Below the pieces are notes generated by a model that had not been told where the DNA came from, did no database searches, and was given only the letters and a program-made list of their open reading frames with translations. Below, one piece after another: positions 1-64,000 of a DNA stretch of 64,000 nucleotides; within the stretch, counting starts at the first letter, position 1; every line of letters starts with the position of its first letter. The position numbers and the translations under genes are program-made. The DNA is from a virus (Duplodnaviria > Caudoviricetes), in the IMG/VR virus record IMGVR_UViG_3300032330_001742, positions 1-64,000 of that record; one strand, written 5' to 3'.

Positions 1-117
1 AACCGTGAATACAAGCCAAAGAAGGACACAATTGAATACACAGTATTCGTCCGCTTTGGTATTCAATGGGAAGAACAGGATGCTATCGCATTTGCTGACG
101 CTGCTTCAGATTCATAA
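1..117 (+). CDS. Major capsid protein, C-terminal fragment (truncated by window start)
   Basis: Frame 1 reads NREYKPKKDTIEYTVFVRFGIQWEEQDAIAFADAASDS*, resembling an HK97-fold capsid C-terminus. Followed by a terminator and head-tail genes. Confidence 0.75.
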   Translation, partial: NREYKPKKDTIEYTVFVRFGIQWEEQDAIAFADAASDS

Positions 118-138
118 TCTGTAAACAGTAAAGATTTG

Positions 139-172
139 GGGGAGTAGGAGTTAACGCTCCTGCTCCCCTTAT
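139..172 (+). terminator. Intrinsic terminator after capsid gene
   Basis: GGGGAGTAGGAG-ttaacg-CTCCTGCTCCCC hairpin followed by TTAT. Confidence 0.75.
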
Positions 173-209
173 CAATTTAATGATATAATACTATTAAGGA
201 GGAATTACA

Positions 210-653
210 ATGTTTGATAATAAAGAAGAAATTAAAAACGAATCTCCAGTTGTTGAAACACCAGTTGTAGAATCACCAGTTGTTGAAGAGCCAGTAAAGG
301 CTGAAGAGGCACCTAAGGTTGAAGAAGCACCAAAAGCAGAAGAGCCAGCAGTAGTTGGAACAGACGCATTTGCACGATCAACAGCAGAAAAGCAACAGGT
401 TGGACCAGTTGCTGATGGAGCAATAGGAGTGGCTGCTGCAAAGCCAGCCCCTGCTAAAAAGTCTGCAGCACCTAAGAAGCCAGCAGTTGAAAAGGTGGCT
501 ATCCACTCAACAAGAAATGTAACTTGGGCAGGAGTTGGCAAGGTATACAATGGCTATAACTTGGTAACACCTGAAGAAGCAGAACAATGGCTTACAAGAT
601 CACATGTCCGCACAGCAACACCTGAAGAGGTTGCAAAGGAATTTGGTAAGTAA
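210..653 (+). CDS. Hypothetical virion-associated protein with Glu/Pro/Val/Lys-rich N-terminus
   Basis: TGATATAAT at 181, AAGGAGG SD, position between capsid and adaptor genes. Confidence 0.6.
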   Translation: MFDNKEEIKNESPVVETPVVESPVVEEPVKAEEAPKVEEAPKAEEPAVVGTDAFARSTAEKQQVGPVADGAIGVAAAKPAPAKKSAAPKKPAVEKVAIHSTRNVTWAGVGKVYNGYNLVTPEEAEQWLTRSHVRTATPEEVAKEFGK

Positions 654-657
654 GTAA

Positions 658-1569
658 ATGGAAGTATTGAGAGTTCCACCATATCCTATTACAACTACAT
701 GGACATTACCCATACCCAACTATGAGTATATTGTGTATGTTGAGGATTTGGTGGACCACTCAGTAACTGAAACCAACATCTTTTCAGATGCCAATGGAAA
801 GTTGATTTATGAAATACCTTTGGCGCAGGTCCAGTATGACCGTAAATTTTTTATTAAGTTTTATGATACAGAACATATCCATACACTCTATGAAGAAAAT
901 TTAGATATTGTTAGACCATACACAGATCCAAACAAACTTGGTACTACCGCATCAGAAATCCAAGAATACAAAACACTAGAAATGGTTGCAAGATCAATCA
1001 TTGATACAATCATAGTTAATGGATTTTATAACTCAAAACATATTGTTCAGCGTAATGGTGATGGGTCAGATTATTTTGCAATCTGGGAAGATATCAACAA
1101 GGTTTTGAAAGTATATGAAAATAATGTTTTGGTATATGACGTTGATCAGCCAGAACTTTCACCATTTGAATTTAGAGTTACATTTGATAACTCTGCAGTA
1201 GAAAGAGTTATTGCAGAAGGATTTAATAGGTCTGAGCAAGGAGCACAACAATATCCAAGAGCATTTGGAGACTTGGGTTATTCAGCAGGATCAATTGCCG
1301 TTGGTTTTCCAAAAGGCTGGGACTACACCTTTGTCCTTGATATTGGATACAGAGCATTGCCACCAGATGTTGAGTATGCAACAAAATTACTTATTGAAGA
1401 TTTGAAGTGTGGTAAATTAGATTATTACACAAGATATGTTTCATCATATAATTCAGATCAATTCAAAATTCAATTTGATAAAAAATTATTCGAAGGAACT
1501 GGCAATATGATTGTCGACAAGATTCTTGATAAGTATGCTGTCACAATCTCTAAGCCAGGATTGATCTAA
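658..1569 (+). CDS. Putative head-tail adaptor
   Basis: Synteny; C-terminal GY..LPPDVEYATKLL resembles gp6/gp15-like connectors. Confidence 0.55.
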   Translation: MEVLRVPPYPITTTWTLPIPNYEYIVYVEDLVDHSVTETNIFSDANGKLIYEIPLAQVQYDRKFFIKFYDTEHIHTLYEENLDIVRPYTDPNKLGTTASEIQEYKTLEMVARSIIDTIIVNGFYNSKHIVQRNGDGSDYFAIWEDINKVLKVYENNVLVYDVDQPELSPFEFRVTFDNSAVERVIAEGFNRSEQGAQQYPRAFGDLGYSAGSIAVGFPKGWDYTFVLDIGYRALPPDVEYATKLLIEDLKCGKLDYYTRYVSSYNSDQFKIQFDKKLFEGTGNMIVDKILDKYAVTISKPGLI

Positions 1570-2015
1570 TGCAATGCGAGGGAAAAGACTTTATGTTCCC
1601 TATGCAAGTAGATGTTTATTATCCTCTTGTTGAACAAGGCGCATATGGTAATGTTAAAAAGCAATGGATGATTAATAAAACTGTTGCATGTCATTTTACA
1701 ACTGCAGGCTTAAAAGCAAAAGAAGAAATTGTACCAAATATTAATATTACACAGGATACAATGCTAATCGGAAGAGTTAAAGCAGATATTAGAATTTCCG
1801 ATAAAGATGATGCAAAATCAATGACAAATATTATTCTGACAAATATACAGGATAGACAGTGTAGTCCTGTGTACCTAGAGACTTCAGGTCCAAGAGCAGG
1901 AAAGTCTACCATATTTGAAGTTGCATCACAAGAACCTCTTGTTGGACCATTTGGTTCAATTGAGTATTATAAACTTGTTCTGCGTAGATCAGAAAATCAG
2001 GCGGTAGATCTATGA
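1569..2015 (+). CDS. Putative head closure/stopper protein
   Basis: Synteny and size (148 aa). Confidence 0.45.
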   Translation: MQCEGKDFMFPMQVDVYYPLVEQGAYGNVKKQWMINKTVACHFTTAGLKAKEEIVPNINITQDTMLIGRVKADIRISDKDDAKSMTNIILTNIQDRQCSPVYLETSGPRAGKSTIFEVASQEPLVGPFGSIEYYKLVLRRSENQAVDL

Positions 2016-2686
2016 TAGCCGTAAAGTTTGACTCTAGAGCATTTGCCAAAGAATTAACAAATATAGTTCAGTACTCAGAAGGATTTCTTGAAGGAATACA
2101 ACTTGGCAAAAATCAATTTTTACATAATGTAGGATCTGCAGTTTTGGAGACAATGAAATCATATATTGATTCAAGTGCTAGGGTTAACCCTCAAATCCTT
2201 CACCATGTTTATGAATGGTCAAGAACTGGTAGTCCAGACTCAAGACTATATGATATTCATTACACAGTAAGCAATCTAGGGCTTTCTTTTAAATCAACAT
2301 TTTCTCAGTCTAGATCTATTAAGGCTGGATCAAATGTTCCTTTTTATAATAAAGCAAAAATTATGGAAGAGGGAATTCCCGTAACAATTAAACCAGTAAA
2401 AGCAGAAGTACTAGCATTTGATATTAACGGTGAAACAATATTTACTAAAAATCCAGTTACAGTTGAAAATCCTGGTGGAAATACACAAGGTCAATTTGAA
2501 AAAATATTTGATGAATTTTTTACTAAATACTTTACACAGGCATTTTTAAGAACTAGCGGTATCATGGAACAACTAAAAAATCCTATTGTGTACAAGAGTA
2601 ATATTAATGCTGGCAAGATGGCTGGCAAAAGTAAGGGCGTAGAAACAGGATATCGATGGATTGCTAATGTGAGGGTGGTTGCATAA
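2012..2686 (+). CDS. Putative tail completion/neck protein
   Basis: Synteny; ATGA overlap with previous gene. Confidence 0.4.
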   Translation: MIAVKFDSRAFAKELTNIVQYSEGFLEGIQLGKNQFLHNVGSAVLETMKSYIDSSARVNPQILHHVYEWSRTGSPDSRLYDIHYTVSNLGLSFKSTFSQSRSIKAGSNVPFYNKAKIMEEGIPVTIKPVKAEVLAFDINGETIFTKNPVTVENPGGNTQGQFEKIFDEFFTKYFTQAFLRTSGIMEQLKNPIVYKSNINAGKMAGKSKGVETGYRWIANVRVVA

Positions 2687-3219
2687 TGGCTATTTATCAT
2701 CCACCAACTTTTATTAATGCATATATAAAAGATAATACTAACGAGTTTAACTCTGGTACAGGTGTTCCATTTTTCCCAACTAGTCCAACATCAATAGATG
2801 ATTTAACAGAAACTTTTCCATTAATTCAAGGAACAGATGGTGCAGTATTTGCAGTGTATGACAGAATGCTTAGGATGAGAAGAACGCCATTTCCTCATAT
2901 AAAATCAGAAGAACTTATGTATTATTTTTATGGAACAAGCGCTAATTCTGTTGTTAATGTCATTAATGTAACTCAAAAAATTCAAGACCTATTAGACTAT
3001 GAGGATGAGTCTGCACAAGATCTTAATGATTGGATTAGGGACAAACAGTCATCAGATAATCCACTTAGAGATGAAAATGGTGAAATTTTACCATCAGTAT
3101 TTTTTCATAGACTCAGAGCCTTTCAGTTACAAGAAACAAGAGATATTATTAATTTTGGTACAGCCAGAACATATGCAGGTAATAAAATAATCATTGATTA
3201 TGACTGGCATAAATCTTAA
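2686..3219 (+). CDS. Putative tail terminator protein
   Basis: Directly upstream of the major tail gene. Confidence 0.45.
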   Translation: MAIYHPPTFINAYIKDNTNEFNSGTGVPFFPTSPTSIDDLTETFPLIQGTDGAVFAVYDRMLRMRRTPFPHIKSEELMYYFYGTSANSVVNVINVTQKIQDLLDYEDESAQDLNDWIRDKQSSDNPLRDENGEILPSVFFHRLRAFQLQETRDIINFGTARTYAGNKIIIDYDWHKS

Positions 3220-3285
3220 TAAACACTGTTATAATTAGTCTTGAGGAAACAAACGCCTTTATTCTATGAAAAAGAGGTGGAAAAA

Positions 3286-3900
3286 ATGGCAAGAGGTACT
3301 AGCAGTAATATCATCGTGGGAGCAGCACAACTGTTCACATATGAAGCAGGCCAACTCTCAGCAGGAGATCTTCCAGCATTCGTGTCAGGTACAGCATATG
3401 TAACTACACTTGGTGCTGATACAGACTTCCGTAACGTCGGATACACATCCAATGGTTTGGAAATTCAGTTCCAGCCAGACTTCGCTGAAGTAGCGGTAGA
3501 CCAAGTACTTGATGCTGCAAAACTGTTTAAGCAGGGAATGAAGGTCAACATGAAGACCACATTCGCAGAATCAACACTTGAAAATCTTTTGTTTGCACTA
3601 GCAGGCAAGGACTCAGACCTAGCAACAGTATCAGGAAATCCTACACTCAACATGTCAGCAGGCGAAATTGGCGAATGTCCAGTTGAGCGTGGTCTTGTTG
3701 CAGTTGGTCCAGGAACTGGTGACTGTGCAGAAGGTTCAAACTTGGAAAGAATTTATGCAGCATACCGTGCACTATCAATCGATAGCGTTTCAGTAGCAGC
3801 AAAGAGAGATGCAGCGACAATGTTCGACGTATCTTTCCGTCTTCTTCCAAACGACGATGGTTCATACGGTAAGATCGTAGATCGTACAGTAACACCATAA
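3286..3900 (+). CDS. Major tail (tube) protein
   Basis: ATG 3286 after GAGGTGG SD; NIIVGAAQLF and VGYTSNGLEIQFQP motifs typical of actinophage tail tubes; own promoter and terminator. Confidence 0.8.
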   Translation: MARGTSSNIIVGAAQLFTYEAGQLSAGDLPAFVSGTAYVTTLGADTDFRNVGYTSNGLEIQFQPDFAEVAVDQVLDAAKLFKQGMKVNMKTTFAESTLENLLFALAGKDSDLATVSGNPTLNMSAGEIGECPVERGLVAVGPGTGDCAEGSNLERIYAAYRALSIDSVSVAAKRDAATMFDVSFRLLPNDDGSYGKIVDRTVTP

Positions 3901-3916
3901 TACAACTTAATATATA

Positions 3917-3951
3917 AGAAGCCCAACCCTTCGGGGTTGGGTTTTCTTTTT
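3917..3951 (+). terminator. Intrinsic terminator with cUUCGg loop
   Basis: AGAAGCCCAACCC-TTCG-GGGTTGGGTTTTCT followed by a T run. Confidence 0.9.
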
Positions 3952-3959
3952 GGTATACT
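3951..3959 (+). promoter_or_regulatory. Extended -10 promoter, leaderless type
   Basis: TGGTATACT ends 6 nt before ATG 3966; no SD. Confidence 0.7.
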
Positions 3960-3965
3960 TGTTTG

Positions 3966-4643
3966 ATGGCAACTAAAGTATATGAAGAATATCCAGTAAC
4001 ATTATTTGACGGCACAGAAATTTTTGTGTCGCCATTAAAGATCAAATACTTAGATCAACTTATGGAAGCATTTAATGCTGTTCATAAAGCAGACGATGAT
4101 TTTGAAGCAATAGCAATTATGGTTGAGTGTACACGTATTGCAATGAAACAATTTTATCCAGAAATATCACAAACAGTAGAACAGATAGAAGATAACTTTG
4201 ATTTGCCAACTATTTATAAAATTTTAGATTATGCTGCTGGAATTAAAATAAATGAAGCAAACAGTGAGCCAGTAAAAGATCAAGCAGAAGAGTCTGGGCA
4301 GACGTGGGCTGATCTTGATCTAGTAAAGTTAGAGACAGAGGTTTTTCTTTTAGGGGCATGGAAGAATTATGAAGAGTTAGAAACCTCTATGTGTATGCCA
4401 GAATTACTTCAAACAATATCTATGAAAAGAGAATTGGATCATATAGAGAAAAAATTCTTGGCAGCCATGCAAGGTGTAGATTTAGACAAGGGCAAGGAAG
4501 ACGATAAATGGCAAGAAATGAAAAACAGGATTTTGTATAAAGGCAAAAGCGAAGATGATATTACAACACTTACTGGGCAAAGAGCAAATAATGCAGGATT
4601 TGGTATTGGTCTAGGTCTTGATTATGAAACAATAAATGATTAA
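3966..4643 (+). CDS. Tail assembly chaperone, long (GT-like) form
   Basis: Between tail tube and tape measure genes; first ~100 aa align by eye with the whole of 4695..5015. Confidence 0.7.
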   Translation: MATKVYEEYPVTLFDGTEIFVSPLKIKYLDQLMEAFNAVHKADDDFEAIAIMVECTRIAMKQFYPEISQTVEQIEDNFDLPTIYKILDYAAGIKINEANSEPVKDQAEESGQTWADLDLVKLETEVFLLGAWKNYEELETSMCMPELLQTISMKRELDHIEKKFLAAMQGVDLDKGKEDDKWQEMKNRILYKGKSEDDITTLTGQRANNAGFGIGLGLDYETIND

Positions 4644-4658
4644 AAATAAGCGTTCTTT

Positions 4659-4690
4659 GTGCTATAATTAACATAACCTTTAAAGGAGGA
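4659..4690 (+). promoter_or_regulatory. Extended -10 promoter plus strong SD
   Basis: TGCTATAAT at 4659 and AAAGGAGGA before ATG 4695. Confidence 0.7.
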
Positions 4691-4694
4691 ATAA

Positions 4695-5015
4695 ATGGCA
4701 ACAACTGTTCATGAAGAAAAGACAGTTACTCTGATAGATGGTACAAAGGTACCAGTCAGACCACTAAAGATATCTCTCCTTCGTCCTTTTATGAAAAAGT
4801 TCGAAGGCGTACAAGCAGTCGCAGAAGATAATGAAAAGTCAATGAACATTCTTATGGAATGTATTCAAATAGCAATGAAGCAATACAAGCCAGAACTTGC
4901 AGAAGATTTGGCAGCATTGGAAGATAATATGGATCTTCCAACTGTGTATAAGATTATTGAGGAAGCATCTGGAGTTAACCTTGCAGATACAGCAGTACTC
5001 AATGCTCTACCATAA
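4695..5015 (+). CDS. Tail assembly chaperone, short (G-like) form
   Basis: Immediately before the tape measure gene; paralogue of the 3966 N-terminus. Confidence 0.7.
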   Translation: MATTVHEEKTVTLIDGTKVPVRPLKISLLRPFMKKFEGVQAVAEDNEKSMNILMECIQIAMKQYKPELAEDLAALEDNMDLPTVYKIIEEASGVNLADTAVLNALP

Positions 5016-5040
5016 ATAAAAACTAAAGAGGTATACATGA

Positions 5041-8000
5041 ATGGCTGATGTCCAGTCAAATATAGTCGTTAATATCGACACTACTGCAGCGCTTGCAGAA
5101 CTAAAAGCATTGCAACGTCAGATATCAGCCTTTCATACCTCGATGGCAAAAACAGGTGCAGCAGGCACTGCAGTTTCTGCCAATATGCAACAAAATCTTT
5201 TAAACTCAATTAATGGTAGTGGCAAATTCTATGCTGAGATGACTCGCATAAAAACTACAACTGAAGCATTTAATACAGCACTTGCAAAAAATCAATTTTC
5301 AATGAAAGAATACTTCCGCTATGCGGGAGCAGCAACTACAACTTTTGGAAAACTTTTTAAACAAGAGCATGAAACAATAAATAAAGTTGCAAGAGAAAAT
5401 GTAAAAACTTTACAGACTCAATATATTAAGATGGGTCGAGATGCAAACGGCGCCCTAAGAGGAATTTCTGTAAGACCTCTAGCGCTAGACATGAATAATC
5501 TTCAAACACAAACAGCAATGGCAGCACAAAAACAAGCATTGCTTAATCAACTTTTGCGTCAGGGGTCTACTAATCTTCTAAACTTTGGTAAGAATACCCA
5601 GTGGGCTGGTCGCCAGTTGATGGTTGGTTTTACTGTACCGCTTATGTATTTTGGTGCAATGGCTGGCAAAACATTTATGCAATTAGAAGAACAAGCAATT
5701 AGATTTAAACGTGTATATGGTGACATGTTCACAACAAGTTCTGATGCTACTAAGGCATTAAAAGATGTTCAACTACTTGCAAATGAATTTACTAAATACG
5801 GTGTTGCCGTAGCAGACACTATGAAGATGGCAGCAGACGTTGCAGCAACTGGTAAAACAGGTGCAGACCTTCTTGCACAAGTATCTAATGCAAACAGATT
5901 GGCAGTTCTTGGTGGTATTGATCAGCAAAAATCTTTAGATACTATCATTTCGCTAACCTCAACATTTGGAATTGCAGCAGGGGATTTAGCAGGAAATATT
6001 GACTTCTTAAATGCTGTAGAAAACCAAACCATCCTTAATATTGATGACCTAACAACTGCTATTCCTAAAGCAGCACCAGTAGTAAAACAACTTGGTGGTA
6101 ATGTTCAAGACCTAGCATTCTTTATGACAGCAATGCGTGAGGGTGGTATTGATGCAGCACAAGGCGCAAACGCAATTAAATCTGCTCTTGCATCTATGAT
6201 CAATCCAACTAAAGCAGCAAAAGATATGCTTGCTGGTTTTGGTATTGATGTAGTTGGATTGGTTAATGCTGATAAAGGAAATGTCAAGAAGATGGTTCTT
6301 GACCTTGCAAATGCACTAAATACTTTAGACCCACTTAATCGTGCACAGGCAATTGAAAAAATGTTTGGCAAGTTCCAATTTGCTCGTGTTTCAACATTAT
6401 TTCAAAATGTTATTCAAGAAGGAAGCCAAGCACAAACTGTACTCGGTTTGACTAAAGCAACAACAGAAGAACTTGCAATTTTATCTGAACGAGAATTAAA
6501 TAAAATTTCAGAATCTCCAATGTATAAGTTTAAAAAAGAAGTTCAAGATCTTAAGGTTGCAATTGCTCCAATAGGTGGAGAGTTTATTAAAGCACTTACT
6601 CCAGTTCTAAAATTCTTTGGTGGAATATTTGATAAGTTTAATAATCTTGGAGATGGAACTAAAAAGTTTATAGTATTGCTTACAACATTGTTAGCGGGTA
6701 TTGGACCATTAGTACTTATGTCTTTTGGTTTGCTTGCTAACGGTATTGCAAATATTATTAAGATGTTTGTTGGAATTAAATCATTATTTAATGGAGTTGG
6801 CAAATCTTCAGCAGGACTTGGAGAACAGACTAATTTCTTAACTCAACAGCAAATGGAAAATGCTGCATCTGCTGCTTCACTTGATCAAGCACATCAAAGA
6901 CTTCAACAAAGATTTACTGCAGAAGCAGAAGCAGTTGCTTTGCTTACAGCAGCATATCAAGAATCAGTAGTTGCACAAAGAGCATTTGGTATGGCACCAC
7001 TTCCAACTGGTATGGCAAAACGACCACCAATGAGAATGGCAACTGGAGGAATTATTGCTGGTCCAGGAACAGGTAAATCTGATTCAATTCCAGCAATGCT
7101 TTCAAATGGAGAAGCAGTTGTTCCAGCAGAAAATGTAAAGAAGTATCCAGCACTTACTGCAGGATTAGTTGCAGGAAATATTCCAGGTTTTGCTGAAGGG
7201 TATTCTCCAGGAGGAACACCACAATATAGACCTTCTATGGGTAATAATTTTGTTATGCAAAGTGTTATTGCACAAAATCAAGCACGTGCAGCAGCATTAG
7301 AAGCACAAGCAGCAAGTACAATTGTTAGAGCAGCAAAAACAGAGTTTGCTCATATTGGATCTAGAACTGCAATTCCAGCAGGTCAACTTGCTGCACAACT
7401 TAACCAAATGGAAGGTGCCGTTACTGCAAGAGCGCTTAGAATGATTAATGCACTTGCTGTAAAATTTGGAGATGCATTATCAGTTAATGTTTATGGAAAA
7501 CTTGGAATGGCAACTGGTCAAACATCAACTGGAAAGAGTATTAATGGTTTGCTTGGAAAACCAGGCGGAGTTGCTAAATCAGAATTTTTAACTGACTTTG
7601 ATAAACAAGGTGTCAATAGATGGAAAACATCTGTTAAGGCTGCTGGTCTTAAAATGGAAAATGTTACAGCAGATCTTACAGTTCTTGATGCTGGAATAAA
7701 AGAATACCTTACAGTTGTAAATAAAGATGTTGCTATTACAGATGCAACAGTAAAAGAAGCCTATGATTATTCAGTCAAAAAAATGGCAGCAGATAATAAA
7801 GTTGTTACTGCATTTAACCAATTAGCAGTTACAGCAGGAGAAGCAAGAGTAAATATTTCTCAATCCCTTGCAGCAAAGTTTGGTCTTCAAAGTCTTGCAA
7901 CTACTGGAAGCAAACCAGCATTTGCAGTAGGAAATGAAAAGGTAAGAAGTGGTGGAGACAGACTCCCATTTATGAAGAGTGCTGGATTTAACATTGTAGA

Positions 8001-11000
8001 GGTTGCAAAAAATGCAGTTGTAACTGGTGCTAAAGAAGCACTAAAGATTGCTTCACCATCAAAGGAAATGCGTGTTGTTGGTGAGCAGGCAGGAACTGGA
8101 CTAATCCTTGGTGCAAAAGAAACAACTGCAAATGCAGCAAATGTTGGAAAAGAAATTGGTATGGCTATGTCTTCTTCTGCTATGCCAACAGGATCACAAG
8201 CACGAAATAGAGTAGCGCTATATGGATCTGGCCCAGTTGACGCTGATGCAAAATCAATTCGTAGACAATTGGAAACAGTTGCAAAAAGACAACTAGCAGA
8301 GTCAAAGAAACAACTTGCTTTAGATGAAAAAATTTCACAATCAAAACAACAACTTTATGGAACAACTGGACAAATTACTCAAGACATGCGTACACAAAGA
8401 AGACTTGCTGAATCACAAGCAAAAGCACTTCGTGTTGCATCAGCACAAAGAATAGGTGCAGAAGAAGAATATGCAGCATCTACACGTAAGAATCGATTCC
8501 AAGAATGGATAGCATCAAAACGTAAAGTACAAGCAACAGAAGCATCTACAGGAACAATGACTGGAAAAATTGGTGGTGGCCTTATGGCTGCATCAATGGT
8601 TGCAATGATGGGTTCTATGATGGGTGGAAAAATTGGAGAAATTTCACAAAAACTTATGATGCCGTTAATGGCAATGTCAATGATAGTTCCAATGCTTGGA
8701 AGCAAATTTGGAATGCTTGGCGTTGGAGTTGCTGCATTAACTGCAGCAGTTGTAGCGAATAGAATGGCATTCGATCATGCACAAGACACTACAATGCAAT
8801 TTGCTGAAGCAGTAGGGTCTGGAGCAGCAGCAATGGATCTACTTTCAAAGGCTGCAGGTAAAGTTTCTGCAACAGATATTATGGATAGAAGAAGATCTAA
8901 TCAGTTTGCACCACTACAAGTTGCAATTGGAAAATCTACTTTTGGAGAAACATTTGTTCAATCAGATCGTGGTAAGGCTTTAATGAAATCAATTGGACAA
9001 GATATAAAAACAAAGGGTAGCGCTGGAGCAAAAGGTGATTTAACTTCACAACTTGCAACTGCAGTTACATCTAAATCAATGACACTTGCTCAAGCAAGAT
9101 CTGCTGCTGCAGATATGGGTAAGCAACTTGGAGATATGTCAATCGGTATTGATGTTAATGCAAACCTTGTTAAAATGTTTGGTCCTAATGGTGAAAACTT
9201 AGAGAAGCAACCATACCAACTTCGTGCAGACTTAATTACTAATTCAATAAAAAATGTAAATCAAGCATCTTCAAATAGCAAGAATGCACTTTCTGTTGGA
9301 AACAAAACTGCTGATTTTGGTAGAAATGTAGTTGGTACTGTTGGTGGAGAAGTATTGGGTATGGGTGCAGGAGCAGCAGTTAGCGCTGCAGCAGCAGCAG
9401 CAGCAGGTGCAGCAGCAGGTAGTGCAATTCCAGTACTTGGAACTGTTATTGGTGGACTAATTGGAGCAGGTGTTGGATTCTTTATTAGTGAAAGAGCAAA
9501 GAGCAAGCGAATTGGTATGGCCTCTGGTGCAAATGTTTCAGCGGATAAAACTGCAATGGAACAATCAGTTCAAATGCTTGACTCATTGGATCTTGAATAT
9601 CAATCACGTATTGATTCTGCTCATGCAGCAGGTGATTTGACTAAAGAACTTGAACTACAGCAAGAGTATGAAAGAAATAAAACTCTATTACTTGAAAAAC
9701 AAGGAACTTTGGGAAGAACTATTCTTAGTAACTTTAAATCTCAGAGTGGTGAAATGCAAGGTGCAATGCTTACTGGTGCATATAAAGCAGTTACAAGTAA
9801 GTATAAAGGAACAGCACAAGAAGATACAGCAGCACTTGCTGCAGATAAATTAAAGGGTTCTGGTTTTTCAAAAGAAAAGCAATATGTAATTTCCATGAAG
9901 TTGGCATCTGGTGAATTTAGCCCACAAACAATTAATAACCTATTTGAAAAGTTTGGAAATGATAGTGCAACATTTAATTCAGTGTTACAACTTTCATATA
10001 AGTTTGGTGGAAAATTTGCAGACCAAGCAATGTCATTAACATCAATGATGACTAAGGGAGAAGCAGCAAAGTTAATTGTTGATTTGCAAGCCAAAAACCC
10101 TAAAGAGGCTGAAAAATATCTTAACTTTATGGGTGGAATTTCTGGTTATGGAGTTATCAATGAGGTAAAAGTAGCATTTGATTTCTTGCAAAAAAATCCT
10201 AAAGAAGCACAAAGACTTATGGATTTCCAAGACCAAGTAACTAAGGTTAAAGGAAAGATGGATCTTAAGATTGCTGGAAGCATACAGGGTATGACACCAG
10301 AAGAAATGGATTTGTTAAAAAAGAATGCTGATTATTTTGCGGGACTTCCAGCAGAACAACAAAAAACATTCTTAACAGTATTGTCTACACAGATGACATT
10401 CCATGGAGATCCAGCATATATTAAACTATACAAGAATTGGCTATCTGAGGGTAACACAGGAACTATTGCAGACTTTGATATTTGGAATGCTAAACACGTT
10501 ACAGACGCATCTAAGGGTATAACAACTACGGCACTTGATTCACAAAATACTGGTCCAACACAAGGACCTACAGCCTCACCATTAGATGATTTAATTAAAA
10601 AAATTAGAGACTTAAGAAAAGATCAGCAGGCACTTACAGTAGGCTGGGATGCCTCTATGAAGGCCATGAATGCACTATTCACTAATGCTAAAGGTAAAGT
10701 TCAGAACCTTGTTCCAAAGAAAGGCCAAAGCCCATTTAATGGTTTATCTAATCAATTAAGATCAAAGGGTATGTCTGAAGGCGCAATTGATTTCTTGACT
10801 GGATTAAGTCCAGAAGATTATAAAAAGGTTGGACCAAAGTTTATTGCAATTGATAAAAAGACTGGTGAAGTTAGACTTAAAAATGCTCAACAGTTAAATG
10901 CTCTTATTAACAATATTGCAGTTGGAGAATTCCAAAATGCAAGTGAAAAAATGATTAAGAATCTTACTAATCAAGATGTTGCACTTAAAAAACTTATGGG

Positions 11001-12891
11001 CGCAGGAATGTCTCTTGATGATGCATATGCAGCAGTAGCAGATGAAGCATTTGCAGCAGCAATAGCAACTGGTAACTTTACATCTGCACAAGTAAAACAA
11101 ATGATTGCAACTAGAGCACAAGCAACACTTCTTGCACAACTTCAGGAAAGACTAAAGGCTGTTCGAAATTACTTTAATGATTTAACAAGTGGTTTACAAG
11201 ATCAAAAGACATTTTCTAATCTTGCTGGATACCTAAAGGAAAGCGGAATGGATGCGTCCATGATTGCTCAAATCCTTTCAGACCCAACACTTGCTAAGGG
11301 AATGGCTGATCAGTTAGCAGCAGGTTCACTAAGTGCAGAAAAAATTAAAGATTCAGTTGAAAAAATAAAGGCAACAGCACAAGAAAAAATTGTAACAGAT
11401 CTTAAAGCAGGAAACTATGCAGCAGCATTTCAGCCAGGTTATGACGCAGCACAAAAGATGTTTGACCTTCAGCAAAGAACTCTTGAACAAGCATATCGTC
11501 CAATAATTAAGGCTGATGAAGATAGAATTAAATCAGCACAGCAACTTGTTAAATTAAAACAAGGAGAACTTGATGCACAACAAAAACTTGTAGATGTTGC
11601 ACAAGCAGAAGTTGATGCAGCAAATAAACTTATAGATGCTGAAAATGAAAAGAATGACAAGTTAGCACATGATATTAAATTAATTGATCATGCTGCTGAA
11701 GCAATTAATGCTAGATATGATGCTCAAAAGAAAGCGCTTGAAGAAATTGCATCAGTTAATGATTATATTATTGCTCAACAAGGTAAGCAACTTGGATTAG
11801 CAGATGCACTTACACAGGGTGATATAGGAGCAGCAGCAAAAGCAGTTCAAGATATGAGGGCAGCATCTGCAAGCAACTCAATATCTTCACAACAAAAGGC
11901 TTTAGATAATGCACAACAAAATGAAATTGGAAATCTTAAAAATGATAAAGGACAAACAAAGGCTCAAATAGAAGCAGAGCAATATGCTATTTCTGAAAAG
12001 ATTTATGGAATTCAACAGGGGCAACTAAAAACTGCTCAGCAACATCTAGATGCTGCTAATGCAGTTATGGATACACTAAATCTTCAAATGAAGGCTTTAG
12101 AGTACAACGTAACCAAGGCACAAGAACAACTTGATGCAGATCAGGCAGACCTTGCTGCAAAGATTGAAGCACTAACAGTTATGGGTCAAACTAAAACTCA
12201 ATGGGAAGACATGAAACTTGCTGTTGAAAAAGCACAGATGGCACAAGATGAATTGGCTGCTACACAATTGGCTGGAGCATTGGCTACAGCAAAAATTGTA
12301 GATAGTGTTTGGGCTGGTATTAAATCAAACTATGACTCTTATAAAGATAAGACTGTAACAATCACAACAATAATGCAAACAATTATATCTGGCGCAACCG
12401 CACCTACAGCATCAGGAACTATGACAACTGAGCAACAAAATGTTGCAACACAGGGAATTAGCGCAATTCAAACACTAGTTAAAAGTGGTCAAATTGATGC
12501 AGCAGAAGCAGCAACCACACAGTTAATGGCTGCAGTTAAGCCACCTACAGCAAAAGATATTGTTGCAATTAGAAAAGCAGCATTGGGTTATTTAAGTTCT
12601 GGAGGACTTGTTCCAAAATATTTTGCTGCAGGAGGATACGCTAAGGGTATTGATACAGTTCCAGCAATGCTTGCTCCAGGAGAATTTGTAATGAGTAAGT
12701 ATGCTGTTGATCAACATGGTGTTGGAACTCTTAGCGCAATGAATGATGGAAAAGAAGTTGGCAATTCAGTGTATACTTATAACCTAAGTGTTAATGTTAA
12801 ATCTGATGCAAATCCAAATGAGATTGCTCAAGTGGTTATGACACAAATTAAACAGATTGATGCTCAAAAAATTAGAGGGGTGCGTAAATAA
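5041..12891 (+). CDS. Tape measure protein (TP901-like core), 2616 aa
   Basis: Very long Ala-rich helical protein with hydrophobic segments and DSIPAMLSNGE / DTVPAMLAPGE motifs. Confidence 0.92.
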   Translation: MADVQSNIVVNIDTTAALAELKALQRQISAFHTSMAKTGAAGTAVSANMQQNLLNSINGSGKFYAEMTRIKTTTEAFNTALAKNQFSMKEYFRYAGAATTTFGKLFKQEHETINKVARENVKTLQTQYIKMGRDANGALRGISVRPLALDMNNLQTQTAMAAQKQALLNQLLRQGSTNLLNFGKNTQWAGRQLMVGFTVPLMYFGAMAGKTFMQLEEQAIRFKRVYGDMFTTSSDATKALKDVQLLANEFTKYGVAVADTMKMAADVAATGKTGADLLAQVSNANRLAVLGGIDQQKSLDTIISLTSTFGIAAGDLAGNIDFLNAVENQTILNIDDLTTAIPKAAPVVKQLGGNVQDLAFFMTAMREGGIDAAQGANAIKSALASMINPTKAAKDMLAGFGIDVVGLVNADKGNVKKMVLDLANALNTLDPLNRAQAIEKMFGKFQFARVSTLFQNVIQEGSQAQTVLGLTKATTEELAILSERELNKISESPMYKFKKEVQDLKVAIAPIGGEFIKALTPVLKFFGGIFDKFNNLGDGTKKFIVLLTTLLAGIGPLVLMSFGLLANGIANIIKMFVGIKSLFNGVGKSSAGLGEQTNFLTQQQMENAASAASLDQAHQRLQQRFTAEAEAVALLTAAYQESVVAQRAFGMAPLPTGMAKRPPMRMATGGIIAGPGTGKSDSIPAMLSNGEAVVPAENVKKYPALTAGLVAGNIPGFAEGYSPGGTPQYRPSMGNNFVMQSVIAQNQARAAALEAQAASTIVRAAKTEFAHIGSRTAIPAGQLAAQLNQMEGAVTARALRMINALAVKFGDALSVNVYGKLGMATGQTSTGKSINGLLGKPGGVAKSEFLTDFDKQGVNRWKTSVKAAGLKMENVTADLTVLDAGIKEYLTVVNKDVAITDATVKEAYDYSVKKMAADNKVVTAFNQLAVTAGEARVNISQSLAAKFGLQSLATTGSKPAFAVGNEKVRSGGDRLPFMKSAGFNIVEVAKNAVVTGAKEALKIASPSKEMRVVGEQAGTGLILGAKETTANAANVGKEIGMAMSSSAMPTGSQARNRVALYGSGPVDADAKSIRRQLETVAKRQLAESKKQLALDEKISQSKQQLYGTTGQITQDMRTQRRLAESQAKALRVASAQRIGAEEEYAASTRKNRFQEWIASKRKVQATEASTGTMTGKIGGGLMAASMVAMMGSMMGGKIGEISQKLMMPLMAMSMIVPMLGSKFGMLGVGVAALTAAVVANRMAFDHAQDTTMQFAEAVGSGAAAMDLLSKAAGKVSATDIMDRRRSNQFAPLQVAIGKSTFGETFVQSDRGKALMKSIGQDIKTKGSAGAKGDLTSQLATAVTSKSMTLAQARSAAADMGKQLGDMSIGIDVNANLVKMFGPNGENLEKQPYQLRADLITNSIKNVNQASSNSKNALSVGNKTADFGRNVVGTVGGEVLGMGAGAAVSAAAAAAAGAAAGSAIPVLGTVIGGLIGAGVGFFISERAKSKRIGMASGANVSADKTAMEQSVQMLDSLDLEYQSRIDSAHAAGDLTKELELQQEYERNKTLLLEKQGTLGRTILSNFKSQSGEMQGAMLTGAYKAVTSKYKGTAQEDTAALAADKLKGSGFSKEKQYVISMKLASGEFSPQTINNLFEKFGNDSATFNSVLQLSYKFGGKFADQAMSLTSMMTKGEAAKLIVDLQAKNPKEAEKYLNFMGGISGYGVINEVKVAFDFLQKNPKEAQRLMDFQDQVTKVKGKMDLKIAGSIQGMTPEEMDLLKKNADYFAGLPAEQQKTFLTVLSTQMTFHGDPAYIKLYKNWLSEGNTGTIADFDIWNAKHVTDASKGITTTALDSQNTGPTQGPTASPLDDLIKKIRDLRKDQQALTVGWDASMKAMNALFTNAKGKVQNLVPKKGQSPFNGLSNQLRSKGMSEGAIDFLTGLSPEDYKKVGPKFIAIDKKTGEVRLKNAQQLNALINNIAVGEFQNASEKMIKNLTNQDVALKKLMGAGMSLDDAYAAVADEAFAAAIATGNFTSAQVKQMIATRAQATLLAQLQERLKAVRNYFNDLTSGLQDQKTFSNLAGYLKESGMDASMIAQILSDPTLAKGMADQLAAGSLSAEKIKDSVEKIKATAQEKIVTDLKAGNYAAAFQPGYDAAQKMFDLQQRTLEQAYRPIIKADEDRIKSAQQLVKLKQGELDAQQKLVDVAQAEVDAANKLIDAENEKNDKLAHDIKLIDHAAEAINARYDAQKKALEEIASVNDYIIAQQGKQLGLADALTQGDIGAAAKAVQDMRAASASNSISSQQKALDNAQQNEIGNLKNDKGQTKAQIEAEQYAISEKIYGIQQGQLKTAQQHLDAANAVMDTLNLQMKALEYNVTKAQEQLDADQADLAAKIEALTVMGQTKTQWEDMKLAVEKAQMAQDELAATQLAGALATAKIVDSVWAGIKSNYDSYKDKTVTITTIMQTIISGATAPTASGTMTTEQQNVATQGISAIQTLVKSGQIDAAEAATTQLMAAVKPPTAKDIVAIRKAALGYLSSGGLVPKYFAAGGYAKGIDTVPAMLAPGEFVMSKYAVDQHGVGTLSAMNDGKEVGNSVYTYNLSVNVKSDANPNEIAQVVMTQIKQIDAQKIRGVRK

Positions 12892-13517
12892 TGTCGTCCG
12901 CAAACTATATGACTGGAAGAAAAAAATATTCTAGACCGCAAGGCATGCTTTGGTCAGAGAACCCTGGAACCCTAGTAGATGGTCTATATGTACCAACTGG
13001 CTATGAAATAGGCTCTAATACGGGCTCAGAGACGGATACGAGCCTTTATAATCAGTTCCTTATATTATCAGATGACGGTAGATCACCAATGTCATTTACT
13101 CAAAATAGAATTGAAAAAAGAGAAAGAATGATTAATGGAAGAATGAGATCTTACCATATTGCTGATAAATTAAACTTATCTACAAGTTGGACAATGTTAC
13201 CATCAAGATCATATCAGTCAAGCCCTGACTTTAATCCATCAACTGGAAAATCTATAAAAACTGGATACACAACTGACGGTGGAGCAGGAGGGGTTGAGTT
13301 ACTTGATTGGTATGAAAATCACCAGGGATCTTTTTGGGTTTATCTATCCTATGATAAATATTCTACTTTTGGCAAAGACGATTCAGCCTACGATCATTTA
13401 AATCAATATAGCGAACTAGTAGAAATGTTTTTTTCAGACTTCTCGTACTCAGTTGAAAAACGTGGCGGAACTAATCATGATCTTTGGAATATCTCAGTGA
13501 CATTGGAAGAGGCATAA
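12891..13517 (+). CDS. Putative distal tail protein
   Basis: First gene after the tape measure; size fits. Confidence 0.55.
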   Translation: MSSANYMTGRKKYSRPQGMLWSENPGTLVDGLYVPTGYEIGSNTGSETDTSLYNQFLILSDDGRSPMSFTQNRIEKRERMINGRMRSYHIADKLNLSTSWTMLPSRSYQSSPDFNPSTGKSIKTGYTTDGGAGGVELLDWYENHQGSFWVYLSYDKYSTFGKDDSAYDHLNQYSELVEMFFSDFSYSVEKRGGTNHDLWNISVTLEEA

Positions 13518-16500
13518 TGTTTGCAAACGAGGAACTTAATTCTTTTCTAGAATCTTCTTCTGTAGTAAAAACACAGTCTGCTGTTATTGCAGAGTGGAAC
13601 ATGAATATTGCATCAAACATTAAGCAGATAGGAAATTATAGATATCGTCCACAAGATGCTATCGGAAGTAAATACAAAAATATAGTTTCAACCTTTGATC
13701 AAAATGATACAGGTAATTTTTATACTAATGCAACAGATGCAGATATTATTGTAGATGGTGGATTTACTGACTCAGATTTACCAATGTCTTTTGTTGCAAA
13801 AAAAGATAAGACAAAAATGTTTTATTCGCTAGAAGATTGTTTTCAAAAATTTAGACCAAGGTCTGGAATTAACAAGGCTACTTTCTTAAATTCTAAATAT
13901 TTACACAATACTAGTATTAATATGGCAAAACGTCCAAGATATTATATGTCTGATAAAAAAGATATTTTTAAATATTGGTCATCATACAGAACTGAAGATA
14001 ATATTGAGCGAGGAATTGCAAACAAGTTTGTTAATGGCAAACATTATATTGATGATGCATCCCCTTACGTGGTATATAATAATCCTGTTCCATCTAATAG
14101 AATTGTCATTAAGATGCAAACAAATGTAGGAACAGTAGACCTCGGCCCATTTACAAATAATTCTGGCTCCATCTCTGATCCGTTGTATGGGTACAATAAT
14201 CAAACAACACCTTCTTCTTGGAAAGTTCAATTTTTAAAAGATAACAAATGGATAGATGTTATATCTTTTAATGAAAACTCTAAAAGAGAAGACGGAACTG
14301 AAATTATTAAATCAGATGGCTATGTTGAGTTAGCCTATGGACTCGTTATACCTAAAGAATACAAAGACATTTTTATTAAAGCAGAAGAGTTGTCAAGTAC
14401 AAGTTTGTTACCAGAACAGTCTAGAGTTGGATATGCCTATTTAGTTAAATCAAATGCAAATGATCTTGGTGTTTTTCATATATGGACAGAAGGTGGGTAT
14501 GAAACTTTTTCTCCTACATATGGATGGTACCTTCAAGAAGAGACAGTAGATAGACTAACTAATTTTGTAACTGACTTTACATCCCCATCAAAATATGTAA
14601 ACTCTACAACATCTTTTGAAGAGTACAGGGAGTTTTCTTATATTTCTGGAATTAGAGTTGTAGTAGATACAATGAATAAAGCAGACTCTACATTTGATCT
14701 CATAGAGTTATCTCCAAGGCTAGTGGCAGATCTTTCTACAAAAGTTATGGATTTTAATGTAAAAAAGATTGCTGGAGATTTAGGGTCCGATGGTCTTCCA
14801 GTAGGACAACTTTTAGCGTCAACAGGAACTTTAAAATTGTTTGATTATGATCAATCTTTTAATGAAAATAATACGGAAAGCATTATTTTAAATTATATAA
14901 GTAATAATATTCAAATTAAATTTTATGAAATAATTATAGATGTAAATGGATATGATTATTTTATTCCAATTAAAACTATGTACTCTGAAGGATTTCCAAA
15001 AAACAATAACTCTGACAGAACAATAGAGTTAACTTTACGAGATCTTTTCTTTTACTTGGAATCTATAACAGCCCCAGAAATTCTAACAACAAGTACTTCT
15101 TTGAGTTATGCGGTTTCTTTGCTTTTGGATTATATTGGATTTTCAAATTATGTATTTAATCGCAATGCAAATGAAAAAGAATTGGTAATCCCATATTTTT
15201 ATGTTTCGCCAGATAAAAATATTGCAGAAGTTTTAAATGATCTTGCTATTTCAACACAGACCTCAATGTTTTTTGATGAGTATAATGATTTAATTTTAAT
15301 GAGCAAAAACTATATGATGCCATCAGAATCAGAAAGACAAACAGATATCACACTTTATGGTTCAGATAGAGGAAATAATAAGTTAGCAAATATAGTTGAT
15401 ATTTCATCACAGGATAAGGTTATTTTTAATGATGGAAAAATAACTTATAATACTAGATATATTCAAAAAACATATGGGTCTTTAAAACAGGCTAGCCTTA
15501 TTGATGCGGATAAAACTTGGATATATAAACCAGTTTTGTTATGGGAAGTCACAGGGTCTGGCAATACTAAATCAATCAATGATGATGTGTCATCTTCTTC
15601 TGGTTACGTGCTTGGAGCAATTCCACTAAACTCCACTTTATCTGCAGATATTCCTACAGTTAAAAATAATGTGGTAATTAATAATACAATGGACTTAGGT
15701 GAGGGAGTTTACTGGCTTACACGTAATTCTGGATATTTTTATGCTAATGCAGAAGTAATCAAATACGATGCAGTTCAGTATAACGTTAGTGGTGTTGGCA
15801 ATGTTTGGATTTCAAATGTTCAGGAATACCAAGATTATTTTTCAAAAATTAGTTTTAATGGAAAAATTTATCCTACAGGATTAATAAGAATTTATTCAGA
15901 ACCTAATTATGAAACAGTAAATAATATATTTAAGTTTAAAAATGGTGCAGTAGCAAAACATGGAAGAGGGCAGTTTGGAACAAATATTGTAGAACACAAT
16001 GCTGGCCTAAACTCTTATTGGTCATCTAATGCTTCGGTGCGAGGATGCAGCATGCTTTCTGATTATTTGTTTACAATAGATGGGCAATCATCCTCTAGTT
16101 TTTCTTATTCTGTTGCAGCAGCGGGAGTCAACAATACATTAGCCCAGCAGTCTACAAGAAACGGTATTATAAAAAACTTTTTATCAAATACTTATAATAC
16201 AGAAACTAATATAAATAAGATGAAGTCTACACAGACTGGTACTATTCAGTCTTCAGCATTAGTTTTAACTGGTCCAGATTTTTCTACAACCGATAGACCA
16301 ATTGACTTTATTTCTTATGTTTATAAACCACTAACAAATAAATTTAAACATTTTGGAACTAGAATGCGTATTGTTGGAAAAATTGAAAATAGTGAAGTAA
16401 GGGGTCAAACACCTATTGGAAGTAATACGTATTATGTTGTTACTGGATCAACGCCAGATCAAAATATTAATGTCAGTGGTGGATCTGGTGGTCTTGGAGT

Positions 16501-17782
16501 AATGCTTAATCCAGAAACTAATAACGGATACTATTTTGAAATTATTGCTCTTACTGCAAACAATATTAATAACTATACAAATGCATACGATACATTGCAT
16601 AACATTATTTTTTATAAAATTGCAAAGGACGCAAATTCAACAAAAGCAATTCCCATTAAACTTTGGGGCGGATTGTCAAGCATCATTGTTGATGATGGAA
16701 AGTTTACTGGACAGTATAGAATGGTTGGAGAGCAGAATCCAACCGTTTACGATCTTGCAGTTGAATATCAAGATATTGGAAATACCAGAAAATTCTTTTT
16801 ATATATAAATAATAAATTAGTTGCCACTGTCAATGATGATAATCCGTTGCCAATTTATAATAATATGGCTGTTTTTACTAGAGGATCTTCAAAATGTATG
16901 TTTGAAAATGTGTATGCATTAACAAATAATTATAGCCAAAATACTGTTTTTGCTTTAGATACTCCATCCCTTTCAGCCATAGATGATTCAGAAATTAATG
17001 CAAACGAGTCATTTTCTAAATATGCTATGAGCGGAATAGTTCAGTCAACATTTTTATCTGGAATAAGTCCAAGCGAACCACCAAAATATAATATGTATTT
17101 TGATGAATTTGGAACCATAATGAGAGAAGCATCTTATTTTAATATAAGATATGATAAAGCCTATCCAGCACTATATGCTAAATTATCACCTACGTTTAAT
17201 AGAATAAAAGGTTATACTGTTTCTGGATTTAGGGCGGGATCTTATGGAGCAGAGTTCTTAATTTTTAATGCTACAGATACAGCGCTCAGCCTAGATGAAA
17301 CAACTGGTAACTATTTAAGAATTCAGGGTATAACATTTACTCAGCAATCACAACATGTTTTAAGTGTAGATGACTACTATAATAAACATGGAGATTTTTC
17401 TAATACATCTTATACTGATGTTGCAATAGAAAAATCACCACTTAAATTTTCAAATGACTATGAGGATATTAAAACTAGTAGACTTACATATGGTAAAAAA
17501 GATTTTTCTTTAGATACCCCATACATTCAGACGCTAGAAGATGCAGAAAACCTTATGTCCTGGATTATTTCAAAAACATCAAAACCAAGAAAGTCAGTTG
17601 GTCTAACAATATTTAATATGCCAACGTTGCAACTTGGTGACATAGTTAATATTCATTACAAAGATTCAGATGGATTAGATCAACTAGTACCTGATACATC
17701 AAGGTTTATTGTTTATAGTATAGATCATTCACAGGGGTCTTCTGGTCCATCTATGGATGTTTATTTAAGTGAGGTAGTGTAA
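13517..17782 (+). CDS. Large minor tail / tail tip protein
   Basis: ATG overlaps previous TAA; ~1420 aa, beta-rich; C-terminal PTLQLGDIV hub-like motif. Confidence 0.65.
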   Translation: MFANEELNSFLESSSVVKTQSAVIAEWNMNIASNIKQIGNYRYRPQDAIGSKYKNIVSTFDQNDTGNFYTNATDADIIVDGGFTDSDLPMSFVAKKDKTKMFYSLEDCFQKFRPRSGINKATFLNSKYLHNTSINMAKRPRYYMSDKKDIFKYWSSYRTEDNIERGIANKFVNGKHYIDDASPYVVYNNPVPSNRIVIKMQTNVGTVDLGPFTNNSGSISDPLYGYNNQTTPSSWKVQFLKDNKWIDVISFNENSKREDGTEIIKSDGYVELAYGLVIPKEYKDIFIKAEELSSTSLLPEQSRVGYAYLVKSNANDLGVFHIWTEGGYETFSPTYGWYLQEETVDRLTNFVTDFTSPSKYVNSTTSFEEYREFSYISGIRVVVDTMNKADSTFDLIELSPRLVADLSTKVMDFNVKKIAGDLGSDGLPVGQLLASTGTLKLFDYDQSFNENNTESIILNYISNNIQIKFYEIIIDVNGYDYFIPIKTMYSEGFPKNNNSDRTIELTLRDLFFYLESITAPEILTTSTSLSYAVSLLLDYIGFSNYVFNRNANEKELVIPYFYVSPDKNIAEVLNDLAISTQTSMFFDEYNDLILMSKNYMMPSESERQTDITLYGSDRGNNKLANIVDISSQDKVIFNDGKITYNTRYIQKTYGSLKQASLIDADKTWIYKPVLLWEVTGSGNTKSINDDVSSSSGYVLGAIPLNSTLSADIPTVKNNVVINNTMDLGEGVYWLTRNSGYFYANAEVIKYDAVQYNVSGVGNVWISNVQEYQDYFSKISFNGKIYPTGLIRIYSEPNYETVNNIFKFKNGAVAKHGRGQFGTNIVEHNAGLNSYWSSNASVRGCSMLSDYLFTIDGQSSSSFSYSVAAAGVNNTLAQQSTRNGIIKNFLSNTYNTETNINKMKSTQTGTIQSSALVLTGPDFSTTDRPIDFISYVYKPLTNKFKHFGTRMRIVGKIENSEVRGQTPIGSNTYYVVTGSTPDQNINVSGGSGGLGVMLNPETNNGYYFEIIALTANNINNYTNAYDTLHNIIFYKIAKDANSTKAIPIKLWGGLSSIIVDDGKFTGQYRMVGEQNPTVYDLAVEYQDIGNTRKFFLYINNKLVATVNDDNPLPIYNNMAVFTRGSSKCMFENVYALTNNYSQNTVFALDTPSLSAIDDSEINANESFSKYAMSGIVQSTFLSGISPSEPPKYNMYFDEFGTIMREASYFNIRYDKAYPALYAKLSPTFNRIKGYTVSGFRAGSYGAEFLIFNATDTALSLDETTGNYLRIQGITFTQQSQHVLSVDDYYNKHGDFSNTSYTDVAIEKSPLKFSNDYEDIKTSRLTYGKKDFSLDTPYIQTLEDAENLMSWIISKTSKPRKSVGLTIFNMPTLQLGDIVNIHYKDSDGLDQLVPDTSRFIVYSIDHSQGSSGPSMDVYLSEVV

Positions 17783-18273
17783 TGGTAGAGTCAGTTCCAA
17801 ATGTTCCAATTGTAACTCAGTCAACATCTTTTTCTGGAGTTAAGATTCCAACAAAAGATATAATTCTTTTTGCAGATGAAACAACACCTATTGAGGTAAT
17901 GACTGATTTAATATTTGAAAATATTGGTGGTCAAGAATTAATTAATATTGCAAGAAATGATATCATTAATGGTCAAAATGTTATATATCAGCCTATTAAA
18001 AATTTAACAAGTTTATACTTTCAGTACAATCCTCAAAACATTTTATCTTTACAAAATACATCAGAAGAGTTTTTTAAGAAATTTTCTATTAAACTAGAAA
18101 ATACAACTCCAAATGTTGGAACTGGGCCAAATGGAGAAACAGTATATATTGATCAGTCTACTGGAAACCTTGTAATTAATTTAATAAATGTATCTAAGGA
18201 TGAGCAAGTAGAGATTCAAATTTTAGAGAATGGAACGGTTTTTAATGATACAATATATGGGGTGGAACAATAA
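17782..18273 (+). CDS. Putative minor tail protein
   Basis: Translationally coupled in tail operon. Confidence 0.45.
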   Translation: MVESVPNVPIVTQSTSFSGVKIPTKDIILFADETTPIEVMTDLIFENIGGQELINIARNDIINGQNVIYQPIKNLTSLYFQYNPQNILSLQNTSEEFFKKFSIKLENTTPNVGTGPNGETVYIDQSTGNLVINLINVSKDEQVEIQILENGTVFNDTIYGVEQ

Positions 18274-19392
18274 ATGATAACTAATATAGGTAAAAATATA
18301 CTTGCCAAGTACTTAATTGGCCAAGCGCCAGCATATGCATCATACATTGCAGTTGGCTGTGGAGCCAATCCAGTTAACACAGATGCAGCCCTTGGGGATT
18401 ATTCCTCTAAAAAATCTTTGGACTTTGAGATGTTTAGGGTTCCGATTACATCCAGAGGATATGTTACAGAAGACGGTGTATCAAAAATTGTTCTTACAGC
18501 AGAACTTCCAACAGAAGAGCGATATGAGATCTCTGAAGTAGGAGTGTACTCTGCTGGAGCAAATACATTGGCTGGTGCTTATGATAGCAAGACTTTGTAT
18601 GCTTTTACAAAAGATGAAAACTGGGAATATCATAACCAGGGAAGTTCTGGCGCAATTAATGTTATCTATACTCCTTTAGATGGAAGTGATAATAATAATA
18701 TCATCAATCAAACATCTAAGGTGTTTCAAACAAACGCTGATAATAGAATCTTTACAAACAGTCAAAGAGTCAATAGATATGAACCCTGCAGATTTTTTAA
18801 TAATACAATTATGATGGCTGGAGATTCTTCTAATTTGACAGTCTCAGATAATCATTTAGTTGTTAATGCAAACTCAAACCATATTCACTTACAGGGTGTT
18901 TCTGTTGATTTTAATAAAAACTCACCAACAGATGTTTTAAAGTTGGCTTTTTCTGTTGCAAATAAAGATGGCCTATCTACAAATATTCCAGACTCAGTAA
19001 GAGTACTTCTTGAGTTTTCTTCAACAGATACTCATGGAGTTGGAGAATGGGTTAGATTTGAAGTAATATTGAATAAAGAAGATTATGATTTTGCAACTAA
19101 CAGATATTTTGTAGTAACAAAAGAACTTCAGGATTTGTATAAGAGCACTGGATTTTCTTGGACCTCTACTAGTACCGTGTCAATCTATAGTTCTGTTATT
19201 GATAATGGATCACCAAGTGCAGACTTTTATGTTTGCCTTGACGCAGTTAGATTTGAAAATACGAGTACATCAAATCCTCTTTACGGTTTAACAGGATACT
19301 CAATCATTAAAAATATAGATGCAAAAACTATTGTAAAGGTAGCAAATACAACAAATTATTTAGAGTTTAGATTTGCAATGGATGTACAATAA
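18274..19392 (+). CDS. Putative minor tail/baseplate protein
   Basis: MITNIGK..YIAVGCG..EISEVGVYS tail-collar-like N-terminus. Confidence 0.55.
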   Translation: MITNIGKNILAKYLIGQAPAYASYIAVGCGANPVNTDAALGDYSSKKSLDFEMFRVPITSRGYVTEDGVSKIVLTAELPTEERYEISEVGVYSAGANTLAGAYDSKTLYAFTKDENWEYHNQGSSGAINVIYTPLDGSDNNNIINQTSKVFQTNADNRIFTNSQRVNRYEPCRFFNNTIMMAGDSSNLTVSDNHLVVNANSNHIHLQGVSVDFNKNSPTDVLKLAFSVANKDGLSTNIPDSVRVLLEFSSTDTHGVGEWVRFEVILNKEDYDFATNRYFVVTKELQDLYKSTGFSWTSTSTVSIYSSVIDNGSPSADFYVCLDAVRFENTSTSNPLYGLTGYSIIKNIDAKTIVKVANTTNYLEFRFAMDVQ

Positions 19393-19823
19393 TGTCAGAT
19401 GCTGGAATTCAAAATGTTATAATTTTAAAAAAAGATTTGCCTGCAATTTATGGAAAAACAAAACAGTATCTAATAAGGTATAGAGTTGTTTCAGATGATA
19501 GAAATAGAGTTTCTTCATGGTCTCCACAATATAAGATTGATGCACAAGCAGTTAACACAGAAACATATTCATTTTCTTCTAATCAGCAAGCAAATACAAT
19601 TAATTTAGTTTGGGCTCCTGTAGAAAATATTTCAGAGTACTACATTTATGTTAAATGGAACAATGAAAGTTGGCAGTATTTATCCTCAACAATAAGCACC
19701 TCATATTCTTGTTTAATTAAATCAGGTGCTACATCAGTTAAATTTGCTGTTCAGGTACCAACTTTTCCAAAAGAAAGATTTTCAGACCTTACTATTTTTG
19801 AGACCAGTTCTCAGACTCTTTGA
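19392..19823 (+). CDS. Putative minor tail protein (Fn3-like)
   Basis: Beta-rich with LVW..YYIY pattern; coupled to previous gene. Confidence 0.4.
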   Translation: MSDAGIQNVIILKKDLPAIYGKTKQYLIRYRVVSDDRNRVSSWSPQYKIDAQAVNTETYSFSSNQQANTINLVWAPVENISEYYIYVKWNNESWQYLSSTISTSYSCLIKSGATSVKFAVQVPTFPKERFSDLTIFETSSQTL

Positions 19824-19838
19824 TGGTATAATATAATT

Positions 19839-20282
19839 ATGGCAAAAGTACCTCTACCAGAACGTGGGCAACCATTAGATGTTTCATATATTTATACACT
19901 TGCAAATGCACTAAATGATCTGTCTACACAAGTTTCACCAGCAACCTATAAATATGTTACTGTTGATACTGCGGGAGTAGGAAAGCAAAGCGTAAAGGCT
20001 TCTGAAGCACGTATTATTGGTGGATACGTTGATGTTGTCTCTAGTTCAACTAAAAGTGCTGGAAATGAAGTTGCATTTAGTTATGATTTTCCAACAGATT
20101 TCAAGTATGCCCCTATTGCAACAGCCACACCAATTAATACAGGTGGAACAGATGCAGGTAAAAATGTTTCAGTAGTTCTAAAAACAATTACAACATCAAA
20201 GGTAGAAGGAATAGTAAGATTTAATTCAACTGGTGACTTATCAGTTGCAGTAAATATTATTGTTATTGGTATACCAAATTAA
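19839..20282 (+). CDS. Putative minor tail/fibre protein
   Basis: F..DFKYAP..ATP pattern like gp53/H-lectin tail domains; leaderless promoter 19824-19832. Confidence 0.45.
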   Translation: MAKVPLPERGQPLDVSYIYTLANALNDLSTQVSPATYKYVTVDTAGVGKQSVKASEARIIGGYVDVVSSSTKSAGNEVAFSYDFPTDFKYAPIATATPINTGGTDAGKNVSVVLKTITTSKVEGIVRFNSTGDLSVAVNIIVIGIPN

Positions 20283-20473
20283 TGCTGATTTGTTATAAAT
20301 GCAAAAGAAACATGTTTGTTGATAGGCAGTACACAGGAATTGGACACCTAGAAACATATTGTTTGTACTGTGGGGCTAGAAAGTTTTTTCATCCACCAGA
20401 GGATTCAGAAGAGGGAAGATGGCTACTAAAAAAGGAACAACTGAGAGCGAAGGCTACAATCTCAAGCCTATAA
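20282..20473 (+). CDS. Small Zn-ribbon protein
   Basis: CYKC...CLYC. Confidence 0.6.
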   Translation: MLICYKCKRNMFVDRQYTGIGHLETYCLYCGARKFFHPPEDSEEGRWLLKKEQLRAKATISSL

Positions 20474-20961
20474 TCCCTGGAAATAAAAAAGTATGGTTTT
20501 TGAATAATGATTTAGTAAGAATTCATCATTTTAATAAATCAAATGGGATTATGTCGGTTTATAATATAACCAAAGATAGACTTGAAAGTTGTTTGATAAA
20601 TGATTTTAAAAATAAAAGAGAACGTGCATACACAGTTAGAGAGACTGCTGAATTAGTTAATCGTCATAAAAAATACATGCCATCTTTAATGAAGCGTGGA
20701 GTTATACCTTTTCCTACAGGATCACAAAAAGGAGGGGCTAGAGGATTTCAAGTGAGATCATACTATTCAGAATCACAAGTAAGAGAGATACGTGATATAC
20801 TGGCTACGCACCACATTGGAAGACCAAGAAAAGATAATTTAATTACAAATGATATTACGCCTACAAAGCAAGAGTTGACACGCAGAATGGGCGATGGTAT
20901 ACTTACATATACGAAGACAGAAGATGGACGATTTGTTCCAATTTGGAATGAGTCTATTTAG
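20419..20961 (+). CDS. MerR-like HTH DNA-binding protein
   Basis: AYTVRETAELVNRH...RSYYSESQV winged-HTH pattern. Confidence 0.6.
   Translation: MATKKGTTESEGYNLKPIIPGNKKVWFLNNDLVRIHHFNKSNGIMSVYNITKDRLESCLINDFKNKRERAYTVRETAELVNRHKKYMPSLMKRGVIPFPTGSQKGGARGFQVRSYYSESQVREIRDILATHHIGRPRKDNLITNDITPTKQELTRRMGDGILTYTKTEDGRFVPIWNESI
20875..20903 (+). promoter_or_regulatory. Sigma70/SigA-type promoter inside a CDS, upstream of the replication operon
   Basis: TTGACA-17 nt-TATACT with extended TG. Confidence 0.7.
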
Positions 20962-20975
20962 CAAAGGGGTATGAA

Positions 20976-21179
20976 ATGGAAGAAACAAAGGTATCAGTTA
21001 CACTAGGATACACGCTTAATCTTGGCAATTTTCAATCTTTGAGACTTGATCTTGGAGTAATTGACAGCAAGCGAGATGGCGAAAATACAGACCAAGCGTT
21101 TGATCGTGTTTATAAGTTTGTTGAAGATAAACTTACAGCAAAGATTCAAGAAGCGCAGTCAGAGGCTGCTGAAGGATAA
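20976..21179 (+). CDS. Hypothetical protein
   Basis: ORF with AAGGGG SD. Confidence 0.6.
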   Translation: MEETKVSVTLGYTLNLGNFQSLRLDLGVIDSKRDGENTDQAFDRVYKFVEDKLTAKIQEAQSEAAEG

Positions 21180-21487
21180 TGGCAGAACGCAAAGACCGAA
21201 TGGCTTTGCTTTCACGCTACAGTAAGCACCATACTGCAAAGTATGAACAAAAGCCGTCTTTAAATTTAAACGTTGAGCAATGGTCAGCAGATGCACTTAT
21301 TGAATCTTATGGCATAGGTCAATGCTATGATTTACTAGAGCACTACTTTTCCGTGGCGCAGTCTCCATCTTGGAATTATTTTGCGTACAACACAGAAAAA
21401 ATTTTGCAAGCAAAAAAAGATAAAGAGCAAGACGATAAAGATAGGGCAGAGCGCCGACGAATGGCAAGGGAGTGGCTAAGTGAATAA
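21179..21487 (+). CDS. Hypothetical protein (possible helicase loader)
   Basis: Coupled directly upstream of dnaB; function inferred from position only. Confidence 0.45.
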   Translation: MAERKDRMALLSRYSKHHTAKYEQKPSLNLNVEQWSADALIESYGIGQCYDLLEHYFSVAQSPSWNYFAYNTEKILQAKKDKEQDDKDRAERRRMAREWLSE

Positions 21488-22700
21488 TACAGAAGCAAAA
21501 CTAATTACGGCTGTGCTTGAGGATAAGCAGGTTCATGTACTACTTCAAGCAAATGTAGATAACCTACTTAGAACTCATAATGATGTTTGGGAATTTATTC
21601 GTAACTACTTTGAGCATAACTCTGCAGTTCCTCCAGTATCTTTGGTTGTTGAAAAGTTTAGAGACTTTGATCCGATTGCTGGTGTTGGAGCAACAAAACA
21701 CCATTTAGAAGAACTACAGACAGAATATTTAAATGATAGTCTTAAAGATATCTTGCGTTCTGCTGCTGGAGATGTTCAGCAAGGCGAAGGCGCTAAGGCA
21801 TTAGATAGTTTGATTACACAAACCTCAGAATTAAAAAAGAATACTTCTGCAATTCGTGATATTGATGTTACTGACCTAGAGTCAGCAGTTGCTTATTTTG
21901 AAAATGTAAAAGAGCAGCAGGCTTTAGGCAAGATTGGTATTAAGACTAATCTTCCAGGATTTGATAACTATCTGCCAGCAGGAATAATGCCAGGACAGTT
22001 GGGTGTATTCCTTGCATATCCAGGTATTGGAAAGTCATGGATGGCTTTGTATTTTGCTGTACAGGCATGGAAGCAGGGCAAGACACCTTTGGTGATCTCA
22101 CTTGAAATGTCTGAGACCGAAGTACGTAATCGTGTATTTACTATTATGGGTGAAGGTCTTTGGTCACACAGAAAAATATCAAATGGTGAGATTGAATTAG
22201 ACATGCTTAAGTCATGGCATGCTAAGAATCTTCAGGGTAAGCCAGAGTTTCATATCATATCAAATGATCAGGGTGGAGAAATCAACCCTTCAGTTCTTCG
22301 TGGAAAGATTGATCAGTACAAACCAGACTTTGTAATCGTTGACTACCTTCAGTTGATGGCTCCTAATCAGAAGTCAGATAATGAAACGGTACGAATGAAG
22401 AACCTTTCAAGAGAACTTAAACTCATGGCTATTGGTGAAGAAGTGCCTATTATTGCTATCTCATCTGCTACACCAGACGATGTTAATGATCTATCAACTG
22501 TTCCTACACTTGGGCAGACAGCATGGTCAAGGCAAATTGCATATGATGCAGACTGGGTTATTGCTCTTGGACGTGGTGCAAATAGCGATATTATTGAGTG
22601 TGCTTTTAGAAAAAATCGTCATGGTTTTATGGGCGATTTTCTTGTACAGGTAGACTTTGATAAGGGATACTACAGATATAAAGATTTTGAAGATAAGTAG
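21480..22700 (+). CDS. dnaB: DnaB-like replicative helicase
   Basis: AYPGIGKS Walker A, SLEMS, VIVDYLQLM, YDADWVI. Confidence 0.92.
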   Translation: MNNTEAKLITAVLEDKQVHVLLQANVDNLLRTHNDVWEFIRNYFEHNSAVPPVSLVVEKFRDFDPIAGVGATKHHLEELQTEYLNDSLKDILRSAAGDVQQGEGAKALDSLITQTSELKKNTSAIRDIDVTDLESAVAYFENVKEQQALGKIGIKTNLPGFDNYLPAGIMPGQLGVFLAYPGIGKSWMALYFAVQAWKQGKTPLVISLEMSETEVRNRVFTIMGEGLWSHRKISNGEIELDMLKSWHAKNLQGKPEFHIISNDQGGEINPSVLRGKIDQYKPDFVIVDYLQLMAPNQKSDNETVRMKNLSRELKLMAIGEEVPIIAISSATPDDVNDLSTVPTLGQTAWSRQIAYDADWVIALGRGANSDIIECAFRKNRHGFMGDFLVQVDFDKGYYRYKDFEDK

Positions 22701-22712
22701 TTATAATATGAT

Positions 22713-23039
22713 ATGTCCAATTTTCATCACAAGACTATCAAAAGGTTTACCCTTAACGGTATAATCCAAGATGAGTCTGCTCTGGGAAGGCTAAAAAATG
22801 AGTATGCTAGACTGCTTACATCAGAAATGCGCCTATCTGGATACGTGCCAAGAATTGACATTGACGTAGATTTTACAATAGACTATAATGAAGTAAAGAA
22901 CTATTTTGAATTTGAGATATCATTACATGGAGTATACGCAGGGAGAAAGAAGAGCGAATGGATATTAGGGATAGACGTAAACAAGCCAATCTATATACAA
23001 AAGAGCAAATTAAAAGAGTCGTTACGGGCTCAGGTATAA
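22713..23039 (+). CDS. Hypothetical protein
   Basis: ORF with TATAAT just upstream. Confidence 0.55.
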   Translation: MSNFHHKTIKRFTLNGIIQDESALGRLKNEYARLLTSEMRLSGYVPRIDIDVDFTIDYNEVKNYFEFEISLHGVYAGRKKSEWILGIDVNKPIYIQKSKLKESLRAQV

Positions 23040-23902
23040 CAGTTGAATCTGAAGTAGACTCTGATTACATAATCTTTTGCCCATTCCATAATAATAATCG
23101 TACCCCTGCTGGAGAAATTGATAAGAATAATGGAACTTTCTTTTGTTTTTCATGCCATCATATTGCTGATCTTGTTGAGTTTGTTATGCATACTTCAGGA
23201 AGAACCTACTTTGAGTCAGTTCGTTTTATCAAAGGCAAAGAAACAGAGCAAGATCTAGAACGTGATATTAATCAGAAGTTGGTAGTTAAACCAGAGTTTA
23301 CTCCTTTTGATGAATTGATTTTAAAAAGATTAAATAATAACTTGCTATCTTCTGATAGAGCAAAAGATTACTTCAAGTATCGTAAAATTGAGTTGACATC
23401 TTGGTCAAAGTTTGCTTTGGGATATTCTGAAAAACAAGACATGGTTACAGTTCCAGTGCATAGTCCAGATGGAATGCCAGTAGGATTTGTTGGTAGGTCA
23501 ATCGAAGGCAAAGAGTTTAAAAATACTCCAGGTTTGCCAAAAGCAAAGACATTGTTTAATCTTAATCGTGTTAAAACAGCAGATAAGGTATATGTGGTAG
23601 AATCATCATTCGATGCAATTAGACTTGATCAAGTAGGATTACCAGCAGTTGCAACACTTGGGTCTAATGTATCTAACCTACAAATAGAATTGCTTCAAAA
23701 GTATTTTAATAACATTATTGTTATTGCTGATAATGATGAGGCAGGAGGAAACATGAAAGATAAGATAATTGAAAAACTTGGATCTCGTGTTTCTGTTATA
23801 CAACTAAATAAACAATATAAAGACATAGGTGATATGTTGGATGAAGATATCAAGCAATTGGAAGTTTCATTTGACAAAGACATCATCTCTATGCTAAACT
23901 AA
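22958..23902 (+). CDS. dnaG: DNA primase (CHC2 Zn finger + TOPRIM)
   Basis: CPFH..CFSC; VVESSFDA; ADNDEAG. Confidence 0.92.
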   Translation: MDIRDRRKQANLYTKEQIKRVVTGSGITVESEVDSDYIIFCPFHNNNRTPAGEIDKNNGTFFCFSCHHIADLVEFVMHTSGRTYFESVRFIKGKETEQDLERDINQKLVVKPEFTPFDELILKRLNNNLLSSDRAKDYFKYRKIELTSWSKFALGYSEKQDMVTVPVHSPDGMPVGFVGRSIEGKEFKNTPGLPKAKTLFNLNRVKTADKVYVVESSFDAIRLDQVGLPAVATLGSNVSNLQIELLQKYFNNIIVIADNDEAGGNMKDKIIEKLGSRVSVIQLNKQYKDIGDMLDEDIKQLEVSFDKDIISMLN

Positions 23903-23927
23903 TATAACAACACAAAAGGAGAAATAT

Positions 23928-24581
23928 ATGAGCGTAATTAAGGGATTAAAAGATATCAACGCCCTGCTCGAAAAGCCAAAGTATGAAGGAACAGGACAAA
24001 AGGTTCGTTGGGTTAAACTTGCGGACGGTCAATCAGCAAAGGTTCGTTTTGTTGAAGAACTAGATGCTGACTCAGCAAACTATTCAGAGGCCCGTGGCCT
24101 TTCTGTAGTAGTTTCAGAACACACAAATCCAAAGGATTACAAGCGCAAGGCTGCGTGTACTCAGGACTCTGAAGGACGTTGCTTTGGATGCGAGATGGCA
24201 CGTAAGGAACCAAAGTCAGGATGGAGAGCACGTTTGCGCTTCTATTGCAACGTTCTTATGAATGACGGACTTGAAGATCCATACATTGCTGTTTGGTCAC
24301 AAGGAATTTCTAAGCAATCAGCATTTAACAATATTCGTGAATATGCACTTGATACAGGTAGCATTTCAAATCTTGAGTGGAAGTTGAAGCGTAATGGACA
24401 GGGAACTGAAACCAATTACACACTTCTACCATCAAAGCCAGATGCAGAACCATTTGCATGGGATGGCTTTGAATTCTTCAACCTAGAAAAGGTTGTTCGT
24501 GAGGTTCCATATCCAGAGCAAGAAGCATTCTACTTTGGATTTGACACACCTTCTGTTACCAGCACAAACATCGACTGGTAA
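23928..24581 (+). CDS. Single-stranded DNA-binding protein (gp32-like)
   Basis: Zn-binding H/C residues, KRNGQGTETNY, acidic aromatic C-terminus, position before polymerase. Confidence 0.7.
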   Translation: MSVIKGLKDINALLEKPKYEGTGQKVRWVKLADGQSAKVRFVEELDADSANYSEARGLSVVVSEHTNPKDYKRKAACTQDSEGRCFGCEMARKEPKSGWRARLRFYCNVLMNDGLEDPYIAVWSQGISKQSAFNNIREYALDTGSISNLEWKLKRNGQGTETNYTLLPSKPDAEPFAWDGFEFFNLEKVVREVPYPEQEAFYFGFDTPSVTSTNIDW

Positions 24582-24584
24582 TAG

Positions 24585-27500
24585 ATGTCTTACGTAGGCT
24601 TACACGTACATACTCACTACTCGTTATTTGACGGGATTGCTACTCCAGAAGAATACATTGACCGTGCAGTTGAGTTAGGGATGCCAGCAATTGCCATCAC
24701 TGACCACGGTACTTTATCTGGGCATAGGGAACTGCACCGTATTGCAAAAGCAAAGGGTATTAAGCCTATACTTGGCGTAGAAGGCTATATGTGTCAAGAT
24801 AGATTCGACACTAGAGATAAGTCTGAAAGAGACGGAGATCTAGATCTAGTCTACAACCATATAGTCCTTCTTGCCAAGAACCAAATTGGTTTGGAAAATC
24901 TTAACAAGATTAACGAGATTGCATGGACAGAGGGTTACTTCAAGAAGCCAAGGTTTGACTTTGAGATTCTTGAGAAGTATGCAGAAGGTATTATTGTTAC
25001 CTCTGCTTGCCCAAGTAGCGTACTTGTTAAGGCACTTGAGAATAATGAGTTTGCTATTGCCAAGAAGCATATCGAATGGTTTAAGCGAGTCTTCAACGAT
25101 GACTATTACATTGAGGTAATGCCACATAACCCTGCTGAAATCAACAAACAGTTAATTGATTTGGCAGATGAGTTTGGCGTAAAGGTTGTTGTTACACCAG
25201 ACTGCCACCATAGCCATACAGATCAAAAAGAAATTCAAGAGTTTAAACTTCTTCTTAATACACACGTCAAGATTGACAAAGAGCATACATTCGAAAAGTC
25301 TAAGAAGTACAAAGACATGATGGAGCGTTTGGACTATCTCTATGGACATGATCGTCAGATAACATTCAATGAGTTTGATATCCATCTTCTTTCTTATGAA
25401 GAGATGAAGTCTGCAATGGAAGCACAGGGTATTGATCGTGCAGACATTTACTCAAATACGCTTGGGGTTGCAGAGAAGGTTGGAGATTACGGCATTCAGG
25501 AAGGCATGGATCTACTTCCAGTACAGTACAAGAACCCAGATAAAGAATTAAAGGAGTTGGCTCTAGAAGGATTAAAGGAGCGAGGCTTTGAGGGTAATCA
25601 GGAATATCTAGATAGATTAGATGAAGAATTGCAAGTTATTAAAGATAAAAAATTTGGACCGTACTTCCTTGTAGTTAGAAACATGATTACATGGGCTAAG
25701 AAGGAAGGGATTATGGTAGGTCCAGGTCGTGGATCTGCTGCAGGTTCATTGCTTTGTTATGTTCTACAAATTACAGACATTGATCCAATCAAACACAAAC
25801 TTTTGTTCTTCCGTTTTATTAACCCAGAACGAAATGACTTCCCAGATATTGATACAGACATTCAGGATTCACGTCGTGAAGAAGTAAAAGATTATCTAGT
25901 TAGACAGTATCGACATGTAGCATCAATTGCAACATTCCTTTCATTTAAGGACAAGGGTGTTGTTAGAGATGTTTCAAGAGTATTAAATATCCCCCTAACT
26001 GATGTTAACAAGGTTCTTAAACTAGTTGATACTTGGGATGAATATTGCACATCAAAAACAACACGGGAGTTCCGTGAGAAATATCCAGAGGTAGAAATTT
26101 ATGGCGAACAATTACGTGGTCGTATTAGAGGTACTGGCATTCATGCTGCTGGTGTTGTCACTAGTAAAGATCCTATTTTTAGGTACGCACCAATGGAGAC
26201 ACGTTCTTCTACTGGTAGCGATGAGCGTATTCCTGTTGTTGCAGTGGACATGGAAGAGGCTGAAAAGATTGGTCTCATCAAGATCGACGCACTTGGACTT
26301 AAAACTCTAAGTGTTGTAAAAGATGCTTTAGAGATTATCAGGGAGAGAGACGGCAAGTCAATTGATCCTTTGGATATCCCAATGGATGATGCCAACGTAT
26401 ACCAGATGCTATCTGACGGTTACACAAAGGGTGTATTCCAGTGTGAAGCAGCACCATATACAAACCTTCTTGTTAAGATGGGTGTTAAGAACCTATCAGA
26501 ACTAGCAGCATCAAATGCTTTAGTTCGACCAGGGGCTATGAATACAATTGGAAAAGACTACATTGAGCGCAAGCATGGTCGTCAAAATATTGGTTATACT
26601 CACCAAGTACTAAAAGAGTTTACGGAGGAAACCTATGGTTGTATTCTTTACCAGGAACAGGTTATGCAAGCATGCGTATCGCTTGGCGGTATGTCCATGT
26701 CGGAAGCAGATAAAGTTAGAAAAATCATTGGAAAGAAAAAAGACGCTAAAGAATTTGATGTATTTAAGGATAAGTTCGTTGAGGGTGCTTCACGTTTTGT
26801 TGCTCCTAATACTGCTCGTGATCTTTGGCATGACTTTGAGGCTCACGCAGGGTACTCATTCAACAAGTCACACGCAGTGGCATACTCAACACTATCTTAC
26901 TGGACAGCATGGTTAAAGTACCACTATCCACTAGAGTTTATGTACTCACTACTAAAAAATGAAAAGGACAAAGATGCGAGAACTGAATACCTTATTGAGG
27001 CAAAGCGAATGGGGATTAGCATTAAACTACCTCATATTAATGACTCAGATAGCGATTTTAAAATTGAGGGTAAGGGCATTAGGTTTGGTCTTACTGGCAT
27101 TAAGTATATTTCCGACAAAATTGCAGAGCGCTACATTGAAGCACGACCCTTTAATTCGTATGCTGAACTTGAGGAGTTTACTTTTACTAAAGGAAACGGA
27201 GTTAACAGCCGTGCTCTTCAAGCATTACGAATCATTGGTGCAGCGACATTTAATGATAATCCACGCAACGAACAAGAGATTAAAGAAAACCTCTACGAAT
27301 ATCTAAACCTTCCAGAGTTTAATATTACAGTGCCATCACATTACCACGCATTCATCAGTCCAATTGAGGACTATGAAGAAAAGGGATCATTCATCATGAT
27401 GGGTATGGTAAAGTCAATTAAGAGAGCAAAGGGTTGGTCACGAGTTGAGGTTTTAGATAAAACTGGCAGTGTTGGTATCTTTGATGATGAAAACACAACT

Positions 27501-27857
27501 ATCGAAGCAGGAACATCTTATATACTATTGGCTAATGACAATAGAATTATTTCTGCAATACCAGTAGATCAAATTAAAGGTTCTACAAGTGCAATGATAA
27601 AGTTTTTAAACTATAAGCAGTTGCCATTTAAAGATGAAGAAATGTTTGTGGTATCATTTAAACCTAGGATCACAAAGACAGGTAAAAAAATGGCTTCACT
27701 TACAGTTGCAGATACTGCAAGAAATCTGCATTCAATTACAGTATTCCCAACCTCATTTGCTAAAGCATATATGAAAATTGAAGAGGGTACTGCATACAAA
27801 TTTGATTTAGGAAAAACAAAAGACGGAACAGTTATATTGGAGGATATACATGCTTGA
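24585..27857 (+). CDS. dnaE: DNA polymerase III alpha subunit
   Basis: LHVHTHYSLFDG PHP domain, GPGRGSAAGS, PDIDTD, YSFNKSHAVAY. Confidence 0.97.
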   Translation: MSYVGLHVHTHYSLFDGIATPEEYIDRAVELGMPAIAITDHGTLSGHRELHRIAKAKGIKPILGVEGYMCQDRFDTRDKSERDGDLDLVYNHIVLLAKNQIGLENLNKINEIAWTEGYFKKPRFDFEILEKYAEGIIVTSACPSSVLVKALENNEFAIAKKHIEWFKRVFNDDYYIEVMPHNPAEINKQLIDLADEFGVKVVVTPDCHHSHTDQKEIQEFKLLLNTHVKIDKEHTFEKSKKYKDMMERLDYLYGHDRQITFNEFDIHLLSYEEMKSAMEAQGIDRADIYSNTLGVAEKVGDYGIQEGMDLLPVQYKNPDKELKELALEGLKERGFEGNQEYLDRLDEELQVIKDKKFGPYFLVVRNMITWAKKEGIMVGPGRGSAAGSLLCYVLQITDIDPIKHKLLFFRFINPERNDFPDIDTDIQDSRREEVKDYLVRQYRHVASIATFLSFKDKGVVRDVSRVLNIPLTDVNKVLKLVDTWDEYCTSKTTREFREKYPEVEIYGEQLRGRIRGTGIHAAGVVTSKDPIFRYAPMETRSSTGSDERIPVVAVDMEEAEKIGLIKIDALGLKTLSVVKDALEIIRERDGKSIDPLDIPMDDANVYQMLSDGYTKGVFQCEAAPYTNLLVKMGVKNLSELAASNALVRPGAMNTIGKDYIERKHGRQNIGYTHQVLKEFTEETYGCILYQEQVMQACVSLGGMSMSEADKVRKIIGKKKDAKEFDVFKDKFVEGASRFVAPNTARDLWHDFEAHAGYSFNKSHAVAYSTLSYWTAWLKYHYPLEFMYSLLKNEKDKDARTEYLIEAKRMGISIKLPHINDSDSDFKIEGKGIRFGLTGIKYISDKIAERYIEARPFNSYAELEEFTFTKGNGVNSRALQALRIIGAATFNDNPRNEQEIKENLYEYLNLPEFNITVPSHYHAFISPIEDYEEKGSFIMMGMVKSIKRAKGWSRVEVLDKTGSVGIFDDENTTIEAGTSYILLANDNRIISAIPVDQIKGSTSAMIKFLNYKQLPFKDEEMFVVSFKPRITKTGKKMASLTVADTARNLHSITVFPTSFAKAYMKIEEGTAYKFDLGKTKDGTVILEDIHA

Positions 27858-28167
27858 TGATTTAGCAATGCAACTACATGAGGTTGCAAAAGAAAAAGGG
27901 TTTTGGCCAGAAGAGGTAGATGATATCTTTATTGCCAAACAGTGCATGATGATTGTTTCAGAAGTTACAGAAACAATGGAAGCAATTAGAAAAGATAAAG
28001 GTGAAGAAGAAATTACCAAAGAGGTTGCAGACATTTTGATTCGCACACTTGATCTTTATGCAGGATTGGTTGAATCAGGTTATACAAAGTTGTCTCTAGA
28101 TTATTCACTAGAAGAAAAAACTAAATTTAATAAAACTAGACCAGAGAAGCACGGAGTTAGATTCTAA
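27850..28167 (+). CDS. MazG-like NTP pyrophosphohydrolase
   Basis: SEVTETMEA...KEVADILIR. Confidence 0.8.
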   Translation: MLDDLAMQLHEVAKEKGFWPEEVDDIFIAKQCMMIVSEVTETMEAIRKDKGEEEITKEVADILIRTLDLYAGLVESGYTKLSLDYSLEEKTKFNKTRPEKHGVRF

Positions 28168-29180
28168 TGTCAGTAACTGTAGAAGAAGTCTTGGCTAATC
28201 TAAATCCAAAGTTGCGTAAAAATATTATGTCTGGCGATGAAATGCCAAAAACAGAATATGCAAAGACCCCTAGTTTTGGTTTAAACCGTGCCTTAAACGG
28301 TGGTCTTCCATATGGCAGACAAGTTCTCATATGGGGCTCAAAGTCTTCTGCTAAGTCCTCTCTATGCCTTCAGATGATAGGTCTAGCACAGAAAGAGGGA
28401 AAGATTTGTGCGTGGATTGATGCTGAGATGTCTTATGATCAAGAATGGGCAGAACGCCTAGGTGTTGATACATCAAAGTTAATTGTATCCAGAGCAAGAA
28501 CAATCAACGAAATGGTTGATGTGGGTGTACAATTAATGGAAGCAGGTGTGGATATGATCGTAGTAGATTCTGTTACATCGCTTCTACCAGCAATTTATTT
28601 TGAGAAGGACTCTGATGAACTCAAACAACTTGAAAATACTAAACAAATTGGTGCAGAGTCAAGAGACTTTAGCAATGCTTGGAAGATGCTTAACTATGCT
28701 AATAATAAAGTTAAGCCTACTCTTCTTGTTCTTATTTCTCAGTCTCGCAATAATATTAATGCTATGTATACTAGCCAGCAGCCTACTGGTGGTCAGGCTA
28801 CTAAGTTTTATTCCTCTACAGTTATTAAGTTATTTTCGTCAGAATCAGACAATCAAGCCTTGAAAGGAAAAATTAATGTTGGTGACAAACTTATTGAAGA
28901 AAAAGTTGGTAGAGAGGTTAGATGGGAACTCCAGTTTTCTAAAACTTCTGCTGGCTTTCAGTCTGGCAAGTATGATTTCTATTTTAGAGGCGATAACGTG
29001 GGCATTGATTCTATCGGTGATCTTTCTGACACTGCTGAATCATTGGGCATAATCAATCGCACAGGTGCATGGTATCAACTAGAAGATGGAACAAAAGTAC
29101 AGGGTAGAGAAGGTTTTATTAATAGACTAAGAGAGGACCTTGATCTTCAAGAAACGATTAAGAATAAAATAGATGGCTAG
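28167..29180 (+). CDS. recA: RecA-like recombinase
   Basis: GGLPYGR, WIDAE, VVDSV, GGQATKFYSS, GAWY. Confidence 0.92.
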   Translation: MSVTVEEVLANLNPKLRKNIMSGDEMPKTEYAKTPSFGLNRALNGGLPYGRQVLIWGSKSSAKSSLCLQMIGLAQKEGKICAWIDAEMSYDQEWAERLGVDTSKLIVSRARTINEMVDVGVQLMEAGVDMIVVDSVTSLLPAIYFEKDSDELKQLENTKQIGAESRDFSNAWKMLNYANNKVKPTLLVLISQSRNNINAMYTSQQPTGGQATKFYSSTVIKLFSSESDNQALKGKINVGDKLIEEKVGREVRWELQFSKTSAGFQSGKYDFYFRGDNVGIDSIGDLSDTAESLGIINRTGAWYQLEDGTKVQGREGFINRLREDLDLQETIKNKIDG

Positions 29181-29349
29181 TTATACAATTTATGCTGGAC
29201 AATTTTTATGTCAAGAATGTAAACAGGAAGTTAAAACTCTTAGACTTTATGCAGAAACACAAGAAGCAACATGGATGTGTAAAGATAAACATATAAGCAA
29301 AGTTTCTTTTGCAAATAAAAAGAAAAAGGACTATGAGCGAGAAAAATGA
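29173..29349 (+). CDS. Small Zn-ribbon protein (not in ORF track)
   Basis: MASYTIYAGQFLCQECKQ...WMCKDKHIS, 58 aa, overlaps both neighbours. Confidence 0.65.
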   Translation: MASYTIYAGQFLCQECKQEVKTLRLYAETQEATWMCKDKHISKVSFANKKKKDYEREK

Positions 29350-29623
29350 AAGCAAGCGCATTGGCGCTAAGCAGCATAAAAATTCTGGTAGAAATACACA
29401 CAAAGGCGATGCTACATGGAAAAACTTTACAGTAGACTTCAAAGAGTGTGGCAAATCTTTTGCATTAAATAAAGACGTATGGGCCAAAGCAGTTACTGAT
29501 GCAATTAAAAACGGAAATGATCCAATGATACTTCTTGTATTGGGCGATGGAAATTCTAAAGTCAGGTTAGCAATAACCGAGTTTGAAATTTTAGAACAGG
29601 TATTAGAAGATGGTATAATATAA
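29333..29623 (+). CDS. Hjc-like Holliday junction resolvase (PD-(D/E)XK)
   Basis: SGR..KGDA..VDFKE. Confidence 0.7.
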   Translation: MSEKNESKRIGAKQHKNSGRNTHKGDATWKNFTVDFKECGKSFALNKDVWAKAVTDAIKNGNDPMILLVLGDGNSKVRLAITEFEILEQVLEDGII

Positions 29624-29625
29624 TT

Positions 29626-30306
29626 ATGGAACAAGGAATAAAAGGCGCTGCCTACGATAAATATCAAGAGTTTAAGAAAAATCAAGGAGTAAAAATCTCA
29701 AACGAAGATTTTGAAACAAAAATTGTTTCTAATATTTTTGATGAAGATGACATCAAAGTCCTGTATGAAGCAGTAAATTCAACCCCAAAAGAAAATATAA
29801 AGGTTATGGAGTGGGGTGGACTACTTGCTTGGCATTGCCAACTACCCTCACAGATAGTAGATAAAATCAACATTGCAGTAAAAAGAGATCTTGGAGATCA
29901 TTTAATTTTGCGTAGAGATTATTCTTTTGCAAGATATACACAGCACACTGGATGGAAAAATAAATTGCATCCTCATTCAGATACTAGACCATCACAAAGA
30001 GTAACATTTGATATACAAATAAAAGCAGACGAAGAATGGGGTATTATTGTTGAAGATAAAACCTATCACCTTCAAGATGGTCAAGCACTTGTTTTTGCTG
30101 GAACCCAGCAGACACATTGGAGAGAAAAGAAAGACATTAAAAAAGATAGTGTTATAGATATGATCTTTTGTCATTTAGAATATGTAGATGATCTACCACA
30201 TGATGAAGATCAAGATCAGATTTTAGCGCCAAGACATCGATTCCTTTGTGAATTCTATGATTTACATGGTAATGATGTTCCTTATGATTTAATAGAAATG
30301 GAATAA
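29626..30306 (+). CDS. 2OG-Fe(II) oxygenase-like protein (array copy 1)
   Basis: LHPHSD...ALVFAGTQQTHWRE; leaderless promoter 29611. Confidence 0.7.
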   Translation: MEQGIKGAAYDKYQEFKKNQGVKISNEDFETKIVSNIFDEDDIKVLYEAVNSTPKENIKVMEWGGLLAWHCQLPSQIVDKINIAVKRDLGDHLILRRDYSFARYTQHTGWKNKLHPHSDTRPSQRVTFDIQIKADEEWGIIVEDKTYHLQDGQALVFAGTQQTHWREKKDIKKDSVIDMIFCHLEYVDDLPHDEDQDQILAPRHRFLCEFYDLHGNDVPYDLIEME

Positions 30307-30308
30307 CA

Positions 30309-30923
30309 ATGAATAAAGAAGCACTAAATGTTGTAGTAGAAAATGTTTTTACACCAGAAGAAATTAACTTAATTTATAAAGCAGTTCAAAATAACTCTGG
30401 ACATGAATTTATATCTCCACATGCTCAAGCAAACACATTTATTCAATTACCAGATTCTATATTAGAAAAAGTAACTGCAAAAGTTAGAGAATTATCTGGT
30501 AATGAAAACATTGTTATTACAGAATACTGTCATTCAAGATATGCTAATGTAACAAGTAACTGTGGTAAATTTCACTTCAAGCCATCCTTATTCCCACATT
30601 TTGATGAAACATTTAAAGAGCCAAGGTTTACATTTGATTACCAATTAAAATCAAATGTTGATTGGCCACTAGTTGTTGCTCCAGATAAAAAGTTTGTTTT
30701 AAAAGATAATCAGGCTCTCACATTTTCTGGAACACATCAGATTCATTGGAGAGATCCTCTACATTTTACAGATGACCAGTTTGTTGAGATGCTGTTCTTT
30801 CATTGCTCAGATCCTAATGGAGAAACTAAAACAGCAGAACTAAACGAAAGACTTAATGTTGAGGCAATTAGGTACAAGCATGACTTCTTTGCAAACGGGG
30901 GCTTTACTAATGACTCAGACTAA
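30309..30923 (+). CDS. 2OG-Fe(II) oxygenase-like protein (array copy 2)
   Basis: LFPHFD...ALTFSGTHQIHWRD. Confidence 0.7.
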   Translation: MNKEALNVVVENVFTPEEINLIYKAVQNNSGHEFISPHAQANTFIQLPDSILEKVTAKVRELSGNENIVITEYCHSRYANVTSNCGKFHFKPSLFPHFDETFKEPRFTFDYQLKSNVDWPLVVAPDKKFVLKDNQALTFSGTHQIHWRDPLHFTDDQFVEMLFFHCSDPNGETKTAELNERLNVEAIRYKHDFFANGGFTNDSD

Positions 30924-31653
30924 TGTTGGAACAATGCATAAGTTTTTAACTTCAATGGAAAAGTATAATGTTTCTGTTCCATTTTATGTTGATGATCTAT
31001 ATTCTGAAGAAGATTTAAAAGAACTTAGGTCTATTTGGGAAAAGGGAAGACAGTTAAAGCCAATAGCATACGGACCAAATGAAAAGCATGAACAAGAGCA
31101 GCCAGATAATATGACTAGGTATAGACCAAAACATATCAAAAATATGTCAAGACTTTTGTTAGAATTTGAAATGCCAAAACATATTGAAAATAAATTAGAC
31201 TTAGTAGCCAAACCAGTTTATGATGGAGATATTGCTATGTGTCATTACAACTATATTGAATATAATTTAAAATTTGGAGATGGGTCTGACCCAATTCTTC
31301 CACCGCATCTTGATGGAGATGAAAACTTGGTTACTCTGAATACAAATGTAGGAGGAAACATAGACTGGGATATTTATGTTGATGGGACTAGATATGAACT
31401 GCCAGTTGGTAAAACAATTGTTTTTTCTGCAATTAATCAGGTTCACTGGAGACCAAAAAGAAAATTTAAAGAGGGCGAGTTTTTAGAAATTCTTAGTGTA
31501 GATTATTGCCCTACAACAAACTATAGGTTTACTGGCCAACTAAATCCAATCGATGCCTTTTTGTTTCCAGAAGAACGCAAAAAGCATACGATGGAAGTTC
31601 AACAACATCCTAAAACAAAGATGGCTTGGGAACAATATGAGTCAAATAAATAA
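30910..31653 (+). CDS. 2OG-Fe(II) oxygenase-like protein (array copy 3)
   Basis: LPPHLD...IVFSAINQVHWRP. Confidence 0.7.
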   Translation: MTQTNVGTMHKFLTSMEKYNVSVPFYVDDLYSEEDLKELRSIWEKGRQLKPIAYGPNEKHEQEQPDNMTRYRPKHIKNMSRLLLEFEMPKHIENKLDLVAKPVYDGDIAMCHYNYIEYNLKFGDGSDPILPPHLDGDENLVTLNTNVGGNIDWDIYVDGTRYELPVGKTIVFSAINQVHWRPKRKFKEGEFLEILSVDYCPTTNYRFTGQLNPIDAFLFPEERKKHTMEVQQHPKTKMAWEQYESNK

Positions 31654-32167
31654 AGTATATAATAATTTTTATACAGAATCTGAATATAAGGACTTTTTAA
31701 ACTATGTAAATAATATAGTTCATAACTCTGGACTTTTTTTTAAAGAAAAAGCATTAGGTAGATACTACGGCGTTATAGAAAACAAGTATATGACCGTTGA
31801 GGCTATTGGATCTTTTCCAGATCATTTAAGAGAAAAGGCAAGATCCTTTGCACAGGATGCCTTTGGAATAAAAGAACTTCATGTCTTTGATATTATTATC
31901 ATTAGATACACGCCAGAAGATGGATTAGTTCCAAATCTTCCAATGCATACAGATAATGGTAACTTAATAAAATACACTTTAGATTTTCAATGTCAGTCTA
32001 ATATAGATTGGCCACTCATTATTGAGGGCACTAAGTTTGACATGAGAGACAATGATATGATAGCATTTAATGGAAGCAAGCAATATCATGGAAGAGAAGA
32101 TAGAGTTTTTAAAGATACTGATTTTTTAGAAAATGTTTTTTTTCAATTTGTAGAAAAGGGAAAATAA
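31637..32167 (+). CDS. 2OG-Fe(II) oxygenase-like protein (array copy 4)
   Basis: LPMHTD...IAFNGSKQYHGRE. Confidence 0.7.
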   Translation: MSQINKVYNNFYTESEYKDFLNYVNNIVHNSGLFFKEKALGRYYGVIENKYMTVEAIGSFPDHLREKARSFAQDAFGIKELHVFDIIIIRYTPEDGLVPNLPMHTDNGNLIKYTLDFQCQSNIDWPLIIEGTKFDMRDNDMIAFNGSKQYHGREDRVFKDTDFLENVFFQFVEKGK

Positions 32168-32469
32168 TGAATAATGAAACAACTATAGATATGGTAAATG
32201 GCTTAGCAGAAATTGCTGAGTATATGGAAGATGAGGAACTTACACAAGCATTAACTTTTATTGCTAAGATAATTATTAAGCCAGATATTCCTTTAAATGT
32301 AGCAACAATTGAAATAGTTAGGTTGCAGGCAATTGCAGCCAAGATGGCATTTAAAGCAACCTGGATGGCAAATGTTGATAAGTCTGACCGTGGCAAAAAA
32401 AATCTATACTATACAGCAGCAGAATCAATCAACAACCTTGTGTCTGCACTAAAGTACATAACACGCTGA
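32167..32469 (+). CDS. Hypothetical helical protein
   Basis: ORF with phage-like codon usage. Confidence 0.6.
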   Translation: MNNETTIDMVNGLAEIAEYMEDEELTQALTFIAKIIIKPDIPLNVATIEIVRLQAIAAKMAFKATWMANVDKSDRGKKNLYYTAAESINNLVSALKYITR

Positions 32470-32506
32470 TCTCTGGTATACTTATAAAAACAGAAAAGAG
32501 TTTAAA

Positions 32507-33304
32507 ATGACAAAAAGTTTATTACAACAAGTTATGGTTAGACCACCTATAAAGGCGGTTGATCCTGTAGACCCAGATGGTCTTGTAAAGGCTATTGAGG
32601 CTGGATATGTAGCATCTAGAGGAACTAAGTTTCAAACAAAGAAAACTTTTGCTCCTTCAACTATTGCATACTCACATGGAGAATGTGCACGATATTGGTT
32701 CCTTGCTTTTAATGGCAATGACTTTGAAGACAGCGCTGATGCATATGGTGTAGCAAATATGACAGCAGGAACTTTGTCTCATGGAAGAATTCAAAAGGCT
32801 ATGAAAGACGCTGGAATTTTAATTGAAGATGAATTTAAAATTACATATGTAGATCCTCCAATCTTTGGGTATGGAGATGTAATGCTTAACTGGCAGGGAG
32901 AAGAACTCCTTGGTGAAATCAAAACTATGATGAGTGAAGCATTTGAATACCGAAAAGCAGCAGGCAGACCAAAGGCTGGTCACCTAATTCAGTTGCTTAT
33001 TTATATGAAGATTCTAAAGAAGAAGAAGGCTGTGTTTATTTATGAAAATAAAAATAATCATGAACTGCTAATTCTTCCTGTAGAAATAAATGATTACTAT
33101 GTTCGGTGGGTAGACCAAGCATTTGATTGGATGAGACGGGTCCGTAAAAGTTGGGAAGATCAAGTTCTTCCAACAAAAAATTATAGATCCAATTCAAAGA
33201 TATGTAAGACATGTCCAGTAAAAAAGGCATGCGACATTGCTGGCGACGGAACTATAAAAATTAGTCCACTGGAGCCACTAGATGAAAAACTGTCAATGGT
33301 GTGA
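32507..33304 (+). CDS. Cas4-like exonuclease
   Basis: N-terminal C; GYGD..GEIKT; HLIQLLIY; C-terminal CKTCPVKKAC. Confidence 0.8.
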   Translation: MTKSLLQQVMVRPPIKAVDPVDPDGLVKAIEAGYVASRGTKFQTKKTFAPSTIAYSHGECARYWFLAFNGNDFEDSADAYGVANMTAGTLSHGRIQKAMKDAGILIEDEFKITYVDPPIFGYGDVMLNWQGEELLGEIKTMMSEAFEYRKAAGRPKAGHLIQLLIYMKILKKKKAVFIYENKNNHELLILPVEINDYYVRWVDQAFDWMRRVRKSWEDQVLPTKNYRSNSKICKTCPVKKACDIAGDGTIKISPLEPLDEKLSMV

Positions 33305-33566
33305 TCACACTTTTAAATCAACAGTAAGTTATCAAATTTATTGTTCGCCTGAATGTAGAGAGTCAGCAACTAAAGAAAAAATTGCTGCTCGATACATTAT
33401 TACTAGACGACAAAAAAGATTGGGTAAAACAAGAAAATGCAAAAACTGCGATAAAGATCTATCTATCTATAATGATGATCCTTTATGTTTTGATTGCAAT
33501 GTAAACCCAAAAGAAGTAATAAAAGCATTAAAAGAAATTAAAGGTTTTACAAATGGTAAAAAATAA
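33282..33566 (+). CDS. Multi-CxxC Zn-finger protein
   Basis: CQWC, YCSPEC, CKNC, CFDC. Confidence 0.65.
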   Translation: MKNCQWCDHTFKSTVSYQIYCSPECRESATKEKIAARYIITRRQKRLGKTRKCKNCDKDLSIYNDDPLCFDCNVNPKEVIKALKEIKGFTNGKK

Positions 33567-34149
33567 ATGGGGATTAGAACTTGCACCACAAACAATATGT
33601 TCTATTGATGCAAGTACTAATAGTCTAGCGTTTGCCTTGTTTGATACTAAGAATAAAACACTTGGCGTTGTTGGCAAAATTAATTTTACTGGAAACGACA
33701 CCTATCAAAAAGTAATGGATGCTGGACAAAAAGTAAAAGCCTTTTTTGATTACTATGGTGGGTTTGAAGCAATAGTGATTGAGCATACAGTTTTTATGAA
33801 TAGTCCTAAAACTGCTGCAGATCTTGCTTTAGTTCAAGGCGCTATCCTTGGCGCAGCAGGACAATCTGGAACAACGGTAATCGGAAAGGTTTCTCCTATT
33901 ACTTGGCAAAACTACATAGGAAATAAAAAGATATCAAAAGATGAACAGTTATTTATTCGTGCTCAACATCCAGGAAAATCTGTATCATGGTATAAACAGT
34001 ACGAAAGAAATTTAAGAAAAGAAAGAACTATTAAGTTTATTAATACTATTTATGATAGAACCATCAATGATAACGATGTTGCAGATGCTTGCGGTATTGG
34101 TCATTGGGCTATGGACAATTGGGGTAAGGCAATTGGAGTTGACAAATAA
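33553..34149 (+). CDS. RuvC-like resolvase
   Basis: SIDAS, IVIE, NDVADACGI. Confidence 0.8.
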   Translation: MVKNKWGLELAPQTICSIDASTNSLAFALFDTKNKTLGVVGKINFTGNDTYQKVMDAGQKVKAFFDYYGGFEAIVIEHTVFMNSPKTAADLALVQGAILGAAGQSGTTVIGKVSPITWQNYIGNKKISKDEQLFIRAQHPGKSVSWYKQYERNLRKERTIKFINTIYDRTINDNDVADACGIGHWAMDNWGKAIGVDK

Positions 34150-34153
34150 AACT

Positions 34154-34309
34154 ATGGCTGCTAAACTATATACATCAGAGATTTTTATGCGTAAGCGTTA
34201 TCTTATGGATAAAAAGACTCCAGAAGAAATTGCAAAGGAGTGTGGGTGCACAGTGGAAACTGTTTATGTTTACCTTGCTAAATTTGGATTAAGGAAATCA
34301 AAAAGATGA
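34154..34309 (+). CDS. Small HTH protein
   Basis: KTPEEIAKECGCTVETVYVYL. Confidence 0.7.
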   Translation: MAAKLYTSEIFMRKRYLMDKKTPEEIAKECGCTVETVYVYLAKFGLRKSKR

Positions 34310-34428
34310 AAAATATTAAAAAGATAGTTGTGGCAATTACTGTATTGGGTGCTCTTGCAACCGCAGCATTTATGTATTTTATGAAAAGCATGCCAAATGT
34401 TTTTGATTGGGATTTAGACGATGAGTGA
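34306..34428 (+). CDS. Small membrane protein (not in track)
   Basis: MKNIKKIVVAITVLGALATAAFMYF..., overlaps both neighbours. Confidence 0.55.
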   Translation: MKNIKKIVVAITVLGALATAAFMYFMKSMPNVFDWDLDDE

Positions 34429-34666
34429 TAACTTACACATTACGGTAGATCAAGTAAATCATCCACTACACTACATCTCTGATCCATCTGGCGTAGAGTG
34501 TATTCAGATAACAAGGCACCGTAATTTTAATATTGGAAATGCTTTTAAGTATTTATGGAGGGCTGGACTAAAAGATGAGACAAAAACTATTCAAGATTTA
34601 GAGAAGGCTATTTTTTATATTCAAGACGAGATTAAACGGTTGTCTGGTTTGCATGACACAAAATAA
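34421..34666 (+). CDS. DUF3310 (T7 gp1.7/SaV-like) protein
   Basis: DQVNHPLHY, GNAFKYLWRAG, DLEKAIFY. Confidence 0.85.
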   Translation: MSDNLHITVDQVNHPLHYISDPSGVECIQITRHRNFNIGNAFKYLWRAGLKDETKTIQDLEKAIFYIQDEIKRLSGLHDTK

Positions 34667-35432
34667 TGACCTAGTAAAATGGGGCAAAGTAGATAATCCA
34701 TTTGAAACAAAATTTTTTCCATTAAGTATGGAACATCACATGGACTCTCAAATTGATAATGTGTTAAACTCTTATAATTACAGGTGTGATGAATTTAAAA
34801 ATAATCATACTGGACTACATATTCTTTTTAGTGGATGTTCGGTTACATACGGAGAAGCATTATTAAAAGAAGAAGTATGGAGTAAAAAACTTTATAATAA
34901 GATAAGCAATGATAAAGAAGTATCTGGGTACTATAATCTTGCTATTCGAGGATTTTCAACATATGAAATAGTTATTAATGTGTTTAAATATATTAATAAA
35001 TTTGGCAAACCAGATTTTATTTTCTTAAATATTCCAACTGATAGTAGGTTTTATTCATATGATTCATCAAATAAATATTTTACATATGCAAACTTAGATA
35101 CTGATTCAGATAACAAAGATCTATACCACACGATGCCACTGCTATCTTTTCATTATTTATTAATGCTTGAAATGTATTGTAAATCAAATAATATAAAGTT
35201 GAATTGTTTTTCATGGTATTCAGGAGTTGAATATGGCAAAGAGGACATTGAGTCATTTATAAAAATAAAAGATGATGATCTTACAGAATTAATTTTTGAG
35301 TACCAAAAAAATAATAAAGATGATAAAAATGCACTAAAAGCAAGGGATAATAAGCATCAAGGCACAGCATTTCATGATGCTTGGTCCAAGATCATGTATA
35401 ATAAGTATCTAGAGGATATAGGTGTATCATGA
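34653..35432 (+). CDS. SGNH/GDSL-like protein
   Basis: LFSGCSVTYG, YNLA..G, C-terminal DNKH. Confidence 0.55.
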   Translation: MTQNNDLVKWGKVDNPFETKFFPLSMEHHMDSQIDNVLNSYNYRCDEFKNNHTGLHILFSGCSVTYGEALLKEEVWSKKLYNKISNDKEVSGYYNLAIRGFSTYEIVINVFKYINKFGKPDFIFLNIPTDSRFYSYDSSNKYFTYANLDTDSDNKDLYHTMPLLSFHYLLMLEMYCKSNNIKLNCFSWYSGVEYGKEDIESFIKIKDDDLTELIFEYQKNNKDDKNALKARDNKHQGTAFHDAWSKIMYNKYLEDIGVS

Positions 35433-35962
35433 GTACTGAAGAAGAACTAGTAAAGCATTTAGATCAAGTAAACCTTGTCGTAGAGGAATACTTAAAGGGC
35501 AATGACCCAACAGTTATTTCAAAGCAACTAGATATTCCAAGACAAAGAGTTGTAACACTTATTAATGAGTGGAAGGTTATGGCTTCTGCTAATGATGCAA
35601 TCAGAGCACGTGCAAAAGAAGCACTCGCTGCTGCTGATACACACTACAGTAAACTTGTAGCAAGAACTTACGAAGTTATTGATGAGGCTTCAATGACCAA
35701 TAATTTGAGTGCTAAGACGCAGGCAATTAAATTAGTAATGGATATTGAATCTAAAAGAATTGATATGCTTCAAAAGGCTGGACTGCTTGAAAATAAAGAG
35801 TTAGCAGAAGAAATGATGCAGATTGAAAAAAGACAAGAAGTGTTGATGATAATTCTTAAAGATATTGCATCACAATACCCAGAGGTTCGTGATGAAATTA
35901 TGAAGAGACTTTCCTCTATTGCTAAAGAAGATGAAGCGGTTACAATAATTCATGGCGTATGA
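35429..35962 (+). CDS. Putative terminase small subunit
   Basis: N-terminal HTH plus helices, overlaps terL start. Confidence 0.6.
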   Translation: MSTEEELVKHLDQVNLVVEEYLKGNDPTVISKQLDIPRQRVVTLINEWKVMASANDAIRARAKEALAAADTHYSKLVARTYEVIDEASMTNNLSAKTQAIKLVMDIESKRIDMLQKAGLLENKELAEEMMQIEKRQEVLMIILKDIASQYPEVRDEIMKRLSSIAKEDEAVTIIHGV

Positions 35963-37724
35963 TGAGTTTTTAGAAGCACTTCAAGATAACCCATTTGAAG
36001 AAATTCCCGTAGATGCAAAGACATTTATCGAGGGTGAAAAGTTCTTAAATCAGCCAGGACTATCCGCTATTCAATATGACATCGTAGAGGCAATGAGCCA
36101 AATATACAAAAAACCAGAACTACAACAAATATTTGGAGAAGAAGAAGGCGCAAGGTATTTTGAAAAATATACTAAAAATGAAATTATTCTTCAATTGGGC
36201 AAGGGTAGTGGTAAAGATTTTACATCTACAGTTGCATGTGCATACATTGTATATAAACTTTTGTGCCTTAAAGATCCAGCAAGATATTTTGGTAAACCAA
36301 GTGGAGATGCAATAGATTTAATTAACGTTGCTATCAACGCACAGCAGGCAAAAAATGTTTTCTTTAAAGGATTTAAAACAAAGATTGAAAAATCACCATG
36401 GTTTGCTGGAAAGTATAATGCAAAGGCAGACTCAATTGAGTTTGACAAATCTATTACAGTTTACTCTGGTCACTCAGAGCGTGAATCCCATGAGGGATTG
36501 AACCTGCTTCTTGCTGTTCTTGATGAGATCTCTGGATTTGCAACTGAAATTGGAAGCGGTAATGATCAAGGAAAAACTGCTGATAACATTTATAAAGCAT
36601 TCCGTGCATCAGTAGATTCTCGTTTCCCAGATCTAGGTAAGGTAGTTCTTCTTTCATTTCCTCGTTTTCAAGGAGATTTTATTTCTCAAAAGTATGACGA
36701 TGTAGTAGTTGAAAAAGATATTATAGATAAACAACACACCTTTATTATTAACCCACTCTTACCTGATGATGACAAAGATAATCAGTTGCATATTGAGTGG
36801 ACAGAAGAGCACGTAAGGTCCTATAAATACCCAGGAGTATTTGCATTAAAGCGACCTACCTGGGATGTAAACCCAACAAGAAAAATTGATGATTTTAAGA
36901 TTGCATTTCTTACAGATCTTGGAGATGCAATGCAAAGATTTGCTTGTGTACCAACCTATGCTTCCGATGCATTCTTTAAGCAGGCAGATAAAGTAAGAGC
37001 CTGTATGAGTATTAGAAATCCTATAGATAGTTTTAAAAGGTTTGATGAAAACTTTAAACCAGATCCTGACAAAGTATATTATGTTCACGCAGACCTTGCA
37101 CAAAAACACGATAAGTGTGCAGTTGCAATCGCCCACGTAGATAAATGGGTAAATGTACAGGTTATTAATAACTACGAACAGGTTGCTCCAATAGTAGTCG
37201 TTGACGCTGTTGTTTATTGGGAACCTAAAGTAGAAGGGCCAGTTAACCTTTCAGAAGTAAAGCAGTGGATTCAAAATCTTAGAAGGCTTGGTTTTAATAT
37301 AGGTATGGTTACTTTTGATAGATGGCAATCTTTTGATATCCAAAATGAACTAAAGCAGGTTGGAATGAGAACTGATACTGTTTCTGTTGCTAAAAAACAT
37401 TATGAAGATATGGCTATGCTAGTGTATGAAGAAAGACTCGCTATGCCTACAATTGAACTATTATTTGATGAACTTACTGAACTTCGAATAATGAAAAATG
37501 ATAGAGTTGACCACCCTCGCAAAAAGTCAAAAGACTTGGCTGATGCTGTGTGTGGGGCAATATTTGGGGCTATATCATATACTCCAAAAGATCTCAACCA
37601 AGAAATTGAGATTCACACATTCAGGGATAGGCCTAAAGTTGACACCTATTCCCAGGACGTGATACAATATAAACCTATGCCAGATGATGTAAAAGATTAT
37701 TTGGATAGATTCAATCTACTATAA
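35952..37724 (+). CDS. terL: Terminase large subunit
   Basis: LGKGSGKD Walker A, AVLDE Walker B, HADLA nuclease Asp, KDLADA. Confidence 0.9.
   Translation: MAYDEFLEALQDNPFEEIPVDAKTFIEGEKFLNQPGLSAIQYDIVEAMSQIYKKPELQQIFGEEEGARYFEKYTKNEIILQLGKGSGKDFTSTVACAYIVYKLLCLKDPARYFGKPSGDAIDLINVAINAQQAKNVFFKGFKTKIEKSPWFAGKYNAKADSIEFDKSITVYSGHSERESHEGLNLLLAVLDEISGFATEIGSGNDQGKTADNIYKAFRASVDSRFPDLGKVVLLSFPRFQGDFISQKYDDVVVEKDIIDKQHTFIINPLLPDDDKDNQLHIEWTEEHVRSYKYPGVFALKRPTWDVNPTRKIDDFKIAFLTDLGDAMQRFACVPTYASDAFFKQADKVRACMSIRNPIDSFKRFDENFKPDPDKVYYVHADLAQKHDKCAVAIAHVDKWVNVQVINNYEQVAPIVVVDAVVYWEPKVEGPVNLSEVKQWIQNLRRLGFNIGMVTFDRWQSFDIQNELKQVGMRTDTVSVAKKHYEDMAMLVYEERLAMPTIELLFDELTELRIMKNDRVDHPRKKSKDLADAVCGAIFGAISYTPKDLNQEIEIHTFRDRPKVDTYSQDVIQYKPMPDDVKDYLDRFNLL
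37639..37668 (+). promoter_or_regulatory. Promoter in the terL 3' end
   Basis: TTGACA-18 nt-TACAAT with extended TG. Confidence 0.6.
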
Positions 37725-37740
37725 AGAAAAGGAAATACGA

Positions 37741-38793
37741 ATGAATTCATTTAAGAAAATTGCTCTAGGTATGGTTGCAGCCATTACTTTGGGCACACTT
37801 GTTGCAACACCTGCAAGTGCTGCTACGACAACCCTTACGGTTGGCGGATCATCACCTGCGACTGCTGGTACAACAGCAGCAACTGCAATTGCACTTCCAG
37901 TTCCTGCAGATAACTCTGTAGATTCTGCAGATGCCCTTAAGATTGCACTTACTGGACTTGATACAGGAACTGTTGTTTCTGCTTCAGTAACAAACGGTAA
38001 GATTGTAACTGCTCTTGCTACATCAGTAGCACCAGTTACAGCATCTGCTGGATCAACTTCCGCATCAGTTTCAACTGGTACAGGAACAACAGCAGACTTT
38101 TACATTTTCACAACAACAACTGCAGCAGGATCTGTTGCTGTAACAATTGGTGGAAATGTAACAACATACTATTTTGCTGGTACAGCAGGAGCACTTAATA
38201 CAATTGCTCTTGAAGCAGCAACATCAGGCGCTGCTGGTACAACATACACAGCAACAGTTCGTGGCTACGACGTATTTGGAAATGCTAAGGGCAACGCTTC
38301 AGTTAGCCTTCAGTATATTACTCCATCTGCATCAACAACATACTCACTTGCAACTGATACAGCAACAGCAACACTTGGTTCAAAGACACAAGATGTTACA
38401 TTGCCTGCATCAGGTTCAGTAACTCTTGTTGCAACAGCAACAGTAGCAACTGCAGTAACTGGTCTTACAGCACCACTTGGTGTAATTGTAAAGACAGCAA
38501 CAGTTCGTGATCTTGCATCAGAACTTGCAGCAGTTCAGTCACAATTGGCTATTGCTAATGCACAACTTGCAGCAGAAAAGGCTGGTCGTGCAAATGATTC
38601 AGCAACTGCAGCATCTGCTCTAGCAGCAGCAAATGCAGCAACTGCAAAGGCTAATGCTGATGCAGCAACAGCAAAGATTGCAGCAACTGTTGCTGCTGAT
38701 CTTGCTAAGGCTACTTATATTGCAGAGTACAATGCTCTTGCTACAAAGTGGAACAAGGCTCATCCAAAGGCTAAGGTTGCACTAAAGAAGTAA
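37741..38793 (+). CDS. Secreted Ala/Thr-rich surface (S-layer-like) protein
   Basis: Signal peptide ending PASA, Ig-like beta region (DVFGN), C-terminal coiled coil. Confidence 0.6.
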   Translation: MNSFKKIALGMVAAITLGTLVATPASAATTTLTVGGSSPATAGTTAATAIALPVPADNSVDSADALKIALTGLDTGTVVSASVTNGKIVTALATSVAPVTASAGSTSASVSTGTGTTADFYIFTTTTAAGSVAVTIGGNVTTYYFAGTAGALNTIALEAATSGAAGTTYTATVRGYDVFGNAKGNASVSLQYITPSASTTYSLATDTATATLGSKTQDVTLPASGSVTLVATATVATAVTGLTAPLGVIVKTATVRDLASELAAVQSQLAIANAQLAAEKAGRANDSATAASALAAANAATAKANADAATAKIAATVAADLAKATYIAEYNALATKWNKAHPKAKVALKK

Positions 38794-38808
38794 CTTAATC
38801 CAACAACT

Positions 38809-38841
38809 AAGAGGGTTAGCCAAGTGTTAGCCCTCTTTTTT
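38809..38841 (+). terminator. Intrinsic terminator
   Basis: AAGAGGGTTAGC-caagt-GTTAGCCCTCTT followed by a T run. Confidence 0.85.
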
Positions 38842-38900
38842 GTGTAATAAAATGGTATAATTATCCTAACAGACATTGTCTGTCTAAGGGGGAAGGACTA

Positions 38901-41366
38901 ATTAGATCATTACTCATCAAAACAAGCCTAATCGGATTACTGCTAACTTTATGGATGATTTTTTCTCCAGCAGATACCGCACATGCCGATGAGACTACAG
39001 TACAGATCAGTCCTTCTCCCAACCCAACATCAGACACAGCAACAGTTACATCAGTAACTATAGCCACTGTAGAGGCTAAAGTAGAGGCAGCAATATCAAC
39101 ACTTAGCACAGAGGCTCAGGCACAGTCTACAGCCATAATAAATACTGTAGTAGCAAATAATACAACAGTAGATACCCAGACAGCAGTTCAGATAGCCACT
39201 ACAACAGAGCCATTGGCAACTGCTATTTCTGAGGCATCTGTCAAGGTAGCGGAGGCCCAGTCAGCAATTAGCACAGCACAAACAGCAATTCAAGTAGCAG
39301 AAACAGCACAGGTAGCGGTTGAATCTCAGACCGCAGTGGTTGCTCAAGCCACAACAAATTTAAATAATGCACAGGCTGCATTGGATACGGTTACTCAGCA
39401 GGTAGAATCTCAGACTGTCAAAGTTGCAGATGATACTGCACAGGTAGCCGAAGCACAATCATCTGTTGAATCTTCGACTATTCAAACAGTAACAAATGGA
39501 GTAACGCAAACAGTTTACTATGCAACTGGCGGAGGCTCTCCTCAAATAGCCAATCAAACACCTATATCAGTAACTACCGTTCCCAATATTGCAGCACAGT
39601 GGGGTAGTGGATCAGTAGCAGGAGGACCAGCGGATCATGTTATTGTTAAATATGAGGGAACCATTACAGTTCCTAATGAAGCCGTTGCAGTTAAATATGC
39701 TATTGCATCAGATGATGGTGCAAAAATGTATATTGATGGACAACTTGCAATTAGTAACTGGAGAGATCAGGGAACTGCATGGAGCCAGTACTCACCAACA
39801 TATGATGTCACAACAGATAAACAACAAGATTTTGTTATTTGGTATTATGAAAATGGTGGAGGTGCAGCCTGTATTTTAGGGTGGGCAATATTTAGAGCAG
39901 ATGGTACTGGATATTTTACAACTCCACAAGCAAGTGCATTTGGTACAGTAACTACTGTAACTGATCCAGCATCATTAGCAGCATTAAATGCAGCACAATC
40001 TAATTTAACATCTGATACAGCAGTATTAAATACACTACAGGTAGAAAAAATAAATGCTGAGGCTGTTGTTGTAGATAAGACAGAAATTAAAACAGAGGAA
40101 GTTGCAACACTGAATCAACTAACAGAAACTGCTACAGCAACAGTTCAGGCAGCAGACTCTCTTGCAAATACTGCTACTACTAAGGTAAATGAAGCAGTAT
40201 CTGCAATGACAAATGCTGCTCAAGTTACAACAAATTATTATGCAGAACAACAAAGAATTGCAGCAGAAAATGCACGAATTGCTGCAGAGTTAGCAGCAGC
40301 CCAAGCAGCACAAGAGGCTGCAGCAGCAGAAGCAAGAGCAGCAAGAGCAGCAGAGTTAGCAGCACAGGCTGAAGCAAATAGAATTGCAGCAGAAGCAGCC
40401 ATTGCTGCACAGATTGCTGCACAGGAAAAAGCAGCAGCAGAAGCCAAGGCTGCAGAAGAAGCAAAGATCGCTGCAGAGCAAGCAGCAAAAGAAGCAGAGG
40501 CTGCAAAGGCTAAGGCAGAAGAGGATGCAAGAATTCAAGCAGAAAAAGATGCACAGGCCAAGGCAGATGCTGAAAAAGCAGAAGCAGATAAGTTAAAGGC
40601 TGAAGAAGAAGCCAAAGCCAAAGCAGAGGCAGATGCAAAATTAGAGGCCGAAAAGAAAGCAAATGAAGAAGCAATAGCAAAGGCAGAGGCTGAAAAGAAG
40701 GCCCAAGAAGAAGCAAATGCCAAGGCAGAAGCAGATAAGCAAGCACAGATTGCTAAAGATAAGGCAGCAGAAGAACAAAAAATTGCAGCAGAGCAAAAGG
40801 CTAAAGAAGCAGAGCAAGCAGCAAAAGATAAAGCCATAGAAGATGCCAAGAAGGCTACTGAGTCTGGAAAAGAATTAAGTAAAGAGGAAAAGGTTGCAGT
40901 TGTTTCAGCACTTGTTGAAAACCTTAAACCAGGTGAATCAGTCTCAGCAGCAGACATAAAATCTTCAGGTGTTGAATTTAAAGATCTTCCACCATCAACA
41001 CCAGTTGAAATGAGAACATCTGAGTCAGGTGAAGTACTTGTTATAACAGCAGAAGTTGCTGCAAATGTAGCATTAGTACAAGATCCAGGTGCACTTTTAC
41101 AAGCAGCATTTACAGATCCAGGTGCAGCACTTCAGGCACTTGGAAGTATTGGAGCAGATATGACTCCAGGAGAAAGAGAAGAAGCAACCAAGATGGTTGT
41201 GGCAACAGTTATTGCTTCAGGTGCTGCCTTAAATGCAGTAGGTGCAGCAGCAGGGTCCACTGGAGGACCAGCAGGAGGATCACGCTCAGGCGGTGGTAAT
41301 TCTGGCGGGTCAGGTGGAGGAGGAGCCTCTGGCGATTCCAAGGGAATAAGGAGAAGAAGACCATGA
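38901..41366 (+). CDS. Secreted/membrane-anchored PA14-domain protein with long Ala/Glu/Lys coiled coil; probable ATT start (first ATG 38955)
   Basis: SDDGAKMYIDG and WYYENGGGA PA14 motifs; signal peptide complete only from 38901; C-terminal hydrophobic segment, Gly tail, RRRR. Confidence 0.7.
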   Translation: MRSLLIKTSLIGLLLTLWMIFSPADTAHADETTVQISPSPNPTSDTATVTSVTIATVEAKVEAAISTLSTEAQAQSTAIINTVVANNTTVDTQTAVQIATTTEPLATAISEASVKVAEAQSAISTAQTAIQVAETAQVAVESQTAVVAQATTNLNNAQAALDTVTQQVESQTVKVADDTAQVAEAQSSVESSTIQTVTNGVTQTVYYATGGGSPQIANQTPISVTTVPNIAAQWGSGSVAGGPADHVIVKYEGTITVPNEAVAVKYAIASDDGAKMYIDGQLAISNWRDQGTAWSQYSPTYDVTTDKQQDFVIWYYENGGGAACILGWAIFRADGTGYFTTPQASAFGTVTTVTDPASLAALNAAQSNLTSDTAVLNTLQVEKINAEAVVVDKTEIKTEEVATLNQLTETATATVQAADSLANTATTKVNEAVSAMTNAAQVTTNYYAEQQRIAAENARIAAELAAAQAAQEAAAAEARAARAAELAAQAEANRIAAEAAIAAQIAAQEKAAAEAKAAEEAKIAAEQAAKEAEAAKAKAEEDARIQAEKDAQAKADAEKAEADKLKAEEEAKAKAEADAKLEAEKKANEEAIAKAEAEKKAQEEANAKAEADKQAQIAKDKAAEEQKIAAEQKAKEAEQAAKDKAIEDAKKATESGKELSKEEKVAVVSALVENLKPGESVSAADIKSSGVEFKDLPPSTPVEMRTSESGEVLVITAEVAANVALVQDPGALLQAAFTDPGAALQALGSIGADMTPGEREEATKMVVATVIASGAALNAVGAAAGSTGGPAGGSRSGGGNSGGSGGGGASGDSKGIRRRRP

Positions 41367-41533
41367 TAAAGAAAATACTACAAGATATGATTGATCAACT
41401 TTGGACACTTTTAGGTATGTTTATTGCCTGGGTTGTCCTTGATGGTTCTGCAAAAACAGTTGTTGGTTATGCAATTATATGTACATTAATTGCATGGGCA
41501 GTAACATACCCAATTAGAAATAGAGAGGAGTAA
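41363..41533 (+). CDS. Small two-TM membrane protein (not in track)
   Basis: MIKKILQDMIDQLWTLLGMFIAWVVLDG..., ATGA overlap. Confidence 0.7.
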   Translation: MIKKILQDMIDQLWTLLGMFIAWVVLDGSAKTVVGYAIICTLIAWAVTYPIRNREE

Positions 41534-41535
41534 TT

Positions 41536-41835
41536 ATGAACGGTGTAAAAAATATTTGGAATATTCTTATGCGTATTGTTGCAGTATTTGCAGCAAATGG
41601 TTTGGCAGTTATTGGTGCTGGCGCAATCGCAGGAATTTCAACAGTTAAGGCTATTACAGTTGCAGGACTTACAGCAGTTGCAGCAGTAGTTGAGAAATTG
41701 GCTCGTGCATTCATGGACGATGGAAGACTTACAGCAGATGAGATTAATTCAGCATTCTCTACAACAGATAAAAATGCTACAACTGTAGAAGATTTGGTTG
41801 TTGAACAACGCAGATCACGCTCAAAAAAGGCATAA
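41536..41835 (+). CDS. Membrane protein, holin-like
   Basis: Two hydrophobic helices, charged C-terminus, GAGGAG SD. Confidence 0.5.
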   Translation: MNGVKNIWNILMRIVAVFAANGLAVIGAGAIAGISTVKAITVAGLTAVAAVVEKLARAFMDDGRLTADEINSAFSTTDKNATTVEDLVVEQRRSRSKKA

Positions 41836-41843
41836 ATCTATAG

Positions 41844-41900
41844 TTGACAGCCCTCTTTAGGCAATGGTATACTTAGGTATATCTATCTAGAGAGGGCTTT
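41844..41900 (+). promoter_or_regulatory. Promoter whose -10 lies inside a 12-bp inverted repeat
   Basis: TTGACA-18 nt-TATACT; AGCCCTCTTTAG...CTAGAGAGGGCT then TTT. Confidence 0.6.
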
Positions 41901-41904
41901 TGCC

Positions 41905-42429
41905 ATGACTTGTATTGCTGTAGTAAAACATGAAGACAAAATTTATATGGCTGGAGATCGTGGTGCTTCAGATGATGGTACCATTTTAGCACTTGATGCC
42001 CCAAAAGTTTGGAAGATTGGTCCTTATTTAATTGGATATGCAGGAGCAATGGATGGTGAACGAATTCGTTATAACTTTAAACCGTCACTTCCAAATATTC
42101 GTGACACAGATAAATTTATGCAAACCAAATTTGTTAAAGAACTGCGTGAATTTTATAATGAATTCTGGGTTGATACATCTAAAGATGGAGATCTTGGTTT
42201 AATTATCGCTGTTCGTGGAGAAATTTATGAACACAGTTCTGCAGATATGTCTTTATCTAAATACACACTACCTTATCTTGCTATGGGTTCTGGTGCAGAA
42301 TATGCTTATGGTGTTTTATACGCAACAGATAAACAAAAAAATGCAAGAAATAGAGTTATTCAGGCAGTTAACGCTGCAATTAAGTTTAGCCCATCATGTA
42401 TGGGCCCAGTTGACATTGTAACCATCTAA
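41905..42429 (+). CDS. HslV/proteasome-beta-like Ntn peptidase
   Basis: N-terminal M-T-C, AGD, K, GYAG, AMGSG. Confidence 0.8.
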   Translation: MTCIAVVKHEDKIYMAGDRGASDDGTILALDAPKVWKIGPYLIGYAGAMDGERIRYNFKPSLPNIRDTDKFMQTKFVKELREFYNEFWVDTSKDGDLGLIIAVRGEIYEHSSADMSLSKYTLPYLAMGSGAEYAYGVLYATDKQKNARNRVIQAVNAAIKFSPSCMGPVDIVTI

Positions 42430-42444
42430 GGGTATACTTAATAT

Positions 42445-42648
42445 ATGAATCACACACACGATGATTTATCACCAGAAGAACAAGAGTTTGGTATTTGGTT
42501 ATCAAATGGTATTGATCGTGGCTGGGTAACACCACCATATTGCAATACACATGATGGTGGATACGAATATATTGGTGAAGAAGAAGCAGAAGAATGGGAA
42601 GCAGGTGGCGACCCATGCCAACATGTCGTCAGATTGATGATATCTTAA
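42445..42648 (+). CDS. Hypothetical protein
   Basis: Leaderless, after TTGACA-17-TATACT (42410-42438). Confidence 0.65.
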   Translation: MNHTHDDLSPEEQEFGIWLSNGIDRGWVTPPYCNTHDGGYEYIGEEEAEEWEAGGDPCQHVVRLMIS

Positions 42649-42665
42649 AAATGAAAAGGAATAAA

Positions 42666-43451
42666 ATGAAAAAGATCATAGCACTAGCAGCAGTATTATT
42701 TTCAGTTGTAGTACCAATTCAAGCAAATGGAGCAGAGACTAAGTCTCTTGTAATTATCGATAGTTATTTTGATTCTAAAGTAACAGATAAAAATGTATCA
42801 TGTATTGTTGTTTCAACAAATTCTTCATGTACAGATGTTGTAACTATTACTAGTCCACTTGTTGGAAATGTTATTAATCATGGTAATGCAATGGTAGAAG
42901 TTGCTAAACGACAAAATGCAAACCTAAAAATTATTGCACTTAGGTCTGCACCTGCAAGCGCAAAGTCAGTTGCAGATGTTACGCCAGCAATGTTTATTGA
43001 TGCTCTAAAGTGGGTAGACAATAACTCTAATAATGTAGGAGCAGTATCATTCTCAAGATACTTTAATCATGCAACAAAGCCATGTATGCCAACTACATCA
43101 GCACCATATACACCAGAATTAGCAGATGCAGCAATCAAATCTTTGATCTCATCACTTAACTCAAAGGGTATTCAAATTTTTGCAGCAACAGGAAATACAT
43201 TTGGAAGTACAAAGATTGATTATCCAGCATGTCTTTCATCAGTAAATGCAGTAACAGCACCAGGACTTGCCGATAACTCTGCAGTAAAATATTCTGCAGA
43301 TCTTATTAGATTGCCATTGCTTGGTGATAACTATTTATCATCAGTCTTTAAGGCTATTCCTCTAACTACATCTTCTGCTACAGCATCAGTTGCAGCACAA
43401 TATGTTAGCCTTGGTTCTATTATTGGAAAGCCAGTCAAAGTAACCGCTTAA
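42666..43451 (+). CDS. Secreted compact subtilisin-like (S8) protein
   Basis: Signal peptide; IIDS, NHG, AATGN, YPAC, TTSSATA. Confidence 0.65.
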   Translation: MKKIIALAAVLFSVVVPIQANGAETKSLVIIDSYFDSKVTDKNVSCIVVSTNSSCTDVVTITSPLVGNVINHGNAMVEVAKRQNANLKIIALRSAPASAKSVADVTPAMFIDALKWVDNNSNNVGAVSFSRYFNHATKPCMPTTSAPYTPELADAAIKSLISSLNSKGIQIFAATGNTFGSTKIDYPACLSSVNAVTAPGLADNSAVKYSADLIRLPLLGDNYLSSVFKAIPLTTSSATASVAAQYVSLGSIIGKPVKVTA

Positions 43452-43458
43452 AAGGTTT

Positions 43459-43531
43459 TGGACTGTAGTTCAGTTGGTAGAACACTCGACTGTTAATCGA
43501 GATGTCGCAGGATCGAGACCTGCCAGTCCAG
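43459..43531 (+). tRNA. tRNA-Asn(GTT)
   Basis: TGGACTG/CAGTCCA acceptor stem; CTCGA-CTGTTAA-TCGAG anticodon arm. Confidence 0.9.
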
Positions 43532-43575
43532 CAAAGAATGATATAATATACTTATAAGATCCGTAGGAGGATACA

Positions 43576-44373
43576 ATGGCAACAAAAGGTTCACTAGAAG
43601 CAATTATTGAAATTGCAAAAAAAGAAATTGGAACTATCGAAGGTCCAAAAGATAATGAGACAAAGTATGGGAAATGGACTGGAGCAAACTTTTTGCCATG
43701 GTGCCAATCATTTGTTTCATGGTGTGCATTTACTGCAGGACTAGATCCTAAAACTTATCCAAAGAGTGCAGCGACAGTTGCAGCATCTGATTGGTTTAAG
43801 AAAAATGATCGTTGGGCAGATGCTCGTAATGATGATCCAACTCCAGGAGACTGGATTTATTTTGATTTTCCAGATGATGGTGTTAATCGTATTTCTCACG
43901 TAGGTCTTTGCATTAAGAATAATGGCGATGGAACAATCCAAGTTATTGAAGGCAATACTTCAGGAACTGCTAAGGGAGACCAACGCAATGGAGGAATGTG
44001 CGTAGAAAAAACTCGTGCATATGTAAAGAATAATAAGCCTAAGTTAATGAATGCAATTGTTGGTTGGGGTCGTCCAGTATATGCTGGTGAGGAAAACCTT
44101 CCATTACTTTCAAAGGTAGGGTCGTCCGATGCACCAGTTAAAGCATCAAAGCCTGCTGCAACAGCACCTGCTGCTAAAAAAGAGTTTAAAGCATTTAAAA
44201 TTGGATCTAAAGGTTCTTCTGTAAAGAAGGTTCAGGATGCACTTGGGCTTACTGCAGATGGAGATTTTGGTCCAGGAACAGATAAAGCGGTAAAGGATTT
44301 TCAAAAGAAAAATAAGTTAACTCCAAATGGAATTGTTGATTCAATTACCTACAAGAAAATTTTAGGTGCATAA
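43576..44373 (+). CDS. Endolysin (CHAP domain + peptidoglycan-binding domain)
   Basis: PWCQSFVSW, SHVG, IEGNT; ADGDFGPGT..AVKDFQ. Confidence 0.88.
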   Translation: MATKGSLEAIIEIAKKEIGTIEGPKDNETKYGKWTGANFLPWCQSFVSWCAFTAGLDPKTYPKSAATVAASDWFKKNDRWADARNDDPTPGDWIYFDFPDDGVNRISHVGLCIKNNGDGTIQVIEGNTSGTAKGDQRNGGMCVEKTRAYVKNNKPKLMNAIVGWGRPVYAGEENLPLLSKVGSSDAPVKASKPAATAPAAKKEFKAFKIGSKGSSVKKVQDALGLTADGDFGPGTDKAVKDFQKKNKLTPNGIVDSITYKKILGA

Positions 44374-44574
44374 ATGGAGTCAACTAAAAGAACATCTATT
44401 AAAACTATTACTTGGGAAACTTTTCATCTAACAGTACTTGCTGGAATTATTTATGCATTTACTGGTGAATGGGAGTATGCAACACTTGGAGCAATATTTT
44501 ATATTGCTATTGAATCATTTGGATATTTTATACATGAAAGATTGTGGGCAAAGTTTGGGAAAGGGGTAAGGTAA
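44374..44574 (+). CDS. DUF2061-like membrane protein
   Basis: KRTSIKTITW...YFIHERLW. Confidence 0.75.
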   Translation: MESTKRTSIKTITWETFHLTVLAGIIYAFTGEWEYATLGAIFYIAIESFGYFIHERLWAKFGKGVR

Positions 44575-44681
44575 TGCGTATTAAAATTATCAAGTTTGTA
44601 GTTAAAACACTTGGGTATGAATGGGGCGGAGAAAACCTTAAACTACCTTATTGGACAGTAAAAGCAAAAAAGAAAAATTAA
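44574..44681 (+). CDS. Small hypothetical protein (not in track)
   Basis: 35 aa, TAATG coupling. Confidence 0.5.
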   Translation: MRIKIIKFVVKTLGYEWGGENLKLPYWTVKAKKKN

Positions 44682-44683
44682 GC

Positions 44684-44869
44684 ATGGCACTGTACGAATA
44701 TGATTGCATGCCATGTGCAAAAAGATATACAAAGGAGCGGTCTATAAAAGATAATGATCCTGGATACCAATGTGAAGTTTGCAATGCTAACTTAGTTCGT
44801 GTATACTCTAATGTAGGAGCAGTTTTTAACGGCAGTGGTTTTTATAGCACTGATAATAGAAAGAAGTAG
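44684..44869 (+). CDS. FmdB-family Zn-ribbon protein
   Basis: YEYDC..C...C..C...FNGSGFYSTD. Confidence 0.85.
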   Translation: MALYEYDCMPCAKRYTKERSIKDNDPGYQCEVCNANLVRVYSNVGAVFNGSGFYSTDNRKK

Positions 44870-44875
44870 TATACT

Positions 44876-45130
44876 ATGAATACAATGATTGAGACACCAG
44901 AAGAAATAAAAGAATGGACTCTACGGGCAACAGATAGGTGTGATTCCTGTGCTGCAGAGGCATTAGTTCAAGTAACTGGACTTAATGGTGATCTTTTATT
45001 TTGTGGACATCATTATAATAAAATTATGGACAATCCAGAATCATATAAAAAGATGATGTCTTTCATGATTAGTATTGTAGATGAAAGAGATAAACTTATT
45101 GAAAATAAAGAAAAGGGTAAAGACTACTAA
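44876..45130 (+). CDS. Actinobacterial-type small Zn-binding protein
   Basis: DRCDSC...LLFCGHH. Confidence 0.6.
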   Translation: MNTMIETPEEIKEWTLRATDRCDSCAAEALVQVTGLNGDLLFCGHHYNKIMDNPESYKKMMSFMISIVDERDKLIENKEKGKDY

Positions 45131-45642
45131 TGATTATTCAAATGATGGGTATGGATTCAGAAACAAGAGAAAAACTTGGTAGATCACTAGCAAGCAAACT
45201 TGATGCTTGGTATTTAGATAGCAAAGATTTGCCAATGGGTCATACACAGCCACAGCAGGCACGTTGGTTGCGTGTTGTAGCAAAGGTTTATGACAGAAAT
45301 AATCGTGGACATATAATTACAAGTGGTTTTTTTGCAACAGCAGAAGCACGTGAGCAGTATCGTATTGAAGGTGGAAGACAGGTACCAGATTTTTCTGTAT
45401 ACGTTGATACAATACCACATGATCAATTTCACACAATTCCAGGATATGTAGAGCGAGTGGTAAACAATGTAGATGATCATACTAAAGATGAGATGCAGAG
45501 ATTAGATTATTGGGAAGAGCCAACTGAATTTGATTATGATTTGATTATTAAAGATGCTTCTAATATTGAAGAAACTGTAAAATATATTTTAGAAAAATAT
45601 AACAGTAAAATGACTAATTATACTATTATAACAAAAGGATAA
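45130..45642 (+). CDS. APS-kinase-like protein with degenerate P-loop
   Basis: Aligns by eye with 46192 N-terminal domain but GMDSETRE replaces GLPGAGKT. Confidence 0.5.
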   Translation: MIIQMMGMDSETREKLGRSLASKLDAWYLDSKDLPMGHTQPQQARWLRVVAKVYDRNNRGHIITSGFFATAEAREQYRIEGGRQVPDFSVYVDTIPHDQFHTIPGYVERVVNNVDDHTKDEMQRLDYWEEPTEFDYDLIIKDASNIEETVKYILEKYNSKMTNYTIITKG

Positions 45643-45643
45643 T

Positions 45644-46195
45644 ATGTCTAAAATTGCAGAAAAGTTTAATTTTAAATATGTACGTGATTTCAATGTAGAT
45701 AAAATAATTGATATTGCAAATTTAAATAAAGATGTTTGGTTTTTTGAAGAACCAGATGTAAAAGTTTATTCAAAATATTATGCGGTATATGAGTCATCAA
45801 TTCATTGGAAACCAGAAAGTGAACCATTTGTAGTAACTCAAGAATCAAATGATGAACAACTTTTAAGTCTTCTTGAACCAATTATTTTTCATTTAGAAAT
45901 GCTTTGTGATGGAGTACGTGCTGAGGTTATTATTACTAATCTAAGAGGATATAATAAAATTGACTTGCATATGGATCATGGTCCCTATCTATCAAAAGTA
46001 AGAAGGCACCATATACCATTGATTACTTCAGAACTTGTTGATTTTTGTGTTGGAAGTGATAAGGTAAACATGAAGGTTGGTGAGTGTTGGGAAATTAATA
46101 ATAATAGACCACATTCAGTACAAAACAATGGCAATGAAGATCGTATACATGTTATAATTGACATAATGCCAAAAACAGAAATGGGAAATATATGA
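45644..46195 (+). CDS. Aspartyl/asparaginyl beta-hydroxylase-family oxygenase
   Basis: HMD, RHHIPL, WEINNNRPHSV.N.G..DRIHVIID. Confidence 0.8.
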   Translation: MSKIAEKFNFKYVRDFNVDKIIDIANLNKDVWFFEEPDVKVYSKYYAVYESSIHWKPESEPFVVTQESNDEQLLSLLEPIIFHLEMLCDGVRAEVIITNLRGYNKIDLHMDHGPYLSKVRRHHIPLITSELVDFCVGSDKVNMKVGECWEINNNRPHSVQNNGNEDRIHVIIDIMPKTEMGNI

Positions 46196-46959
46196 TAATA
46201 CTTTTTATAGGATTGCCAGGTGCTGGAAAAACCAGTATTGCTGGAGCAGTATCAGATAGGATTAATGGTTTGCACATTAATGCAGATGAAGTAAGAGGTG
46301 GACTCAATAAAGATCTTGGATTCACGCCCGAAGATCGCATTGAGCAAGCAAGACGTATGGGTGAACTTGCACGATTAATGGAAAACAAGCAAGACCGTCC
46401 AGTGATTGTTGATTTTGTTTGTCCAACTGAAGAAACTCGTAAAGCATTTGGTGAAGCAGATCTAGTTGTTTGGGTAGATACAATTAAAGAGGGTAGATTT
46501 GAAGATACTAATAAACTTTGGGAAGACCCACAACACTATGATCATCGTATTGAAGTAACTGGAGATGATTATTTAGATTCATTGCCAACACGAGCAATTA
46601 CAGTTGTTCGCAAGTTTGGACTTATTGATTGGAAAGAAGATACAGTTCTTCTTCTTGGTCGTTACCAGCCTTGGCATGAAGGCCACCGTGCTCTTTATGA
46701 AGAAGCAAAGAAGAGGGCATACCAGGTTGTTATTGGAGTACGACATACATCTGGTATGACAGAAAAAGATCCACTACACTTCCATGAAGTTAAGCAGCAC
46801 ATACTAAATGATGTTCCAGATGCATTTGTAGTTAAGATGCCTAACATTACTAATATTGTTTATGGTCGTGATGTAGGATATAAGATTGAACAAGTAGATT
46901 TGGGGGCAGACATTCATGCTATTAGCGCTACGCAAAAGCGTAAAGAAATGGGTATTTAA
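46192..46959 (+). CDS. APS-kinase (CysC)-like domain fused to HIGH-type nucleotidyltransferase
   Basis: GLPGAGKT, ADEVR..DLGF..EDR; GRYQPWHEGH, ISATQKR. Confidence 0.8.
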   Translation: MIILFIGLPGAGKTSIAGAVSDRINGLHINADEVRGGLNKDLGFTPEDRIEQARRMGELARLMENKQDRPVIVDFVCPTEETRKAFGEADLVVWVDTIKEGRFEDTNKLWEDPQHYDHRIEVTGDDYLDSLPTRAITVVRKFGLIDWKEDTVLLLGRYQPWHEGHRALYEEAKKRAYQVVIGVRHTSGMTEKDPLHFHEVKQHILNDVPDAFVVKMPNITNIVYGRDVGYKIEQVDLGADIHAISATQKRKEMGI

Positions 46960-47018
46960 TTTCTTTTTAAGTAATGATTTAGCAGACAAAGAAGCAAGAC
47001 TCTATTTTAAGGATAAAG

Positions 47019-47228
47019 ATGAAAGTAACTAAGCAAAGATCTGCGTTAAAGGCAATAACTTGGCGCATAATTGGAACTGCGGATACCTTTGTACTATCAT
47101 ATTTTATAACACACAAAGCAATTACTGCTGCATCAATTGCAGGGTTTGAGGTACTAACAAAAACAATTCTTTATTACTTTCATGAGCGTGGTTGGAATAA
47201 AGTTAAATGGGGGAGAAAGAATGCGTAA
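47019..47228 (+). CDS. DUF2061 membrane protein
   Basis: RSALKAITWRIIGT...YYFHERGWNKVKWG. Confidence 0.85.
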   Translation: MKVTKQRSALKAITWRIIGTADTFVLSYFITHKAITAASIAGFEVLTKTILYYFHERGWNKVKWGRKNA

Positions 47229-47862
47229 AGTATTAGTAACAGCAATCATCAGCATTGCACTTATTGGGGGCACAGCCCAAGCAGCAGGACCAGTATCATA
47301 CAAGGATGCTACAACGGCCTTAAATAGCCTTAAGGTGGCAGATGAGGTGCGTACAGGGTACAAGCGCACACTCTTTAAACATTGGACTGGAGCAGGCAAT
47401 GGATGTGATTCTCGCAAAGCAGTAATCATTTCTGAAGCAATCGTTAAGCCAGTTGTTGAAAAGGGTTGCGTTATTAAGGGTGGAGAATGGTTGTCTATCT
47501 ATGATAATGTTAAGGTTACAGAAGCAGGGAAGTTGGATGTAGATCATATGGTTCCACTTGCCGAAGCCTGGGATTCTGGAGCATCTGCATGGGATGCAGC
47601 AAAGAAAGAAATGTATGCCAATGATCAAACAGATCCAAGACATCTTATCGCAGTAACTGGGGGATCGAATAGATCTAAGTCAGATCAAGATCCAGCAGAA
47701 TGGATGCCAACGAATAAGGCCTATGCATGTGAGTACCTAACTAATTGGGTATCTATCAAGGTTCGTTGGAGTCTTTCTGTAGACAAGAAAGAAAAAGATT
47801 TTATTACAACTGCATTAAAGCCATGCAAAAATACAAAGTTTAGCGTGGTGCCAGTAAAGTGA
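47221..47862 (+). CDS. Secreted HNH nuclease (DUF1524-like)
   Basis: Signal peptide; DVDHMVPLAEAWDSGA; SNRSKSD. Confidence 0.85.
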   Translation: MRKVLVTAIISIALIGGTAQAAGPVSYKDATTALNSLKVADEVRTGYKRTLFKHWTGAGNGCDSRKAVIISEAIVKPVVEKGCVIKGGEWLSIYDNVKVTEAGKLDVDHMVPLAEAWDSGASAWDAAKKEMYANDQTDPRHLIAVTGGSNRSKSDQDPAEWMPTNKAYACEYLTNWVSIKVRWSLSVDKKEKDFITTALKPCKNTKFSVVPVK

Positions 47863-48119
47863 AGCACATACTTTATTTTACAGCAGACTGGTGCAATCCA
47901 TGTCAGAGAACAAAGCCAGTTGCAGAAGAGTTGATGACTGAAGGACTTATTAACTTTACTTTTATTGATGTAGACATTGAATTAGAAATGGCAAAAGATT
48001 TTGAAATTAAATCTGTTCCTACTTTTATTTTAATTGAAGATAAAAAAATTATTGCTAGAACCAATGGAGCAAAAACAAGAGAACAGTTTTTAGAATTTAT
48101 TGGAAATCAACTTGACTGA
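47859..48119 (+). CDS. Thioredoxin
   Basis: WCNPC, SVPTF. Confidence 0.9.
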   Translation: MKHILYFTADWCNPCQRTKPVAEELMTEGLINFTFIDVDIELEMAKDFEIKSVPTFILIEDKKIIARTNGAKTREQFLEFIGNQLD

Positions 48120-48441
48120 AGATGATTTTATAGAAGCCTTGATTTTAAATGGTGCCTTAGAGGTAACTGCAATAGATATAGATTCTGGAGAACCACTGTA
48201 TAAGTTTACAGATAAACTAAGAGAGTTTTCTCCAGAATTATATGAAACCCAGCAGTCAATGTTTCATGAAGAACTCATGTCACTTTGGGAAGATGGTTTC
48301 CTTGATCTAGATCCAATGGAAAAAAATCCAATGGTAAAACTAACCTTTAAAGCATTTAGTGCTGTTGAAATTGACAAACTAGATGATTCAAAAAAGTCAA
48401 TGCTTAAAGAAATAATTAGAATAATGTTAACAGAACACTGA
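48100..48441 (+). CDS. Hypothetical protein
   Basis: Acidic ORF overlapping thioredoxin. Confidence 0.55.
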   Translation: MEINLTEDDFIEALILNGALEVTAIDIDSGEPLYKFTDKLREFSPELYETQQSMFHEELMSLWEDGFLDLDPMEKNPMVKLTFKAFSAVEIDKLDDSKKSMLKEIIRIMLTEH

Positions 48442-48453
48442 TATACTTACAGT

Positions 48454-48882
48454 ATGAGTGCTTTTGAAAACTATTTACTGGGCTTTTTTTCAACAATTTT
48501 TATTTTTTTCTGTGTTGCAAAACTATCTGCCAAGATGTTTGTAATTGAAAAGGTTAAGAGTCCATACAGGTATAGTCAAAAAAATATACACTATTTAGTT
48601 AGTCCATATATTGGGGTTATGCCAAACAAACCAAAAAATACTCAATCTTTAAAGCATTTTAATAAAACTAATTTAAAGGTAATTATTGTAGATGGTGAGG
48701 CATTTTGGGTAAAGGATAATACACTTTATACAGCCAAGGTAAATCATGAGGGTGTTGATAAAGATACCACATCTGTAGTTGACACAATGAGTATGGATAA
48801 GGTACAATTAGATAAGATGTTGTTCATTATAGATCAACTAAGAGATGGGAATAGTAATGATAGTAGGGGTCCAAGGTACTAG
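48454..48882 (+). CDS. Hypothetical membrane-anchored protein
   Basis: N-terminal TM; leaderless promoter 48439. Confidence 0.6.
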   Translation: MSAFENYLLGFFSTIFIFFCVAKLSAKMFVIEKVKSPYRYSQKNIHYLVSPYIGVMPNKPKNTQSLKHFNKTNLKVIIVDGEAFWVKDNTLYTAKVNHEGVDKDTTSVVDTMSMDKVQLDKMLFIIDQLRDGNSNDSRGPRY

Positions 48883-49207
48883 TAGTTTTGAAGACTACAA
48901 TGTATTTTTAAGAGCAATGGCAGTTGCCATGTCTGGTATGCCTGTAGAAGATAAAACTTTTGACTTGTACACTGCTGGACCAGTAAAAATTAATTCTATG
49001 GTTTCTGAATTTGTTAATGTGTCAGAGCGTGGAATGAAATCTCGTGGAAAAAAGATTAGATCCTACAAGGTTCCACCAAGTTGGATTGAAGAAAACATAT
49101 CTGCGATAAATTATTTGGCTTTTTTTAGTCAGCCAAAAGAAAATGCTTCACATTTAGTTAAAGTAGCAGAAGAAAACAATATTGAAGTCGGAATATTCAA
49201 ATACTAG
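48857..49207 (+). CDS. Hypothetical protein, possibly YspA/SLOG-like
   Basis: MIVGVQGTSSFEDY resembles the SLOG N-terminus; promoter TTGACA-18-TACAAT 48779-48808. Confidence 0.45.
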   Translation: MIVGVQGTSSFEDYNVFLRAMAVAMSGMPVEDKTFDLYTAGPVKINSMVSEFVNVSERGMKSRGKKIRSYKVPPSWIEENISAINYLAFFSQPKENASHLVKVAEENNIEVGIFKY

Positions 49208-49208
49208 A

Positions 49209-49430
49209 ATGGAAAATAAAATGATTGTAAAAGATTTAGAAACTATGGAGTCAATTGTAACTTCAAACAAGACACTTTTTTGGGATGGATGGACAGTTGT
49301 TAATTCTTATCCTTCAGAAAAAGGTCGTACATCTAAGAATGGTGCACTTGTTGATTCTAAGTGGCACATTCAAACTCGGTATGAACCAAACCAAGATGGC
49401 TGGAATATCCCTTCAAAGTTTGCAGGTTAA
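49209..49430 (+). CDS. Hypothetical protein
   Basis: ORF with WDGW motif. Confidence 0.55.
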   Translation: MENKMIVKDLETMESIVTSNKTLFWDGWTVVNSYPSEKGRTSKNGALVDSKWHIQTRYEPNQDGWNIPSKFAG

Positions 49431-49433
49431 AGT

Positions 49434-49724
49434 ATGAAGAAGCATGAGTGGAAAGATGATGCTCTATGCTTAGAATATGATACTAATCTATTTTTTGATA
49501 AATATGAGGAAGATGAACTTCTAAGACCAGCAATAGATAAACTATGTTCTAACTGTCCAATTAGTAAAAATTGTTTTGCTGTTGGTATAACTGGAAAAGA
49601 GTGGGGAGTATGGGGTGGTGTTTATCTAGAAGGTGGAGAAATATCTAGAGAATTCAATAAGCATAAAGATAAAGCAACATGGGGAGATACATGGAAGTAC
49701 TTAACAATGGAGTCAGATAACTAA
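49434..49724 (+). CDS. whiB: WhiB-family transcription factor
   Basis: W...ALC, LFF, CxxCP....C, GVWGG. Confidence 0.92.
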   Translation: MKKHEWKDDALCLEYDTNLFFDKYEEDELLRPAIDKLCSNCPISKNCFAVGITGKEWGVWGGVYLEGGEISREFNKHKDKATWGDTWKYLTMESDN

Positions 49725-49961
49725 ATGTATACAGACGCAATGAAGAGGGCTTTTAGATCTTTGACACCTCCTGCAAACTTTTCTGTTTCTATTATTGATG
49801 ATGAGTTTTTTTTAACAGTATTAGCAAAAGAAAAAGATTTTATGCAGTTAAGCGTAGACGATAAATACCGTGCTGTAGAATATATGATAAGGGTTAAGAA
49901 TGCATTAGAGGATAATGGTGCAGTAGTTCAACTTGTAAGAGAAGGAGGAAAACGTGACTAA
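49725..49961 (+). CDS. Hypothetical protein
   Basis: Adjacent to whiB. Confidence 0.6.
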   Translation: MYTDAMKRAFRSLTPPANFSVSIIDDEFFLTVLAKEKDFMQLSVDDKYRAVEYMIRVKNALEDNGAVVQLVREGGKRD

Positions 49962-50370
49962 TATTTTTTATTATTTTATTTTTATTTCTTTTGTTGCTAT
50001 GTTTTCTATTTTACTAATTAACTGGAATATGATTAAAATTGAAAATACAAAACTTAAATCACAAATGATTGATGTAATGCAGCAAAATCAAATATTTAAA
50101 ACTTTGCTGGATCAAAAAGATAGTGCTAATGTTGAAAAAACTGAAGCATTTTTAAATTTTGTTACACAGTCTAGAGATTGGGCTTTTGAATATATTGAAG
50201 ATGTTCAGCGTGTAATAAATAGTGTTTTAAAGCAAACAGAATCAACTGTTAAATATCACAATGAGTTTTCTTCACTAGTTATTGAACCATACAAAAAACA
50301 ACTAGATACACTAGTTAATGCTATTGAGGAATTAAAATTTTTACTACCAAACGAGGAGTTCTTTAAATGA
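49954..50370 (+). CDS. Hypothetical TM/coiled-coil protein
   Basis: GTG start after GGAGG; N-terminal TM. Confidence 0.55.
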   Translation: MTNIFYYFIFISFVAMFSILLINWNMIKIENTKLKSQMIDVMQQNQIFKTLLDQKDSANVEKTEAFLNFVTQSRDWAFEYIEDVQRVINSVLKQTESTVKYHNEFSSLVIEPYKKQLDTLVNAIEELKFLLPNEEFFK

Positions 50371-50525
50371 AAGACATTATACTATCAACACTAACAGGTT
50401 TTGGATGTGGCATTGTTTTTGCTGCATTCAAATTGCCAGTACCAGCACCACCAGTTTTTGCGGGAGTCGCAGGAATTATTGGTTTATGGATTGGCTTCAC
50501 AGTACTAACAAACGTTATATCCTAG
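50367..50525 (+). CDS. XapX/DUF1427-like membrane protein (not in track)
   Basis: FAAFKLPVPAPPVFAGVAGIIGLWIG. Confidence 0.75.
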   Translation: MKDIILSTLTGFGCGIVFAAFKLPVPAPPVFAGVAGIIGLWIGFTVLTNVIS

Positions 50526-50535
50526 GAGGAATAAT

Positions 50536-50814
50536 ATGAATGAACAAGTTAAAGCACTACTAGCATCATACGGACGCTCTGTTCTGGGTGCTGCAATCGC
50601 ACTATACATGTCTGGGGTTACAGATCCTAAGACTCTTGCATACTCATTGGTTGCTGCACTTGCACCAGTTGCATTGAGAGCAGTAAATCCAAATGATACG
50701 GCTTTTGGTAGACTACCAGCACTTGCTGATGTTGAGTCTGCAGTAAAGTCTGTAAAGGTCAAGAAGGCACCTGCCAAGAAGGCTGTTGCTAAGAAGGCTG
50801 CACCAAAGAAGTAA
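50536..50814 (+). CDS. Holin-like membrane protein with Lys/Ala/Pro tail
   Basis: Two TMs, NPNDTAFGR, KKAPAKKAVAKKAAPKK. Confidence 0.55.
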   Translation: MNEQVKALLASYGRSVLGAAIALYMSGVTDPKTLAYSLVAALAPVALRAVNPNDTAFGRLPALADVESAVKSVKVKKAPAKKAVAKKAAPKK

Positions 50815-50823
50815 TATATAAAT

Positions 50824-50864
50824 AAAATAGGCTAGGAGAATAAAACCTCTTAGCCTATTTTTTT
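50824..50864. terminator. Bidirectional terminator between convergent genes
   Basis: AAAATAGGCTAGGAG...CTCTTAGCCTATTTT. Confidence 0.8.
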
Positions 50865-51570
50865 ATGCCTCAAATAGGTTTGTAAAGATTGGCTTGTATG
50901 GAAAGTCTAAGCCTTTTCTTCTGGTATCAGTTTCTTTTTGATCACCAAAATAAAAAAATGAAACAACTGTCCATCTAGGATTTCCTGCAGTAATTTCAAG
51001 AATCTTGTGTTCATATGAATATGCTGAAGGAAAAATAAATAACTGACCCGCTTTAGGTTTAATTGTAACTCCAAAGTGAATAAACTCTAGTTCACCACCA
51101 ACATAATCATCATTAGGATAGTAAACCATAGATACAGTTCTTGGTGTTGCTAACGTATCATCTGCATGTGCACCAAAAAATTCTCCATTAGAGAATCTAG
51201 AAATACGCAAACTTTCTCTGCTTTTTGGATCTAGGTTCCAATGGTATAAATATGAGTTTACTGGACCACTAAACGCATTGTTTGCATCTGGATAGTTGTA
51301 CACCCAGCATGTATCAGATTGCTTACCATTTTCTTTTGTATATTCCAAATCATCAAAAAAATCTTCTCTAACCCATTTTTTATAACCTGGCTTATCACTA
51401 TTCTTTTCCCAAAATTCTTTTGTAAGTGTTTCATTAAAAAACTCCATTGAGTTTGGCCAAACATTATCATATATGTGCATTCCTGGAAATGGGGTTGTAA
51501 ATTTAAACTCATTACCATTTTGGTCTACAGTCACCCCACGGGCTGCGTTATTCAATCTTTGTTGATCCAT
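50863..51570 (-). CDS. 2OG-Fe(II) oxygenase (P4H-like)
   Basis: HAD, YPNDDYVGGEL, FPS...H...R. Confidence 0.85.
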   Translation of the reverse strand: MDQQRLNNAARGVTVDQNGNEFKFTTPFPGMHIYDNVWPNSMEFFNETLTKEFWEKNSDKPGYKKWVREDFFDDLEYTKENGKQSDTCWVYNYPDANNAFSGPVNSYLYHWNLDPKSRESLRISRFSNGEFFGAHADDTLATPRTVSMVYYPNDDYVGGELEFIHFGVTIKPKAGQLFIFPSAYSYEHKILEITAGNPRWTVVSFFYFGDQKETDTRRKGLDFPYKPIFTNLFEA

Positions 51571-51590
51571 AATATTCCTTTGTTCTTAAC

Positions 51591-51619
51591 AATTATACCA
51601 TAGGTGTTTCTGGTATACT
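51591..51619. promoter_or_regulatory. Back-to-back divergent extended -10 promoters
   Basis: AATTATACCA (minus-strand TGGTATAAT) and TGGTATACT (plus). Confidence 0.65.
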
Positions 51620-51625
51620 TTCTAG

Positions 51626-52333
51626 ATGCCTGGTTTTTTTATATCAACGCCACCTAGATGTGGAACTCACCTTATTGTAGATTCTGTTGCATTTGCAACA
51701 CAGTCTCACTCAATGAGATTTACTAAGTATGATGATGATTTTTGGAATCATCCGACGGTAAAGAATAGATCTAATGCAGTAATTGGAATTCATGCACATA
51801 ATGATAACGATAGGTTATTTAAATATGCTAAATCAAATAAGATAATTACAACAGAGAGACACCCCATTGGCCAAGCGTTATCTATTTTGTTTATGCATAA
51901 TAGAGGATTTTCTCCTGACTGGCCAGATAACAAGATGTTTGATTCTGAACTATTTAAGACTATGATGCCAAACTCAGAGCAGTTTCTATCTTATATTGGC
52001 AGTAGGCAGTTTGCTAGTTACAGAGAGATCACATCAGATTGGTCTAAGCATGGAGAGTGCTTCAGTTTTGATAAACTGGTATCAGGTAATACAGGTGAAT
52101 TAGACAGGCTTAGCGATTATGTTGGATCCAAGGTTGTCTTAAAGGATATTGAAAAGAGTAAAAAGAAGTACAACGATGGTATAGTATTTCTTGGAGATCC
52201 TAACTTATGGAAGACCATTGTGTCTCAAGAGATAGCATCAGAGGTTGCAAAGATATTTCCAGAGTACGATATGGAAACCTACAATCCATCACCTGTAGAT
52301 GGTGATTGGCTTTTTAAACAACTTCTGGTATAA
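51626..52333 (+). CDS. Sulfotransferase-family protein
   Basis: STPPRCGTH 5'-PSB loop; RHP....S 3'-PB motif. Confidence 0.65.
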   Translation: MPGFFISTPPRCGTHLIVDSVAFATQSHSMRFTKYDDDFWNHPTVKNRSNAVIGIHAHNDNDRLFKYAKSNKIITTERHPIGQALSILFMHNRGFSPDWPDNKMFDSELFKTMMPNSEQFLSYIGSRQFASYREITSDWSKHGECFSFDKLVSGNTGELDRLSDYVGSKVVLKDIEKSKKKYNDGIVFLGDPNLWKTIVSQEIASEVAKIFPEYDMETYNPSPVDGDWLFKQLLV

Positions 52334-52339
52334 TATATA

Positions 52340-52392
52340 TACCTGCCTAAAAAGGGGGTACAAATAACTTATTCGCTTGAAAGGGGAATAAT
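52340..52392 (+). promoter_or_regulatory. Structured hsp20 5' UTR, ROSE-like thermometer candidate
   Basis: Two hairpins; TTATTCGCTT pairs with AAGGGGAATAA (SD). Confidence 0.5.
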
Positions 52393-52797
52393 ATGATGAA
52401 AGCAACACTGGATCTTTTTAATGATCCATTCTTTAATACCTTTAGCACAATTGCAAAGGTTCAAAATACAACAAACTATCCACCTTATAATCAAATTAAA
52501 ATAAATGACAAAGAGTATATTCTTTCATTTGCTTTGGCTGGTTTTACTAAGGATGATGTTTCTATTTCGCTAGATAACCGAACGCTCACAATTCGTGGTG
52601 ATCGAAAGGAAATAGAATTACCAGAGGGTGCAGAGTATCTACATCGTGGAATTGCAGCACGTAAGTTCACCGATATCTTTACCCTTCCTGAGTTTGTTGA
52701 AGTTGTGGGTGCGGATTTTAAAGATGGCATTTTAAATGTTAAACTTGAAAAACAAATCCCAGAAGATAAACTACCGAAGATCATTGAAATTCAGTAG
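52393..52797 (+). CDS. Small heat shock protein (Hsp20/IbpA-like)
   Basis: NYPPYN, LAGF, YLHRGIA, DGIL. Confidence 0.93.
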   Translation: MMKATLDLFNDPFFNTFSTIAKVQNTTNYPPYNQIKINDKEYILSFALAGFTKDDVSISLDNRTLTIRGDRKEIELPEGAEYLHRGIAARKFTDIFTLPEFVEVVGADFKDGILNVKLEKQIPEDKLPKIIEIQ

Positions 52798-52809
52798 TAC
52801 AATGTAATT

Positions 52810-52925
52810 GTCGGGGGAGACAGCGACATTAAATACCTGGTATGCCTCACGTAGGACCTTGGGATGGATTAGTTACCTATTCTATACGACCTGGGCCATT
52901 GTGCTTGAATCGCCTACGTGGGGCT
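52810..52925 (+). ncRNA. Candidate structured non-coding RNA, family unknown
   Basis: TACAAT 6 nt upstream; 5' hairpin plus 12-bp stem 52844-55/52913-24; GC-richer than its surroundings. Confidence 0.5.
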
Positions 52926-52953
52926 CTTAATATTTTGCGGTATAATATTATTA

Positions 52954-53220
52954 ATGACTAACAAAGAGTTAGAGACATATAATAAGCAAGAGTATAAAAG
53001 AAAACTTGCTAAGATAAAAGAAGATTCTGGCTGTGTTGATTGTGGTGTATCTAATCATATAGTTTTAGATTTTGATCACCTTAGAGATAAAAAATATAAT
53101 ATATCAAGAATGATTCATGATGGTTTTTCTTGGAAGGCTATAAAAAAAGAAATAGAAAAGTGTGAAGTAGTATGTGCAAACTGCCATAGGGTGAGAACTC
53201 ATAATAGGTTGACAGCGTAA
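52954..53220 (+). CDS. Small HNH endonuclease-like protein
   Basis: CVDC, FDH, CANCH. Confidence 0.8.
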   Translation: MTNKELETYNKQEYKRKLAKIKEDSGCVDCGVSNHIVLDFDHLRDKKYNISRMIHDGFSWKAIKKEIEKCEVVCANCHRVRTHNRLTA

Positions 53221-53259
53221 ACAATTTAGTATACAATTAGAGTATACAAAGGGAGAATT

Positions 53260-53349
53260 ATGATACACGCACTATTTCTTATTCCAGCATTTATAATGGG
53301 GTATGTAGCCTGTTATGTTGCAATGACTTATAAAGTAGATCAAAACTAA
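53260..53349 (+). CDS. Small membrane peptide (not in track)
   Basis: AGGGAG SD; TTGACA-17-TACAAT promoter 53209-53237. Confidence 0.5.
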   Translation: MIHALFLIPAFIMGYVACYVAMTYKVDQN

Positions 53350-53492
53350 TGCGTTCTGATTTTATTGACGCATCTAATAATAATCTTAAAACATGTATGA
53401 AATGTTTAGACGATTCTAATGATGAAAATTTTTGGGAAAATCATCAGGAGATGCGTGACAATATTATTTGGTGTGTTTCCAAAGGGCAGTAG
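53349..53492 (+). CDS. Small hypothetical protein (not in track)
   Basis: 47 aa with CMKC; stop overlaps the tRNA 5' end. Confidence 0.4.
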   Translation: MRSDFIDASNNNLKTCMKCLDDSNDENFWENHQEMRDNIIWCVSKGQ

Positions 53493-53559
53493 TTCAGTTG
53501 GTTAGAGCACCACTCTTATAAGGTGGTTGTCGTGGGTTCAAGTCCCACCTGCCCTACCA
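53483..53559 (+). tRNA. tRNA-Ile(TAT)
   Basis: AGGGCAG/CTGCCCT acceptor, A73, CCA; CCACT-CTTATAA-GGTGG anticodon arm. Confidence 0.88.
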
Positions 53560-53560
53560 G

Positions 53561-53634
53561 TTCCCCTTCGTATAACGGCAATACGCCACCCTTTGGAGGT
53601 GGTCATCGTGGTTCGAATCCATGAGGGGAAGCCA
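53561..53634 (+). tRNA. tRNA-Gln(TTG)
   Basis: TTCCCCT/AGGGGAA acceptor, G73, CCA; CCACC-CTTTGGA-GGTGG. Confidence 0.9.
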
Positions 53635-53655
53635 ATACTATGGTATAATTTTTAC

Positions 53656-54105
53656 ATGGAGTCACTACTAAACATGCTTAAAGTTTTGCTTGCAGATAAC
53701 ATTACCCTTAAACTTAAAGCCCATGGCTATCACTGGAATGTTGAAGGAGATGATTTTCTTCAGTATCATGAACTTTTTGAAAACATTTATACAGATTATG
53801 ATGGTGCAACAGATACTTATGCTGAATGGCTTCGCAAGTTAGATACATATGCACCATTTAAACTTTCTCGCTTTATTGAACTTAATGAAGTTGGAGAACC
53901 AGATGTAACTTCAGATCCAATGATGATGGCAGCAGATTTACTTATGGCTAATGATATGGTTCTTTCTAAACTTATGGATGCTTTTGATATGGCAACAGCA
54001 CAACGCCAACAAGCACTTGCAAACTTTTTTGCAGAAAGAATGGATATGCATCAAAGATGGCATTGGATGCTTTCGGTATCACTAAAAGAAGTAGGTATGG
54101 ATTAA
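53656..54105 (+). CDS. dps: Dps ferritin-like protein
   Basis: HGYHWNVEG..F..YHELFE, AE, WML. Confidence 0.9.
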   Translation: MESLLNMLKVLLADNITLKLKAHGYHWNVEGDDFLQYHELFENIYTDYDGATDTYAEWLRKLDTYAPFKLSRFIELNEVGEPDVTSDPMMMAADLLMANDMVLSKLMDAFDMATAQRQQALANFFAERMDMHQRWHWMLSVSLKEVGMD

Positions 54106-54641
54106 TGTCTGATTGCTGTCCAGAAATAATTAGTAAACAAGATCCATGTTGGGATGGTTATGTTCAGCGTGGCATGAAAGAACAAGGTGGAAAGATGGTT
54201 CCTAACTGTGTTCCTTCAGAAAAATCAGATGCACCTATGGATGTTGCTAATAACCCAACTATTAGTGACCCAACACCTGCAGCACCTAATGGATTAGGAA
54301 TGAAAAGACCACAATACATGTTAAATCAAGCACGTCCAACAAAGCCCCTTAAAATTCACAATAAGCCTGGTGTAGATATTTGGGCTGGATCTGCTTTTGG
54401 ATCAAAAAAGTATGACGAAATTGTAAAAGATAATCCAGTAATGCCAACTGACACATATCAGGTTCCCGAATATGATGGTTGTGGTTGTGAAACATGCATG
54501 GAACTAAATGTAAATTGTAATAATTGTCCTGTCTGTGGACCAACACAAGTAAATGATGTTTCAGAACTTGGAAAAAGTATTTTTAATTTAGAAACAGCAG
54601 CATCATTAATAACTAAACAAACAATAAGATGGGATAAGTAA
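54105..54641 (+). CDS. Cys-rich hypothetical protein
   Basis: PCWDGYVQ..MVPNCVP; CGCETC..CNNCPVC. Confidence 0.6.
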   Translation: MSDCCPEIISKQDPCWDGYVQRGMKEQGGKMVPNCVPSEKSDAPMDVANNPTISDPTPAAPNGLGMKRPQYMLNQARPTKPLKIHNKPGVDIWAGSAFGSKKYDEIVKDNPVMPTDTYQVPEYDGCGCETCMELNVNCNNCPVCGPTQVNDVSELGKSIFNLETAASLITKQTIRWDK

Positions 54642-54787
54642 TGCCAAAAAAGAAAGCGGGATCTTTTAACGATACTCAAATTAAGGATGGCTGGATAGTT
54701 AAGATTCGTAAAGATGGAACTATTAAGTCTAAAGTAGAAAGATACTTTAATAAAACTACACAACTAAAACCAAAATCAGAAAGATAA
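54641..54787 (+). CDS. Small basic protein (not in track)
   Basis: MPKKKAGSFNDTQIKDGWIV..., TAATG coupling. Confidence 0.55.
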   Translation: MPKKKAGSFNDTQIKDGWIVKIRKDGTIKSKVERYFNKTTQLKPKSER

Positions 54788-54793
54788 CTAGCC

Positions 54794-55813
54794 ATGCGCT
54801 TAGATAAAAATGGCATTGGAATTAATGATTCTGGTAAAGAGTATCTTTGGGATTTAACATATCAGTCAATATCATCTATAACAACTTCTGATTTAGATTT
54901 TTTTCATTTAACTTGGGCAAAAGATCCAGAAGGAATAGAAGAAAAATTTAATAATGCTGACAATAGCATACATGGTAATACAAATGGTTATCTTCCAACG
55001 CTAATAAATTCAAAATATAATTATAGGTTTAAAGATACATATCATGTTTTAGATTGTGTTCCAGTAGATTGGGCAAAAGATAGAAATAAAGACAGACAAA
55101 TAGAATATAGGTATAACTCTGATTGGTTTAGATCTGATCATTTTAAAAAAGAACATACAGGTATACACGTTTTGTTTTCTGGATGTTCAAATACAGAGGG
55201 TATTGGCGCTAACATTGAAAATACTTGGTCTCATATGTTATATAAAAAGATGTCAGAACAATATTATATGGATGGATACTATAACCTTGGTCAAAGTGGT
55301 GCAGGAATTGAGTCGATAATTCATAATATAACAAAATATATTAATGAGTATGGAGCACCAAATTTTATATTTTTACTACTTCCGAATATACTGCGTGGTT
55401 GGAAATGGAATGAGGAAGAGTCCAGATGGTACTACCATCAAGATAATCCTTGGGAAGATAACCCAGTAAAAGAAGAAACAATTAAAAAGCATAGAGATAG
55501 GTTTCCTACCTGGCTTTTTACAATGAGTATGTTTTTAAATTATTGTAAGGATAAAGACATTAAGGTAATTTGGAGTACATGGGATACTTGGGAAACAGAT
55601 AACTTAAAGTATGTTAAACAATTTGAGAATACCTTTTTGCCAATTTCAAAAATTACCATGGAAGATATAGAAACAAAGTACATTGATCTAATAAAAAGAG
55701 AAGATGCTATGGAAGCCAGAGATGGACATGATGGATATATAACACAAACACACTGGTATAATCATTTTAAGGAACTACTTGTTGCAAGGGGAACACTAAA
55801 TGATAATAATTGA
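54794..55813 (+). CDS. SGNH/GDSL-like protein (paralogue of 34653)
   Basis: EHTGIHVLFSGCSNTEG, YYNLG, ARDGH. Confidence 0.55.
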   Translation: MRLDKNGIGINDSGKEYLWDLTYQSISSITTSDLDFFHLTWAKDPEGIEEKFNNADNSIHGNTNGYLPTLINSKYNYRFKDTYHVLDCVPVDWAKDRNKDRQIEYRYNSDWFRSDHFKKEHTGIHVLFSGCSNTEGIGANIENTWSHMLYKKMSEQYYMDGYYNLGQSGAGIESIIHNITKYINEYGAPNFIFLLLPNILRGWKWNEEESRWYYHQDNPWEDNPVKEETIKKHRDRFPTWLFTMSMFLNYCKDKDIKVIWSTWDTWETDNLKYVKQFENTFLPISKITMEDIETKYIDLIKREDAMEARDGHDGYITQTHWYNHFKELLVARGTLNDNN

Positions 55814-55895
55814 TTCAATAAGAAATATTATAAAAAAAAGAAAATTAAAAAAAATATTAAAAGAAATTAACAAACCAAGAAAGTATATCTACTAA
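55800..55895 (+). CDS. Small Lys-rich peptide (not in track)
   Basis: 31 aa, fills the gap between two genes. Confidence 0.4.
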   Translation: MIIIDSIRNIIKKRKLKKILKEINKPRKYIY

Positions 55896-56522
55896 ATGTT
55901 AAGGGTAAACTCTTTCCCAAGAACCGCTAATATTTTTGTCTCTGGTTTTTTGCAGCAGTTTTTTACAATAGAAGACAAAACATATACACCACAAACTATG
56001 CATGACCTAAGTTTGCTTGACAACAAAGAAGTAAAACAAATAGTTATTATAAGAAATCCAAAAGACTGCATACCATCTTTTGAAATATTAAAAAAACTAA
56101 GTGATGAATATTGTGAAGAGCCAATTTTATATGCCATAAACGAATGGATTCGGTGGCATGAAAAAGTAATTGAAAATTCAGACCACTTGTTTTTATTTTC
56201 TTTTGAGCAAATCATCAATAATCCAGTAGACTGCTTAGTATCTGTTGCTGATATAAATAAAATTAAATACATGCCAAAATATGAAATGCACAATCACCAT
56301 GGCAGATGGGTTAATGCAAAAACACAACTGGGACCAGATGATTCAATTAGAAGCACATCAAAAAATAGCAAAGAGTATCAATCAAAAGTGGATGAGTATT
56401 TCAATCAAGATCCAGAAATTTTGGAAAGAGTAGAATTGCTTTATTCTAAATTAAAAGAAACCATCATTATAAATCAAAAATTATTTGGAATAAAAATAAA
56501 AGAAATGGGGAAAAATGAATAA
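55896..56522 (+). CDS. Sulfotransferase-like protein
   Basis: SFPRTAN, IIRNPKDCIPS, FEQIINNP. Confidence 0.6.
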   Translation: MLRVNSFPRTANIFVSGFLQQFFTIEDKTYTPQTMHDLSLLDNKEVKQIVIIRNPKDCIPSFEILKKLSDEYCEEPILYAINEWIRWHEKVIENSDHLFLFSFEQIINNPVDCLVSVADINKIKYMPKYEMHNHHGRWVNAKTQLGPDDSIRSTSKNSKEYQSKVDEYFNQDPEILERVELLYSKLKETIIINQKLFGIKIKEMGKNE

Positions 56523-57294
56523 AGGAAAACTTTTTTTAGTAGGAATGCCAATTGGTAATTGGGAAGATATGTCTGTCAGAGCATACAATTATATTAAAAA
56601 TGCAAAAAATATTGTTATCGAAAGAGAAGAAGCCTTTAGAGAAATTTGGCCTGCTTTAAATTTAGATAGAAGTGATGCAAATATAATATCTATTGAGTTT
56701 GAATCAAATGAAGGTGAGCCCACAGGGATTCCATATGAACTGCATAATGCAGGAAAGATACTTGATTTATTAAACAATGGAGAGGACGTGTTTGTAGTTT
56801 CTGATGAAGGAATGCCAGGAGTAGCAGATCCTGGAGCACACATCGTGGCAGAGGCAATTAAAGCAGGGGTAGAAATAACAGCAACACCTGGTCCTTCAGT
56901 AGTAATAGCAGCAGTTTCAGTTACTGGAACAATGCATAATTTTACTTTTGATTCATTTTTACCATTTGAAAGAGAAGACAAAAGAGAATTTCTTAAACAA
57001 AGAGCAGGACTTGCAACCCCACTTGTTTTAGTATTAAGGACAGTTAAAAATACAGATGGACCTAATCCAGTATCTATTTTTAGCAATGAAATTCCAGAGT
57101 TTTTAGAGGATGCCTGTGAAATATTTGGATCCAATAGGCATGCAGCACTTTGTTACAATTTAACAAGAAAAGATGAAAAGGTAGTAAGAGGAACACTCAA
57201 ATATCTTAAAGATTATTTTGCTACAGAGGAAAAAAATTTACGTGATCAGATCACTGTAGTTATTGATAAGAAGTTTGGATCAATGGCTATCTAA
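56515..57294 (+). CDS. RsmI-like tetrapyrrole-methylase-family methyltransferase
   Basis: GMPIGNWEDMSVRA, SDEGMPGVADPG, PGPS, FLP. Confidence 0.8.
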   Translation: MNKGKLFLVGMPIGNWEDMSVRAYNYIKNAKNIVIEREEAFREIWPALNLDRSDANIISIEFESNEGEPTGIPYELHNAGKILDLLNNGEDVFVVSDEGMPGVADPGAHIVAEAIKAGVEITATPGPSVVIAAVSVTGTMHNFTFDSFLPFEREDKREFLKQRAGLATPLVLVLRTVKNTDGPNPVSIFSNEIPEFLEDACEIFGSNRHAALCYNLTRKDEKVVRGTLKYLKDYFATEEKNLRDQITVVIDKKFGSMAI

Positions 57295-58711
57295 TAATAG
57301 ATTGCTTGTATGTTTTTTCCCATAGTTTAATGTCATTTTCGTCATTGAGCAAAGGCTGCCCCTTAATGTTTAAACTAGTATTAAGTAAAACTGGTACACC
57401 AGTTTCTAGATAAAATTTATTAACTGTTCTCCACAAGCCTCTATGATCATTTCTATTTACTGTTTGCACTCTAGATGTTCCATCAGCATGAACAACTGAA
57501 GGAATTTTTTCTGGTTGTAAACACTTAACAGTGTATTGCATATAAGGAGATGAGAAATCCATATCAAACCATTTTGACGCACACTCTTCTAAAACAACTG
57601 GAGCAAATGGTCTAAATAGTTCACGTTTCTTAATCATGTTTACTTTATCTTTAATGTTTGGATCTCTTGGATCAGCCAAAATTGACCTATTGCCAAGTGC
57701 ACGAGGACCATACTCTGCTCTACCAGTAGCAACAGCAGCAACTCCATCTTTTAATATTGTATCTACTATCTTTTGTACTGGGTATTCTCCACCAAGATCA
57801 TAGCCAAGATAAGGAGTTTCCCAATCAAGGTGCTTGCCATAAAGTGCTGCAGCAGCACCTAAAGAACTACCAGCATCACCTGGGTTTGGCATAATCCAAA
57901 TCATATCGAAAAGTTTCCATAGCGCTGTATTAGCAGAAGAGTTGAGTGCACAACCACCCATAAAAACTAAATTCTTTTTACCAGTGATTGCTTTTGCTTC
58001 TGCCATAAACTCCATAAGCCTTGTCTGGTACACAACCTGAACAGCAGCAGCAATATCAAACTTATCTTGTTCGCCCTTGATCCATCCCCAGTCAGTTATA
58101 CCTTTGTGAAAGTTATAAGACTGGCTGCGAAAGTTAGGGAAGTACTCGTCAACTTCCTTATAGTATCTACGCCAATCACCGTATGCAGCCATGCCCATCA
58201 TAATGTACTCTTCTTGGTTTGGCATTAGACCAATCAACTGTGTAAATGCAGAGTAGAACAAACCAAAACTAACAGGATAGTTTTGCTTATATTTTAATTT
58301 AATCTTATCACCTTCGCCTACCCAAACGGTAGATGTATTATATTCTCCAATTGCATCTAAGACTACAATTACTGCATCATTAAAAGGACTAGTATAGTAT
58401 CCTGCAGCAGCATGTGAATAATGATGACCAAAAGATTTTCTAGGTACATTAGGAAGGTCAAAGCGTGGCTTCCAATCCCCTGAACCACCCTTTATAAGCA
58501 GCCTGGAGGCCTTTAGAAGGGGTTTTTCATAGTAGGCTATACGATCTGGTAGGCCATGCTGTAAAGCATCATTAACTAAACTATCATTAACATACCAATC
58601 GTTTTTGTTTTTGCTATATCTTTCAGCATGTCCAGCAAATAATATTTTGCCATCTTCAATTAATGATACAGATGCATCATGTGAAGTTTCATTAATCCCT
58701 AAAATTCTCAT
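57287..58711 (-). CDS. Carbamoyltransferase (NodU/CmcH/TobZ family)
   Basis: HDAS, HHYSHAA, GGCALN, EYGPRALGNRS, RPFAP, LNTSLN. Confidence 0.92.
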   Translation of the reverse strand: MRILGINETSHDASVSLIEDGKILFAGHAERYSKNKNDWYVNDSLVNDALQHGLPDRIAYYEKPLLKASRLLIKGGSGDWKPRFDLPNVPRKSFGHHYSHAAAGYYTSPFNDAVIVVLDAIGEYNTSTVWVGEGDKIKLKYKQNYPVSFGLFYSAFTQLIGLMPNQEEYIMMGMAAYGDWRRYYKEVDEYFPNFRSQSYNFHKGITDWGWIKGEQDKFDIAAAVQVVYQTRLMEFMAEAKAITGKKNLVFMGGCALNSSANTALWKLFDMIWIMPNPGDAGSSLGAAAALYGKHLDWETPYLGYDLGGEYPVQKIVDTILKDGVAAVATGRAEYGPRALGNRSILADPRDPNIKDKVNMIKKRELFRPFAPVVLEECASKWFDMDFSSPYMQYTVKCLQPEKIPSVVHADGTSRVQTVNRNDHRGLWRTVNKFYLETGVPVLLNTSLNIKGQPLLNDENDIKLWEKTYKQSIIR

Positions 58712-59376
58712 TCGGCACCAGTAGAATCTCTTTTGTCTTTTAGCGGTATATTGTGATACCAATTTGGAAGAGCATATCTTGGCCCTTTTGTTACGGGATA
58801 GACCTCATGAACATACAAAAAGTTTGATGGGAAGAACAAAACACTTCCAGCCTTTGGCTTAAACTTTAATCCAGAGTGTCTAAATTCAATCTCACCACCT
58901 TCATAGTCATCATTTAGGTATAGTAGTACAGATAGAACTCTGCTACTTATCCCCTGATCTTGGTGGGCTGGTAAATGACCACTTTTATCATATTTCAAAA
59001 GATGCATTGTATGTTCTCTAGACTTAATATTCTTTTCAGCAAATGGGTATAGTTCTGTGGTGTAATGGTTTAATGTTTTATCTAATGCACCAAAAAGTTG
59101 TGACGAAATGCTTGCTTGCTCTTCTCTATAAACATCATTGGCTGGTATGTGTTCAACTTGTGGAATAAACTTTTGCCAACAAAACATTAATTTATTATCG
59201 CCTTCACCATATGTCCAAGCAACCCATGGCTTAACAGATGTTAGTTGAGGCTGTTTATCTTTTTCATATCTAGCATCTAATTCTTCAATTTGCTTAATCA
59301 AGGATGCAGGGTCTTTAATCACATTTGTATAATAGGCAATTCCTAAATCTAAAGTTTCAACATTAAATTCTTGCAA
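58708..59376 (-). CDS. 2OG-Fe(II) oxygenase
   Basis: HQD, YLNDDYEGGE, FPSN..YVHEV..V..G.RY. Confidence 0.88.
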   Translation of the reverse strand: MQEFNVETLDLGIAYYTNVIKDPASLIKQIEELDARYEKDKQPQLTSVKPWVAWTYGEGDNKLMFCWQKFIPQVEHIPANDVYREEQASISSQLFGALDKTLNHYTTELYPFAEKNIKSREHTMHLLKYDKSGHLPAHQDQGISSRVLSVLLYLNDDYEGGEIEFRHSGLKFKPKAGSVLFFPSNFLYVHEVYPVTKGPRYALPNWYHNIPLKDKRDSTGAE

Positions 59377-59956
59377 GAGGGTAATCCTTTGCTTTCCATT
59401 TATTTATTCCAGGATGAAATTCTGGATCTACATGCTGTGGCAAAGATGTATGCATGTACAGTCCAGTATATCTATTACCCCTTGTAACCGTAGTTATACC
59501 ATGAATGTGTTCTGTTCCAGAACTTGGAAAAAATACTGCAGAATATTGTTTTGGTTTATATTCAAATCCCTGATTTGGAAAATAAATTATTCCACCATCA
59601 TAATCTTTTTCATTATTAAGATACATTACTGTACTAAACTCAATCCAAGGCTCTGGTCCTTGTGCATCAATATGAAGGTCACCTTTTGTTCCAGTTGCCC
59701 AATGAGATCCAAACCCTTTAAAAACATATATATCATTTTTAAAGCCGTACAGTTCTTTATGCATAAGATTTGCTTTATGACCATACTTAATCATAATATC
59801 CATAACCGTTTTGTTATAAGGAAGAGATGTTCCTCCATATCGTTTGCTGTAGTATTCTGGGTACGGATTGACCTCAGATGGATTAGTCTGTTCAGCAATC
59901 AGTGTTGCTGCATCTTCTGGTGAGATAAAGTTTTCTACTATATGTATTCTATGCAT
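59363..59956 (-). CDS. 2OG-Fe(II) oxygenase
   Basis: HID, YLN..YDGG, HIHG...RY. Confidence 0.88.
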   Translation of the reverse strand: MHRIHIVENFISPEDAATLIAEQTNPSEVNPYPEYYSKRYGGTSLPYNKTVMDIMIKYGHKANLMHKELYGFKNDIYVFKGFGSHWATGTKGDLHIDAQGPEPWIEFSTVMYLNNEKDYDGGIIYFPNQGFEYKPKQYSAVFFPSSGTEHIHGITTVTRGNRYTGLYMHTSLPQHVDPEFHPGINKWKAKDYPLARI

Positions 59957-59977
59957 AACTCTATTATAGCACTAGCC

Positions 59978-60676
59978 CTATGCTACCCTTTTTATATAAA
60001 TATCATAAAAGCCTAAATTGTGTAACGCAATTCCGTCTACAATCCAGTTTTTATTTAAAAATAAAAATTCATTTACTGTTTGAAACGTTCCATATGGCTT
60101 TTCTTCAATAACACCATCATAAATAAGATAATCGTTTAAACCAATTATTCCACCAACACGAACTAACTTTGATGATTCTTTTAAGAGTTCTCTAGTTTGA
60201 CTTCTTTCATTAGTTATATCAATATAAATAAAATCATATTTTCCATTTAGTTGTTTTGCTACATTAATAGCATCACCCTTCATTGTTGCCACATTATCAT
60301 GATAATTAAACTTATCAATAATATATTGTTGATGATTTTCTGGGGTATAAAGTAATTCATGCTTAAAGCCTTCACACTGGCAAGAGCCAAACTTACGCCA
60401 AGACCAACACTTCAGATCTTGATTGTATAGGTCAACTAAAAGTGCATGAGATGCTTTTGCTGTATCAATAAATAGTTGTGCGGAGTAACCCCAGGCTACA
60501 CCAAATTCTAAATACCTTATACCAAGTGGCAAACTTTTGGCATATTCCTCTCTAGATGAATATAATTTAGCCAAATTTAATTGATCTTGAGATATTTTTT
60601 CTGAATCTTCAATTTCATCTTCAGCAAAATCTTTAAACTCATCAAACTTTAAACCACGAACTGGTTTTCTAGCCAT
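59978..60676 (-). CDS. Class I SAM methyltransferase (Methyltransf_24-like)
   Basis: LEFGVAWGYS, YDFIYID, GGIIGLNDY. Confidence 0.8.
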   Translation of the reverse strand: MARKPVRGLKFDEFKDFAEDEIEDSEKISQDQLNLAKLYSSREEYAKSLPLGIRYLEFGVAWGYSAQLFIDTAKASHALLVDLYNQDLKCWSWRKFGSCQCEGFKHELLYTPENHQQYIIDKFNYHDNVATMKGDAINVAKQLNGKYDFIYIDITNERSQTRELLKESSKLVRVGGIIGLNDYLIYDGVIEEKPYGTFQTVNEFLFLNKNWIVDGIALHNLGFYDIYIKRVA

Positions 60677-60884
60677 TTGAATGAGATCCATCACAAAATG
60701 GATAGGATTTTGATTGACCACATACACACAATTTTTTGCGTTTTAGGTTTTCTATTTTTTCAACTACTTCTGTTGCATCTTTATAAAGTCTGAGCGTTGC
60801 TTCTGATTCATTGATAGAAAGAATTTCTGCTGCTTTATCTTTGTTTTCGCCTTCTAGAATTACTACTAGATTACCTTGCTTCAT
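60669..60884 (-). CDS. CDGSH iron-sulfur domain protein
   Basis: LCVCGQSKSYPFCDGSH; KOW-like N-terminus. Confidence 0.85.
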   Translation of the reverse strand: MKQGNLVVILEGENKDKAAEILSINESEATLRLYKDATEVVEKIENLKRKKLCVCGQSKSYPFCDGSHSNG

Positions 60885-60887
60885 ATA

Positions 60888-61655
60888 TTACCTTTCGAGT
60901 GTATTGTTTAGTCGTGCTTCTTCATAAAAATCAAAACGGCACCAATTAGAAAGTGTATACCTTATACCTTTTGTAATAGGAGTAACGCCATGCACATAGT
61001 AAAGGCTTCCTGGAAACATCACTATTGATCCTCGTTCTGGTTTAAAGTGATAGTCAAAGTCTGGAAAGTATAACTCTCCGCCTTCAAAGTCGTCATTTAT
61101 ATATGCAAGTATTGCTAAATCACCACTCCACATGTTAGGCCAAGTCTTCAATTGTTCTTCTTGGCTTGGTCCCTCATCATGATCTGGATCATTATTTACA
61201 TAATGAATATCTAATATGTCTGTATGTGGTGCTAAATATGTATTCTCTGGATGAACCATCATCATACATTTTTGATCTGTAAGATTAGATAGTTTTTCAT
61301 TCCATTCTTTTGCTGCAAAATCAATCATTCTTTTGCTCATCTTTTGCATAAACTTTTCATACTCAAAAGTTACTTTTGGCTTGTCATGGAATCCACGTGC
61401 CAATGTGAGTGGATAGCAGTGAGTGCGTTCAGACATAACCTCGTACTCTTTTACAATTTCCATAAACTCTTGAATTTCATCTTCAGTAAGGAAGTTTTTA
61501 ATATATACAATGTTGTCAATACCCGTTCCATATTTTTCTGTAAATACATCTGCAACCTTTTTATCTTGTTGCCCTTCAAAAAAATAAGGTCTTGGCGTAT
61601 CAATACTTTTAAAAAGTTCATCTAGAACTGGTGTTTGAAATGGATAATTGCTCAT
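60888..61655 (-). CDS. 2OG-Fe(II) oxygenase
   Basis: HTD, YINDDFEGGEL, HGV..GIRY. Confidence 0.88.
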   Translation of the reverse strand: MSNYPFQTPVLDELFKSIDTPRPYFFEGQQDKKVADVFTEKYGTGIDNIVYIKNFLTEDEIQEFMEIVKEYEVMSERTHCYPLTLARGFHDKPKVTFEYEKFMQKMSKRMIDFAAKEWNEKLSNLTDQKCMMMVHPENTYLAPHTDILDIHYVNNDPDHDEGPSQEEQLKTWPNMWSGDLAILAYINDDFEGGELYFPDFDYHFKPERGSIVMFPGSLYYVHGVTPITKGIRYTLSNWCRFDFYEEARLNNTLER

Positions 61656-61674
61656 AAAACAATTATACCATTAG

Positions 61675-61746
61675 CACCCCCAGTAGGATTCGAACCTACG
61701 ACTTACTGCTTAGAAGGCAGTTACTCTTCCGCTGAGTTATGGAGGT
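61675..61746 (-). tRNA. tRNA-Arg(TCT)
   Basis: ACCTCCA acceptor; ACTGC-CTTCTAA-GCAGT; TTCGAAT T-loop. Confidence 0.9.
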
Positions 61747-61750
61747 AAAG

Positions 61751-61821
61751 TAGGCCTAGAAGGTAACGCTCCTTCTTCTCAGGATTAAAAGTCCTGAGCA
61801 TCACTTTAATGCTTTAGGCCC
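61751..61821 (-). tRNA. tRNA-Lys(TTT) with non-canonical D and T loops
   Basis: GGGCCTA/TAGGCCT acceptor; CAGGA-CTTTTAA-TCCTG; T-loop AGCGTTA. Confidence 0.75.
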
Positions 61822-61963
61822 ATATGTCAGATCAGTTTATCTTTCACCACACTGTAAGGTTTTGTAACCGAGTGCTCTGACAACACCGTGTAGGTTGCTC
61901 TAGAAACCCCTACATATTAGCGTAAACTTCCAACCAATGAGAAGCCATACTAATGTTACTTTG

Positions 61964-62036
61964 TGCCCCCAACGGGATTCGAACCCGTGTTACCGCCGTG
62001 AAAGGGCGATGTCCTAGGCCTCTAGACGATGGGGAC
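61964..62036 (-). tRNA. tRNA-Glu(TTC)
   Basis: GTCCCCA acceptor; TCGCC-CTTTCAC-GGCGG. Confidence 0.92.
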
Positions 62037-62038
62037 CT

Positions 62039-62112
62039 TGGAGCGGATGATGAGAATCGAACTCACCCCTTCTGCTTGGAAGGCAGAGGCACTACCAATA
62101 TGCAACATCCGC
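62039..62112 (-). tRNA. tRNA-Gly(TCC)
   Basis: GCGGATG/CATCCGC acceptor, T73, CCA; TCTGC-CTTCCAA-GCAGA. Confidence 0.92.
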
Positions 62113-62118
62113 AATACT

Positions 62119-62601
62119 TTAAACTTTTTTATCTTTAATTTTTTTATACATATTTTTGTTTGGATATAACTTTTCCATTTCTGCATCAAAATCTTCTGAA
62201 CCAATCCAAAATATTTTATCTGATACATGCCAACAAAAGTTAATGTTATTAGACAAACAATATGATATACCCCAGGATAGCACATCCGAGTCCATTTTTC
62301 TACCAGCCTCAACAAGCAATAAATATTCTATTGAGTTAATATCCTTTTTAACAAAAATTGATCCAACAACAGAAGGCTTTAAAGCAAGTGGTACACGCTC
62401 ATTAATAAGCCACTCACACTCAAAATTTTTACATGGGTGCTGTGGTCTATCTTCATATTCTTTGCAGCCTTTTCCAATTTCTAGAAAATGACAATTTTTG
62501 CCAGGGTACATCTTATGACCACGAATATCTCCAGCAAGCCAACCTTCACAGCAACGTGTACAGTCACCGCAAGTACGATTAAGTAATGGTAGTTGTGTCA
62601 T
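62119..62601 (-). CDS. YkgJ-like CxxCxxCC protein
   Basis: CGDCTRCC..CHFL..C..YEDRP..C..FEC. Confidence 0.8.
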   Translation of the reverse strand: MTQLPLLNRTCGDCTRCCEGWLAGDIRGHKMYPGKNCHFLEIGKGCKEYEDRPQHPCKNFECEWLINERVPLALKPSVVGSIFVKKDINSIEYLLLVEAGRKMDSDVLSWGISYCLSNNINFCWHVSDKIFWIGSEDFDAEMEKLYPNKNMYKKIKDKKV

Positions 62602-62609
62602 TGTTCCTC

Positions 62610-62765
62610 TTAGTAATTAGGTATGGATTTAATTCTTTTATTACAGACAGTGCAATTTGTATATGTTCTCATTGTGAATGGACATGAGGAATCTATGGTA
62701 TGTTTATGCCTACATGCTGATTGCTTTAAAAGCATCAGCGTTACCTTAAAAAACTCTTTGATCAT
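62610..62765 (-). CDS. Small Cys/His protein (not in track)
   Basis: CRH..SCPFT..CTVC; leaderless promoter. Confidence 0.6.
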   Translation of the reverse strand: MIKEFFKVTLMLLKQSACRHKHTIDSSCPFTMRTYTNCTVCNKRIKSIPNY

Positions 62766-62800
62766 TACTTTAGTATAGCATCACCTGCTATAATTGTAAA

Positions 62801-63352
62801 GTGCAACCATACATCATTAAAAATTTTATTAGCAATGAAGATGCTAATTTAATAATAGAGTTTATTGAAAAAAATGATAAACAGGATAGTGATAAAATTA
62901 AAAGAAGACTTATTCGTTTTGGAATAGATAATTTTAATGGTACAACAGGAACAGTTGATGAGGCAGGCCAAATTGGCCAGTTGGTAAAGTCACACGCTCT
63001 AAATGTTATTAATCTAATTAAAGATAAGCATGAAGATTCTTCAGAAATTTATCTATCTACACTGTGGCTATCAAAACAAATACCAGGGTCCAATGTTTTG
63101 GCTCACAGAGATACAGATGGTGGTATGAGCATGCACTATAAATATAGCGGAATTATATATTTAAATACACAAGAAAATGGTGGAGAAATATCTTTTCCTA
63201 AACTTGGTATTGATTATAAACCAGAGGGTTGTGATCTAGTTTTCTTTAATTGCAGAGATAGAAGGTCTGTGCATAAAGTTAAAGAAACAACTCAAAATAG
63301 ATATGCAATCCCAATGTGGTTTACTGATGATCCAAAATTTGCAATGGCTTAA
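62801..63352 (+). CDS. 2OG-Fe(II) oxygenase
   Basis: HRD, YLN...GGE, H.V...RY; leaderless GTG start. Confidence 0.85.
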   Translation: MQPYIIKNFISNEDANLIIEFIEKNDKQDSDKIKRRLIRFGIDNFNGTTGTVDEAGQIGQLVKSHALNVINLIKDKHEDSSEIYLSTLWLSKQIPGSNVLAHRDTDGGMSMHYKYSGIIYLNTQENGGEISFPKLGIDYKPEGCDLVFFNCRDRRSVHKVKETTQNRYAIPMWFTDDPKFAMA

Positions 63353-63749
63353 GGTATCTAACTTCATCAATAATTTTATGTTTAAGTGCCTGATTAATCA
63401 TTTGGTCTGAATATGAGTTTGGTTCTGGTGTATCAGAAAAATATACTACATAATACATGTGGCTGTATATTGTTTTCATAATTGCCCCATTGGCAATTGC
63501 TTTTTTTACATTATCTGTTCTTTTTGCTCCAGGCCTTTTCTTTTCGCCCTCTAGGCCACCCTTGCATTCAACATATTCATATCTTTCACCTTTAGCAAGA
63601 TAATCAACCTCGCAACCAGTATTTTTCATATAAACATTTTTTTCTATTTCTACAAATCCTCTAGTAACCAAATCATTAAATACTAAATCTTCAAAAGCAT
63701 CTCCAGATTTTTTAGATTGAGATTGAAAATTATTTTGATTATAGTTCAT
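63321..63749 (-). CDS. PD-(D/E)XK restriction-endonuclease-like protein
   Basis: GDAFE, EVD, VECKG. Confidence 0.7.
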   Translation of the reverse strand: MNYNQNNFQSQSKKSGDAFEDLVFNDLVTRGFVEIEKNVYMKNTGCEVDYLAKGERYEYVECKGGLEGEKKRPGAKRTDNVKKAIANGAIMKTIYSHMYYVVYFSDTPEPNSYSDQMINQALKHKIIDEVRYLKPLQILDHQ

Positions 63750-63783
63750 TAAACAATGGTACCACATCTGATATAATAATTCA

Positions 63784-64000
63784 ATGACTATTTTTTTTAA
63801 TCCATTTAGAAATATTGATCACCCCTATATTGAAAACTTAACGATATCTGAGCGTCAACTCAAAAGGGCAAAAGTTTATGAGAGCAGGTGGGTCTGGCTT
63901 TCCTCATTAAATCCTGGCGGTGAGATAATGGAGGTTGGAGTTGCAGCAGGAGATTTTTCGGAATCAATAATTAAAAAAGCAATGCCTGAAAAATTATACC
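63784..64000 (+). CDS. Class I SAM methyltransferase, partial (paralogue of 59978 gene)
   Basis: ISERQLKRAKVYESR..IMEVGVAAGDFS; runs off window end. Confidence 0.7.
   Translation, partial: MTIFFNPFRNIDHPYIENLTISERQLKRAKVYESRWVWLSSLNPGGEIMEVGVAAGDFSESIIKKAMPEKLY

What the first reader, a model, noticed from the sequence alone, without database searches (positions are those of the whole stretch)
1..64000. Apparent absence of AGCT and CCGG, extending into tRNA D-stems
Seen by eye: no AGCT in the stretches checked, despite very Ala-rich genes where GCT follows G, T or C (aag gct, gag gct) and GCA follows A. None of roughly 70 CCG trinucleotides I traced was followed by G. GATC, CTAG, TGCA and GGCC are common. 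The usual tRNA TAGCTCAG reads TAGTTCAG in Asn (compensated, GTTC/GAAC) and Ile (leaving a G-U pair, GTTC/GAGC), and TAACTCAG in Arg. Established: these are the AluI and HpaII/MspI sites. Inference: long-term selection by host restriction or methyl-directed defence. It also suggests the DNA is not globally shielded by hypermodification.
Basis: partly seen in the sequence, partly recalled or inferred. Interest (0 to 1): 0.7.

Follow-up and report, generated by a model that had tools for sequence, protein, structure and literature searches.

The report
Restriction-site purge in lake actinophage
This 116-kb virus of (uncultured, probably freshwater) actinobacteria has erased every copy of three four-letter DNA words that restriction enzymes cut (AGCT, CCGG, CGCG), even inside its tRNA genes. 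This is a clean, clade-wide example of a well-known phage escape strategy, not a new mechanism.

Summary
Observation confirmed and extended. AGCT, CCGG and CGCG are absent from the window (0 seen; 211, 15 and 14 expected). They are also absent from the whole 116,064-bp phage genome (0; 353, 33 and 32 expected). They are the only missing tetramers and all three are palindromes.

Codon-preserving shuffles expect 359 AGCT. The purge is made by codon-pair choice: GCT never follows an A-ending codon.

It reaches the tRNA D-arms. None of 26 tRNAs in three AGCT-free genomes carries TAGCTCA, against 10 of 24 in a cultured relative.

In 138 related IMG/VR contigs, AGCT is gone from 130 and CCGG from 137. 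Sub-lineages additionally purge GGCC, GTAC, TCGA, ACGT or GCGC, and several have regained AGCT.

The phage has WhiB, no integrase, no DNA methyltransferase and no known hypermodification gene.

Best reading: selection by host type II restriction enzymes. The host and its enzymes were not identified.

This is a known kind (Rusinov 2018). The scan has already reported similar purges, tRNA rewriting included, on other DNA.

The parts
1..64000 (.). Whole window (and the remaining 52 kb of the genome) free of the palindromes AGCT, CCGG and CGCG
   Evidence: 0 observed against 211/15/14 expected in the window and 353/33/32 in the genome; synonymous shuffles expect 359/38/36.
43459..43532 (+). tRNA-Asn(GTT). 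The D-arm reads TAGTTCAG...GAAC instead of the usual TAGCTCAG...GAGC, a compensated change that removes AGCT.
   Evidence: In the cultured relative BillNye, tRNA-Asn reads TAGCTCA.
53483..53559 (+). tRNA-Ile(TAT). The D-arm reads TAGTTCAG...GAGC. AGCT is removed on one side only, leaving a G-U pair.
   Evidence: ARAGORN structure. BillNye tRNA-Ile reads TAGCTCAG.
61674..61746 (-). tRNA-Arg(TCT). The D-arm reads TAACTCAG...GAGT, a compensated change that removes AGCT.
   Evidence: The same TAACTCAG form occurs in the AGCT-free relatives G002 and G003. BillNye tRNA-Arg(TCT) reads TAGCTCAG.
24585..27857 (+). DnaE-type DNA polymerase III alpha gene. It served as the marker to collect and place relatives, and is itself free of the three words.
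   Evidence: Pfam; relatives; tree; at the AGCT sites of tolerant relatives this genome has other letters, mostly one-letter variants.
49434..49724 (+). WhiB-like regulator gene, the marker for an actinobacterial host
   Evidence: PF02467, 41.4 bits, above the curated cut-off. Among the 14 control genomes the family rings only in Corynebacterium.

Best explanation
The genome belongs to a virulent, DnaE-encoding siphovirus-type actinophage, a distant relative of the Streptomyces phages of Stanwilliamsviridae. Its DNA most likely enters the host unmodified. Host orthodox type II restriction enzymes that cut AGCT (AluI-type), CCGG (HpaII/MspI-type) and CGCG (FnuDII/BstUI-type) would cleave any copy of these words. 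Selection has therefore removed every copy and keeps removing new ones.

The removal costs no protein change. Ala after an A-ending codon is GCA, GCC or GCG. Leu after NAG is TTA or TTG. Ser before T is never AGC. In tRNA genes the D-stem is rewritten, mostly with a compensating change.

Different sub-lineages carry different purge sets because their host strains carry different restriction enzymes. Where an enzyme is no longer met, the word drifts back.

Shown: the absence, its significance, the synonymous route, the tRNA rewriting, conservation across the clade, lineage-specific gains and losses, and the lack of phage methyltransferase and integrase genes.
Inferred: that restriction endonucleases are the agent, and which bacterium is the host.
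For: (1) Among 256 tetramers the only three absent ones are palindromes with known type II specificities. By simple combinatorics (16/256 x 15/255 x 14/254) the chance that three named words are all palindromes is about 2e-4.

(2) Codon-preserving shuffles expect 359/38/36 copies; none is observed. GCT occurs 709 times but 0 times among the 899 Ala codons that follow an A-ending codon. AGC is never followed by T. NAG is never followed by CTN.

(3) The genome holds 6,729 one-step neighbours of AGCT, so new sites must arise constantly and be removed.

(4) tRNAs. None of 26 tRNAs in the AGCT-free genomes G000, G002 and G003 holds AGCT. In Streptomyces phage BillNye, which tolerates AGCT (252 observed/295 expected), 10 of 24 tRNAs hold TAGCTCA (Fisher p = 2e-4). 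In the AGCT-tolerant relative G001 the only tRNA found, tRNA-Asp, reads the canonical TAGCTCAG. AGCT-free genomes read TAGATCAA, TAGATTAG or TAGAATAG there.

(5) Clade pattern. Pooled over 69 distinct loci (1.11 Mb): CCGG 0/371, CGCG 8/324, AGCT 200/3698. On the DnaE tree, total purges of GGCC, GTAC, TCGA and ACGT arise repeatedly, and AGCT returns at least three times. A second scan adds two further AGCT-tolerant contigs and a GCGC-free group.

(6) The cultured relative BillNye has purged GATC (0/145) and 14 six-base palindromes, among them GAGCTC, CCGCGG, GTCGAC, GCATGC, AGGCCT and AGTACT. From my own knowledge these are the sites of the Streptomyces enzymes SacI, SacII, SalI, SphI, StuI and ScaI. 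So this phage stock uses site avoidance against its host genus.

(7) No DNA methyltransferase or hypermodification gene was found. No integrase was found in six genomes. Avoidance is strongest in non-temperate dsDNA phages and for orthodox type II sites (Rusinov 2018, PMC6286503).
Against: - No host was identified, and no cognate restriction enzyme or methylated motif was tied to it.
- In published lake metaepigenomes, the acI/hgcI actinobacterial bins showed no methylated motif and no methyltransferase (PMC6329791). I know that SMRT sequencing detects m5C poorly, and those bins were incomplete.
- Pfam has, as far as I recall, no AluI nuclease family, so even a host genome could not have been screened for it here.
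- G001 has regained 55% of the expected AGCT, while its third-codon-position difference from its AGCT-free sister in DnaE is only 0.30. That is on the fast side for simple drift.
Confidence: 0.8

Rival explanations
1. Avoidance of being marked, not of being cut. Host cytosine methyltransferases of AGCT, CCGG and CGCG specificity (orphan or part of R-M systems) would methylate phage DNA. Progeny would then be destroyed by methyl-directed (type IV) nucleases in neighbouring strains. A genome without the words cannot be marked.
For: - All three words carry a cytosine that the known cognate enzymes methylate (own knowledge).
- CGCG methylation is reported in all marine Acidimicrobiia bins of one study (PMC8919816).
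- Planktophila genomic islands carry Dcm-type methylases next to restriction genes (PMC12817590).
- The sequence pattern predicted is identical to that of classical restriction.
Against: - No type IV system of the host is known.
- The cultured relative BillNye purges exactly the words of classical Streptomyces type II endonucleases.
- Avoidance in phages is documented mainly for orthodox type II sites (PMC6286503).
- This reading needs two host components where classical restriction needs one.
Confidence: 0.1
2. A virus-encoded nuclease is the agent. Either this phage cuts host DNA at these words and is immune because it has none, or competing viruses in the same cells carry such nucleases.
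For:
- This genome encodes a GmrSD_C/DUF1524 HNH nuclease at 47182-47862.
Against: - That nuclease has a signal peptide, so it is probably secreted.
- It is absent from the three other genomes compared (G001-G003), which share the CCGG and CGCG purge.
- No gene shared by the AGCT-free genomes and missing from the AGCT-tolerant G001 looks like a nuclease. The genes G001 lacks lie mostly in one contiguous block, and that record is 88% complete.
- Three or more separate specificities would need three or more nucleases.
Confidence: 0.04
3. Mutation bias without selection. Methylated cytosines in these words deaminate to thymine, so the words decay (AGCT to AGTT, CGCG to CGTG).
For: - Two tRNAs read AGTT where AGCT is usual.
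- CGTG is the most over-represented tetramer (98 observed/50 expected).
- CpG is depleted genome-wide (rho 0.45).
Against: - Decay gives depletion, not 0 of 353, when 6,729 one-step neighbours keep feeding new sites.
- The replacements are varied (AACT, AGCA, GGCT, TGCT, GTCT), not only C-to-T products.
- The Asn and Arg(TCT) tRNA changes are compensated on the other strand of the stem.
- The CGTG excess is what synonymous CGC-G to CGT-G replacement would give under any cause.
Confidence: 0.02

Closest known systems
Restriction-site (short palindrome) avoidance in virulent dsDNA phages (Rusinov et al. 2018, PMC6286503). Classical cases from my own knowledge: staphylococcal phage K without GATC, Bacillus phages without GGCC.
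   Same: Complete elimination of orthodox type II palindromes from a non-temperate dsDNA phage that has no protective methylase, achieved at synonymous positions.
   Different: The host and its enzymes are unknown here. Three 4-base words are purged at once in 116 kb. The purge is conserved over well above 100 metagenomic relatives, with a changing set of extra words.
Streptomyces phage BillNye and kin (Stanwilliamsviridae, Loccivirinae; clusters with DnaE, about 127 kb)
   Same: - DnaE is 55% identical.
- The gene order is the same: tape measure, minor tail proteins, helicase, primase, DnaE, RecA, RecB-like exonuclease, with the terminase further on in BillNye.
- Both carry many tRNAs and both purge restriction words heavily.
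   Different: - BillNye keeps AGCT, CCGG and CGCG at expected levels. It purges GATC and 14 GC-rich hexamers instead.
- Its G+C is 53% against 36% here.
- Family membership of this phage was not tested beyond DnaE identity and gene order.
AGCT elimination in clade-A pandoraviruses (Poirot et al. 2019, 10.1101/712018), with GCGC missing from 345-359 kb enterobacterial phages noted in the same paper
   Same: A single 4-mer, there also AGCT, is totally absent from a large viral genome, and the absence follows phylogeny.
   Different: Pandoraviruses infect amoebae, and the authors found no restriction-type explanation. Here the virus is a bacteriophage, for which restriction is the ordinary explanation.
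Earlier reports of this scan on other genomes (e1-5674953, e1-5689283, e1-5700164, e1-3415497)
   Same: Phage genomes purged of AGCT and other palindromes. Two of them note the same D-arm rewriting: TAACTCA with GAGT, and TAGTTCA with GAAC.
   Different: These are other genomes. I did not re-check them. Whether they are relatives of this phage is unknown.

Membership tests
Restriction-site avoidance in phages | The word count is far below a composition-aware expectation | tested here: met
   Searches (Markov model; synonymous shuffle): 0 observed against 353-359 (AGCT), 33-38 (CCGG) and 32-36 (CGCG).
Restriction-site avoidance in phages | The avoided words are short palindromes of orthodox type II specificity | tested here: met
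   The only absent tetramers are AGCT, CCGG and CGCG. Their assignment to AluI, HpaII/MspI and FnuDII/BstUI is established knowledge.
Restriction-site avoidance in phages | The removal acts on the DNA word (synonymous or compensated changes), not on the protein | tested here: met
   Codon-pair counts, one-letter variants at orthologous sites and compensated tRNA stems.
Restriction-site avoidance in phages | The host encodes endonucleases of the avoided specificities | not testable with these tools
   - The host is unknown.
- The genome-contig hits were phage contigs mis-binned in MAGs.
- Genome samples reached through them carry no taxon names and held no candidate host.
- RE_HpaII was found in 1 of 300 genomes of an unnamed class.
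Restriction-site avoidance in phages | The phage lacks a cognate protective methylase or global DNA modification | tested here: met
   No PF00145, PF01555, PF02086, PF02384, PF05869, PF00303 or PF01702 in the complete genome. Unrecognised modification enzymes cannot be excluded.
Restriction-site avoidance in phages | Non-temperate lifestyle, where avoidance is most pronounced | tested here: met
   No tyrosine or serine integrase in six related genomes, three of them 100% complete. Lifestyle itself is inferred.
Virus-encoded R-M with self-purge (chlorovirus/giant-virus type) | A cognate methylase and/or nuclease gene in the viral genome that tracks the purge | tested here: not met
   No methylase. 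The only candidate nuclease (47182-47862) is secreted-type and unique to this genome.
Actinophage (host phylum Actinomycetota) | A WhiB-family regulator and actinophage-typical genes | tested here: met
   - WhiB above the curated cut-off.
- GP88 and DUF932 families.
- Best DnaE matches are in Streptomyces phages.
- The nearest Atlas clusters of the HNH nuclease are mostly Actinomycetota.

The most novel reading that the evidence does not exclude
The purge set may be a heritable barcode of the restriction repertoire of uncultured lake actinobacteria. AGCT, CCGG and CGCG cutters would then be near-universal in the hosts of this very widespread phage clade. GGCC, GTAC, TCGA, ACGT and GCGC cutters would come and go between host strains. 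Reading the barcodes across hundreds of contigs would allow phage lineages to be matched to host strains by methylome or R-M content, without cultivation. A bolder variant: because AGCT purges recur in unrelated lake viruses (earlier scan notes), the agent is a mobile, virus-borne AGCT nuclease circulating in lakes rather than a chromosomal host enzyme.
Probability: 0.12. Interest if true: 0.6.

Novelty: new member of a known kind. Interest (0 to 1): 0.35.

Why it matters
The mechanism is textbook, so the single genome adds little. The clade does add something.

More than 130 related contigs from many metagenomes show total purges that switch on and off between close relatives (DnaE 80-99% identical). 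That is an unusually clear natural record of a phage-restriction arms race in hosts that are hard or impossible to grow.

It makes concrete, testable predictions about the restriction enzymes and cytosine methylation of freshwater actinobacteria.

It also shows that selection on a 4-base word is strong enough to rewrite the conserved tRNA D-arm.

For annotation, it warns that codon-pair bias and odd tRNA stems in such phages are by-products of site avoidance.

Tried and rejected
- **Near-identical DNA in cultured phages:** none.
- **Host identification through genome contigs with WhiB:** the eight hits are phage-like contigs binned into MAGs labelled Acidimicrobiaceae, Flavobacterium, Saccharibacteria, Polynucleobacter and others. 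They are not hosts.
- **Using those MAGs as centres:**
  - The class of G006 is evidently not actinobacterial. The phage's WhiB protein matched only G006 itself among 301 genomes, so the RE_HpaII tally there (1 of 300) says nothing about the host.
  - The phylum sample around G007 is Actinomycetota (WhiB in 165 of 301).
  - The ten smallest WhiB-positive genomes have 52-77% G+C and normal AGCT, CCGG and CGCG counts.
  - G007 itself is a chimera of about 70% G+C contigs and 33-41% G+C contigs.
- **A phage methylase as the reason for AGCT tolerance in G001 and six tolerant fragments:** none found. The fragments are only 9-15% complete.
- **Phage-encoded nuclease as the agent:** rejected.
- **Assembly or library artefact:** rejected. 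The same purge occurs in independent assemblies from many samples, with lineage-specific exceptions.
- **G+C content as a host clue:** rejected. The cultured relative sampled, BillNye, has 53% G+C, far below the roughly 70% I recall for Streptomyces hosts.
- **Extra purged words of 5-8 bases in this genome:** none convincing. TGCGCA is 0/5.5 here and 1/23.7 over four genomes.
Full report
**1. What the window is**

The window is the first 64 kb of a single-contig, 116,064-bp virus record. CheckV rates it 100% complete. G+C is 35.9%.

Genes found:
- A DnaE-type polymerase III alpha (24585-27857), a DnaB-like helicase and a carbamoyltransferase.
- A DnaG-type primase, RecA and a weak PD-(D/E)XK match.
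- A CHAP plus PG_binding_1 lysin.
- A WhiB regulator above the Pfam cut-off (49434-49724).
- The actinophage families GP88 and DUF932.
- Nine tRNAs.

DnaE is 53-55% identical to DnaE of the best-matching Streptomyces phages. The order of tape measure, minor tail proteins, helicase, primase, DnaE, RecA and RecB-like exonuclease matches Streptomyces phage BillNye of Stanwilliamsviridae.

No tyrosine or serine integrase is present in this genome or in five relatives.

I read it as a virulent actinophage. The IMG/VR relatives and the Lake Mendota MAG names on mis-binned relatives point to fresh water. The host genus is unknown.

**2.

- AGCT, CCGG and CGCG are absent from the window. Expected numbers are 211, 15.3 and 14.4.
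- They are absent from the whole genome too. Expected numbers are 353, 33 and 32, with z of -26, -6.7 and -6.2.
- They are the only absent tetramers, and all three are palindromes.
- GATC, CTAG and TGCA are at or near expectation.
- The 10.3 kb outside my ORF calls is also clean.
- No further word of 5-8 bases is convincingly purged in this genome.

**3. It is selection on the DNA word**

I shuffled synonymous codons within each of 161 ORFs. This keeps the proteins and the codon usage. It gives 359 +/- 15 AGCT, 38.5 CCGG and 35.5 CGCG. None is observed.

The route is visible in the codon pairs:
- GCT is used 709 times, but never among the 899 Ala codons that follow an A-ending codon. There GCA, GCC and GCG are used.
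- AGC is never followed by a T-initial codon, whereas AGT is, 85 times.
- After NAG codons, Leu is always TTA or TTG, never CTN.

The genome holds 6,729 words one substitution away from AGCT. New sites must therefore arise all the time and be removed.

**4. The purge reaches the tRNA genes**

In the window:
- tRNA-Asn and tRNA-Ile read TAGTTCAG.
- tRNA-Arg(TCT) reads TAACTCAG.
- The far side of the stem is compensated in Asn and Arg. In Ile a G-U pair is left.

Outside the window, tRNA-Asp reads TAGATCAA with GATC.

Two controls:
- In BillNye, which keeps AGCT (252 observed/295 expected), 10 of 24 tRNAs carry TAGCTCA, including Ile, Asn and Arg(TCT). In three AGCT-free genomes of the present clade, 0 of 26 do (Fisher p = 2e-4).
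- In the one near-complete relative that tolerates AGCT (G001), the only tRNA found, tRNA-Asp, has the canonical TAGCTCAG. The three AGCT-free genomes each have a different rewritten stem there.

The GGCC-free relative G002 likewise has no GGCC in its tRNAs. G000 and G003 do.

**5. The clade**

Two scans of IMG/VR with DnaE gave 416 and at least 597 related stretches. I examined 80 loci from the first scan and 58 new ones from the second.
- AGCT is absent from 74 of 80 and from 56 of 58.
- CCGG is absent from 80 of 80 and from 57 of 58.
- CGCG is absent or nearly so almost everywhere.
- Pooled over 69 distinct loci (1.11 Mb): CCGG 0/371, CGCG 8/324, AGCT 200/3698.

On a DnaE tree the AGCT purge is ancestral to both main branches. 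It has been relaxed at least three times: in L040, in L056/L059/L067, and in L037/L051. Two more tolerant contigs, L165 and L220, appear in the second scan.

Additional total purges appear in separate sub-lineages:
- GGCC (for example 0/129 in the complete genome G002)
- GTAC
- TCGA
- ACGT
- GCGC

The L056/L059/L067 group has AGCT at about 70% of expectation but no GTAC at all. In G002, CCGG is coming back (9/56).

At the AGCT sites of the tolerant lineages, AGCT-free relatives carry other words, mostly one-letter variants.

**6. No self-protection genes**

- None of five DNA methyltransferase families was found. No thymidylate-synthase-type hydroxymethylase and no TGT/DpdA was found either.
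- G001-G004 also lack C5 and N4/N6 methylases. G005 has one N4/N6 methylase.
- Genes unique to the AGCT-tolerant G001 include nothing like a DNA methylase or anti-restriction gene.

**7. Explanation**

The pattern is the one expected from selection by host orthodox type II restriction enzymes on a virulent phage with unmodified DNA. This is the class of case described by Rusinov et al. (PMC6286503).

The cultured relative supports this. BillNye lacks GATC (0/145) and 14 GC-rich hexamer palindromes. From my own knowledge, several of these are the sites of classical Streptomyces enzymes. So the same phage stock purges a different word set in a different host group.

Rivals:
- Avoidance of methyl-marking followed by type IV restriction. 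The sequence data cannot separate this from classical restriction.
- A virus-encoded nuclease. The only candidate, a DUF1524 HNH protein at 47182-47862, has a signal peptide and is unique to this genome.
- Deamination bias. It cannot give zero copies, and it does not fit the varied and compensated replacements.

**8. What could not be done**

I could not identify the host or its enzymes. The details are under Tried and rejected.

Leads from the literature only:
- Planktophila genomic islands carry type I and II restriction genes and Dcm methylases (PMC12817590).
- CGCG methylation is general in marine Acidimicrobiia bins (PMC8919816).
- Lake Biwa acI bins showed no SMRT-detectable motif (PMC6329791).
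- From my own recollection, the known AGCT enzymes AluI, MltI and OxaI come from Micrococcales actinobacteria. I could not check this here.

**9. Novelty**

The kind is known. Missing 4-mers in large phages have been noted before (10.1101/712018). This scan has already reported comparable purges on other DNA, including the same D-arm rewriting.

What this case adds is scale and resolution: a very widespread uncultured clade in which purge sets switch between close relatives.

I rate it a new member of a known kind, of moderate interest.

Noticed in passing
window 47182-47862 (+): A 226-aa protein with an N-terminal signal peptide and a GmrSD_C/DUF1524 HNH nuclease domain. It is absent from the three related genomes compared. 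The nearest Atlas clusters are actinobacterial HNH endonucleases. It is probably a secreted nuclease picked up from a host.
   Followed up: partly
window 45644-46959 and 54794-61655; also genome 65690-66223 and 83145-83831: Many tailoring-type enzymes:
- four 2OG-Fe(II) oxygenases, one with a sub-threshold Tet_JBP match
- two Asp/Asn beta-hydroxylase-like cupins
- a NodU/CmcH carbamoyltransferase
- a Methyltransf_24 SAM methyltransferase
- a tetrapyrrole-methylase-fold protein
- an APS-kinase/cytidylyltransferase fusion
- a weak sulfotransferase match
The substrate is unknown. No C5 DNA methylase accompanies them, so DNA hypermodification seems unlikely, but it is not excluded.
   Followed up: partly
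whole genome (G000): CpG is strongly depleted (odds ratio 0.45) although only two CG-containing palindromes are fully purged here. This may be a scar of repeated past purges of CG-containing words (ACGT, TCGA and GCGC are purged in sister lineages).
   Followed up: no
L135 (Streptomyces phage BillNye, record 30000-79999): GATC is 0/145 and 14 six-base palindromes are absent (AGGCCT, AGTACT, CACGTG, CAGCTG, CCCGGG, CCGCGG, CTCGAG, CTGCAG, GACGTC, GAGCTC, GCATGC, GCCGGC, GGCGCC, GTCGAC), each with 5.7-23 expected in 50 kb. None of its 24 tRNAs there holds GATC.
   Followed up: partly
G001 (contig of L037), whole 95 kb: AGCT recovery is uneven along the genome. Per 5 kb, observed/expected runs from 3/22 to 14/17. 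This suggests a mosaic of segments with different purge histories, that is, recombination between tolerant and purged lineages.
   Followed up: no
L086-L093; G007 contigs C1, C5, C8 (L136, L140, L143): Relatives of this phage sit in public MAGs labelled Acidimicrobiaceae, Flavobacterium, Saccharibacteria, Polynucleobacter, Methylococcus, Bifidobacterium and Arenimonas. The 'Acidimicrobiaceae' MAG mixes contigs of about 70% G+C with contigs of 131-271 kb at 33-41% G+C. Two of the latter lack CGCG (0/14, 0/10). This is binning contamination by large low-GC elements.
   Followed up: partly
G005:C1:5789-6403 (L114; contig of L041): One relative carries a 238-aa N4/N6 DNA methyltransferase. Its target, and any word it releases from purging, were not examined.
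   Followed up: no
G000, G001, G002, G003: TGCGCA is almost absent across four genomes (1 observed, 23.7 expected in total). G003 additionally lacks GCTNAGC (0/12.3) and CCTNAGG (0/10) and nearly lacks RGCGCY (1/6.9).
   Followed up: partly
window 61750-61821 (-): The predicted tRNA-Lys(TTT) has a T-loop reading AGCGTTA instead of the usual TTCGAAT-type loop. It may be an aberrant or non-functional tRNA.
   Followed up: no

Follow-up and report, generated by a model that had tools for sequence, protein, structure and literature searches.

An uncultured freshwater phage and its relatives carry two separate paralogous genes between the tail tube gene and the tape measure gene, where homologous phages express their tail assembly chaperones from one frameshifted locus, and we consider it probable (roughly 80%) that this lineage replaced the conserved -1 programmed frameshift by a long gene, G'-T, and a short gene, G. 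Few recoding events in tailed phages are as conserved as the G/GT frameshift, whose retention is still a matter of debate, the candidate reasons being a fixed ratio of the two products, their coupling, or genome economy. The window analysed here, 64,000 nucleotides long, covers the opening 64 kb of an IMG/VR record of 116,064 bp (IMGVR_UViG_3300032330_001742) that CheckV rates complete. The two-gene group to which it belongs is a large set of uncultured freshwater phages, and a sister clade found in the same metagenomes keeps the slip site.

Two paralogous genes between the tail tube and the tape measure

All features of the locus lie on the plus strand in the order tube gene, hairpin, long gene, short gene and tape measure gene, and both chaperone genes thus occupy the interval between tail tube and tape measure, where the original prediction had placed them. 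The tube gene (3283-3900) encodes a major tail protein with 44-46% identity to annotated proteins of the Streptomyces phages Karp and TunaTartare, labelled 'major tail protein' in Karp and, at the same position, 'protein with Ig domain' in TunaTartare; the protein matches phrog_2175 (E = 7e-32) and, weakly, phrog_885 ('major tail protein'), and the gene has its own promoter box, TGTTATAAT (3227-3235), plus a GAGGTGG-type Shine-Dalgarno (SD) sequence. Downstream, the terminator scan found a hairpin with a T-run at 3918-3950 (stem 3918-3945, 12 pairs of which 6 are G-C, 4-nt loop), in agreement with the earlier statement that the long gene follows a terminator. An extended -10 box, TGGTATACT (3951-3959), comes next, 6 nt 5' of the long-gene ATG at 3966, and no SD precedes this start; the arrangement represents a putative leaderless promoter, as had been proposed, 'leaderless' here being a reading of the spacing between -10 box and ATG rather than of a mapped transcript end.

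The long gene (3966-4643, 225 aa) consists of a G-like domain at residues 1 to about 100 (3966-4265), a linker, and a T-like domain at residues ~119-225 (4320-4640). The short gene (4695-5015, 106 aa), which we read as a free-standing G-type tail assembly chaperone, carries the two signals originally ascribed to it, namely a promoter box of its own, the extended -10 box TGCTATAAT (4660-4668; 10/12 with TG, and the best promoter-like site in a scan of 3000-5400), and the SD AAGGAGG (4683-4689), read directly from the sequence. Its stop is separated from the tape measure gene by 25 nt, as the coordinates confirm, and this gap holds an SD for the tape measure gene, AAGAGGT (5026-5032), with similar motifs conserved in relatives. 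The tape measure gene itself (5041-12891, 2616 aa) was assigned from its open reading frame and from homology, the first 300 residues sharing 27-41% identity with the tape measure proteins annotated in Karp and TunaTartare and, among the matches listed, 46-82% with those of IMG/VR relatives.

The claim that the whole short gene matches the first ~100 residues of the long one, and that the long gene adds a further ~120 aa in frame, held up in full, since the pairwise alignment that had been proposed as a check joined residues 1-95 of the long protein to residues 1-96 of the short protein with 47% identity, 72% positives and an E-value of 2e-30 (BLASTP), far above chance, and left the C-terminal extension in the same frame. 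Consistently with this, the PHROGs profiles assigned phrog_10504 to the short protein over its whole length and to residues 1-101 of the long protein, in which phrog_10474 also matched at residues 132-192; both families are labelled 'unknown function', and in Pfam no model reached the cut-off for either protein. Within one genome, the long N-domain and the short protein were 26-45% identical across loci (median 37%). Across relatives, the mean pairwise identity was 0.70 for the short protein versus 0.52 for the long N-domain, with the short protein the higher in 93% of pairs. Eight positions (P23, K25, I26, F36, P66, D80, Y85 and G93, in the numbering of the short protein) are nonetheless kept in at least 99% of sequences in both paralogues.

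AlphaFold2, given 71 sequences, modelled the long protein (pLDDT 82, pTM 0.71) with a pair of short strands and four helices in residues 1-91, followed by helices to about residue 190. When compared with 48,161 chains by VIA-align, the model ranked YqbN (3KLU) first (Z 5.4, 85 residues, rmsd 3.7) and the HK97 chaperone gp13 (2OB9) third (Z 4.3, 80 residues, rmsd 3.8), both matches falling on residues 1-94 and both lying in the Z range of 4.3-5.4 that, as the tool itself warns, can arise by chance. The YqbN and HK97 proteins are both listed as tail assembly chaperones (PMC9603447), and in a library of viral models, named tail assembly chaperones and GT proteins, including GT of phage N15, were among the top matches. 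Foldseek returned no match of the model to the PDB at E ≤ 0.001, and the profile of the 71 sequences gave only chance-level matches to PDB sequences (E 0.4 or worse). At such low Z-scores, the predicted fold is consistent with chaperone identity and is no proof of it.

Frameshifting homologues and the missing slip site

The assignment to the G/GT family comes instead from homologues that frameshift. Among 50,697 phage records searched by tblastn, the long protein matched 130 (127 from Streptomyces phages and 3 from Rhodococcus phages), with E-values down to 1e-27, and in the 40 records listed it matched as two pieces over annotated tail assembly chaperone genes. In Karp and TunaTartare, the frames of the two matching pieces differ by -1, a C_CCA_AAT heptamer stands at the junction within the motif KLNDPN, and the TunaTartare record annotates the joined frameshift product. 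The long protein of the window is collinear with this joined product across the slip site: over the junction, GIKINEAN...SGQTWADLDLVKLETEVFLLGAWKNYEELE of the window aligns with GVKLNDPN and, beyond the slip, SSSDGSGGTWKELDLASLEAEAFLLGHWKNFEEIE of the phage. The C-terminal tail of the short protein, for its part, resembles the zero-frame tail of G. Because of the collinearity across the junction and the likeness of the zero-frame tail, we read the long gene as homologous, in a single frame, to the frameshift product, and the short gene as homologous to G. The chaperone function of the Streptomyces phage proteins is an annotation based on position and frameshift rather than on experiment. No match was found when the first 12 kb were compared with the same 50,697 records by megablast.

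A closer set of frameshifting relatives was reached through a representative protein adjoining the clade of short proteins, which led to the freshwater locus L100, whose tube protein is 52% identical to that of the window. In L100 the tube gene is followed by a terminator, the promoter box TGTTATAAT, an AGGAGG motif, one 111-aa G with C_CCA_AAC in frame, and T in the -1 frame, the start codon of the tape measure gene overlapping the T stop. Its G is 58% identical to the short protein of the window and 44% identical to the long N-domain, and its T is 50% identical to the long C-domain. A search with this G gave 148 relatives, of which 80 were retrieved and 77 had enough sequence to be read; the single G with in-frame C_CCA_AAC and T in the -1 frame was present in L100 and in all 77 of these further loci. 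The heptamer is invariant in this sister group while the neighbouring codons vary synonymously, and a hairpin is predicted 3' of it. The survey of related phages that had been suggested as a check therefore separated two populations, frameshift-type loci in 77/77 members of the sister group and two-gene loci in 88 related contigs, and, together with the homology across the slip site, it upholds the original prediction that G and GT have here been fixed as separate paralogous genes rather than as a frameshift pair. GC content, a possible hint at different hosts, did not distinguish frameshift-type from two-gene loci (0.371 versus 0.363).

In the window, the feature that marks a lambda-type G/GT pair, a long product made by programmed frameshifting near the end of G, is absent. 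No X_XXY_YYZ heptamer occurs in the last 90 nt of the short gene, the ancestral CCCAAAY is missing from the homologous place, and both alternative frames close within 60 nt of the stop, which bears out the earlier observation that no slippery heptamer precedes the short-gene stop. The same applies to the relatives, where a heptamer was absent from the last 90 nt of the short gene in 49 of 52 distinct loci, with none conserved, and the alternative frames were closed in 73/73 two-gene loci. It is scarcely credible, for these reasons, that a cryptic frameshift still operates, there being no conserved heptamer, no frame open past the short gene and a mere 14-34 nt before the tape measure gene; an artefact of assembly or gene calling is just as implausible, given that 88 independent contigs of varied metagenomic origin repeat the layout, their frames intact at 45-60% identity.

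The two-gene form is widespread. The long protein had at least 596 confirmed matches in IMG/VR, and of the best 80 loci (L003-L082), 75 reach past the long gene and 75/75 show the short paralogue before the tape measure gene, at a spacing of 14-34 nt. The long-then-short layout was found without exception in the 88 related contigs long enough to show it. A search of 1.84 billion protein representatives gave 344 matches; of the best 150, 9 had both domains, 56 were G-only and 85 T-only, the small share of both-domain proteins among these best matches pointing to the fused form as a derived minority. One of the ten G-only proteins that fall in the long-gene clade (P0021) was considered as a possible intermediate and set aside as a likely fragment: its relatives have the fused long gene plus the short one, and 13 of 14 show the order tube, long, short, tape measure, the fourteenth being cut off.

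Origin of the second gene and control of the two products

In a tree of G domains, the long N-domains (support 93), the short proteins (99), the frameshift-type G proteins (84) and the Streptomyces-type outgroup (95) each formed a clade. Since all long N-domains fall in one clade and all short proteins in another, the two-gene layout had a single origin. How the second copy came about is less clear-cut. Instead of a duplication at the locus, the long gene might have been acquired by recombination from a distant phage with a fused G-T, the resident T being lost afterwards, and the unconstrained tree agrees with such an event, in that it groups the short proteins with the frameshift-type G of the sister group (SH-aLRT 97) and leaves the long N-domains outside. 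A tree forcing the long N-domains and the short proteins together was, however, equally likely (log-likelihood higher by 0.34, AU p = 0.53), the comparison being based on 110 columns with long branches in the long N-domain clade, so that duplication and the uptake of a diverged copy fit the trees alike. A distinct donor lineage with a fused gene did not appear among the best 150 of the 344 representative matches, all nine both-domain representatives look like orthologues or fragments of the long gene (40-61% identity), and the T domain has its nearest counterpart in the T of the sister group (50% identity). On balance we regard acquisition as rather unlikely, though a serious alternative.

The signals around the two genes are conserved across distinct upstream sequences, which extends to the relatives the earlier proposal of separate promoters, an SD for the short gene and a leaderless layout for the long gene. 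A hairpin with a T-run stands 5' of the long gene in 42/42 distinct relatives, its stem sequence differing between loci, and the intergenic fold energy ranged from -19 to -32 kcal/mol. In 38 of 39 distinct upstream sequences, TGnTAnnnT lies 5-14 nt before the long-gene start (5-9 nt in 37 of them), and the long gene is without an SD in 38/39 distinct relatives. The short gene has TGnTAnnnT, nearly always as TGnTATAAT, 23-35 nt upstream, and an SD-like motif, both in 39/39 distinct relatives. As the single G of the sister group shows the same layout of promoter, leader and SD (40/40), the short gene has kept the ancestral control and the long gene has a different one of leaderless type. Neither sequence reading nor a terminator scan found a terminator between the two genes, and read-through from the first promoter across the short gene is therefore to be expected.

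These observations suggest indirectly that the short product would exceed the long one by virtue of promoter and initiation signals, a direction that we infer from codon usage, conservation and the additive promoters. In 46 of 50 distinct loci, the codon usage of the short gene was nearer to that of the tube gene than that of the long N-domain was, a count in which the loci are related and a paired test overstates their independence; in the window itself, the difference was negligible (0.660 for the short gene versus 0.651 for the long N-domain). The missing SD of the long gene is an ambiguous sign in this respect. The layout of TGnTAnnnT, 6 nt and ATG also precedes about ten other genes in the window, where 18 extended -10 boxes were found versus 6.7 expected; leaderless-type starts being so frequent in this phage, leaderless need not mean weak, and the long gene may not be weakly expressed. 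In Actinomycetota, messages without a leader are widespread and translate reasonably well. The phage carries a WhiB gene, and a scan of metagenome-assembled genomes (MAGs) found relatives on four MAG contigs, in bins assigned to Acidimicrobiaceae, to Nanopelagicales and, in one case, to Flavobacterium, with two of the three bins belonging to Actinomycetota. The host is thus probably an actinobacterium, for which the bins of these four contigs are a weak indication.

Taken together, the signals are compatible with the following mechanism. The tube transcript would end at the terminator hairpin, and the promoter 6 nt before the ATG would start a leaderless G'-T message that continues into G and then the tape measure gene. 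The second promoter, with its leader and strong SD, would add more G message, and this additive transcription, along with SD-driven initiation, could put G above G'-T. The long gene would then supply, in one frame, G'-T as the equivalent of lambda gpGT, and the short gene G alone; by analogy with lambda, many copies of G and few of G'-T would coat the very long tape measure protein, with the T domain recruiting the tail tube protein.

A different reading of the same locus would have the two proteins act as specialised partners at comparable levels, the promoters reflecting general operon structure and not ratio control; the G' domain would have diverged after the split towards a task of its own, such as binding a particular site on the tape measure protein. 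It finds some backing in the low within-genome identity of the long N-domain to the short protein (26-45%, median 37%), in the faster evolution of the long N-domain relative to both the short protein and the T domain, in the routine use of leaderless starts in this genome, and in the window-wide enrichment of extended -10 boxes. Nevertheless, we judge it improbable: the core residues common to at least 99% of both paralogues suggest that both bind in basically the same way, the short gene, which both promoters can transcribe, appears the more highly expressed by codon usage as well as by conservation, and in the sole published two-gene case, too, the GT-like gene lacks a ribosome-binding site. 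Freed from the identity that frameshifting enforces, the G' domain of the long protein may, though this is likewise improbable, have specialised and, speculatively, may recognise one defined site on the tape measure protein, for instance the end at which the tube starts. If so, tail initiation would be nucleated at a fixed position, as opposed to the random incorporation of a rare frameshift GT, and the two sister groups coexisting in the same lakes would constitute a natural experiment on why the frameshift is conserved.

Significance and relation to known systems

If the main reading is correct, an abundant environmental clade gave up the frameshift, and the homology at the junction makes the states before and after this change unambiguous. 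It would follow that identity of G to the G part of GT is dispensable and that signals for transcription and initiation can serve to rebuild the chaperone system. In practical terms, an annotation pipeline that expects a frameshift will give these two genes wrong labels. Literature searches on tail assembly chaperone paralogues, absent frameshifts and leaderless genes found nothing on this phage group.

The Streptomyces phages of the Stanwilliamsviridae (Karp, TunaTartare and others) and the freshwater sister group carry true homologues of the window proteins (identity for G 33-44% in the Streptomyces phages and 44-58% in L100; for T 36-50%, a range that includes L100). The Stanwilliamsviridae and the freshwater sister loci L100-L180 have the same gene order as the window, with tube gene, chaperone gene or genes and tape measure gene, but they encode one G with C_CCA_AAY and T in the -1 frame, whereas the window has a fused gene and a second G.

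Phage lambda gpG and gpGT are the model for the frameshifted chaperones that long-tailed phages conserve (Levin et al. 1993 and Xu et al. 2004, cited through PMC5009743 and PMC2147016). The window resembles lambda in the position of the chaperone genes between tube and tape measure genes, in the pairing of a short and a long protein with a common N-domain, and in the helical C-terminal extension predicted on the long protein. It differs in having neither slippery site nor overlapping frame and in having two G domains that are 47% identical instead of identical, and its ratio of products cannot come from frameshift efficiency.

Separate chaperone genes have been described before. The Microbacterium EA phages, which are also actinophages, were reported to have two separately expressed open reading frames with no evident frameshift; the paper gives no evidence of a paralogous domain between the two, and the comparison made here is by description alone. 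A nearer parallel is Bacillus phage 0305phi8-36, a myovirus whose gp143 and gp144 share a paralogous domain and involve no frameshift (Hardies et al. 2007, PMC2147016), and whose GT-like gene is without a recognisable ribosome-binding site and was proposed to give a low-level product (PMC2147016). As in the window, two neighbouring, non-overlapping genes near the tape measure gene have a paralogous domain in common, and the GT-like gene is without a recognisable SD, a trait found in the window and in 38/39 of its distinct relatives. This domain sits at the C-terminus of gp143 but at the N-terminus of gp144, and in 0305phi8-36 the G-like gene comes first, whereas the window has the GT-like gene first and a promoter for each gene. 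The G/GT equivalence was deduced from position and predicted helices in 0305phi8-36, while that of the window comes from direct homology to frameshifting relatives. No similarity of Bacillus phages to the window proteins was found at E ≤ 1e-3 by tblastn of the 50,697 phage records, and the existence of the frameshifting sister group suggests that the two-gene form studied here may have arisen independently of gp143/gp144. The idea itself, together with low expression for want of an SD, was already published for 0305phi8-36 in 2007; the value of the present locus lies in providing a clean, testable, widespread and well-documented example of a rarely described variant.

Leaderless-type starts and base composition

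Judged from sequence patterns, the window's phage seems to make general use of leaderless transcription units, and many genes begin 6 nt downstream of an extended -10 box. The arrangement TGnTAnnnT-N6-RTG (extended -10 box, 6 nt, start codon) had 14 matches in the window vs 8.2 expected, and such boxes with N6 and a start codon lie at 19824-19841, 29611-29628, 48439-48456, 51611-51628, 53641-53658 and 62786-62803, as well as at 59954-59971 and 61653-61670 on the minus strand. TGNTATAAT was present in 18 copies (6.7 expected in the window), a number reached in 0 of 100 shuffles, and the 18-mer TGGTATAATATAATTATG occurs twice.

TGnTATAAT precedes both the gene at 210-653 (181-189) and the tail tube gene at 3283-3900 (3227-3235). 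The G+C content of these two genes was markedly raised (up to 0.47 and 0.44-0.46, respectively) compared with about 0.33 in neighbouring genes, likely because structural genes with high expression have a biased codon usage.

Tail genes of relatives and host

The tape measure gene (5041-12891) encodes a product of 2616 aa, and a protein of this length implies a very long tail. The match to this gene shifts from one frame to another in two related loci (L008 and L090), which may be due to assembly errors. The related locus L007 has an insertion between the tube gene and the long chaperone gene, which are 654 nt apart (3346-4001) vs 61-88 nt in other relatives.

A WhiB-family gene on the plus strand (49449-49622; 41 bits to PF02467, exceeding the cut-off) suggests that the host is an actinobacterium. 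A homologue of the short chaperone gene (92% identity) was found in a 74 kb contig (JBIPOM010000254.1) that had been assigned to a Lake Mendota Flavobacterium MAG; this is probably a phage contig put there through a binning mistake.

Sequence 3' of the heptamer in the frameshift-type sister group

In the freshwater sister group with a single, frameshifted G gene, the sequence 3' of C_CCA_AAC (GCACTAGCGGCGGCTCTAG...) was strongly conserved (2758-2812 in L100 and the equivalent place in L101-L180), with a predicted hairpin of -18.6 kcal/mol starting ~8 nt past the heptamer. This conserved sequence and modelled hairpin may act as a frameshift stimulator, or the conservation may merely result from coding in two frames.
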